DNA of 35,153 nucleotides, taken from IMG/VR virus record IMGVR_UViG_3300027845_000007, positions 1 through 35,153 of that record; one strand, given 5' to 3'. The translations under genes and the position numbers were made by a program. This DNA is from a virus (Duplodnaviria; Caudoviricetes). Shown here piece by piece: positions 1 through 35,153 of this stretch. The notes under the pieces were generated by a model. That model made no database searches, was not told where the DNA came from, and was given only the letters and a program-made list of their open reading frames with translations. Numbering within the stretch: the first letter of the stretch is position 1; each line of letters opens with the position of its first letter.

Positions 1-99
1 CTTTTATCGAGTCGAGGGGCGTCTTTATTGGGACTCTTCGAAAGAATCTTTGATGAGTCGTTTTCCAAAACTCGCCGAACTCGCCGAACCGAAATCCGT
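1..99. repeat. Left copy of 99-bp terminal direct repeat (circular assembly overlap)
   Basis: 1..99 is identical to 35055..35153 (cttttatcga...gaaatccgt). Confidence 0.97.
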
Positions 100-859
100 C
101 ACGTTCATTCCTTCGAAGGTCACGGACAATCAAATCTTATTGAAAAAAGATCCTAGTTATATGGCGAACCTCCTCGCTCAATCCGCCGTTGAAAGGGCGA
201 GACTCCTTGACGGAAATTGGAATATAAGACCGACGGCCGGAAACGTATTCAAACGATTTTGGTTCGAAGAGGTTGAGGCGACTCCTCCTCTCGTTGAGAT
301 TGTTCGTTGTTGGGATCGAGCGGCGACGGAATACAATGAAGGCGACTCGGGCGATCCGGATTATACGGTCGGATTCAAACTCGGGAAAGATGCGAACGGT
401 TTCTTTTATATCCTCGATATAATTCAAGAACGTTTATCGGCCCATAAGGTTGAGGCCTTGATCTTGAACACGGCGAAACAAGACGGAGTCGGAGTCAAGG
501 TCAAAGGATTCCAAGATCCCGGAGGGGCCGGAAAGAATGAGATCGAAAACTTTATTCGATTACTTTCGGGATTTGACGTCGTGTCGGAGAAGATCTCCGT
601 TGATAAGATCACGGCCTCGAAAGGCGCGTCCGCTCAATCGGAGGCCGGAAATATAAAGGTTCTTTCATCGTGTCGCAATAAAGAGGCGTTTTATAATGAG
701 GCGGAAAACTTTCCGGACGCGAATCACGATGATATTATCGACGGATTCACGGGCGCGTTCAATTGCTTGACCGCCGGAAACGTTGGAACTTTTACGGATG
801 ATATGGGACAATATGAAGAAAACGATTCCTTGACGGATTTCGAAACAATGGATTGGTGA
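1..859 (+). CDS. terL: Terminase large subunit, C-terminal part (nuclease domain); continues from 34447 across the join, about 488 aa in total
   Basis: ORF 50..859 is in frame with the ORF from ATG 34447 through the overlap. Motifs ARLLDGNW, WDRAAT, DPDYTVG, QDPGGAGK and FP..NHDDIID are typical of terminase C-terminal nuclease domains. Confidence 0.93.
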   Translation, partial: FYRVEGRLYWDSSKESLMSRFPKLAELAEPKSVTFIPSKVTDNQILLKKDPSYMANLLAQSAVERARLLDGNWNIRPTAGNVFKRFWFEEVEATPPLVEIVRCWDRAATEYNEGDSGDPDYTVGFKLGKDANGFFYILDIIQERLSAHKVEALILNTAKQDGVGVKVKGFQDPGGAGKNEIENFIRLLSGFDVVSEKISVDKITASKGASAQSEAGNIKVLSSCRNKEAFYNEAENFPDANHDDIIDGFTGAFNCLTAGNVGTFTDDMGQYEENDSLTDFETMDW

Positions 860-864
860 TAAAA

Positions 865-3348
865 ATGGGAATACTTGACGGATTATTCGGGAAAGATAAA
901 AGCGAAGAGATTCAAGACGACGACAAGCTCGAAGTAAAAGGCGAGAGCGTGAAAGTCGTTGAGGTCGGTTCTTCGGGGACGGAGATATACGCCGGGAATC
1001 TTCAAGAGGAATATCTCTCGGATCTTCAAGGAACTCGCGCCGCCGATATGTTTGATCGAATGAGGCGTTCCGATCCGAAAGTCAAAATGACGGTTTCCGC
1101 AATGAAGAACCCGATCAATTCGGCCTCATGGGAAATCGCCGGAACCGAAGAGGAAGAGTCCGAACAAGGCGAGAAACAAAGAAAACTTATCGAGCATATT
1201 CTTTTCAATGACTCGGGGAAAACCTGGGATCGCTTTATTCGCGAGGCCCTCTCGATGATCGAGTTCGGTTATTCCCTTTTTGAAGTCACTTATAAAGCTG
1301 AAATAAATCATCCGAATTTCGGAGCATATAACGGGATCAAGTCCCTGGCCTTTCGTTCTCAAAGAACAATTGAGGCCTGGCATATCAAACGTTCGGGAGA
1401 ACTCGATCGAGTTGAACAACAAGCGAACGGAGACGAACAAAAAAACGTCGATATCGCCGCCGAATTTTTACTTCATTTCGCGATTGAAATGGAGGGAGAC
1501 AACTTCGAAGGGATCTCAATTCTCCGTCCGGCGTATGGGCCTTGGTTGAGAAAAAACGAGTTCCTTAAATTACTGGCCGCCGGAGTTGAGAAGTACGCGA
1601 TTCCGATTCCGACTCTTTCCGTTCCGGCCGGGAAAGAACAATCTCAAGAATATAAAAAAGCGAAACAAGCCCTTCAATCATACGTCTCTCATCGTTGTAA
1701 TTATTTGATGATTCCGGCCGGTTGGGATCTTGACTTAACGACGAACACGTTCGACGCGGAAAAGATTCGAAAGGTTATAAACGACGAGAACGTTGAAATC
1801 GTCAACGCCGCTCTCGCGAACTTCCTTGAACTCGGACAATCCGGTTCGGGATCTTATGCGCTCGGAACGGATCTCTCCGACTTTTTCCTTGGAGGCCTGG
1901 AATATATCGCCGATCAAATAACGGACGTCATAAACAACGTATTGATCCCGAAACTTGTCAAACTTAATTTCCCCGATGGGATCGTTCGTTGTGAACTTCG
2001 TCATTCGGGAATAAGGGACAAGGCCGGAGAAGAACTCTCGAAGATCGTGACGGAACTCACGAACGCCGGAGTCATAATCGCCGATGATCGTCTCGAAGAG
2101 TCGATGAGAAAACGATTCAAACTCCCGGAGAGAGAAGAGTCAAGTTCAAGAACTCAAGAACAAGAGGGAGGGATCGTTCCTCCTCCGACGAGTCCGGACA
2201 CGGTTCCCGTTGTTGTTGATCCTGGCCAGGCCGAAGAACCGGAGGACGACGAGGACGTGAAAAAACTCGCGTTGAACGGGGCCCAAGTGACCGCAATTGT
2301 CGCCGTCGTGAAATCATTTAAAGAGGGAGTGATCGACAAATCGAGCGCGACCGAACTTATCACAACGGCCTTTCCAATACCGAGAAACGTTGTCGAGAAG
2401 ATTGTCGGAGAAGAGATCTCGAAAGAAGATCTCGCCGCGATCTCGGAAACACAACTCTCCGAAGATAAGCCGGGAAAGGATAAGGAGGGCGTCGAAGAAC
2501 CTCCGAAAACAAAGATCGACACTCCGAAAGAAGAACCAATCGTTTCAAAGATGATCGGAAAAGAGGCGGTCAATCTCGGGACTCTTTATGAGTCAAACCT
2601 TGATGAAATTCAAACGGAAATGATCGGAGTCGTGACGAAACACTTTAAGACCGCGAGTCCCGAAAAGAAGTTTCAAGTCTCGATTGAAGAACTCTTGAAG
2701 GTTCCTTCAATTGGAAAATATAAAGCTCAAGTAAAAGAACAACTTTCAAAGGCATATAATGACTCGATCAAACAAGCGAAGATCGAGAACCCGGACGAAG
2801 CTCAAAATCAAATGAGTGAGAATGAATATTCCGTCACTCTTTCCGAGAACGAAAAACTCCCGGATATTGCGAAGGCGAGAATCGACTCGGATCTCGCGAA
2901 CGTTGTTGACACTCAAGTTCAAGATCTCGCGAAGGCCGCGTCTCTTCAATATGGAATGAGCGTTGAATCAACCGAAGATCCGGAAGTCCTGGCCTCAAAG
3001 ATAAAAGAGTCAACCGACAAAACAAAGAAAACCGCCGCGACAACCGGGGCGAATATCCAGGCCGCGAAAACCGTGAACGATGCGAGAAGAGATTTTTTCA
3101 ATTCTTTCACGAACGAAGTCGAGTCGTTCACTTGGATCAATCAAGATCCCGTTTCGGATATATGTAAAAGCCTCAACGGCTTGACCTTGAAGGCCGATGA
3201 TCCCGACGTTGCGACGTACTGGCCGCCATTGCATCACAATTGCAAAACGTTCACGGTCGCGAATACGGCGAAAACAAAGGATAATCCGAAACCGGATGAA
3301 AATTATCAACCTTCAAAGACCGCTCTCAAATCAATGAGCATAAAATAA
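865..3348 (+). CDS. Portal protein (DUF935/Mu gp29-like) fused to a C-terminal Mu gpF-like head morphogenesis domain
   Basis: Follows terL. N-terminal ~430 aa have DUF935-type motifs (FGYSLFEV, GISILRPAY, GSYALG). After an acidic Pro-rich linker comes C..LNG....DD....WPPLHHNCKT, typical of Phage_Mu_F. ATG 865 preferred over GTG 853. Confidence 0.85.
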   Translation: MGILDGLFGKDKSEEIQDDDKLEVKGESVKVVEVGSSGTEIYAGNLQEEYLSDLQGTRAADMFDRMRRSDPKVKMTVSAMKNPINSASWEIAGTEEEESEQGEKQRKLIEHILFNDSGKTWDRFIREALSMIEFGYSLFEVTYKAEINHPNFGAYNGIKSLAFRSQRTIEAWHIKRSGELDRVEQQANGDEQKNVDIAAEFLLHFAIEMEGDNFEGISILRPAYGPWLRKNEFLKLLAAGVEKYAIPIPTLSVPAGKEQSQEYKKAKQALQSYVSHRCNYLMIPAGWDLDLTTNTFDAEKIRKVINDENVEIVNAALANFLELGQSGSGSYALGTDLSDFFLGGLEYIADQITDVINNVLIPKLVKLNFPDGIVRCELRHSGIRDKAGEELSKIVTELTNAGVIIADDRLEESMRKRFKLPEREESSSRTQEQEGGIVPPPTSPDTVPVVVDPGQAEEPEDDEDVKKLALNGAQVTAIVAVVKSFKEGVIDKSSATELITTAFPIPRNVVEKIVGEEISKEDLAAISETQLSEDKPGKDKEGVEEPPKTKIDTPKEEPIVSKMIGKEAVNLGTLYESNLDEIQTEMIGVVTKHFKTASPEKKFQVSIEELLKVPSIGKYKAQVKEQLSKAYNDSIKQAKIENPDEAQNQMSENEYSVTLSENEKLPDIAKARIDSDLANVVDTQVQDLAKAASLQYGMSVESTEDPEVLASKIKESTDKTKKTAATTGANIQAAKTVNDARRDFFNSFTNEVESFTWINQDPVSDICKSLNGLTLKADDPDVATYWPPLHHNCKTFTVANTAKTKDNPKPDENYQPSKTALKSMSIK

Positions 3349-3386
3349 GGGAATAAAGTTTGAGGGATTTATTGTCGATACTTGAC

Positions 3387-3415
3387 TTGAATCCCTTTTA
3401 AAAAGAAAATAGATT
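3387..3415 (+). promoter_or_regulatory. Putative sigma70-type promoter for head genes
   Basis: TTGAAT(3387-3392)-17 nt-TAGATT(3410-3415) in the intergenic gap before the protease gene. Confidence 0.5.
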
Positions 3416-3437
3416 ATACGGACAAGGAAAAAAACTT

Positions 3438-4502
3438 ATGGACAAGAAAACATTCCGAACGGTTCCTCTCTCGATTCAATTCAAAGAGGGAAACACCGTC
3501 GAAGAGATCCCGACTCGCGTTCAACTTATGAGAACGGGAACGTTCTTCGATAAACGCTATGGAAAGATTGACGTCGTCGAAGATCATTTCAATAATATGA
3601 TAAAACAATTTCAAGAGGGAGTTCGAGGAATCGAACTTATGATTGATTATAAACACGACTCCGACGCGGAGGCGGCCGGTTGGATAAAAGGACTTGAAGT
3701 CATTCAAGAACAATTATCGGAAGGCAACGCGGACGAGGGAATCGAACCGAGAATTGAATCTCAATTATGGGCCGATATTAGTTGGACACCGGAAGGCGCG
3801 AAGAAACTCGCCGATCGTGAGTTCGCTTATCTTTCGGCCGACTTCGATCCCGATTATCGCGACAACGAAAATCCCGAGGTAAGTTTTGGACACGTCCTTT
3901 TAGGCGCGGCTTTAACAAACCGGCCCGTAATAAAAAGGATGAGTCCGGCCATTCAATTGAGTGAAAACGAATCATCAATAACCAACAAGGAGAATATTTT
4001 GAAAACAAATGAAGTGAAACTCTCCGAGCTTGAAACGGAGAACAAGGAAATGAGTGATTCACTCGCGAAAGTCGAAGGCCTTATGAAAGACCTGGGACTT
4101 GAGTCGATTGAAGATCTTATGAAAATGATCTCGGATTTGAGAGCGGAAAACGAAACAATGAATGAGGAAAAAGAATTGAGCGAAAAGAAAACTCAACTTG
4201 ATTCTCTTTTAAAAGACGGAAAGATCAACGCCGCTCAACACGAAGGCGCGTTGAAACTTTCAAGTGACGAGTTCAAAGGTTTTCTTTCAATGGCGAAAGT
4301 CGGAGAAAAAGCCGTGAAACTTTCCGAAACCGGAAACAATGAAACTCCGAGCGAAGAAAACAAAGAAGAGGACGTTCAAGATCAAGTGATTTCATTATCT
4401 GAAAAGAAAATGAAAGACAATGAGGGAATGACTTTTTCGGAGGCCACGGCCGAAGTTCTCAACGAGAACAAAGAACTAGCTAAAAAATATAGCGAAATCT
4501 AA
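3438..4502 (+). CDS. Mu-like prohead protease (gpI) with C-terminal scaffold region
   Basis: IDYKH, AAGWI, WTPEG, YLSADF and GAALTNRP match Mu-like protease motifs; charged helical C-terminus. Confidence 0.88.
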   Translation: MDKKTFRTVPLSIQFKEGNTVEEIPTRVQLMRTGTFFDKRYGKIDVVEDHFNNMIKQFQEGVRGIELMIDYKHDSDAEAAGWIKGLEVIQEQLSEGNADEGIEPRIESQLWADISWTPEGAKKLADREFAYLSADFDPDYRDNENPEVSFGHVLLGAALTNRPVIKRMSPAIQLSENESSITNKENILKTNEVKLSELETENKEMSDSLAKVEGLMKDLGLESIEDLMKMISDLRAENETMNEEKELSEKKTQLDSLLKDGKINAAQHEGALKLSSDEFKGFLSMAKVGEKAVKLSETGNNETPSEENKEEDVQDQVISLSEKKMKDNEGMTFSEATAEVLNENKELAKKYSEI

Positions 4503-4513
4503 GGAGGATTTTT

Positions 4514-4879
4514 ATGAGTTCATATAAGACACCGGAAATTTTTACTTATGAGGCCGACGGCGTGATCGCTATTGGATCTCAATTTCATCTTGCAAAATTC
4601 GGATCGAAAGACGATTCAATTGTTCTAAGTGATGCGGACGCGAAGGCGATCGGCGTGATTATGAGCGAAGTTTGCGGAGTTGACGGAGAACAACTTGAAG
4701 TCGCGGGGCCTAACGGCGGCGCGGTTGTAAAAGTTGCGGCGGCCATTGCGGCCGGAGAATACTTTAAAAGTGATGCGGCCGGAAAAGCCGTTGTTGCGGC
4801 CGATCGCGCGAGTGCGCTCGGACAAATCGACGAGAGCGCGACGGCGGCCGATCAGGTTGTTGCTTGTGTTTTATTCTAA
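4514..4879 (+). CDS. Head decoration/cement protein (DUF2190-like)
   Basis: 121-aa Ala/Gly/Val-rich protein with AAIAAGE..KSDAAGKAV, between protease and capsid genes; RBS AAGGAGG. Confidence 0.7.
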   Translation: MSSYKTPEIFTYEADGVIAIGSQFHLAKFGSKDDSIVLSDADAKAIGVIMSEVCGVDGEQLEVAGPNGGAVVKVAAAIAAGEYFKSDAAGKAVVAADRASALGQIDESATAADQVVACVLF

Positions 4880-4894
4880 TTAAGGAGAATTAAA

Positions 4895-5830
4895 ATGGCT
4901 CAAATGAAAGCAATTGTTGATAAGTTATTGACGAACGTTTCGAATATGTATTCCCCAACGGGTTATATTTCGGAAACCGCGCTCCCGACTTTAAGCGTGA
5001 AACAAAAAACCGGGAAAATTGGAAAGTACGGAAACAACCATATTCGTTTGGTAAACGCGAAAATGGGCGGACGAGGAAAGGCGAGAAGATTCGAACCTAT
5101 CATTCGCGATTCGGAACTTTATTCAATCGAATCTCACGGACTCGAAGGAACGGTCACGGAGGACGATTATTCAAACGTTGAGGAACCGTTCAGCGCGGAG
5201 AGCGATGAAACAAACGGATTGACTTCGACTTTATGGACGGGGAAAGAACACGCCTTCGCGGCGGCCATAACCGATCCGGCGTTGATTACTCAAAACGTTG
5301 ATATCGTTGCTCCGGCGGATAAGTTCACGGATTATACGAACTCGAAACCTCTTGAAGTTTTCAGAGACGCTCAAGACGCCGTTCTTGACGGTTGTGGTGT
5401 TATGCCAAACCGAGCGATTATCTCTCAAAAAATGTTCAATGTTTTGAAATATCATCCGTCAATTCTTAGAACCCTGGGATATTCGGACAACCGCGCCGGG
5501 ACTCTTCAATTGAGTGAAATCGCTCATGCGATGGGCGTTGATATTTTACACGTTGGGGACGCGTCTTATAATGCGTCTAAATTGGGAGAGGCGGACGCTC
5601 TCACTCAATTATGGGGAAATGATATTGTATATTATCACGCTCCAAAAACGGCGGCGAAATATCAAACTTGTTTCGGTTATTACATGGTTCTTAAAGGAAA
5701 AGGATCGAGAAGAGTTTTCAAGTATAATGCGAACAATCCTCCGGGATCAAAAAACATTATAGTTCAAGATGATTGGGCCTTTGCAATAACAAACGCGAAG
5801 TGCGCTTATCTTATTCAAAACGCTATCTAG
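4895..5830 (+). CDS. Major capsid protein
   Basis: 311 aa, expected position, VDKLLTNVS N-terminus, G.MPNRAII..K.F.VLK.HP and C-terminal AYLIQNAI as in HK97-fold capsids; strong RBS and downstream terminator. Confidence 0.85.
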   Translation: MAQMKAIVDKLLTNVSNMYSPTGYISETALPTLSVKQKTGKIGKYGNNHIRLVNAKMGGRGKARRFEPIIRDSELYSIESHGLEGTVTEDDYSNVEEPFSAESDETNGLTSTLWTGKEHAFAAAITDPALITQNVDIVAPADKFTDYTNSKPLEVFRDAQDAVLDGCGVMPNRAIISQKMFNVLKYHPSILRTLGYSDNRAGTLQLSEIAHAMGVDILHVGDASYNASKLGEADALTQLWGNDIVYYHAPKTAAKYQTCFGYYMVLKGKGSRRVFKYNANNPPGSKNIIVQDDWAFAITNAKCAYLIQNAI

Positions 5831-5837
5831 TAAAATC

Positions 5838-5860
5838 AAGGGGCCTTCGGGCCTCTTTTA
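5838..5860 (+). terminator. Intrinsic terminator after the capsid gene
   Basis: AAGGGGCC-TTCG-GGCCTCTT-TTA hairpin with cUUCGg tetraloop. Confidence 0.75.
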
Positions 5861-5872
5861 AACGAGGTCAAA

Positions 5873-6100
5873 ATGTTTGGAAAAGAAGATAAAAAAGAAG
5901 AGAAAAAACCCGTTGATAAGGCGGTTGAAAAAGCTGAAAAAAAAGTGACAAAAAAAGCTCCGGCGAAAACGTCGAGTTCAAGCGATAAGATCGCGAAGTC
6001 CGCTTTTTATTTCGGCGGAAAACACTTCAAAACGGGCGACGTTGTTGATCTTGGAAAAGAAGATCTTTCGTTCCTTGAAGAAAAAGGAAAACTTAAATGA
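5873..6100 (+). CDS. Small Lys-rich head-associated protein
   Basis: RBS GAGG; C-terminal GKHFKTGDVVDL...L...G pattern common in genes following capsid genes; ATGA overlap with next gene. Confidence 0.65.
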   Translation: MFGKEDKKEEKKPVDKAVEKAEKKVTKKAPAKTSSSSDKIAKSAFYFGGKHFKTGDVVDLGKEDLSFLEEKGKLK

Positions 6101-6546
6101 GTTATTGTTCGGTTGATGATATCTCCTCCGACTTCAAAGATATCGTAATTTCAACAACGTCCTCCGTGACGATTGAAGAGGTTGAGAAGTTTATTGATGA
6201 GGAAACCGCGTTCATTGATTCGATGATTTGTTCTCGATATCAAGTCCCGGTTGTTGAGCTTGATTCGCCGAACGCCTTCCTTGTCTTGAAACGTATATGT
6301 ATTTTTCTCGTTTCGGATCGTGTTCGTCACGTCCTTTATGTAAAAACCGGGAGAGACGCGAGTGATCAAGACACGAAGGGACTCCGCTCCTTATCACGTC
6401 AACCGAGAAGAGATCTCGAGGCGATAAGGGATAATAAGTCAAAACTCGGGGACGCGATCGCCCTCGAGGAGTGTATTGGTTTCGACGTTGGAACCGATCA
6501 AACTTGTTCGGATATGAGATTCAATCCGAATAAACAACAATGGTGA
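6097..6546 (+). CDS. Head-tail adaptor (Mu gp36/DUF1320-like)
   Basis: MSYCSVDD start, IDS.I.SRYQVP, LKRIC and L.AI...K..LG pattern; synteny. Confidence 0.75.
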   Translation: MSYCSVDDISSDFKDIVISTTSSVTIEEVEKFIDEETAFIDSMICSRYQVPVVELDSPNAFLVLKRICIFLVSDRVRHVLYVKTGRDASDQDTKGLRSLSRQPRRDLEAIRDNKSKLGDAIALEECIGFDVGTDQTCSDMRFNPNKQQW

Positions 6547-6550
6547 GAGA

Positions 6551-7171
6551 ATGAGTCAAGGGCCCCTGGGTTTTATATCTTATGAAGTCGAAAACGACAC
6601 GGAGTTCGCGAAGGCATTGGGCCGCGCCGCTCGAAAGATATCAAATCTCACGGTTCCTTTAAATCAAATCGGGAACGATTTTCGAAAGTCTCGAAAGGCG
6701 ATTTTCGCTCTCACGTCGGCCGGACAATATCCGGATCTTTCGACAAGACCTCTCCGCGTTTGGTGGGAACCGCCGGAGACTCAACTCAATGGTTTTTATC
6801 CGGGAGGATATAAAGAGTTGAAAGAGGCGAAATATGGTTTCGCTTATCCCATCTTAAAGGCGACGGGAGAACTTGAAGATTCCGTCATAAATAAATCGAA
6901 TCAATATAATATAAATGAAATCAATATTGATGAGGCGAAATTCGGGACTTCGATTCCTTATGGCGTTTATCATCAAGAGGGGACAAAGAATATCCCGATG
7001 AGGAAATTCTTGTTCATAGGGCCCGAGGCCCCAAGGTTCGCGAAGGGCGACGCCTTGAAAGGATTCCCGGAGAGGGCGTTGAAAACTCTTGAAGTTTATG
7101 TTCTTCGTCAAACCGGACAATCAATCGAAGAGGCGACGGGCGTGAAACCTGGCCTCAAAGGAGACAAATAA
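6551..7171 (+). CDS. Virion morphogenesis/neck protein (Mu gpG-like)
   Basis: IL..TGEL..S, FGTSIPYGVYHQEGT and IPMRKFL motifs. Confidence 0.8.
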   Translation: MSQGPLGFISYEVENDTEFAKALGRAARKISNLTVPLNQIGNDFRKSRKAIFALTSAGQYPDLSTRPLRVWWEPPETQLNGFYPGGYKELKEAKYGFAYPILKATGELEDSVINKSNQYNINEINIDEAKFGTSIPYGVYHQEGTKNIPMRKFLFIGPEAPRFAKGDALKGFPERALKTLEVYVLRQTGQSIEEATGVKPGLKGDK

Positions 7172-7656
7172 TGATATATATTGAGGACGTTCTCAATCAA
7201 GCGATTTGTCTTGTCAAAGATAATATAAACGACGAACTCACGAAGATCGACGTCGAGCGCGCCGGAGAAACAAATCCAATCACAATGAAACCAATCGACA
7301 CGGAGAACGGGATTGTCTTTCAATCGTTGAACAATCTCCCCGTCAACTTCGATCCGATTTTATATTATGGAGTTGATCAAGTTGAAACCGATCCCATTGA
7401 GTCCGCTCAAGGGGAAACGTGGTCAATGGAGTTCTCAATCATTCTTTCCGATCCTCAAGATAGGACGGCGGAAAAAAGAGTTCTTCGATATCAACGAGCA
7501 TTGAAAAGTATTTTTTTAAACAACTATATAAAGTTAAACAATATGAGACAAAAAGTGAGAGTGCGATCATTGAACCCGGTCGCGTTCACTCTCCCTAATG
7601 CCTCAATTGAGTTTCGGGCAATCGGGATATTAGTCGAAACAACTTTATTTCAATAA
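7171..7656 (+). CDS. Putative tail terminator/completion protein
   Basis: 161 aa, directly upstream of the tail tube gene; TAATG coupling; call rests on synteny. Confidence 0.6.
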   Translation: MIYIEDVLNQAICLVKDNINDELTKIDVERAGETNPITMKPIDTENGIVFQSLNNLPVNFDPILYYGVDQVETDPIESAQGETWSMEFSIILSDPQDRTAEKRVLRYQRALKSIFLNNYIKLNNMRQKVRVRSLNPVAFTLPNASIEFRAIGILVETTLFQ

Positions 7657-7672
7657 CTAAGGAGAGTGAAAA

Positions 7673-8590
7673 ATGAGTTTATCGAATCCAAGAATCTTTT
7701 TTGGTGTTCACTCCTTCACAGCTTATTGTCGAGACTCGGGCCTTCCTTATGGAACCGCCTTGGTGATCGGACAATCGGGATTTAGTTTATCGGGAGAACT
7801 TGCGAGTTTGAACGGTGGATCGAATAAGTACCCGTGGGCGGTTGAGGAAACGAATATCACGGCGGAACTTTCCGTCACAATTAAACAATACGAAGATTGG
7901 ATGATGCAATTGTTTCTCGGTAAAAAACCGACGGAAGGAACGCCATCAACAACCGGAACGTCAACGGCGTTGTCAAACAAGAAGGGTTCTCTTGTTGATG
8001 CAACAACCGGGATCGCATCGGTTGGGATCAAATCCGGTTCGGAGGCCGATCTTAAATTTTCGAAGTACGTCGTAAAAGTTCACGACAAATCTCTTGATCA
8101 AGTTCACGTTTATGCAAAATCAAACGTTGACTTCGCGAGAGGAGTTGACGCCGATTATCAAGACAACCTCTTGAGAATCACGAACACTCCTTTGACAATC
8201 ACGGACGGCGGCGTCGTTGAGATTGTTGGTTTCGGCCTGGAGTTGACGGGCGGTTCGGCGGTTGATCTTGACACTCTTTCGAACGACGGAGACACGGCCG
8301 AATTTGAAGTATTGCCTCCGGACAATAAGTCAATGAGCGCGGTTTTCGGTGGTTCGGCGGACGTATTCCCGGAGTTCGGGGCGATCGTTGTTGGACAACA
8401 AAGAGGAAACGGGGAAATGGTTGAGCTTGATATCTTTCGTCTTAAGGCCGTCGGCCTTCCGATGGGATTCCAAGAAAAAGCATTTTCCGAGGCCGAAATC
8501 ACGGCCCAAGCGTTTTACGATGCTGAAAAGAACGGCGTATTCTCAATGAGACACGTCTCTCCAATCTCATCGGGATCGGGCGATTGTTAA
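7673..8590 (+). CDS. Major tail tube protein, probably with an inserted central domain
   Basis: 305-aa beta-rich protein with strong RBS, followed by a terminator and then chaperone and tape measure genes; no sheath gene present. Confidence 0.72.
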   Translation: MSLSNPRIFFGVHSFTAYCRDSGLPYGTALVIGQSGFSLSGELASLNGGSNKYPWAVEETNITAELSVTIKQYEDWMMQLFLGKKPTEGTPSTTGTSTALSNKKGSLVDATTGIASVGIKSGSEADLKFSKYVVKVHDKSLDQVHVYAKSNVDFARGVDADYQDNLLRITNTPLTITDGGVVEIVGFGLELTGGSAVDLDTLSNDGDTAEFEVLPPDNKSMSAVFGGSADVFPEFGAIVVGQQRGNGEMVELDIFRLKAVGLPMGFQEKAFSEAEITAQAFYDAEKNGVFSMRHVSPISSGSGDC

Positions 8591-8610
8591 ATTGTCAATG
8601 AAATTTGAAT

Positions 8611-8644
8611 AAAAGAGAGGGCCTTGAATAAGGCCCTTTTTTTT
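8611..8644 (+). terminator. Intrinsic terminator, possibly bidirectional
   Basis: AGGGCCTT-GAAT-AAGGCCCT followed by a T run; A-rich on the 5' side. Confidence 0.85.
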
Positions 8645-8695
8645 GAGACAATTTGAAAGTGTGATTGAATGACACGAAGTCGCCTCTCACGTCTT

Positions 8696-8735
8696 TAAGA
8701 CAACGGGGAAAGGTCGAAAGGCCTCCCCGTTCTTA
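8696..8735. other. Long hairpin with GAAA tetraloop (terminator or small structured RNA)
   Basis: TAAG(AC)AACGGGG(AA)AGGTC-GAAA-GGCCT-CCCCGTT-CTTA; abuts the stop of the - strand ORF 8733..8987. Confidence 0.6.
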
Positions 8736-8987
8736 TCTTTTCCCTTTCCCTTTTTTATAATTCTTTTTAGTGAAAAACATTTCGTCGCAACGGAGACAAC
8801 GAAGATCGGATCTCTTTCCGAGAACTTGTCGATAGGTCTTATTGTACTTAAACGGGCCCCATGATTCCCAGGATTCAAGGACTCGAGGGAAAGAGTGTCC
8901 TCGATATACGAGAGCGCATAAGGCGCGTTTGAATAACGTTCCCCAATTAGTGAGGGATTCTCTTTTTTTCACGGAGAGTTGACTCAT
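8733..8987 (-). CDS. Small basic putative Zn-binding protein (DUF1660-like C..GH..CxxC)
   Basis: ATGA overlap with the RHH gene stop; pattern LCAL..RGH.F...CLRCD. Confidence 0.55.
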   Translation of the reverse strand: MSQLSVKKRESLTNWGTLFKRALCALVYRGHSFPRVLESWESWGPFKYNKTYRQVLGKRSDLRCLRCDEMFFTKKNYKKGKGKR

Positions 8988-9148
8988 TTTTTCTTTTTCC
9001 TTATCCCGAATACAAGTCCGAGAACCGTTTCGCGAATAAAGTCGGAAACGTTTCCTTTGTGGCCAGGCCTGGCCTTGATTTTTATTTTATTGAACTCCTC
9101 TTCGCTCACTCGAAATTCAATTCTCTTTGTCTTTTTCTTATCTTTCAT
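8984..9148 (-). CDS. Ribbon-helix-helix DNA-binding protein (MobC/CopG-like), 54 aa
   Basis: KTKRIEFRVSEEEF..IK.KA.....NVSDFIRE is a typical RHH pattern; ATG at 9148. Confidence 0.8.
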   Translation of the reverse strand: MKDKKKTKRIEFRVSEEEFNKIKIKARPGHKGNVSDFIRETVLGLVFGIRKKKK

Positions 9149-9219
9149 ACTATTATTGTACGGACAAGAAAACATTTCGGAAAGATTTTTCTCATCCGAT
9201 AAGATACAATGGAGATATT
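9149..9219. promoter_or_regulatory. Divergent promoter region between the RHH gene and the tail chaperone gene
   Basis: TACAAT on the - strand (9155-9160), 6 nt before the RHH ATG; TACAAT on the + strand (9205-9210); TACGGACAAG motif between them. Confidence 0.5.
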
Positions 9220-9672
9220 ATGGAAATCGAACAACTTATTCCGGAGTCCGTCGATTGGACACCAAAATTCAAAGATGAAAACAACGACGAAAAAGAAGTC
9301 ACGTTCACTTTTCGTCCGTTTAACTTGGAGGATGAGTCATGGTTGAAACGAACTTATGGCGAAAAACAACTTCAAGAGATCTTCGAAAATCTTCAAATGG
9401 AAAAGATTGTTCGAATTGCTTTTCGTCAACTTGACACGAACTCGAAGAGAGAACTTATGAAGATCAAGTTCATTGATATTGATGAGGACGGAAATGAAAT
9501 CGAGATCGCGGCGAAAGGCCCGGATAAGCTCGGTTGTTTTGTCGTGGGATATCCGGATCAATTGGAACTTATGAAAAAACTTTTAAGAACGAGAGGGATT
9601 TCAATGCCTATATTGGAGGCGTTGGGGGAGAAGATTCTCGAGGAGCAAAAGAAAAAAGCGGCGACAATTTAG
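9220..9672 (+). CDS. Tail assembly chaperone (gpG-like)
   Basis: GGAG RBS before ATG 9220; lies between tail tube and tape measure genes. Confidence 0.7.
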   Translation: MEIEQLIPESVDWTPKFKDENNDEKEVTFTFRPFNLEDESWLKRTYGEKQLQEIFENLQMEKIVRIAFRQLDTNSKRELMKIKFIDIDEDGNEIEIAAKGPDKLGCFVVGYPDQLELMKKLLRTRGISMPILEALGEKILEEQKKKAATI

Positions 9673-9980
9673 CACCTCGAGAGAAAACAAATTGGATTGA
9701 GATTTTCGATCTTGTCGCGAGTGAATACGGTTATACACTTGATGAGTTTAAAAACATGACTTATCGAACCTTGTTCGGAGCGATCGAAATGATAAACATA
9801 AGAAAACACAATTCTTATGCTCAAGCCGCCGCCCTTCAAGGCGTGAAAGTTGAAATAAAAAAGGTTCGGAGAGTGTTTGAAAAGCTCGAAGAAAAAACGA
9901 AAGATAAGATGATTGAGATTCATCAAGAGGCGATAAAACGGAAGGTCGCCGAAAAGAACAAAAAGAGAAAAAGGAAATAA
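9646..9980 (+). CDS. Tail assembly chaperone extension (gpGT-like), probably reached by a -1 frameshift
   Basis: Open -1 frame (9534..9980) overlaps the end of the chaperone; A-rich CAAAAGAAAAAAG just before the TAG; EYGYTLDEF..MT pattern; no convincing RBS of its own. Confidence 0.62.
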
Positions 9981-9984
9981 GGAT

Positions 9985-12444
9985 ATGGCCTCAAATCTAA
10001 TTGTAAAAATTTCGGGAGATTCGAAACAACTCGCGGCCGAATATAAAAAGGTCGCGAAACAAACCGAAGATCTCGAGAATCAAATCGGAACCGCAACAAA
10101 GGCCGCGGCCGCCGGATTCATTGGATTCGCCGGAGCGATCGGCCTGGCCGCATCAAAGGCCGCGAGTCTCGAAACAATTGGAGTTCAATTTGAGGTTCTC
10201 ACGGGTTCCGCCGAAAAAGGAAAAAAGGCGGTCGAAGATCTCACGAATTTCGCCGCAAAAACTCCTTTTCAATTCGAAGGAATCGCCGCCGCCGGACAAA
10301 AACTTCTCGGTTTTCAAGTTCAACTTGAAGATCTCGAACCGACTCTCCAAAGAATCGGAGACGTGTCCGCCGCAACGGGGAACGATCTCGGGGAAATGAG
10401 TCTTGTTTTTGGAAAAGTAAAAGCCGCCGGAAAATTGACCGGGGAAACTCTTCTCCAATTTCAAGAAAAAGCCGTCCCAATTGGGCCCGCTCTCGCGAAG
10501 TCGATGGGCGTCGCCGAAGAGTCAATCAAGGATCTTGTTTCGAAGGGACAAGTCGATTTCGCAACGTTTGAAAAGGCGTTCGCATCAATGAGTGAAAAAG
10601 GAGGAACGGCGTTTGAAGGTATGGCGAAAAGAAGTCAAACTCTCGAAGGTGTTCTCTCAACTTTAAGTGATAATTTTGGACTTCTCGCCGCCGATATCGG
10701 GAAACATTTCCTCCCGGTTCTTAAAGTTATGGCCGAAGGACTCACGAAACTTATTCAATTTTTACGAGACAATCCGGTTTTCGCCTCAATGAGCGCGAAG
10801 GTTCTCGCTCTCGGGGCCGTGATGAGCGGACTCGTTACCGTGATTGGGGCCGGAGCATTGGCATTTTTTAAGATCCGCGCCGCGATCCTGGCCGCGAATA
10901 TTGCAACAAAGACTCTTTCAATTGGAGTGAAAGGACTTGTCGGGGCGACCGGACTCGGACTTCTCTTGATTGTCGCGTCGGAAATTTATGCAAATTGGGA
11001 CAAGATATGGCCGCTTATGGAGGGTTCCGTCATGGGATTCGCGGACGGAACGATCAAATGGTTCAACGTTGTGAAAACCGCGATCGCCTCTTTCCTTGGA
11101 GTCGTGAAAGATTTCGTCGTTGCTTATGCGATGCTATGGAAATCGGCCTTGACGTTTGACTTCGATGGCATAAAAGAAAACTTAAATAAATTAAAAGACA
11201 CTCTTGTCAATTCGGCGTCAAAGATTTCCGAAGATATTCAAAAGGAAATGGAAAAACAAGACAAGATCATTGAATTGAAAGTTGAAACTCGTCGATCGGA
11301 AAAAGCCGAAAAGGGAGGAGACGCGAAAGACGACTCCGCAACGAAAACGGTCGAGAATGAAAAGAAGAAAACCGCCGCCGTTGATGCGGAAACAAAGAAG
11401 AGAATCGCCTCTCTTCAAAATGAACAAGCAATCCTCCAGGCCCAAGCGGACGGAGCGTCCGCGAAACAAATTGAGTTCATAAAGAGACGACAAGAACTCG
11501 ACGATGAGGCGAGAGAGATTGATCAAATTAAAAATGAAGAGGAGCGAGAACTCGCCCTTGAAAATATGAGGATAAAAGAAGAGGAACTCACGACGGAAAA
11601 ACTCGAGGGAGTTGAAAGACGCCGTGAACTCGAGGCGGAAATTCGAGAGGGAGATCTTGAGATCGCCGAAGAACTCGACGCCCTCGACAAAGAGAATCGA
11701 ACGGCGAAAGACGCCGAAGAACTCGAGGCATTGAGAGCGTCCTTATTGACGAAAAAAGAGGCGAGAGACGCCGTTCAAAGAGATAAACTCAAAAAGGATA
11801 TTGCGACTCGAAATCAATTCTTAAAAGATGAAATCAAACACGGAAAAGCCGTCGCGAATATCAATAAATTTTTACAATCCGAAGAGGTCAAAGGAGTTGA
11901 ACAAGGAACCGCTCAACTCGTCAAACTTCAAAATTCGAAAAACAATACTTTAAAAGGAATCGGAAAAGCCGCGGCCGTGACTCAAATCACGCTCGACACG
12001 GCGAAAGGCGCGATGAGTGCTTATTCCGGATTCGCGACGATTCCGATTGTCGGAGTCGCGCTCGGGATCGCCGCCGCGGCCGGAGTTATTGCTTATGGGG
12101 CCGAACAAATTGGATCGGTTCTTTCGGCGAATCGTGGTGGTATGGTTCCGCGAAACCTGGGAATCCCGGGACAAGATTCCGTTTCGGCGTCATTGACTCC
12201 GGGAGAGTTGATTGTCCCCGAACAAAACTTCGACGAGGTTGTGAACTCCGTCGCGGATTCAAGACGAGGAAACAACGACGGAGGCGGAACTCAAGGAACC
12301 GCCGGGGCCGTTGGTTCTTCAAGTGTTTTTAATATAAACGGGGACGTCCTGGCCGACGAAGTATTCATCGACCGACTTATCGACGGACTCAACGAGGCGG
12401 TCGAAGAACGAAACGCGACCTTGTCCGCGACGGCCCTCGTATAA
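9985..12444 (+). CDS. Tape measure protein
   Basis: 819 aa, Ala/Gly-rich helical; FAAKTPFQ, IGDVSAA, SQTLEG.LSTL.DN tape-measure motifs; C-terminal GG.VP...G.DSV.A.LTPGE. Confidence 0.92.
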   Translation: MASNLIVKISGDSKQLAAEYKKVAKQTEDLENQIGTATKAAAAGFIGFAGAIGLAASKAASLETIGVQFEVLTGSAEKGKKAVEDLTNFAAKTPFQFEGIAAAGQKLLGFQVQLEDLEPTLQRIGDVSAATGNDLGEMSLVFGKVKAAGKLTGETLLQFQEKAVPIGPALAKSMGVAEESIKDLVSKGQVDFATFEKAFASMSEKGGTAFEGMAKRSQTLEGVLSTLSDNFGLLAADIGKHFLPVLKVMAEGLTKLIQFLRDNPVFASMSAKVLALGAVMSGLVTVIGAGALAFFKIRAAILAANIATKTLSIGVKGLVGATGLGLLLIVASEIYANWDKIWPLMEGSVMGFADGTIKWFNVVKTAIASFLGVVKDFVVAYAMLWKSALTFDFDGIKENLNKLKDTLVNSASKISEDIQKEMEKQDKIIELKVETRRSEKAEKGGDAKDDSATKTVENEKKKTAAVDAETKKRIASLQNEQAILQAQADGASAKQIEFIKRRQELDDEAREIDQIKNEEERELALENMRIKEEELTTEKLEGVERRRELEAEIREGDLEIAEELDALDKENRTAKDAEELEALRASLLTKKEARDAVQRDKLKKDIATRNQFLKDEIKHGKAVANINKFLQSEEVKGVEQGTAQLVKLQNSKNNTLKGIGKAAAVTQITLDTAKGAMSAYSGFATIPIVGVALGIAAAAGVIAYGAEQIGSVLSANRGGMVPRNLGIPGQDSVSASLTPGELIVPEQNFDEVVNSVADSRRGNNDGGGTQGTAGAVGSSSVFNINGDVLADEVFIDRLIDGLNEAVEERNATLSATALV

Positions 12445-12453
12445 GGAGAGAGA

Positions 12454-13032
12454 ATGAGTTTTCCAATCCCGAAAATACAATGGGGAAATACAACGGTTTC
12501 GGGAGTGACTTCTCTCGGGGCGAACGATATCAATTTCATTGCGGACACTTCAAGTCTTAAGCTTGGAATGACGATTGATGATCCCGAGTTCCCGGAAGGG
12601 ACAACGATTATCACGATCAACGCGAATCAAATATTTTTATCAAACAACGCGACGGCCTCAAGTTCGGGGCCTCGATCATTTTTGTTTGAGTTCTTGTTTC
12701 GATATCCTTCAATTATTGACGACGGAGAACAACTCCTCCCAAAACGGAGAGTGAGAACCGCGATATCCGGAGTTGATCAAGTCTCGGTTGATCATATAAA
12801 ATACGAGAGAGAAGTTGAGTTCGGACACTTGACCGAAGATGAAATCGACACTTTAAAGAATGATTTTTTTCGAGATCATGCAATTTATGGTTTTGAATTT
12901 TTATTCTTTCCGGATCAAAACACAACGGAAAGTTTTTTATATGAACTTATGAAAGGGAAATTCGAACCGGAAAGACTCGGGAACTCCGACAAATTCAGTT
13001 TCAAAACAACTTTTAAAAGGATTGAATTTTAA
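12454..13032 (+). CDS. Putative distal tail (Dit-like) protein
   Basis: Directly after the tape measure gene; includes a PEGTTII.I....I.LSNNATA beta segment. Confidence 0.55.
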   Translation: MSFPIPKIQWGNTTVSGVTSLGANDINFIADTSSLKLGMTIDDPEFPEGTTIITINANQIFLSNNATASSSGPRSFLFEFLFRYPSIIDDGEQLLPKRRVRTAISGVDQVSVDHIKYEREVEFGHLTEDEIDTLKNDFFRDHAIYGFEFLFFPDQNTTESFLYELMKGKFEPERLGNSDKFSFKTTFKRIEF

Positions 13033-14873
13033 TGACAACTTATATCGATGAGGTTGAATCAAAAAAGAAGTTCGTCGGGAACGTTATAATCCTTTTAAAA
13101 GGAGAATATTTTTCAATCCGTCAACCGGACTCGGGACTTGTCGTTCCCGTGAACAACAACGGTTCCGTGATTTCACTCACGGTCAATCCTTCAAAGGTTG
13201 ATCTCAAAAAAGCGAATACGACAATCAATTCATATTCATTTCGAATCAATGATAAAAACCTCGTAATATCTCAACTTTTAAAGGACAACTCGAAACTCCT
13301 TATTGATGAGGAGGTTCGAATCTTTTTAGGGAGAACCGGAGTCTCAATGGACTTCGCGGATTATTTTGAACTCCCGACCGTGAAAGTTAAAAAATTGAAA
13401 CACGCCGATATTTCATTCAACTTTTCGGCGGTTGATTCAATCGATCGAATGAACAAAGATTTTTTCTCAATTTCAACAACTCTTCAAGCGAATATTTTGA
13501 ACAATACAACGACGTTTCAACTTGGAGACGTCGAGAACTTTCCGGACGCCGGATTCGGTTTTCTTGATGAGGAGTTCGTTTCTTGGACGGGGCGAGACGT
13601 TGGACTCAATCAAATTTCGGGCGTTGTTCGCGGCGAGTTTGGAACGGTTCCGGCGGCCCATGATTTCGGGACTCAATTTTTCAACGTTGACGAGGTTGAG
13701 GAAAATCCGATCACGGCGTTGTTGCAATTCTTGACGTCAACGGGAACCGCAACGAACGGGCCTTATGACGTTTTATCCGATGGCCTGGCCATTGATCAAG
13801 GATTGATTGACGTCGCGGAAATGGAGGGAATAAGGGACGATTTTTTCACTCTCCAAACCTTTAATTTTAAGATGTATAACACCGGAAACGCTCTCAAGTT
13901 CTTCGAAAAGGAAGTTCTCGGGGCGACGAATACTCGTTTTATTGTGAACGAGAATCAAAAAATCTCCCTGGCCGTATTGGATCAAGCCGGATTTGATGAG
14001 GGATCGGACAATCCTCTCGGAGAAACTTCGATTTCGAAATATCCGAAATGGGACGTGAACGTCAAAAACGTTGTTTCATCAATTCAAATCGAATACGACT
14101 TCAATGACGGGACAAATAAATATGAACAAATAAAAACGTTCACAACGGCCCTCGATGAGAACGACACCGTGATCGTCGAAAAACCTTTGAAGATAAAATA
14201 TAAAGCAATCCGGGAGAGTCTCGGAGGAAATGCAATTGTTCAAGAGATCGGACAAAGATATCTCGCGAGATTCGAAACACCGACTCCCGAAATCCAGGTT
14301 CGCTCTCATATCGACAAATCACTTTTAAACGTCGGAGATAAGGTTCTCTTGACCTCTTCTCAAATCCCGAACGCGTCGGGTTCTTTGACCTTCGCGGACA
14401 CTCTTGAAGTAATCTCAAGGGCCCTCAATCATATAACCGGGGACGTGACCTTCAAACTTCAATATACTTCATACGCCGGGATTCGCGGAGCTTATATCGC
14501 CCCTTGTACTTCGATTGTCGGAGTTCAATCTCAACAAGCGTTTGAATTTCCGGCCGGACGTGCGGCGGAATACGAGATCGGATGGAAAGTCCGGTTGTGG
14601 GATATGACGGTCGAGGTTGATTATGGAGGGGAACTCTTCGTTGTCGGAGCTTATACGGGCGACGGAGTGAGAACGATTGTTGATATTGACGTCGCGAATG
14701 ATATAATTTTCATCGACTCGCCTTTCACAACGATATTGAATGACACCGACTTCGCGATCCGGTTCGCGACTTATGACGAAGTGAACTCGAGTCAAAAAAA
14801 GTTCGCCTTTGTTGGTGAAACAACCGGAGGCGACTTCGACGACGGAGCGTCCGCCTATAAAATAGGACTTTAA
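13032..14873 (+). CDS. Putative tail hub/tip protein
   Basis: 613-aa beta-rich protein with RGEFGT.PAAH and L.VGD.V motifs typical of siphovirus tip proteins; synteny. Confidence 0.65.
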   Translation: MTTYIDEVESKKKFVGNVIILLKGEYFSIRQPDSGLVVPVNNNGSVISLTVNPSKVDLKKANTTINSYSFRINDKNLVISQLLKDNSKLLIDEEVRIFLGRTGVSMDFADYFELPTVKVKKLKHADISFNFSAVDSIDRMNKDFFSISTTLQANILNNTTTFQLGDVENFPDAGFGFLDEEFVSWTGRDVGLNQISGVVRGEFGTVPAAHDFGTQFFNVDEVEENPITALLQFLTSTGTATNGPYDVLSDGLAIDQGLIDVAEMEGIRDDFFTLQTFNFKMYNTGNALKFFEKEVLGATNTRFIVNENQKISLAVLDQAGFDEGSDNPLGETSISKYPKWDVNVKNVVSSIQIEYDFNDGTNKYEQIKTFTTALDENDTVIVEKPLKIKYKAIRESLGGNAIVQEIGQRYLARFETPTPEIQVRSHIDKSLLNVGDKVLLTSSQIPNASGSLTFADTLEVISRALNHITGDVTFKLQYTSYAGIRGAYIAPCTSIVGVQSQQAFEFPAGRAAEYEIGWKVRLWDMTVEVDYGGELFVVGAYTGDGVRTIVDIDVANDIIFIDSPFTTILNDTDFAIRFATYDEVNSSQKKFAFVGETTGGDFDDGASAYKIGL

Positions 14874-14884
14874 GGAGAATATAT

Positions 14885-16597
14885 ATGGCTTTTAATCCAC
14901 TTGATCCAAGCGAAACGGAGTTCAAAGCTCCGATTGATGAAACACTTATGGAGAAAATTCGAACGAACTTCGACGATCACGAATCGAGGATCGGAGGAGG
15001 AGGAGGCGGCGGCGGCGGCGCGATTCAATTTAAAGTGAACGGCGGTCTTGTCAAACTCGCCTCGCTCCTTGGATCAAATCCGGAGTATGGAGAAAAGCTC
15101 GACGGGGCCCATGTTACGGCCGGACAATCTTTCACTCGAGTTCGCGCTTATCTTAAAAAGAACGGCGACAACGGATCGACAAGGTTTGATTTGAGGAGAC
15201 ACTTGAGAGTCAATCATCCGATCACTTTTATAAACCCTCAACTCGATCGACTTATTCAATCGGTCGGGAGACTCGGTTCTCCTCTCGCGACTCAAGCCGT
15301 GACGAAAAGAACTCCTCAAATTTCAACTCAACTTATAAATCGCGCGAAAGGATCTCAAACAATCGAATCGTGTATAAACCTTGGAGACGGAACCGTTCGA
15401 TATAATATCACGGGAGGAGTTGTCCTTGATGCGGATTGGATTGTCGGAAAAAAAGTCAAAATCGCGTCAATGGCGAACGGCGGAAATAACGGGGAGTTCA
15501 CAATTGTCGAATCGAATCCGGAAGGATATCCGGCGATTATCGTCACGAACGGTTCGGGAGTTGATGAAACCGGGGCGACCGGATCTCTCAATCTTCAAAT
15601 GTTCGAATATGTATTCACGAACCCGATTGACGTTCAAGGATTCAAGATCGGAGAGATCGCTCGATTCGCCTCTCATGCGAACGGAAACAATAACGGAGAT
15701 CTCGAAATCATTCGATTGAATGACGGCGGAAATAATTTAATTGTTTATAATAACACGGCCGGAGCGGACGCGGACGGGGCCCCTTCGGGAACGTGCGATT
15801 CTCTTCGTATGGTATATACTTTCGCCGCCCCGGTTGACGACACGGCCTATATAATTGGAGAGTTCGCTTTTTTTACTGGCCATACTTCCGGGAATAATAA
15901 CGGCGATTTTGAAGTTCGAGAAGTGAACGAGGCCGGAAATAATTTGATCGTGACGAACTCAAACACGTTGACCGTTCAAGGCGGTTCCGGAGGAACGGCG
16001 AATTGTCCGCGTTGGATTTATGCGGTCAACACCGATCCGACTCCGGATATTGACGTCGGAGACAACGTTGTTTTTTCCGGAATGAGTTCGGGCGCGAATG
16101 ACGGACAATTTGAAGTGAAAGAACTCAATCGTTTCGCCCTCAATAATATAATTGTTTATAATACGGCCGGAGTCACTCAAGGCGGCGCGGCCGGACAAGT
16201 TGAATCGGAGAGAGTTGTCGTCGGTTTCGACGTCGATCATTCGGCCGATTATGATATCACTCGTTCATTCGCGCTTTTAAAAGGGTTCGTCAATGGAGGA
16301 AACAACGGATCTTTCGAGGTTGTTGAAACGAATCGAGGAGGAGGAGCGGCGACGAATATCGTTGTTCTTAATACGGCCGCCGTCGAGGAAGATATCCCGA
16401 TCGGTCACGTTGACCTTGAAACGAGATCCTTATTCAACGAACCTCTCCCGGAAATCCCAACCGGAGAGGACGTCGTTTTCGCCGGAGCGTCCGCCGTATT
16501 CAATGCGGCGACGGTTGAAACCGATGCAATGATCACTCTTGATATATTAGAACTTCCGGACGGACTTCCGGAGGACTTCTCGGTTGATTTAAGTTAA
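14885..16597 (+). CDS. Tail fibre/receptor-binding protein with five internal repeats
   Basis: N-terminal IRTNFDDHESRI, a Gly9 linker and five ~70-aa repeats containing G....F.G..NG.NNG.F.V. Confidence 0.7.
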   Translation: MAFNPLDPSETEFKAPIDETLMEKIRTNFDDHESRIGGGGGGGGGAIQFKVNGGLVKLASLLGSNPEYGEKLDGAHVTAGQSFTRVRAYLKKNGDNGSTRFDLRRHLRVNHPITFINPQLDRLIQSVGRLGSPLATQAVTKRTPQISTQLINRAKGSQTIESCINLGDGTVRYNITGGVVLDADWIVGKKVKIASMANGGNNGEFTIVESNPEGYPAIIVTNGSGVDETGATGSLNLQMFEYVFTNPIDVQGFKIGEIARFASHANGNNNGDLEIIRLNDGGNNLIVYNNTAGADADGAPSGTCDSLRMVYTFAAPVDDTAYIIGEFAFFTGHTSGNNNGDFEVREVNEAGNNLIVTNSNTLTVQGGSGGTANCPRWIYAVNTDPTPDIDVGDNVVFSGMSSGANDGQFEVKELNRFALNNIIVYNTAGVTQGGAAGQVESERVVVGFDVDHSADYDITRSFALLKGFVNGGNNGSFEVVETNRGGGAATNIVVLNTAAVEEDIPIGHVDLETRSLFNEPLPEIPTGEDVVFAGASAVFNAATVETDAMITLDILELPDGLPEDFSVDLS

Positions 16598-16618
16598 ACT
16601 TTTTAAAGGAGAAAAAAT

Positions 16619-17098
16619 ATGACAACACTTGCAAGCTCATCCCTTCCGGTTCCCGAACAAGTAATCGTCGGAACGGGTTCTTATACGATCCCGGTCAATC
16701 GATATGCTTATGCGAATTTAACAAGCACCGTCACTTGGGCCGGACAAGATGCCTCGAATTTGAACGTGAATAGTTTGATGAGTCTCGGGACGTCCTCAAC
16801 CGCGAATAAGGGAGGTCAATGGCTTGTCGCCGGAAACACTCTTTCAACCTCGAACTCCTTTCCAACGGATCAAATGACTTATGCCGGAAACGTCGGAGCG
16901 ACCGGGGGACAATATGCTTATGCGAGAGTCCTTATAAATGGGACTGATAATTGCGCAAGTTGGGCCGGTTGTTCAAGTTTCAATCGAGGAACCTCAACAA
17001 GTACGGTCTTAAGATCAACCGGGGCCGCCGGATGGAGCGCGTCTCTTTATAGAATACCGAAGGGGAACCTTCCAAGCGGCGCGGCCGAAGGAGAATAA
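16619..17098 (+). CDS. Putative tail fibre-associated protein
   Basis: Strong RBS AAGGAG; Ser/Thr/Gly-rich beta protein, GTGSYTIP motif. Confidence 0.55.
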   Translation: MTTLASSSLPVPEQVIVGTGSYTIPVNRYAYANLTSTVTWAGQDASNLNVNSLMSLGTSSTANKGGQWLVAGNTLSTSNSFPTDQMTYAGNVGATGGQYAYARVLINGTDNCASWAGCSSFNRGTSTSTVLRSTGAAGWSASLYRIPKGNLPSGAAEGE

Positions 17099-17100
17099 AA

Positions 17101-17511
17101 ATGTTCAAACTTGAAGTAATAAAACTAAATGATGAGATTGAAAATATTTATAATATGAATATTGATGAGGATGATTTTATTCGTTTCATTCCCGGTCAAT
17201 ATGGAGTCGCAAAAGAGAACGTGAAAGTTTTCACAATGGACGACTCGAAAAAAGATGAGCTTGAGGCTTATCTTAAATTGGGGCCCGAGTATATGCTCGA
17301 ACTCGGAGAGTCGGGAAAAATTAAAGTGATAAAAGTCACGGAGGTTTTGAATGAAACAACTCAAGCGATCGAGGAGTCAATTGAATTGATGGCCGAATAC
17401 GTTGGGACTCTTATTCAATGGCCATATATTGAAAACCTAGCAAAAGACAAAAAAGGGAACTTCATTCATTTTGAAGGACTCGAGTTTTTGGGGAACGGTC
17501 ACGAATTATGA
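17101..17511 (+). CDS. Hypothetical protein (acidic)
   Basis: RBS GGAG; part of a tightly packed operon. Confidence 0.6.
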   Translation: MFKLEVIKLNDEIENIYNMNIDEDDFIRFIPGQYGVAKENVKVFTMDDSKKDELEAYLKLGPEYMLELGESGKIKVIKVTEVLNETTQAIEESIELMAEYVGTLIQWPYIENLAKDKKGNFIHFEGLEFLGNGHEL

Positions 17512-17966
17512 TCGCGATAAAATATCTCCAAGGGATCGCCTTTCAATGGCCGGAGAAAATCCGAACGGGAGTTGATTCCCTCCCTCAATTCTTTGATGAG
17601 ATAATCACTCAAGGAGTTTACGATCAATTGATTCTCGATAATCAAGCGGCGTTTGATGCTTATAAATTGGAGAACGAAACAACTTCGGAGACGGGAAAGT
17701 TTCAAGTCCTTCGTGATTTTTGGCAAAAAAAAGCGGACGAACTCGCGGTTGAAAATATCGGAAAAGGAATCACGGCCGCCGGAAAATCGAAAGAAGTCGC
17801 GGACGCTTTTCGCGACGTCGTATATTATTTGAACGCGAACACTCCGACGGAGGCGTTGAACTCACTCGCCGCAATCACTCCGATCACGACGTTCCTTGAA
17901 CAATCAACGATCGATTCTCTTTCGGCGGATTTTGTTTCATTGATAGGAGAGTTATGGCCTCAATAA
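17508..17966 (+). CDS. Hypothetical protein (possible fibre assembly chaperone)
   Basis: ATGA overlap with the previous gene; position after the fibre genes. Confidence 0.55.
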   Translation: MIAIKYLQGIAFQWPEKIRTGVDSLPQFFDEIITQGVYDQLILDNQAAFDAYKLENETTSETGKFQVLRDFWQKKADELAVENIGKGITAAGKSKEVADAFRDVVYYLNANTPTEALNSLAAITPITTFLEQSTIDSLSADFVSLIGELWPQ

Positions 17967-18163
17967 AAAACGAAATTAAATACGCGCTTTATATTTTAAC
18001 TCTCGGAATCTCGTTGACCGTTTATGCTCATCAAAACTTCGCAACAAAAACCGAAGTGAGAGAGACTCGGGATATTATAAAAACCGAAGTGAAAGATCTT
18101 AAAAGAACGTTGAGAATAATTGATAAACGGATTTATGAAATTCATAAATTCTTAAAACCATAA
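17954..18163 (+). CDS. Small single-TM membrane protein (holin or antiholin candidate)
   Basis: RBS AGGAG; hydrophobic YALYILTLGISLTVYA followed by a basic coiled coil. Confidence 0.5.
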   Translation: MASIKNEIKYALYILTLGISLTVYAHQNFATKTEVRETRDIIKTEVKDLKRTLRIIDKRIYEIHKFLKP

Positions 18164-18175
18164 AGGAGAATTGAT

Positions 18176-18418
18176 ATGACTGAATTAAAAAAGGAAGTTG
18201 AGATCGGAAGTGAACTTGATTTTGAAGTTAAACTCGAGGACGGAAAAGCGATCATCGGTCTTGAACACGAAGGATCTCTCGGATTCGCAAAAGTTGAGGT
18301 CGGAGTTGACGCCGTGAAACTTGTTGATAAGTTGACGGATCTTATTCCGGGCGAAATGGACGACGCGATTCTTGATAATTGGGTCGCGAATCTTCTCGCG
18401 AAGAAAACGAACCCATAA
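18176..18418 (+). CDS. Hypothetical protein
   Basis: RBS AAGGAG; TAATG coupling to the next gene. Confidence 0.65.
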   Translation: MTELKKEVEIGSELDFEVKLEDGKAIIGLEHEGSLGFAKVEVGVDAVKLVDKLTDLIPGEMDDAILDNWVANLLAKKTNP

Positions 18419-18708
18419 TGAAAAGGGTTATTGAATATTCGAGAAGATTATTCGAGGCCATACGAGGGCGACTCATAAAGTTCGCCCTCCTTAAAATTTT
18501 CGGTCGAGTGATCGGCGGATTTTGGGGTTTTATTGCGACGGAAGTTCTCGGAAGGATAATCGATAAGATTATAAAGCCCGGTTATAAATGGGCCGTTCGG
18601 AAATTATACGTCGCATATCAAAAAACGAAGTTCAAGAAAAAAGCCGTCAAGGTTGAGGAGGCGAAAAATGAAAATGATTTTGATAATTCTTTCGACGATC
18701 TCCCTTAG
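18418..18708 (+). CDS. Membrane-associated protein (i-spanin candidate)
   Basis: ATG overlaps the previous stop; hydrophobic/amphipathic N-half; 3' end overlaps a lipoprotein gene. Confidence 0.5.
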   Translation: MKRVIEYSRRLFEAIRGRLIKFALLKIFGRVIGGFWGFIATEVLGRIIDKIIKPGYKWAVRKLYVAYQKTKFKKKAVKVEEAKNENDFDNSFDDLP

Positions 18709-19021
18709 TTCTTGTCAAAATATTCCGATAATGAAGGAACCGATCGAACGTTGTGGGATTTTTCTCGAACAACTTGGAGAGGACACGTTCACGGGAAAAT
18801 GCCGTTGTCATTTATATGAGATCACGCCGGATAATATCGGAAGGATTTCGGAGAGTGTCGATCACTCCTTGAAATATTGCGATCGTTTTGTCGCCTTTAA
18901 GGCGTCCGGATCTTGGACGGAACTTCGAACATGGTTCGAGGATCTTATGTTCTTATATAATCAAAACAAAAAGAAAATCAAAAAGGCCGAAAAGAAGGCC
19001 AGGAAAAAGGCCAGGAAATGA
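18668..19021 (+). CDS. Lipoprotein (o-spanin candidate)
   Basis: RBS GAGGAG; MKMILIILSTISLSS-C lipobox; several further Cys residues. Confidence 0.65.
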   Translation: MKMILIILSTISLSSCQNIPIMKEPIERCGIFLEQLGEDTFTGKCRCHLYEITPDNIGRISESVDHSLKYCDRFVAFKASGSWTELRTWFEDLMFLYNQNKKKIKKAEKKARKKARK

Positions 19022-19590
19022 AGGCCGAAACGATTGTCTCGTTGATGATCGTTCCTCTCGTTTGGATCGTATATCTTTTATTGAAGGACAAGATTGAAAA
19101 GTCCGAGGCCGTGACTCTCCGCGAGACAAATTTTCTCCGAACCGAACTTCAATTTTTGAATCAAAAACAAATCAATCTCCTTGAAACCTTCGTGAATAAG
19201 TTCGCATCGTGGGAAAATAAGCTCAAGGACGTCGTTTCCGATATCAATGAAGGGAAAGATCCCTCTCAATCATTGGAGTGTTTTGAGGGCGAATCCGAGC
19301 GTCTCCGGGATTACTTTTCGACGTCGATTGATCTTGTTAAAAATGAAATGAAAAGACTTGAAAAAGTTGTCCGGACACGGGAGAATAAATCAATTCACGG
19401 GAACGGGGACTTGACCTCAACAATTGAAAGAGAGATATCCCATCAAAAAGATTTGATCGCGAAGTTTCACGAAATTTTGAGATCGATGAATTTTAAAAAC
19501 AAATCTCTTGAGAGGATGATCGGACTCAATCAAAGGAAAATCGCCGCTCTCGAGAAAAATGTTTCATTCGGAAAAATATCAATAAAATAG
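19018..19590 (+). CDS. N-terminally anchored coiled-coil membrane protein
   Basis: ATGA overlap; TM segment IVSLMIVPLVWIVYLLL followed by heptad-rich helices. Confidence 0.6.
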   Translation: MKAETIVSLMIVPLVWIVYLLLKDKIEKSEAVTLRETNFLRTELQFLNQKQINLLETFVNKFASWENKLKDVVSDINEGKDPSQSLECFEGESERLRDYFSTSIDLVKNEMKRLEKVVRTRENKSIHGNGDLTSTIEREISHQKDLIAKFHEILRSMNFKNKSLERMIGLNQRKIAALEKNVSFGKISIK

Positions 19591-19640
19591 GCCCTCCCTG
19601 GCCCCGTGAATCATCCGTGATAATATAAGGATATCAGTTT

Positions 19641-19913
19641 ATGACACCAAAAAGAAGAGAACTCATAATGAAAGTCGCGGACGACGATCTCCGTTGTTTT
19701 CCAATACTGCACAAAATTGATCGGTTTGTTCACGCGGACAAGATCCTCGAATATTTCGTCAAGGAAAAGATCACGGGGAAACGATTTTATGATGATTTTT
19801 ATTTAAGAAAATTCAAATTGTCATGGTTGAGCATGGGAAAATGGGCCGTAATGAAACTTCAAAAAGAAAAACATTATCGCCCGATTATCGCCGGGAAGGA
19901 TTTTCGAGTTTAA
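19641..19913 (+). CDS. Hypothetical protein
   Basis: 90-aa ORF ending convergently on a shared TTAA with the - strand gene. Confidence 0.6.
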   Translation: MTPKRRELIMKVADDDLRCFPILHKIDRFVHADKILEYFVKEKITGKRFYDDFYLRKFKLSWLSMGKWAVMKLQKEKHYRPIIAGKDFRV

Positions 19914-20227
19914 CAAAAAGAATTGAGTTCTCTTGATAATTGGAGGCGATCTTGATGGGCCTCATAATCCGAATCGTCACAATCTTGAATCTCTTTGACG
20001 AGAAAATCGATCGCGGTTTCGTCGTGTTTTTCGTGTCCATTATCATCGAAAATTCTCTCGATCTCCTCTTGAGAATATGAGTGTTTTTCCATAAGGAACA
20101 CGGCCAGGCCTCGAACAATAATATCGTTTTTATATTCAAGTTTTTTTTCCGCATTGGAACACTTGAAACAAAGGCCGGAGGCGACAAGGAAATCAATTGA
20201 TGAGCATTTCGAACAAGGTTTTTTCAT
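19910..20227 (-). CDS. Hypothetical protein with N-terminal CxxC...CxxC Zn finger
   Basis: CSKC...CFKC; ATG at 20227. Confidence 0.55.
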   Translation of the reverse strand: MKKPCSKCSSIDFLVASGLCFKCSNAEKKLEYKNDIIVRGLAVFLMEKHSYSQEEIERIFDDNGHEKHDETAIDFLVKEIQDCDDSDYEAHQDRLQLSRELNSFC

Positions 20228-20276
20228 CCTCAAGTTATAACACGACCAGGCCTGGCCAGGCCTTGAGTTGTAAAAT

Positions 20277-20630
20277 TTATATATATTCTTTTAAGTTGTC
20301 TTTAACATGAGCAAGATCATAAGCAACAAAACCGCGACCGCCTTGATTATTGATATCATCGAGAAACTCCCTTTGAGACGGGCGCGTCCTCGCTTGTTCG
20401 TTTTTCTTGACCTCAATCGCGAGGAACTTTCCGTCCGGTAATATTCCAAGTATATCGGAAACACCGTTTCGATCCCATTTTGATTTCGAACGGAAACGTT
20501 TTCCGCTTGGATCATAAACACCGCCGGAGTTGTTTCTCCAGGCCGTTATTTTTTTGAATCTTAAAAACTCGAGAATTGAGTTTTGAATTTCGTTTTCAGA
20601 TAAGGGACGTCCGATTCCTTTCAAGCTCAC
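20277..20630 (-). CDS. VRR-NUC domain (PD-(D/E)xK) nuclease, possible Holliday junction resolvase
   Basis: E..IQ..I, GVSDILG, FLAIEVK, Q.EFL..I...GG motifs. Confidence 0.88.
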   Translation of the reverse strand: MSLKGIGRPLSENEIQNSILEFLRFKKITAWRNNSGGVYDPSGKRFRSKSKWDRNGVSDILGILPDGKFLAIEVKKNEQARTRPSQREFLDDINNQGGRGFVAYDLAHVKDNLKEYI

Positions 20631-21180
20631 GAAGTCTCCTCAATATTCGCTCCATTGCGATTCGATCACTCTTCGCATTGTGATGATTCAATTTTATCGA
20701 AAAATGCTCGGAAAGGGAATCAAGAGACGTTGATTTCGGAATCGGAAAACCTCGTTTTCGGAGGTCAACGGCGATCGTGTCGGTCGATAAGTTCATATCG
20801 TCGCGAAAGAATTGATGAAAATAATCAAACTCTTCGAAGTGATAATGAAAGTCCATTTTTAAAAAGGCGAAATCGAAGTGATAAAAACCCTCTTTATTGT
20901 ATGGCCTGGAATGACAAAGAAAATAAAACGGTTCCTTCGGGATAAACTCGATAAGGCGTTCGAGAGTTTCCTTCCTTGGAGGAAATTTCATGGCCAGGCC
21001 TTTGCGAATCCGATGAATCTTGAACGCCTCCTCGCTCCATTTATAAGGACGAGAAGTGAGTTCAAGTTCGGCCAGGGTTTCCAGGGTTTCGAAATCCAAG
21101 ATCCCGAAAGATCCCGTGATCCAATCGTCTTGACTCGGATTGAGTCCGGTTGTTTCAAGGTCGCATGAGAGAATCTTCAT
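20596..21180 (-). CDS. DEDDh 3'-5' exonuclease (DnaQ-like)
   Basis: DLETTGL (Exo I), FDFAFL (Exo II), HHNAKSD (Exo III); start at ATG 21180. Confidence 0.85.
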   Translation of the reverse strand: MKILSCDLETTGLNPSQDDWITGSFGILDFETLETLAELELTSRPYKWSEEAFKIHRIRKGLAMKFPPRKETLERLIEFIPKEPFYFLCHSRPYNKEGFYHFDFAFLKMDFHYHFEEFDYFHQFFRDDMNLSTDTIAVDLRKRGFPIPKSTSLDSLSEHFSIKLNHHNAKSDRIAMERILRRLRELERNRTSLI

Positions 21181-21181
21181 T

Positions 21182-21400
21182 TCACTCGAAATCTCTCGCA
21201 TCAAACCAGGCCGAAGTGTATTTTCCCGGAGCGGTTTGAATCCCGACTCGTTTGAATCCTTCGCGATCCTCAATGAACTCGACTTCCTGGCCCTTGAAGG
21301 ACTCGAGGAGAGTTCCCTTATTATGTTCGAGATTTGTTTTGACGTTCACTTTCGTTCGAACGTGCGGTTTCGTCACTCCGTTATTGTTATTTTTTGCCAT
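21182..21400 (-). CDS. Hypothetical protein
   Basis: RBS AAGGAG; 72 aa within the operon. Confidence 0.6.
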   Translation of the reverse strand: MAKNNNNGVTKPHVRTKVNVKTNLEHNKGTLLESFKGQEVEFIEDREGFKRVGIQTAPGKYTSAWFDARDFE

Positions 21401-21412
21401 TGCTTTTCTCCT

Positions 21413-21676
21413 TTATAAAATTATTCCCGAGTTTTTTTGAGATTGATCATGTAGTTTCACAATTTCCCGGAGAGTTTTCACTTCATAAACGGCGGCGTTG
21501 AACTCAATTATAAACTTCTCAATCGCCTCGACGAGAACTTTCGTGTCAACGATTTCCGGAATCGTCATATCGGGCGGCGGATTTTGAACGAGGTGTTGTT
21601 GACCTTGCAAAAATTGAAGTAATATCGCGACCGGATTGTCGTCTATTTTCTTTTTATTCGGATCTTGTTGAGACAC
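21413..21676 (-). CDS. Hypothetical protein
   Basis: RBS AAGGAG; 87 aa within the operon. Confidence 0.6.
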   Translation of the reverse strand: MSQQDPNKKKIDDNPVAILLQFLQGQQHLVQNPPPDMTIPEIVDTKVLVEAIEKFIIEFNAAVYEVKTLREIVKLHDQSQKNSGIIL

Positions 21677-21915
21677 TTTTTGAACTCCTTTTTGATTTCG
21701 TTGAACAATCCTCGAGACTCACGTTTCAATTTCCATTGATGAAAACCGAGAGTCCCTTCAATTGCAATTATATATTTTTTATCGTGACGATGATTGAGGT
21801 TATTGAAGAAAACTTCTCCCTCCGTTTTTCCCCAACAATCGCGAACGAATTGTTTGACGTCCTCGTCTCTTTGATCAAGCGTTTCCATTATAGGGCCCTT
21901 ATCATCTTGATCCAA
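21643..21915 (-). CDS. Hypothetical protein
   Basis: Fills the gap between neighbours; start uncertain (21915 or 21888). Confidence 0.45.
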   Translation of the reverse strand: MDQDDKGPIMETLDQRDEDVKQFVRDCWGKTEGEVFFNNLNHRHDKKYIIAIEGTLGFHQWKLKRESRGLFNEIKKEFKKCLNKIRIKRK

Positions 21916-22562
21916 AAATCGGCCATCTTTCGAACTCCGAAATCCTCTTCGTCTAAAAATTGGGCCGTGTCCTCCGTTTGATAATCGCCGAAGAACGGTT
22001 CGAATAACATGGCCATGACTCCGCGTTTTTCCGCCTCAAAAACAAAGGTTGATCCGCGATCATTTTTCTTGAGAGCTTTTATCCCTCGAACTCCTTTATA
22101 TTCACGACGTTTCACAATATCAAATTGAGTTGAAAATCCGTCGATCATAAGATTCGCATAATTCGCGGTTTTGTCCGCTCCGTGTTTGATGAGCATTTCA
22201 CAACCTCTCGCCTCCGGAACTCCGGCCGCATTGAAATGAAACTCAATCGCGAGATCAATCTTATCTTTTTCGAGTTGTTTCGCGAGAGTTCTCATCGCGC
22301 TCGAATAAGATCCCTCCTCTCGAAGATATTTGAAAACTTGTTTCCCGTTTGGAATCATTTCGGCGTTGATGATATCAACGATCCGACGATTCAATTGAAA
22401 CTCTCTTTGATTGTTATAAGTTCTCATTCCCCATTTGTTCGGCGTATGGCCTGGGATGATCGCGACTCTCCGGATTTCGGATTGAGGTTGTTGAATGACG
22501 TCGTCGATTTGATCCGGAGTCGTTGACGGAGTTCTCTCTCTTTTTTTAAAGCATTTAAACAT
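21888..22562 (-). CDS. N-acetylmuramoyl-L-alanine amidase (Amidase_3), probable endolysin
   Basis: AIIPGH, E..LN, IEFHFNA, GCE and LFEPFF match the Zn-binding and catalytic motifs. Confidence 0.85.
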   Translation of the reverse strand: MFKCFKKRERTPSTTPDQIDDVIQQPQSEIRRVAIIPGHTPNKWGMRTYNNQREFQLNRRIVDIINAEMIPNGKQVFKYLREEGSYSSAMRTLAKQLEKDKIDLAIEFHFNAAGVPEARGCEMLIKHGADKTANYANLMIDGFSTQFDIVKRREYKGVRGIKALKKNDRGSTFVFEAEKRGVMAMLFEPFFGDYQTEDTAQFLDEEDFGVRKMADFWIKMIRAL

Positions 22563-23448
22563 TTTTGATTCCCCTTAATATGGTTTCAATCACCTTGACC
22601 GTGACCGCGTTTCCGATTTGTTTATATCTTTGATTGTCCGAGACTCCCTCCGTCCAACCGGGAGGAAAGGATTGAAGAACTTCGGCCTCTTCGGGAGTGA
22701 GTTCTCGGAGAGTTCCCTTATCATCAACGAAAGTTTTCGAGGATTGTCCCGAACAAGCCCATCCTCCCGTGAGAGTGTTCGCTTTTCCGTCGCGATATTC
22801 TCGATCTTGATAATATTTTCCGTTCTCGTTTTGTTTCCAAGTGTCGAGAACGGTTCCGTCGGGTTTCGGAGTCCTTCCGGACTTCGACCAACGAACGAGA
22901 GAATGATTTCGAACTCCTCGATCCCATAAGTCTTTCGTTTCGATATCCCAATTGAACCAATAAAGTCGATCTCTCATTTGAGGCGTGATGAAATCCGAAC
23001 AAATTCTCATCGGTTGAACTCCAAGAACTTCGGAAATCGTGTCTCGATCCTCTTCGCTCATTGAGGCGACGTTCTCAAGGAGAAAATATTTCGGTTTTTT
23101 CACTCGAACAATATGAGCGAAGGCATAAAACAAATTCGAACGAGATCCCTTGAGGCCCTTTCGGTTCTTTGTTTGGATTGATAAATCTTGACAAGGAGAT
23201 CCGGCGAACAAAAAATCAACTCTCGGGAGACAACCGATTCGAAAATCGTTCGGTTCTCCGTTCTCATCAAAAACATAAGACGAAATATCTCCGATATTCT
23301 TTGAGTGATTATGAGGAAAGTTCTTCAAATAAGTTTCGATTGAGGACTTGTTGATCTCGCTCCAATAAGAACAAAACGCCGAAGGGAAAACTCTTTTCAT
23401 TGCGAGAGAGAATCCTCCGACTCCCGTGAATAAATCTCCATAATTCAT
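22555..23448 (-). CDS. DNA (cytosine-5)-methyltransferase
   Basis: DLFTGVGG (I), GSPCQ (IV), LENV (VI), Q.R.R.Y (VIII), RELTPEE...LQSFP (IX), QIGNAV (X). Confidence 0.95.
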   Translation of the reverse strand: MNYGDLFTGVGGFSLAMKRVFPSAFCSYWSEINKSSIETYLKNFPHNHSKNIGDISSYVFDENGEPNDFRIGCLPRVDFLFAGSPCQDLSIQTKNRKGLKGSRSNLFYAFAHIVRVKKPKYFLLENVASMSEEDRDTISEVLGVQPMRICSDFITPQMRDRLYWFNWDIETKDLWDRGVRNHSLVRWSKSGRTPKPDGTVLDTWKQNENGKYYQDREYRDGKANTLTGGWACSGQSSKTFVDDKGTLRELTPEEAEVLQSFPPGWTEGVSDNQRYKQIGNAVTVKVIETILRGIKNV

Positions 23449-24167
23449 AGATCAATCACCTTCGTTTGAAAGTTTAAAGGATTCAAAAACGATGCGAGTT
23501 GATTTTTTCTCATTTCACGAAACCAAACTTTTTCGTCGCCGTTCCAATAAAACCCGGCGTCCTTCGCTTTTTGTCTCCCGTCATAAGAAACTTGAGCGAG
23601 AACTTTCACTCGAGGAGAATCCGCGTTGTCGATTATAGTATTGATATCGTACTTGGAAAGAACTTGGAGCATTGTGAGAACGTCGGTCACGGCCCGATGG
23701 GCGAAAGGATTGACGAACCCATGACAAGCGGCCAGGTATATAAGGGAACGAGATCTCATCGTCGAGGGATAATCAATATCCGTTTGAGTGTCGATCCAAT
23801 TTCGTTCCCAGGCCGGAGAGGTCACGTCCATTTTTTGACGAGTGATAAAATGATTCAAGATCGGCTTGTCAAATTGGTTCCCATTATGGCCGACAACTCG
23901 ATCCGCTTTAATTAAAAGAGAATGAAGTCTCGAGATCGCCTCGCTTGGAATGAGTCCGTGATTCATTATCATATCATTATTGATCCCGGTATATTCCGAG
24001 GCCTGGGAGTGAACTCCTTGTTCTTCATTGACGAGAAGATTCTCAATTTCGAGAGGCGTGTTCGTGTCGGTTTCCCATAAAACCGCGCCGATTTCGGTCA
24101 CGATTGTTTTGTCCTTTGACGTGTCGAAACTCGATCCGGTTTCGATATCAACTCCGAGTATTTTCAT
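23445..24167 (-). CDS. DEDDh 3'-5' exonuclease with C-terminal DUF5710-like domain
   Basis: DIETG, GHNGNQFD, AHRAVTD; C-terminal V.Y..R..AK.AGF.W....K.W. Confidence 0.85.
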   Translation of the reverse strand: MKILGVDIETGSSFDTSKDKTIVTEIGAVLWETDTNTPLEIENLLVNEEQGVHSQASEYTGINNDMIMNHGLIPSEAISRLHSLLIKADRVVGHNGNQFDKPILNHFITRQKMDVTSPAWERNWIDTQTDIDYPSTMRSRSLIYLAACHGFVNPFAHRAVTDVLTMLQVLSKYDINTIIDNADSPRVKVLAQVSYDGRQKAKDAGFYWNGDEKVWFREMRKNQLASFLNPLNFQTKVIDL

Positions 24168-24181
24168 ATTTTATCTCCTTA

Positions 24182-25708
24182 TTAGTAAAAACGTTTTGTC
24201 ACGTTCGTCCATTTCCCATCGCGTTCGATCTTAATTTTGACCGGACACCGTTTATAAATTGATTGTTCTTCGACAAATTGCTTATGAGCATAAGTCCCAA
24301 TTTTTATATAATCGATATATGTATTCAATAAAGTCATATAAGTAATTTTGAGACACTTATTCCCGGCCCTTGAAACATAATCATCCTCGATCGTCCATTG
24401 CATAAGTTTGATCGTGTCCTCTTTTTTTAATTTGTTATTGAAGGTATGATTCCCGGCGGTTGTTGTGAGTTTCTTTGTCCGATCAACGGGTTTCGTCTCC
24501 TCCTTATAAAGTTCATAAGCGCAATTTTTACAATGAGACGCCGGGAGAAAAATAAAATGTTCACAACTCGGACAAATAATCGCCTTTTTTTCCGCCTTGT
24601 TCGCCTTTGATTTTGGATCATTGACGACGGGATTGTTCGGATGGCCCAACGCCTCGACAACTTCTCCGTAATCGAGAAACAAACAATCTTTTTTCCCAGG
24701 AAATAAGCGAAGTCCTCGTCCGCATAATTGAACATATAAGACGGGAGATCTCATCGGCCTCATGTTCACGATCGCGTGAATCGCGTCGTAATCATAGCCC
24801 TCCGAAACCATTGTGACGGAAGTTATATGACGAACGGAACCTTTTTCAAACTCGTCGATATTGAGTTTTTGTTCGCCCTTTTTAAGTTTGGAATGAATAA
24901 TTGTCGCCGCCTCATACTTCGAGATTTCCTCTTGAACGAGTTCCGCGTGTTCAATACAAGTACAACTCCAAACGATTTTATTTCGTCCGGAGAGTCGAGG
25001 GAGAGCGTCCGCGACTTGAAGTTTTATTTTCTCTTGATCCTTGGAGAGTTTTTCAACGTCTTTTTGAACGAAGTCTCCTTTCCTTTTCCGAAGTTTGGAC
25101 GTGTCGAATCCTTCCTTTGTTGATTGAAAGATCGGATCGACAATAAATCCGGCGGCGATCATTTCCTTGAGAGTCTTTCGATAGGTGATTCGTTTGATCT
25201 CTTTGTCCTGGCCGAAGATATAACCTCCGGAGGCCGTGAAAGGAGTCGCCGTGAATCGAACGATCTTGAGGTTCGGATTCTTTTCCCGAAGTCTTAATAT
25301 AAAGTTTTGATAAACGAGAGAATTTTCCGCATTATGGGCCTCGTCAATTATCAATAAATGAAGGAAGGGAGTTGTTTTTTCAACCGTATTGATCGAGGCG
25401 ACCGTGATCTCGTTTCCGTCGTCATAATCTCCAAGTGATCCGCAATAAAGACCGATATTCTCATCGTCGATCGCGCCGATCAATTTGTCTCGCGTTTGAG
25501 TAACGAGTTTCACTTGATTGACGAGAACCATTGACTTGAGAACACGCCCTCCGAGTTTCATTTTCTCGAGAGATTTTTTCAACAATAAAGTGAAAATGAT
25601 TGTCTTTCCCGATGCGGTCGGGAGAACAATGAGAACGTCATTCTCTTTTCGAATTGAGTTCCAAGTTGTTTCGATGCAATCGGCTTGATATGGCCTGGCC
25701 GTAATCAT
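24182..25708 (-). CDS. SF2 DEAH helicase (RadD/YejH-like) with Zn ribbon
   Basis: RPYQ, PTASGKT, IIDEAH, TATP, EGYD, Q..GRGLR; CPSC...CKNC. Confidence 0.92.
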   Translation of the reverse strand: MITARPYQADCIETTWNSIRKENDVLIVLPTASGKTIIFTLLLKKSLEKMKLGGRVLKSMVLVNQVKLVTQTRDKLIGAIDDENIGLYCGSLGDYDDGNEITVASINTVEKTTPFLHLLIIDEAHNAENSLVYQNFILRLREKNPNLKIVRFTATPFTASGGYIFGQDKEIKRITYRKTLKEMIAAGFIVDPIFQSTKEGFDTSKLRKRKGDFVQKDVEKLSKDQEKIKLQVADALPRLSGRNKIVWSCTCIEHAELVQEEISKYEAATIIHSKLKKGEQKLNIDEFEKGSVRHITSVTMVSEGYDYDAIHAIVNMRPMRSPVLYVQLCGRGLRLFPGKKDCLFLDYGEVVEALGHPNNPVVNDPKSKANKAEKKAIICPSCEHFIFLPASHCKNCAYELYKEETKPVDRTKKLTTTAGNHTFNNKLKKEDTIKLMQWTIEDDYVSRAGNKCLKITYMTLLNTYIDYIKIGTYAHKQFVEEQSIYKRCPVKIKIERDGKWTNVTKRFY

Positions 25709-26040
25709 TGAAGAGTTTCTCCAAGAACAACGCGTTTCATCTTCGCGACTTCGTTGAGAAGTCCCTTTTTCGTCTCTTGACTCATTGTCGGATAAACGAT
25801 CTCCATTGAAAGAGATTCGATTGTCCCGATGAGAGTTCTTGTTTCCATTTTATGAAATCCCTCTCTCATCGCCTTTGATCTTTCCTCAAGGTTTGATTGA
25901 AGGTGTTTAAAAAAGAGAACGAACGCGAGAAGAAAAACAACGAGAAAATAATTTTTCGGCGTTGGATCGAAGGTCGCGAAAGAGAGAACGATCACGGCGT
26001 CGAAAATCAAACTCCATTTGTTTTCCTTGATATATCTCAT
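25705..26040 (-). CDS. Hypothetical membrane protein (2 TM)
   Basis: ATGA overlaps at both ends; two hydrophobic stretches. Confidence 0.6.
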   Translation of the reverse strand: MRYIKENKWSLIFDAVIVLSFATFDPTPKNYFLVVFLLAFVLFFKHLQSNLEERSKAMREGFHKMETRTLIGTIESLSMEIVYPTMSQETKKGLLNEVAKMKRVVLGETLQ

Positions 26041-26234
26041 TTTTTCTTTCCAGTATTCTTTGAATTATTTTCATTAAATTTCCCCATTTTGATTATCGAA
26101 TCAACTTGAAAAAGCTCCGACGCGCTCATGTTCGCGACTTGTTTCTTGATTTCCAGGGTTTCTTTTTCAAGTAATCCCTTTTCGGTCATAAGTTCGACAA
26201 GACAATCTCCGATTGACTTCATTGGTGTTTTCAT
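26037..26234 (-). CDS. Hypothetical protein
   Basis: RBS AGGAG; ATGA overlaps. Confidence 0.6.
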   Translation of the reverse strand: MKTPMKSIGDCLVELMTEKGLLEKETLEIKKQVANMSASELFQVDSIIKMGKFNENNSKNTGKKK

Positions 26235-26500
26235 ATCTCTTCTCCTAGTTTGACAATATAGTCTTTATTCATCGCCGGATCGGTTTCAACTTCAATTGAG
26301 ACAACGGATCTCTTTAAACTTGGAAGTCCCGAAAGAACTTTTTTCGTTTGAAAGTTATACGCGATCAATGAGATATTTTTCCCGGGCGAGAGATAAGTCG
26401 GTTCCTCGCGAAAGACGAGTTCGCCTTTCCGCTTTTCATAAATTTTCATCCAATCGTTCGGAGTGACTTCGACTCTTTTATATATTTTGGTTTTATTCAC
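26231..26500 (-). CDS. Hypothetical protein
   Basis: GTG 26500 preceded by AAGGGG RBS; preferred over the longer ORF, which runs through a terminator-like hairpin. Confidence 0.55.
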   Translation of the reverse strand: MNKTKIYKRVEVTPNDWMKIYEKRKGELVFREEPTYLSPGKNISLIAYNFQTKKVLSGLPSLKRSVVSIEVETDPAMNKDYIVKLGEEI

Positions 26501-26513
26501 AATTTTCCCCTTG

Positions 26514-26539
26514 AAATAAAAAGCCCCTTGAGGTGGGGC
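26514..26539 (-). terminator. Putative intrinsic terminator after the SSB gene
   Basis: On the - strand GCCCC-ACCTCAA-GGGGC-TTTTTATTT. Confidence 0.55.
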
Positions 26540-26633
26540 CAGGCCTGGACTTATAACGAGTCCAATCTCCGGGGACAAGGTTGTTCGAAATTCCGGCGTC
26601 TCCTCCCGTTTTATGAATCTCTTTTATATAATC

Positions 26634-27068
26634 CTAATCAAAGGGCGTCGATTCCGGTTGAGAACCTTCGGCGACGTAATCGTTTGGACAAGCTGAAAAG
26701 CCCGTGACGCGATTTTTCTCGCCATACGAGTCGGTTTTCACGGTCAATTTAACCATTGTCTCCAGGCCGACAAGTGCTTGTTCGTCGTTGAATAATCCCG
26801 GAGATCCTCCGGCGGCGACGATCATTGACTTGATTCGTCCGAGTCCAATTTGAACGGCCTCGGGATTGTCGTTCTTAATATTGAACATTTCCCAAAACTT
26901 TCGACCGTTTTGATTCTCGTCCGTGACCGTGAATTGACAATCAATCATAAGGCCTCCGTTCTTTGTCTCTTTAAGTTCGGCCGTTTCAACCGCCGCTCGA
27001 TAAGTCCCGGCCGGAATACAACCGCCGTTCGACTCCTCAACTTCATTTAAGTCAAAATTAAAACTCAT
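26634..27068 (-). CDS. DUF669-type ssDNA-binding protein
   Basis: IPAGTY.A.V..AE.K.TK.GG, GRKFW..FN; acidic tail ending PFD; adjacent to the Sak4-like gene. Confidence 0.82.
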   Translation of the reverse strand: MSFNFDLNEVEESNGGCIPAGTYRAAVETAELKETKNGGLMIDCQFTVTDENQNGRKFWEMFNIKNDNPEAVQIGLGRIKSMIVAAGGSPGLFNDEQALVGLETMVKLTVKTDSYGEKNRVTGFSACPNDYVAEGSQPESTPFD

Positions 27069-27817
27069 TTTGATGCTCCTTTTTGTTTGGTTGTTTCTTG
27101 ATTTGAGTTCAAGATTTTATTGATAATATGATTCATATTCGGATCTTCGAATTGTTTAAGTTTCCCGGAACGATCTCCGGCGATCGCCTTGTCATAAGTT
27201 GACGTGACGAGTTTTCGAATTTCCTTTCCTTCGTCGTTCATAAATTTTCGATATTGAAAAACCTCATCGACTAGGGCCGGAACTCTTTGAGAGATCTTTC
27301 CGTTGAGATCAACTCCGACAAATCTCCGTGAGAGATCATCTTTGTCCGCGACTTCGAGGGCCAGGAATAAAACATTGTAAGGCTTATAGTCTCTCATTTG
27401 TTTAACGAGATCCGTTATTTTATCGGAATAATCGCCCCATAATCTCAATGAATCTTTCGCGTCCGGATATTTTTTCTTCATTGATTCAACGAGGCATTGA
27501 CCGACCTCCGTGAGAGAATCAATCACAATCCACTTATATTTTTTCTTCATTTCGTCTTTCGACAAAACGTTCGTGAATAAATGAATGAGCTTTTCGAATC
27601 GCATATCCCGACTCATTGGAACGTTGTTCTTGTCAACCGTACAATCATAAACGTCGATGATCTCATCTTGAAGAGATAAAAGTCCGTTTTCCATATTGAC
27701 GATGAGAGTTTTTCCGGGAAGTGTTTTCGCGAGAGAAGTCTTTCCGATTTTTGGTTGACCGTAAACGAGCGCAACAATGCGCGCATCTTGTTTGATCTTT
27801 TTCGTGTCCGTAAACAT
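27065..27817 (-). CDS. AAA_24/Sak4-like ATPase (ssDNA-annealing recombinase)
   Basis: YGQPKIGKT Walker A, ENGLLS, VIDSLTE, WG, A.DRSG.L; RBS AAGGGG before ATG 27817. Confidence 0.85.
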   Translation of the reverse strand: MFTDTKKIKQDARIVALVYGQPKIGKTSLAKTLPGKTLIVNMENGLLSLQDEIIDVYDCTVDKNNVPMSRDMRFEKLIHLFTNVLSKDEMKKKYKWIVIDSLTEVGQCLVESMKKKYPDAKDSLRLWGDYSDKITDLVKQMRDYKPYNVLFLALEVADKDDLSRRFVGVDLNGKISQRVPALVDEVFQYRKFMNDEGKEIRKLVTSTYDKAIAGDRSGKLKQFEDPNMNHIINKILNSNQETTKQKGASK

Positions 27818-27839
27818 ATTATTTTCCCCTTGATTGATT

Positions 27840-27898
27840 GAAGGCATTGAACTATTATCTCAAAACATTGTCAACAATAAAAAAAGGGACTCAACTCA
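27840..27898. promoter_or_regulatory. Divergent early control region with near-palindromic operator candidate
   Basis: TTGACA on the - strand lies inside the near-palindrome ATTGTCAACAAT (27867-27878), between divergent operons. Confidence 0.45.
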
Positions 27899-28111
27899 AT
27901 GAAACTTCATAAATACTTGAAAGACACCGGAATCACGATCGCTCGTTTCGCGAGATCATGCGATATAAATGAAAATACAATGAACACTTATGTTCACGAA
28001 AAAGCGGAACCTAGTCTCAAAAATGCTTTAACAATTGAAGAACAATCTCACGGAGCGATTACATTGAAAGAACTCATCCTTGAGAGAACCGAAAAGAACT
28101 CTCAAGAATAA
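27899..28111 (+). CDS. Cro/XRE-like helix-turn-helix protein
   Basis: MKL..YL...GIT...FA...I...T...Y.....PS...A..IE..S.GAIT pattern of Cro-like proteins. Confidence 0.8.
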   Translation: MKLHKYLKDTGITIARFARSCDINENTMNTYVHEKAEPSLKNALTIEEQSHGAITLKELILERTEKNSQE

Positions 28112-28137
28112 GTCTTGAACAAAAAGGGGAAAACTTT

Positions 28138-30285
28138 ATGTTCGAGAAATACTATAACGAATATTTTGAAAAAGATCTAATTGTCATCCCATTGAGGGGA
28201 AAGATTCCCGTTCTTAAAAATTGGAGTCTCTTCGCGAAAACGCGTCCGAGCGAACTTCTCCTCGACTCATGGGAAAATAAATATAAAAGATTCAATATCG
28301 GTTTGATATGCGGCGAACTCTCCGGAGTGATCGCGATTGATATTGACAAAGAAGAGGCATTGAAAAAAGTCCCTCTTTCCCCGGTCACTAAAAAAGGGAA
28401 AAAAGGAGAGACGAGATTCTTTCGATATAATGGAGAAGTGAATTTCAAGCGTCACGATCTCGGGATTGAACTCTTGTCCAATGGAAATCAAACCGTCCTC
28501 CCTCCGTCGATTCATCCGGAGACAAAGGAGGCTTATGTTTGGAACGGACAATTCGATCTCTTGAGTTTTGATATTGAAGATCTCCCGATTCTCGATCCCG
28601 ATTGGTTGAGAGAGATCGGAATGATCCCGGTTGATAAACAAGTTTCATCCGGAAGGCATAATCGACTTATTGAAATTTGTTCGGCCATGTTCGCGAGAGG
28701 AGAAGATCCAACGGCGATCGCGAACGAGTTGATTCGATATGACGAGGAGAATCACTCTCCGGCGTATTTTACGGACGACTCCGAAGCTCATGGCGGAAAG
28801 GGATTCAATTCAGCTTTAAAGATGATCGCCTCCGTTTCGGAAACAATAACGAGAAGAGGAGGGGACGTCTCTCCCAAAAAGTTCGAAATCGTATTCGGCG
28901 AAAAGGAAGTCGAAAAAGCAATCGAAGAGAACGAGAAAAAAGAACAAATGAAAGAGGTTATATATCCGGAACCTCCGGGAATGATCAAAGAGATTCAAGA
29001 TCATATTCTTTCGATATCTCATAAGCCTCGAGATAAGTTCGCCCTGGCCGGAGCGTTGGGACTCATAGGAACTCTCCTTTCAAATAAGGTCAAGTTTCAC
29101 GAATCGACTCCGAACTTATATCAATTATTGATCGCGGAGTCGGGAGAGGGGAAAGACGTTCCGCTCAAGGCCCCGAAAGAATTATTGATCGAGGCCGGAT
29201 TGTTGCAATACGTCGGGCTTGAATCATATCGAGGGGACAAATCCGTCGTGAAAAAATTTGAATCCCAACGGGAACGAGTTGACACGCTGGACGAAGTGTC
29301 AAAACTTTTCCGCTCGATCAACTCAAAATCAAACACGTTTCAATCAAATATCGCGGAGACTCTCACGGAGATATGGAACTCCTCATCGAAGTTGTTTATG
29401 GGCCATACGACGGCCGAAGGAACGACGGGTATGGTTTTCAAGCCGTGTCTCTCTATAATGGGCGCGACGACTCCGAACTCGTTCTCCGAGACGTTCTCGA
29501 GTTCAAACTTGATGCAAGGATTCGGAGGTCGATTTGTTTATATATTTGATGATCGGAGAGTCAAGCTCAAGAGAGTGAGACGAAAGAAGTCTCCCGAAAA
29601 CGTCCTGGACTTTATAGAGTATTGGGGAACGCGGAACGTCGAGATCGAGAACGTCGATATTTCAAAGACCGCAACGTTTCATCTTGACTTGTCTCAAAAA
29701 AATCCTCAAACCGTTCAACTCAAAGATCTCGAGTGTCCGGAACCGATTGACCTTCCGATTCAAGAGGAGGCGGAAAAATTACTTGATAAGGCGAGTCAAT
29801 ATTTCGACGAATATCGTTATCATTGCGAGGAAATGATCATCCCGATTGTTCTTCGAGCATATCAACAAATCGAGAAGATAATGATTATAAGCGCGATCGC
29901 GACGGCCTGGGAGGAAAAGGGAGTCATAAATCCGGCCCCGATGATAAAAGCGTCGGACGTTCAATTCGCGTGGGAATACGTTGAGGCGACAATCAAATCG
30001 ACGGCTATCTTTTTCGGAAGGAACTTGATACAATCTAGTTTCCAACGAGACGCCCAAAAAGTCTTAAAGGTTCTTCGAGGTTTCCCGAAAGGATTATCGA
30101 AAAAGGATCTCACTTATAAGTTGAGAAACTCGTTTAAGGCGAATCAACTCTATAATAAGCGCGACGGGATTATCACTTCCTTATGCGAGGACGGACGACT
30201 CAAGGAGTTCAAGGTCAAACCCGACGAGGGGAAAGGCGGAACGGGGACAACTCTTTTCGTCTTAAACAAGGATCTTGATAATTAA
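28138..30285 (+). CDS. Bifunctional primase-polymerase fused to a DUF3987-like helicase
   Basis: NIGLICG..SGVIAIDID and VLPPSIHP..Y.W (Prim-Pol); GRHN.L (PriCT-like); AESGEGKD, DE, PCLSIMGATTP, GF..RF. Confidence 0.85.
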   Translation: MFEKYYNEYFEKDLIVIPLRGKIPVLKNWSLFAKTRPSELLLDSWENKYKRFNIGLICGELSGVIAIDIDKEEALKKVPLSPVTKKGKKGETRFFRYNGEVNFKRHDLGIELLSNGNQTVLPPSIHPETKEAYVWNGQFDLLSFDIEDLPILDPDWLREIGMIPVDKQVSSGRHNRLIEICSAMFARGEDPTAIANELIRYDEENHSPAYFTDDSEAHGGKGFNSALKMIASVSETITRRGGDVSPKKFEIVFGEKEVEKAIEENEKKEQMKEVIYPEPPGMIKEIQDHILSISHKPRDKFALAGALGLIGTLLSNKVKFHESTPNLYQLLIAESGEGKDVPLKAPKELLIEAGLLQYVGLESYRGDKSVVKKFESQRERVDTLDEVSKLFRSINSKSNTFQSNIAETLTEIWNSSSKLFMGHTTAEGTTGMVFKPCLSIMGATTPNSFSETFSSSNLMQGFGGRFVYIFDDRRVKLKRVRRKKSPENVLDFIEYWGTRNVEIENVDISKTATFHLDLSQKNPQTVQLKDLECPEPIDLPIQEEAEKLLDKASQYFDEYRYHCEEMIIPIVLRAYQQIEKIMIISAIATAWEEKGVINPAPMIKASDVQFAWEYVEATIKSTAIFFGRNLIQSSFQRDAQKVLKVLRGFPKGLSKKDLTYKLRNSFKANQLYNKRDGIITSLCEDGRLKEFKVKPDEGKGGTGTTLFVLNKDLDN

Positions 30286-30595
30286 AATTCTTAATATCTC
30301 AATGTTCAATTCTTATCATCTTGAAGGGTTTCTTCGGTTCTCCCTATATGGTATATATACGTTTATATATGTATTATATAAATATATTAGTTTTTTAAGA
30401 ACTATAAGAACAAGCATTGAGTCAAGAGAATTTTCTCAATCAAAACAAGAGGTTCCAATTTTGGAGGGTTTCATTTTCAAAAAGGAAAGTTCCAAGGAAA
30501 CTCCGCTATGACGCGAAGAGAATTGAGGAGAGTTTCACGGAGAGTTTCACTTTTCGAAATGAAACTTTCGAGTATATAAAAAATAAGGAGGACTT
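30286..30595. other. Putative replication origin (AT-rich tract plus iteron-like repeats)
   Basis: TATA-rich tract 30345-30390; GGAGAGTTTCAC tandem at 30527-30538 and 30539-30550, with related copies nearby; directly downstream of the primase-helicase gene. Confidence 0.65.
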
Positions 30596-30841
30596 ATGAC
30601 GGACGACAAATATTTGAGATTGAAAAGATTATTGAAATCGAAAGGGATTCACGACGTCGTTCTCAATATCGAAACACCGACAACCGATGCTCCATATATA
30701 TCGGGAACCGTTCATCCGGTTCGAACTCCCGTCCATACGGGAGAGATTATATTGAAGTTGTCCTATAAGGTTCGTCCGGACGATATGAGAGCGGTTGATC
30801 ATGCTCTCACGATATTGAAGGAACTCAAGGAGATCGAATGA
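30596..30841 (+). CDS. Hypothetical protein
   Basis: Strong RBS AAGGAGG. Confidence 0.65.
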   Translation: MTDDKYLRLKRLLKSKGIHDVVLNIETPTTDAPYISGTVHPVRTPVHTGEIILKLSYKVRPDDMRAVDHALTILKELKEIE

Positions 30842-30897
30842 TTTTCCGAGAAGTTCAATGTATAATTTTATTGATGAAACAAATAAGGAAAAATTAA

Positions 30898-31287
30898 ATG
30901 AGTTTTGATAAGCCGGATTGTTTTTTCCGAGAGGAACAAGTTTGGAACTCCGTTTATGATCACGGAAAACAAATCATCCGGACTCAAACTCGAAACAAGT
31001 GTATTCCGAAGATCGAAAGGATTCAAGTTTCCGATAAGGATTCCGAAGAGTCTTTCGTCTTTCCAAAAAATATAACGGCGTTTTCAATTCGCGACTCCGG
31101 AAACTCTCGAATGAGATATTCCTATGAGACGGGAGAAGTTGAGAACGTTTCGGGAAACTTTTTGGAGTTCGGGCCGTACGCGATTTATAAGGAGAGTGAA
31201 TTGAATCGAAAAGATTTTGACGATCTCACTCTTTATTTTTCAAGCTCGAAAGACAATAGAATCATTGAAGTTATTTATTGGACTTAA
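30898..31287 (+). CDS. Hypothetical beta-rich protein (possibly virion-associated)
   Basis: RBS AAGGA; TATAAT at 30861; first gene of a tightly packed block. Confidence 0.6.
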   Translation: MSFDKPDCFFREEQVWNSVYDHGKQIIRTQTRNKCIPKIERIQVSDKDSEESFVFPKNITAFSIRDSGNSRMRYSYETGEVENVSGNFLEFGPYAIYKESELNRKDFDDLTLYFSSSKDNRIIEVIYWT

Positions 31288-31299
31288 AAGGGAGAGTTT

Positions 31300-31896
31300 A
31301 TGAGTCACGAAAGAGAAACATTTCCAATCTTGGAAAACATTGAAAACGAAAAAGGAGAAGTTGTTCATAGGTTGAACGAAGGTGATCGTCCCGTTGCGGA
31401 TGATCTCACAACTAAAAAGAACGGCCTCATCGGTTTTTCATTTAAAGATAAGGACGGGAGAGTTGTTCTCCCTCAACTAAATAACGAAGGCGCGATCACG
31501 GTTTCATTTGACGCCGGAACGACAATTCGAGGACGAGGCGCGGACGTTGACGGAGACAAGGCCGCGAAGATGGTTCTTGTTGACTTGACGTTGACCGCCG
31601 ATCGAACTTATTCGAAATTATCCGCTCAAGGATCTTGTTTCCGAGACACGGAGTTCGAGGTTGTTTTGATTGATGATTCCGCCGGATCTCCGGTTGAGAC
31701 TCTCCTTGAAGAGTTTTTGACGGGGCCTGGACAATTCACAACGAAGTCGGGACTTGAAATCGACGAGTTTAATACAACCGGATTCTCGGGAGTTGTAAAA
31801 TTACAACTTCGCGCGATAAACTTGAATCGAGAATCAAAAACAATCGGTTCGATGAGTGTCAACGAGATAATCGCGAACACAACTCCAAACCCATAA
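31300..31896 (+). CDS. Hypothetical beta-rich protein (possibly virion-associated)
   Basis: RBS GGGAG; 198 aa. Confidence 0.6.
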   Translation: MSHERETFPILENIENEKGEVVHRLNEGDRPVADDLTTKKNGLIGFSFKDKDGRVVLPQLNNEGAITVSFDAGTTIRGRGADVDGDKAAKMVLVDLTLTADRTYSKLSAQGSCFRDTEFEVVLIDDSAGSPVETLLEEFLTGPGQFTTKSGLEIDEFNTTGFSGVVKLQLRAINLNRESKTIGSMSVNEIIANTTPNP

Positions 31897-31907
31897 GGAA
31901 ATGAAAG

Positions 31908-32219
31908 ATGAGTCATAATCTCCCCGAGTTTTCAGATAAGGCCTCCGACGGCGGCGTCAATAAAATTTTGACCGTCGCGGCCGGAGCGATCGAGGAACTC
32001 ATTGTTGTCGGAACCGAAGTTCAATTCGAAAGAGAATACGTTTCTTTCGAGGCCCTCGACACCGGAATGAAATGGGGATATTCCGGAGATCCGGGAGGAC
32101 AAATATTCAATTGCTATAAGTCGCAATTTTTTATCCTTCCTTTCGGCCCCGGGACTCGGATCTTTTTCTTAAACACGAAGGGAACTCCCGTCGATATTGC
32201 AATCGCGGAGGTTTCTTAA
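31908..32219 (+). CDS. Hypothetical small beta-sandwich-like protein
   Basis: RBS AAGGA; 103 aa with alternating hydrophobic pattern. Confidence 0.6.
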   Translation: MSHNLPEFSDKASDGGVNKILTVAAGAIEELIVVGTEVQFEREYVSFEALDTGMKWGYSGDPGGQIFNCYKSQFFILPFGPGTRIFFLNTKGTPVDIAIAEVS

Positions 32220-32744
32220 ATGGGCGCGCCGTTCACTTATCCCGTTTCATTCTCTCTCCCGTTCGAATCCGAACCGGATCGTTTGAACGGGTTTGTTTCA
32301 AAGAACGCTCAAGACGCGATCGAAGAGGCCCTCGCTCTCGCGATTCAAAACGATCGATTCCTTGTCCTCGCGAATTATGGAGGGAACGCGAACAACGGGA
32401 GAATCCTTGAGTTTTATCCTGGCCTTGATTCACAAGAGGCCCCCATTGTATTCGGGGCCGGAGGCGCGGCGGTTATTGCAATCACGGCGGCGACAACCGC
32501 GAACTCATCGAACGCGGAGATTTCATTTTATGACGTTGCCGCCGATCCGAATTTGAACTCGCCTCTTTATACTCTCGATATGAACGGACAAAAAACGAAA
32601 ACGGATATCGGTTTTCTCGGAACTCCCGGAGTTCCGGCGATCCCTCTTTTCCCAATGCCTCCAAGCGGAGAACTCGCGGTCAAGGTTTCGTCGTCGAGTA
32701 TTCAAAAACCTCATCTTCAAATTGTTTTTAGTTCGAGCTTATAA
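32220..32744 (+). CDS. Putative fibre/decoration protein
   Basis: GFVSKNAQDAIEEA resembles the NVQ.AI.E motif of phage fibres; beta-rich C-half. Confidence 0.55.
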   Translation: MGAPFTYPVSFSLPFESEPDRLNGFVSKNAQDAIEEALALAIQNDRFLVLANYGGNANNGRILEFYPGLDSQEAPIVFGAGGAAVIAITAATTANSSNAEISFYDVAADPNLNSPLYTLDMNGQKTKTDIGFLGTPGVPAIPLFPMPPSGELAVKVSSSSIQKPHLQIVFSSSL

Positions 32745-32753
32745 GGAAAGATT

Positions 32754-33404
32754 ATGATTATAAAAAACTTATTGAATCCCGGATCACCTCAAACGTTTGG
32801 AGGAGTTCAAATCGACGGAGACGAATCTTATTCAATCGCCGCGAGTGAACTCAAAGGATTTCAACTTGATGAGAAACTTTCAAACGCGTTGACAAGCGAT
32901 CCTCCGACCGCATCGATCGACGACGTGACCGGATCGGACGGTCTTGAAATACTTCTCGACTCATCAAACGAACCAACAATCACGGCCCCTTTCGCATCGA
33001 AAACGGTTGACGGGAAAAAGATCTTTCGAAGAAAACACGGAATCACTCAAGATTGTCCGGTCGGAAACACGACTTTCGAGTTCGTCGTTCCTTATGATCT
33101 CGTAAAAATAAACGAACTTGAAGTCGTCAACGGCCAGGCCGGAGACACGGTTGATCTTGTTGTTCACGACACTCCTCAAGGCCATATTCAAATGAGCATG
33201 GGCGTTCCTCCGGGATCGATTACTCCGAGCGCGCCATTGAATCAATTCGGTTTTGACGTCGCCCTTCCGGACGGATTCTTTCACGACGAATCTCAATACG
33301 ACGCCGATCTCATCAAGGATATGAAAATCGTTGTGACTTATAAAAACAACGGAAGTGAAACTTTTAAAAACGGAATGAATATTGTTTATCACGAATTGAA
33401 ATAA
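32754..33404 (+). CDS. Hypothetical protein (possibly virion-associated)
   Basis: RBS AAGGA; 216 aa. Confidence 0.6.
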   Translation: MIIKNLLNPGSPQTFGGVQIDGDESYSIAASELKGFQLDEKLSNALTSDPPTASIDDVTGSDGLEILLDSSNEPTITAPFASKTVDGKKIFRRKHGITQDCPVGNTTFEFVVPYDLVKINELEVVNGQAGDTVDLVVHDTPQGHIQMSMGVPPGSITPSAPLNQFGFDVALPDGFFHDESQYDADLIKDMKIVVTYKNNGSETFKNGMNIVYHELK

Positions 33405-33414
33405 AGGATTGAAC

Positions 33415-33675
33415 ATGGCCATCAAGAAAACAACAAAGATCGTGACCTTCGGGATTATCCCTTTGATGATTATTGGAGTTCTCATATATGACGTTTTCGC
33501 AATAAGCGAAGGCGGAACGGAGGCCTCAATCTCAAGTCTCTTGATCTCATGGTCTTATAAAATGCCTTTTTTGACTTGGAGTCTTGGATTCTTTCCGGGA
33601 GTCCTTGTCGGTCATTTATTTTGGAGAATGAAAGGAAACAAGGACACGATCGAGCTTGATGTAAAAGCAAAATAA
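33415..33675 (+). CDS. Small 2-TM membrane protein (holin candidate)
   Basis: Two hydrophobic segments with a charged C-terminus; RBS AAGGA. Confidence 0.5.
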   Translation: MAIKKTTKIVTFGIIPLMIIGVLIYDVFAISEGGTEASISSLLISWSYKMPFLTWSLGFFPGVLVGHLFWRMKGNKDTIELDVKAK

Positions 33676-33681
33676 TCCGAT

Positions 33682-33717
33682 ATTGTCCGGACAATTCTTT
33701 TCATATACAATTGAAGT
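33682..33717 (+). promoter_or_regulatory. terS promoter with a perfect 14-bp palindrome over the -35 box
   Basis: ATTGTCCGGACAAT (33682-33695); TTGTCC-17 nt-TACAAT(33706-33711), 6 nt before the ATG. Confidence 0.6.
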
Positions 33718-34260
33718 ATGAAAGAAGAGAAGAAAAACAAATTGACGGACAAGCAAAAAGCGTTTTGTCGCGAGTATCTTGTTGATTTCAATGGAACTCG
33801 AGCGGCGACCGCCGCCGGATATACTGAAAAGTCGGCCCGAGTTCAAGCGGCCAAAATGCTAACAAAAGGAAACATTCAAGACGAGATCAAACGTCTCGCC
33901 GATGATCTCAATAAGACTCACGGAAATTCAATTGAAAGAATCATTCTCGAATTGCAATTGATCGCGTTCGGCGATTATCAAGACCTTGTTGTTTGGGACG
34001 AACACGGAGTCAAGTCATGGGTTCCCTCTTCGGAACTCGGAGACAAATCAAGACTCGTTCAAGAGATCTCGGAGACGACAACTCAACACGGCGGATCTCG
34101 TAAAATAAAAACATACGATAAGGTTCGGGCCCTTGAAATGCTCGGGCGATATCATAAGATTTTCACGGATAAGGTTGAACACTCGAACCCGGACGGGACT
34201 CTCGCTCCGATCGTGAATATCGTTATTCCGTCCAATGGGCGAGAGGCGAAAGATGAATGA
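33718..34260 (+). CDS. terS: Terminase small subunit
   Basis: LTDKQKAFCREYLVDFNGTRAA..AGY, ELQLIAF and DKVRALEMLGR match the Terminase_2 pattern. Confidence 0.92.
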   Translation: MKEEKKNKLTDKQKAFCREYLVDFNGTRAATAAGYTEKSARVQAAKMLTKGNIQDEIKRLADDLNKTHGNSIERIILELQLIAFGDYQDLVVWDEHGVKSWVPSSELGDKSRLVQEISETTTQHGGSRKIKTYDKVRALEMLGRYHKIFTDKVEHSNPDGTLAPIVNIVIPSNGREAKDE

Positions 34261-34508
34261 CAAAAAAGAAAATAGACGCCGCCGGGTTTTGTATAACGTG
34301 CGGACTTCGAAAGGGAATACATAAGGTCGCGAACGATTCATTGAAAAGGATCGAAGAACTCGAAAAGGAAATCGAGGACGCGACAACAATCAACGCGGAT
34401 CTCGCGAAACAAAACGAACGAATTGAGAGAGAGGGAAATAAACTCAATGGCGAAAACCAACAACTCCGGAAAGAGTTCAAAGAACTCTCCGAATCAAAAA
34501 GTTTATAA
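34257..34508 (+). CDS. Hypothetical coiled-coil protein with CxxC..H
   Basis: ATGA overlap with terS; overlaps the terL start by 62 nt. Confidence 0.5.
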   Translation: MTKKKIDAAGFCITCGLRKGIHKVANDSLKRIEELEKEIEDATTINADLAKQNERIEREGNKLNGENQQLRKEFKELSESKSL

Positions 34509-35153
34509 TATAAGTCCCCAGGCCGGGCCTCAAACTTCGTTCCTTGAGAGCGAGGCGGATATTGTTATATATGGAGGGGCCGCCGGAGGGGGGAAAACTT
34601 ATGCGATCCTCCTCGACTTCCTTCGACACTATGAGAACCCGAAGGCCGGGGGAGTTTATTTCCGGCGAACATATACTCAAATTCGAAACGAAGGCGGCTT
34701 ATGGGACACGGCCGACGAAGTCTTTCGAAAGGTCGGAGCGGTTCCGAAAGAAGTTTCCTCTCAATGGGTTTTCCCGTCGGGCGCGGCGATCAAGATGGCC
34801 CATCTTCAATACGAGAAAAACGTTTATGATTATCAAGGTTCTCAAATCCCTGTAATTTATTTCGATGAGTTGACTCATTTCACGGAGAAACAATTCTTTT
34901 ATCTTATGAGTCGGAACCGATCAACGTCGGGAATCCGTCCTTATATGAGGGCGACAACAAACCCGGACGTTGATTCCTGGGTTCGAGAGTTTATTGATTA
35001 TTGGATCGACGAAGAGGGATTTCCAATCGAAGAACACGGAGGACAAATCCGTTTCTTTTATCGAGTCGAGGGGCGTCTTTATTGGGACTCTTCGAAAGAA
35101 TCTTTGATGAGTCGTTTTCCAAAACTCGCCGAACTCGCCGAACCGAAATCCGT
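34447..35153 (+). CDS. terL: Terminase large subunit, N-terminal ATPase part (missing from the ORF track because it runs off the end)
   Basis: My translation from ATG 34447 gives PQAGPQ, YGGAAGGGKT (Walker A), FRRTY, YFDELTHF (Walker B) and RATTNP, running into SLMSRFPK of ORF 50..859. Confidence 0.93.
   Translation, partial: MAKTNNSGKSSKNSPNQKVYNISPQAGPQTSFLESEADIVIYGGAAGGGKTYAILLDFLRHYENPKAGGVYFRRTYTQIRNEGGLWDTADEVFRKVGAVPKEVSSQWVFPSGAAIKMAHLQYEKNVYDYQGSQIPVIYFDELTHFTEKQFFYLMSRNRSTSGIRPYMRATTNPDVDSWVREFIDYWIDEEGFPIEEHGGQIRFFYRVEGRLYWDSSKESLMSRFPKLAELAEPKS
35055..35153. repeat. Right copy of the 99-bp terminal direct repeat
   Basis: Identical to 1..99. Confidence 0.97.

Follow-up and report, generated by a model that had tools for sequence, protein, structure and literature searches.

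CAG/CTG purged outside CCWGG in a tailed-phage genome: possible avoidance of a methylation-blocked three-base defence target

CCWGG is a classic methylation site. Targets of at least four bases are generally taken to be necessary for defences of the restriction type, and we know of no phage in which three-base asymmetric words are purged. Restriction-site avoidance by dsDNA phages mainly concerns orthodox type II sites; type I and type III sites were not systematically avoided in the portion of the survey cited here (Rusinov et al. 2018, PMC6286503). Very-short-patch repair by Vsr maintains CCWGG and depletes CTWGG (PMC2715241; PMC10644984). Some C5 methyltransferases of phages have very short targets, such as GpC[C/T] (PMC8256090). 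A phosphorothioate consensus, C*AG, has been reported (PMC11931770), and the brxPCZL motifs of BREX type 4 are C*A, N*CTC, GA*AG and GA*CG (PMC12914056). Phosphorothioate systems modify 10-15% of their sites, and the sections of the account used here give no demonstration that they target the motifs in phage DNA (PMC8092258). In the literature searched, phosphorothioate C*AG was the only three-base CAG target found, with no report of phages avoiding C*AG/BREX type 4 systems or of Dcm blocking them.

The window, meaning the whole stretch of 35,153 nt that was analysed, contains a complete phage genome (Table 1). Pfam/PHROG matches included terminase, Mu-like portal/protease/capsid, tape measure, amidase, helicase, Sak4 and primase. 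The six matching sequencing runs were from marine sediment only, and all six may be the source sample. CWG occurred 82 times (35 CAG and 47 CTG), and 58 of these sites lay within CCWGG (25 CCAGG and 33 CCTGG). The remaining 24 (10 CAG and 14 CTG on the + strand) compare with ~909 expected from base composition (O/E 0.026) and with 481 +/- 19 expected under a dinucleotide model, the minimum in 30 simulations being 440. Non-CCWGG CAG/CTG is cut 20-40-fold, and more than 95% of the expected copies are missing, avoided via silent codon choices. For CCWGG, 46 sites were expected from base composition and 22.8 +/- 4.0 from dinucleotide shuffles, and none of 100 shuffles reached 58. A first-pass annotation, made by manual scan, had reported CAG and CTG as almost absent whatever the strand or frame, with 55-60 CCWGG sites against ~45 expected and 20-25 other CWG sites against ~900. 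The computed counts bear this out, the sites that it named as examples (1298, 4853, 8523 and 19707) are all real, and its GC estimate of ~44% agrees with the 44.1% computed. No CWG was noticed in the first ~1.2 kb, and the earliest is indeed inside CCTGG at 1223.

Table 1. Features of the phage genome and the sites that escaped the purge.
Feature	Position	Strand	Basis
Complete tailed-phage genome, circularly permuted; 35,054 bp, with a further 99 nt of assembly overlap	1..35153		Terminal repeat
Surviving CCWGG sites (58), genome-wide spread, 46 overlapping GGCC	1223..34980		Sequence count
Residual non-CCWGG CWG sites (24)	1298..34852		Sequence count
Residual sites, first 12	1298, 1573, 3219, 4399, 4853, 5191, 5362, 5934, 7719, 8523, 12996, 15876		
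Residual sites, last 12	16944, 18180, 19635, 19707, 20597, 26051, 26693, 28811, 29287, 31933, 33824, 34850		
Intergenic run of three abutting CCWGG also forming three GGCC; clearest overlap example	20246..20262		Sequence
Orphan C5-cytosine DNA methyltransferase with intact catalytic motifs (297 aa)	22555..23448	-	PF00145 E 5e-44; TIGR00675 over cut-off
Block of unannotated genes, marker of shared gene pool, not cause of purge	30898..33404	+	Homologue distribution

Relative to a synonymous-codon shuffle, the depletion was seen in all three frames (out of frame, 20 non-CCWGG sites against ~401 expected). The 1,150 nt of intergenic DNA held 5 CWG, 4 of these CCWGG, against 21.7 expected. Codon bias alone is ruled out by these results, and the earlier view of a frame-independent effect at the DNA level was confirmed. 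Both orientations were lost alike, with no sign of depletion in one orientation only. An RNA-level nuclease was rejected because the coding strand has lost CTG as well as CAG, and so have the stretches between genes. A first-injected-region effect is ruled out by the uniform loss along the genome. An assembly artefact is also ruled out, as near-identical contigs of other assemblies differ at 0-22 sites; contigs aligned to 15001-35000 gave no usable variants.

The loss uses the synonymous base available in each frame, whether third, middle or first, and therefore reflects selection on the DNA word, not one mutation type. One such frame is the codon NCW with G as the next base, in which either deamination would alter the protein. 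Here, the W-ending form was used in 15 of 805 cases against 842 of 1,608 before other bases (p about 1e-167), and the dipeptides involved were about as frequent as expected (835 against 842). Sites in this frame are 98% gone, lost via the middle base, and so did not survive where C>T alters the protein. The two products of deamination were not both in excess, since CAA/TTG was enriched (O/E 1.46) and TAG/CTA was 12-fold depleted (O/E 0.08). At 169 orthologous identical-residue sites with CWG in relatives, the phage keeps 7 and has 48 deamination-type and 114 other replacements, in a comparison that was tallied by hand, is unpolarised and includes two relatives, L002 and L010, that are not independent. 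Deamination as the main cause, the second of two causes proposed in the first-pass annotation, did not stand.

CCWGG is exempt from the purge in every frame. Gln was encoded by CAG in 8 of 15 CCWGG contexts but in only 1 of 331 others, in line with the earlier remark that Gln is nearly always CAA. Directly before AG or TG, C was used 5 times against 118 for T; where CCWGG would form, these counts were 11 and 7. Pro codons ended in W in 8 of 26 cases before GG, in 1 of 107 before other G-codons and in 124 of 242 before non-G (p 6e-6), so the exemption includes a frame without a silent Vsr route. CCWGG was also preferred to its CTTGG/CCAAG synonyms, and Leu CTG:TTG was 23:4 in the C_G context against 2:155 elsewhere, which is a Vsr-type footprint. 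The suggestion that Vsr rescued CCWGG has some support as an addition, given this preference, but fails for the Pro codons. The sparing of CCWGG itself stood, whereas the claim that only CCWGG was spared was too simple, as most of the surviving CCWGG sites overlap GGCC (46 of 58) and 8 of the 24 others are in TTTTCAG. GG directly preceded 58 of 116 CCWGG half-sites (14.1 expected). Among five CG-containing or GATC four-base cores compared, GGCC alone keeps all four of its six-base palindromes.

The phage methyltransferase, which the first-pass annotation had overlooked along with the GGCC overlap, has intact motifs I, IV, VI, VIII and X, and C86, E125 and Q157/R159/R161 are invariant in 36 homologues. 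Its model (pLDDT 91) has a compact DNMT3-like fold, with DNMT3A/3B and then M.HhaI as the best Foldseek matches. It forms its own clade in the tree, and all three genomes with DNA sequence from this clade were CWG-purged. Some of its other members may belong to the CWG-normal L002/L010 clade, in which case the purge would not extend to the whole enzyme clade. The enzyme scored 59 bits against the Dcm model, far below its cut-off of 710, and GGCC is the more likely target. Structure and tree gave no answer on specificity, and a target could not be transferred from cultured phages because the best matches there are only 30-39% identical. Pfam, PHROG, NCBIfam and PADLOC scans detected no partner restriction endonuclease in the genome, in which small unannotated ORFs are present, and Pfam/PHROG scans detected no TET partner. 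The C5-methyltransferase family was rejected as a general cause of the purge, as 77 of 78 other carrier loci among the matches listed had O/E >0.45 (80 matches were listed and 2 loci under 5 kb were left out).

Six of 102 phage sequences compared were CWG-poor, and the CCWGG exemption was present in five of six genomes tested. The Pro-codon test was significant in G004, G043, G056 and G005, but not in G041. In the CCWGG context, Gln CAG:CAA was 23:4 in G004 and 41:1 in G043, and the bias was missing in G056 (4:10). G043 is a complete genome with no PF00145 match, yet its CCWGG O/E was 2.34 and its CCAAG O/E 0.23. G056 carries a C5 methyltransferase gene and keeps CCWGG almost only beside GGCC (19 of 22 half-sites are GG-flanked); CCSGG is avoided there. 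In the first set of loci compared, homologues of the unannotated gene block (Table 1) were found only in the CWG-poor G004, G005 and G056, the last of which has an unrelated capsid; more distant homologues from a later search were mostly without the purge. The gene at 31300 was rejected as a marker of the purge, with CWG O/E of 0.45-1.43 in 6 more distant carriers. Elsewhere among the 102 sequences, CTC/GAG was purged in 9 (several from one clade), GAAC in 4 and GAAG in 1.

We favour, with some reservation, the explanation that CAG/CTG is avoided outside CCWGG because a host defence reads a three-base duplex site, and that methylation of the C by a Dcm-type enzyme would block it. This resembles the first of the causes proposed earlier, which agreed with all tests applied and of which selection on the word and exemption of CCWGG, each in three frames, stand as observed; the defence and the methyl marks are what we infer from them. 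The selective agent would be a self/non-self system of the host whose target is CAG. Each unprotected site would then lower the fitness of the phage slightly; a near-identical strain has gained one site and lost one. CCWGG would be marked with 5mC on both strands by a Dcm-like methyltransferase. This mark probably comes from host Dcm, because a complete relative without a C5 methyltransferase keeps the exemption and the Vsr-type CCAAG-to-CCAGG bias. The phage methyltransferase may in addition mark GGCC and shield overlapping words, so that surviving CCWGG sites would often be GG-flanked. As a candidate reader, a phosphorothioate system, BREX type 4, is a lead only; this class is put first because C*AG, a reported three-base consensus, matches the avoided word, and the match is one of words only. 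Dam/GATC is a precedent for methylation blocking such a system.

Several results count against the favoured explanation. G041 is CWG-poor (0.35) and shows no CCWGG exemption, L008 (86% capsid identity) has 2 CCWGG in 4.3 kb (O/E 0.29), and L002 and L010 (71% capsid identity) have normal CWG. The phosphorothioate motifs CCA, GAAC, GATC and GGCC were mildly or not depleted in the phage. A broader proposal is offered tentatively, and we consider it possible but doubtful: marine-sediment bacteria would have an undescribed three-base CAG/CTG self/non-self system, plausibly phosphorothioate and BREX-4-type, that senses incoming DNA and is blinded by 5mC. Phages would purge their sites genome-wide and mask the rest, using host Dcm as well as a GGCC methyltransferase of their own. 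The other words purged in this phage family, CTC, GAAG and GAAC, would mark the specificities of sister systems.

The loss of CAG/CTG, the only one described in the first-pass annotation, is part of a wider purge, in which trinucleotide O/E was 0.08 for CTA/TAG, 0.17 for GTA/TAC, 0.22 for GCA/TGC and 0.31 for AGC/GCT. Eleven six-base palindromes that were each expected at least 3 times, all classic six-cutter sites, had a count of zero, as did GGWCC and 63 six-mers for which at least 8 copies were expected. Palindromic 4-6-bp sites were under-represented, as in classical type II avoidance, and S-centred counterparts of N-centred restriction sites were enriched (TCCGA 3.2, GCCGC 2.6). Since TAG, TAC, GCA and dozens of longer words were purged, many overlapping longer targets are possible. 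This opens the alternative, rather unlikely in our view, that there is no single three-base reader, but a union of many shuffled R-M systems (type IIG, IIS and III) with Dcm-sensitive, CAG-containing targets of 4-7 bp. The missing palindromes, GGWCC and six-mers make the presence of many systems evident, and the residual sites cluster (on the CAG strand, 16 of 24 are TCAG, 8 of 24 TTTTCAG and 3 of 24 GGCCAGT). CAG loss is patchy and context-dependent in G005 and G041, and all 5 sets compared avoid CGCCWGG. However, all 15 NCAGN contexts other than CCAGG had O/E of 0.10 or less, which a few palindromic or N-centred sites do not account for. Because of this, the union would need at least 4 tetramer or 15 pentamer targets, all sharing CAG and all blocked by Dcm. 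As far as the cited portion of the survey goes, phages do not as a rule avoid the asymmetric sites of type I, III and IIG systems (PMC6286503), and the same purge is found in G056 despite its unrelated capsid.

Another explanation is that the host genome is itself purged of CAG/CTG, through a costly self-acting mark, a nuclease or a repair bias, and that the phage follows a lineage signature and not a defence target. The dinucleotide signature of the phage is strong (CG 1.69, TA 0.46). A capsid profile search of genome contigs returned 3 distant loci (44-49% identity); one of them, G003, is clearly a prophage; it lies in an alphaproteobacterial MAG with normal CWG and matches the signature of that host. 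The other two are contigs of phage size within MAGs. No close prophage was found in 201 genomes of that MAG's order, cultured-phage searches gave distant matches or none, and ESM Atlas matches were viruses or weak and named no host. Across the MAG-contig, prophage and cultured-phage searches, the host, with its defence, Dcm or Vsr genes, was not found. A lineage signature is improbable, as phages of 69-86% capsid identity differ in purge depth (0.03 to 1.0), other family members purge CTC/GAG, GCA/TGC or ACG/CGT instead, and no single mutation type covers the losses at all three positions.

It is very improbable that the phage destroys host DNA with a CAG/CTG-cutting nuclease of its own and lacks the site for that reason. 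Several small unannotated ORFs would leave room for such an enzyme, but a VRR-NUC resolvase and two DnaQ-type exonucleases were the only nucleases to emerge when 46 proteins were scanned with Pfam and PHROG, 29 with NCBIfam and 19 with PADLOC, and none of 22 phage genes tested was a nuclease-like gene exclusive to purged phages. Broad CWG methylation, for example by the DNMT3-like phage enzyme, with decay by deamination and Vsr rescue of CCWGG, agrees with the enriched CAA/TTG, the DNMT3A/3B matches, the very short targets described in part of PMC8256090, the three purged genomes of the enzyme's clade and the Vsr-like bias, but is extremely improbable given the scarcity of TAG/CTA, the clearing via the middle base of a frame without a silent deamination route, the 114 replacements of other types, the exempt Pro codons and the fact that G043 and G041 are CWG-poor without a C5 methyltransferase.

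Purged 20-40-fold yet cleanly exempt at a known methylation site, CAG/CTG would bear the genetic footprint of an unknown reader that touches its C. An oddity of composition thereby becomes directly testable. Defence specificities of uncultured hosts could be inferred from the words missing in their phages. A role is also suggested for orphan Dcm and phage methyltransferases, namely the masking of sites from another system.

The phage can be set beside several known systems, each as described in the portions of the reports cited. As in restriction-site avoidance (PMC6286503), host target words would be lost by synonymous change on both strands, but here the purged site is three bases long and non-palindromic, with a sharp exemption in a methylation site. 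As with Dcm/EcoRII-type methylation of CCWGG plus Vsr, CCWGG is kept and its synonyms are disfavoured, but Vsr removes no CAG elsewhere and leaves the Pro-codon exemption unexplained. The methyltransferase is like phage orphan C5 methyltransferases (PHROG 116; Burke et al. 2021, PMC8256090) in being solitary, intact and in the replication module, and unlike the case described there in that no TET partner was detected (Pfam/PHROG). The asymmetric site in phage DNA recalls BREX type 1 (PMC11842806), type III R-M and MANTIS (10.64898/2026.09.23.753747), where such a site triggers defence and its loss should help the phage. Sites of those systems are ~6 bp, and escape from type III and MANTIS is strand-biased, in contrast to the 10 CAG and 14 CTG left here. 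The C*AG and BREX type 4 systems (PMC11931770; PMC12914056) include a three-base CAG target, and their other motifs recall the CTC/GAG, GAAC and GAAG purged in relatives of the phage, although those motifs come from gut bacteria, in which only part of the sites are modified.

CAG and CTG (together CWG) occur 82 times in the window, 58 times within CCWGG, the Dcm/EcoRII-type 5mC site, and 24 times elsewhere. The 24 compare with 909 expected from base composition or 481 ± 19 under a dinucleotide model, and the 58 with 46 and 23, respectively. The site numbers of the first-pass annotation, which had described a frame-independent, genome-wide erasure of CWG spared only inside CCWGG, were correct. 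The depletion persists out of frame (20 non-CCWGG sites vs ~401 in a synonymous-codon shuffle) and between genes (one non-CCWGG and four CCWGG sites vs 21.7 CWG expected), is uniform along the genome and affects both orientations. The erasure stands, but its scope was drawn too narrowly: TAG (observed/expected, O/E, 0.08), TAC (0.17), GCA (0.22) and AGC (0.31) are depleted as well, and the genome lacks GGWCC altogether, along with 11 six-base palindromes.

The best explanation, and probably the right one, is that a host defence reads CAG/CTG as a three-base duplex target and would be blinded by 5mC at CCWGG. All 15 other NCAGN contexts have an O/E of at most 0.10, and the S-centred counterparts of N-centred sites occur in excess in the window, which makes a target of three bases the simplest interpretation. 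The main rival is a union of many longer CAG-containing restriction-modification targets, since the window carries a heavy restriction-modification footprint and its residual sites cluster (16 of 24 are TCAG, eight TTTTCAG); with every context depleted, we consider it unlikely. A host-wide composition signature followed by the phage is less probable again. The host was not found in a capsid-profile search of genome contigs or in 201 genomes of one alphaproteobacterial order. A nuclease for CAG/CTG encoded by the phage itself is very improbable.

Least credible is decay, the annotation's second proposal, in which broadly methylated CWG deaminates and CCWGG is rescued by Vsr. In the frame NCW|G, deaminating either cytosine alters the amino acid, so decay should spare such sites, yet W-ending codons make up 15 of 805 there compared to 842 of 1,608 preceding other bases, with the dipeptides concerned at normal frequency (835 vs 842). 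Frame 0 is altered at the third base (Gln is CAG in 1 of 331 non-CCWGG contexts) and frame 2 at the first (C 5 vs T 118). At 169 identical-residue sites with non-CCWGG CWG in five relatives, two of them close kin, a hand tally, unpolarised, found seven retained in the window and 48 with a replacement of the deamination type; of the 114 replaced otherwise, 78 differ at the middle base (43 transitions, 35 transversions). TAG, a deamination product, is 12-fold depleted. Since the losses use differing bases per frame and no single mutation type, CWG loss is selection on a duplex DNA word. Single sites are tolerated, as a near-identical strain (22 of 10,712 bases differ) has lost the site at 29287 and gained one near 32111.

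CCWGG is spared in each of the three frames. In this context, Gln is CAG in 8 of 15 codons and, in the first-base frame, C precedes WGG 11 times vs 7; Pro codons end in W in 8 of 26 cases before GG, in 1 of 107 where another G-codon follows and in 124 of 242 where the next base is not G. Vsr repair is described as converting CTWGG to CCWGG (PMC2715241), and a bias of this kind is additionally present (CTG:TTG 23:4 in the C_G context vs 2:155 elsewhere), which lends some support to that half of the decay proposal. However, Vsr has no silent route in the Pro frame and does not explain the exemption there, which is thus relief from selection.

For comparison, 155 sequences of at least 4 kb were reduced to 102 non-redundant ones: capsid relatives and G056, a phage with an unrelated capsid, whose methyltransferase belongs to the window's clade and which shares a block of unannotated genes with the window. 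The median non-CCWGG CWG O/E was 1.08. Six were at or below 0.35 (window 0.026, G056 0.074, G004 0.108, L008 0.245, G043 0.30-0.31, G041 0.35), and G005 was at 0.49. The Pro-codon test showed the exemption in five of six genomes (window, G004, G043, G056, G005) and not in G041; L008, with only two CCWGG, was too short for it. In L002 and L010 (71% capsid identity) it is GCA/TGC that is purged, with CWG at its normal level; other relatives purge CTC/GAG (9 of 102, several from one clade) or ACG/CGT. Because kin differ in purge depth and purged word, the purge is labile and word-specific.

Purged GCA/TGC with normal CWG was also seen in L105 and L024 (O/E down to 0.08 across the four), and L002 and L010 show a Vsr-like bias (CCWGG 2.0, CCAAG 0.31). 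CTC/GAG-purging capsid relatives include L050, L057, L136, L137, G018, L038 and others (dinucleotide-model O/E 0.07-0.46). Non-palindromic AGCC/GGCT is depleted in exactly 7 of 102 (window, G004, G005, G056, L002, L010, L112), where GGCC is usually enriched; RGCY restriction was rejected as the cause since AGCT is not depleted in most of them. A distant family member (G003:C13; L169, L260, L261) is integrated in an alphaproteobacterial MAG, and prophage and host alike avoid CCWGG (O/E 0.08-0.41) with normal CWG.

The window's C5 methyltransferase is intact, with catalytic residues invariant across 36 homologues and a predicted DNMT3-like fold (pLDDT 91). All three genomes of its clade with DNA compared are CWG-purged, and 77 of 78 other methyltransferase-bearing loci, among those listed, have an O/E above 0.45. 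As writer of a CCWGG mark, a host Dcm is suggested by G043, a complete genome with no PF00145 match: it exempts CCWGG, and in no other genome is the Vsr-type bias as strong (Gln 41:1, CCAAG 0.23). GGCC is 2.5-fold over-represented in the window and overlaps 46 of its 58 CCWGG; GGSCC is retained while GGWCC is missing, and all four six-base palindromes with a GGCC core survive. In G056, which carries the methyltransferase gene, CCWGG lies nearly always beside GGCC (19 of 22 half-sites) and CCSGG is avoided. From these patterns we infer that host Dcm marks CCWGG and the phage enzyme GGCC. GGCC just 5' of CAG may give some relief outside CCWGG (GGCCAGH 21, GGCCTGH 1, summed over three genomes), a count confounded by flank effects. 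GGCC is enriched 8-9-fold in G049 (L098), L102 and L103, and G049 encodes a different C5 methyltransferase.

The window holds an entire tailed-phage genome of 35,054 bp, with a terminal overlap of 99 nt in addition. Pfam/PHROG scans also found Mu-like head genes, tape measure, amidase, helicase, Sak4 and primase, and no integrase; no DNA polymerase was detected in it either. Its large terminase has its best matches (56-66%) in a clade whose capsid identity is 39-42%, a mismatch that suggests module exchange. All six sequencing runs containing the window are marine sediment, and all may be its source.

Located genes of the phage genome
Feature	Position	Strand	Remark
C5 DNA methyltransferase	22555-23448	-	Pfam/PHROG scans
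Two separate DnaQ/DEDDh (DnaQ-type) exonucleases	20596-21273 and 23445-24167	-	flank amidase and methyltransferase
Two small genes	8733-9175	-	inserted between probable genes for major tail and tail chaperone; one encodes a NikA-like DNA-binding protein with homologues in several relatives
Large terminase	1-856 and 34423-35153		split solely by circular assembly break

Restriction-site avoidance is in itself well known (PMC6286503), and the CWG purge is a real, selected variant form of it. Our literature search, with most subscription journals outside its coverage, returned no report of a CAG/CTG-purged phage or a CCWGG exemption. The window's contribution is the exemption at a methylation site, which four other genomes replicate, together with the frame tests separating selection from decay.

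Escape from type III/MANTIS systems is described as strand-biased (10.64898/2026.09.23.753747), whereas the window loses both orientations without such bias. Of three-base CAG targets, the literature search yielded just one, the phosphorothioate consensus C*AG (PMC11931770; asterisk, modified linkage). Isolates carrying BREX type 4 genes are reported to have C*A, and NCTC, GAAG and GACG are among the further motifs of that type (PMC12914056). In BREX type 1, the sensor is reported to bind phage DNA at sites lacking the modification (PMC11842806); by analogy, phages would then be under selection to lose sites. Arguing against a phosphorothioate reading are the reported modification of just 10-15% of sites by such systems (PMC8092258), the absence of CCA from the purged trinucleotides of all 102 sequences, and the hypothetical nature of a 5mC block. 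Among the relatives, GAAG is specifically lost in G004 (0.16), GAAC in G041, L052, L066 and L086 (0.14-0.35) and GAGC/ACG words in L129; as words, these match reported phosphorothioate motifs, though the match may be due to chance. In L050, the order of loss, CCTC (0.03), TCTC (0.06) and ACTC (0.25), parallels the reported BREX type 4 preference of CCTC over TCTC over ACTC.
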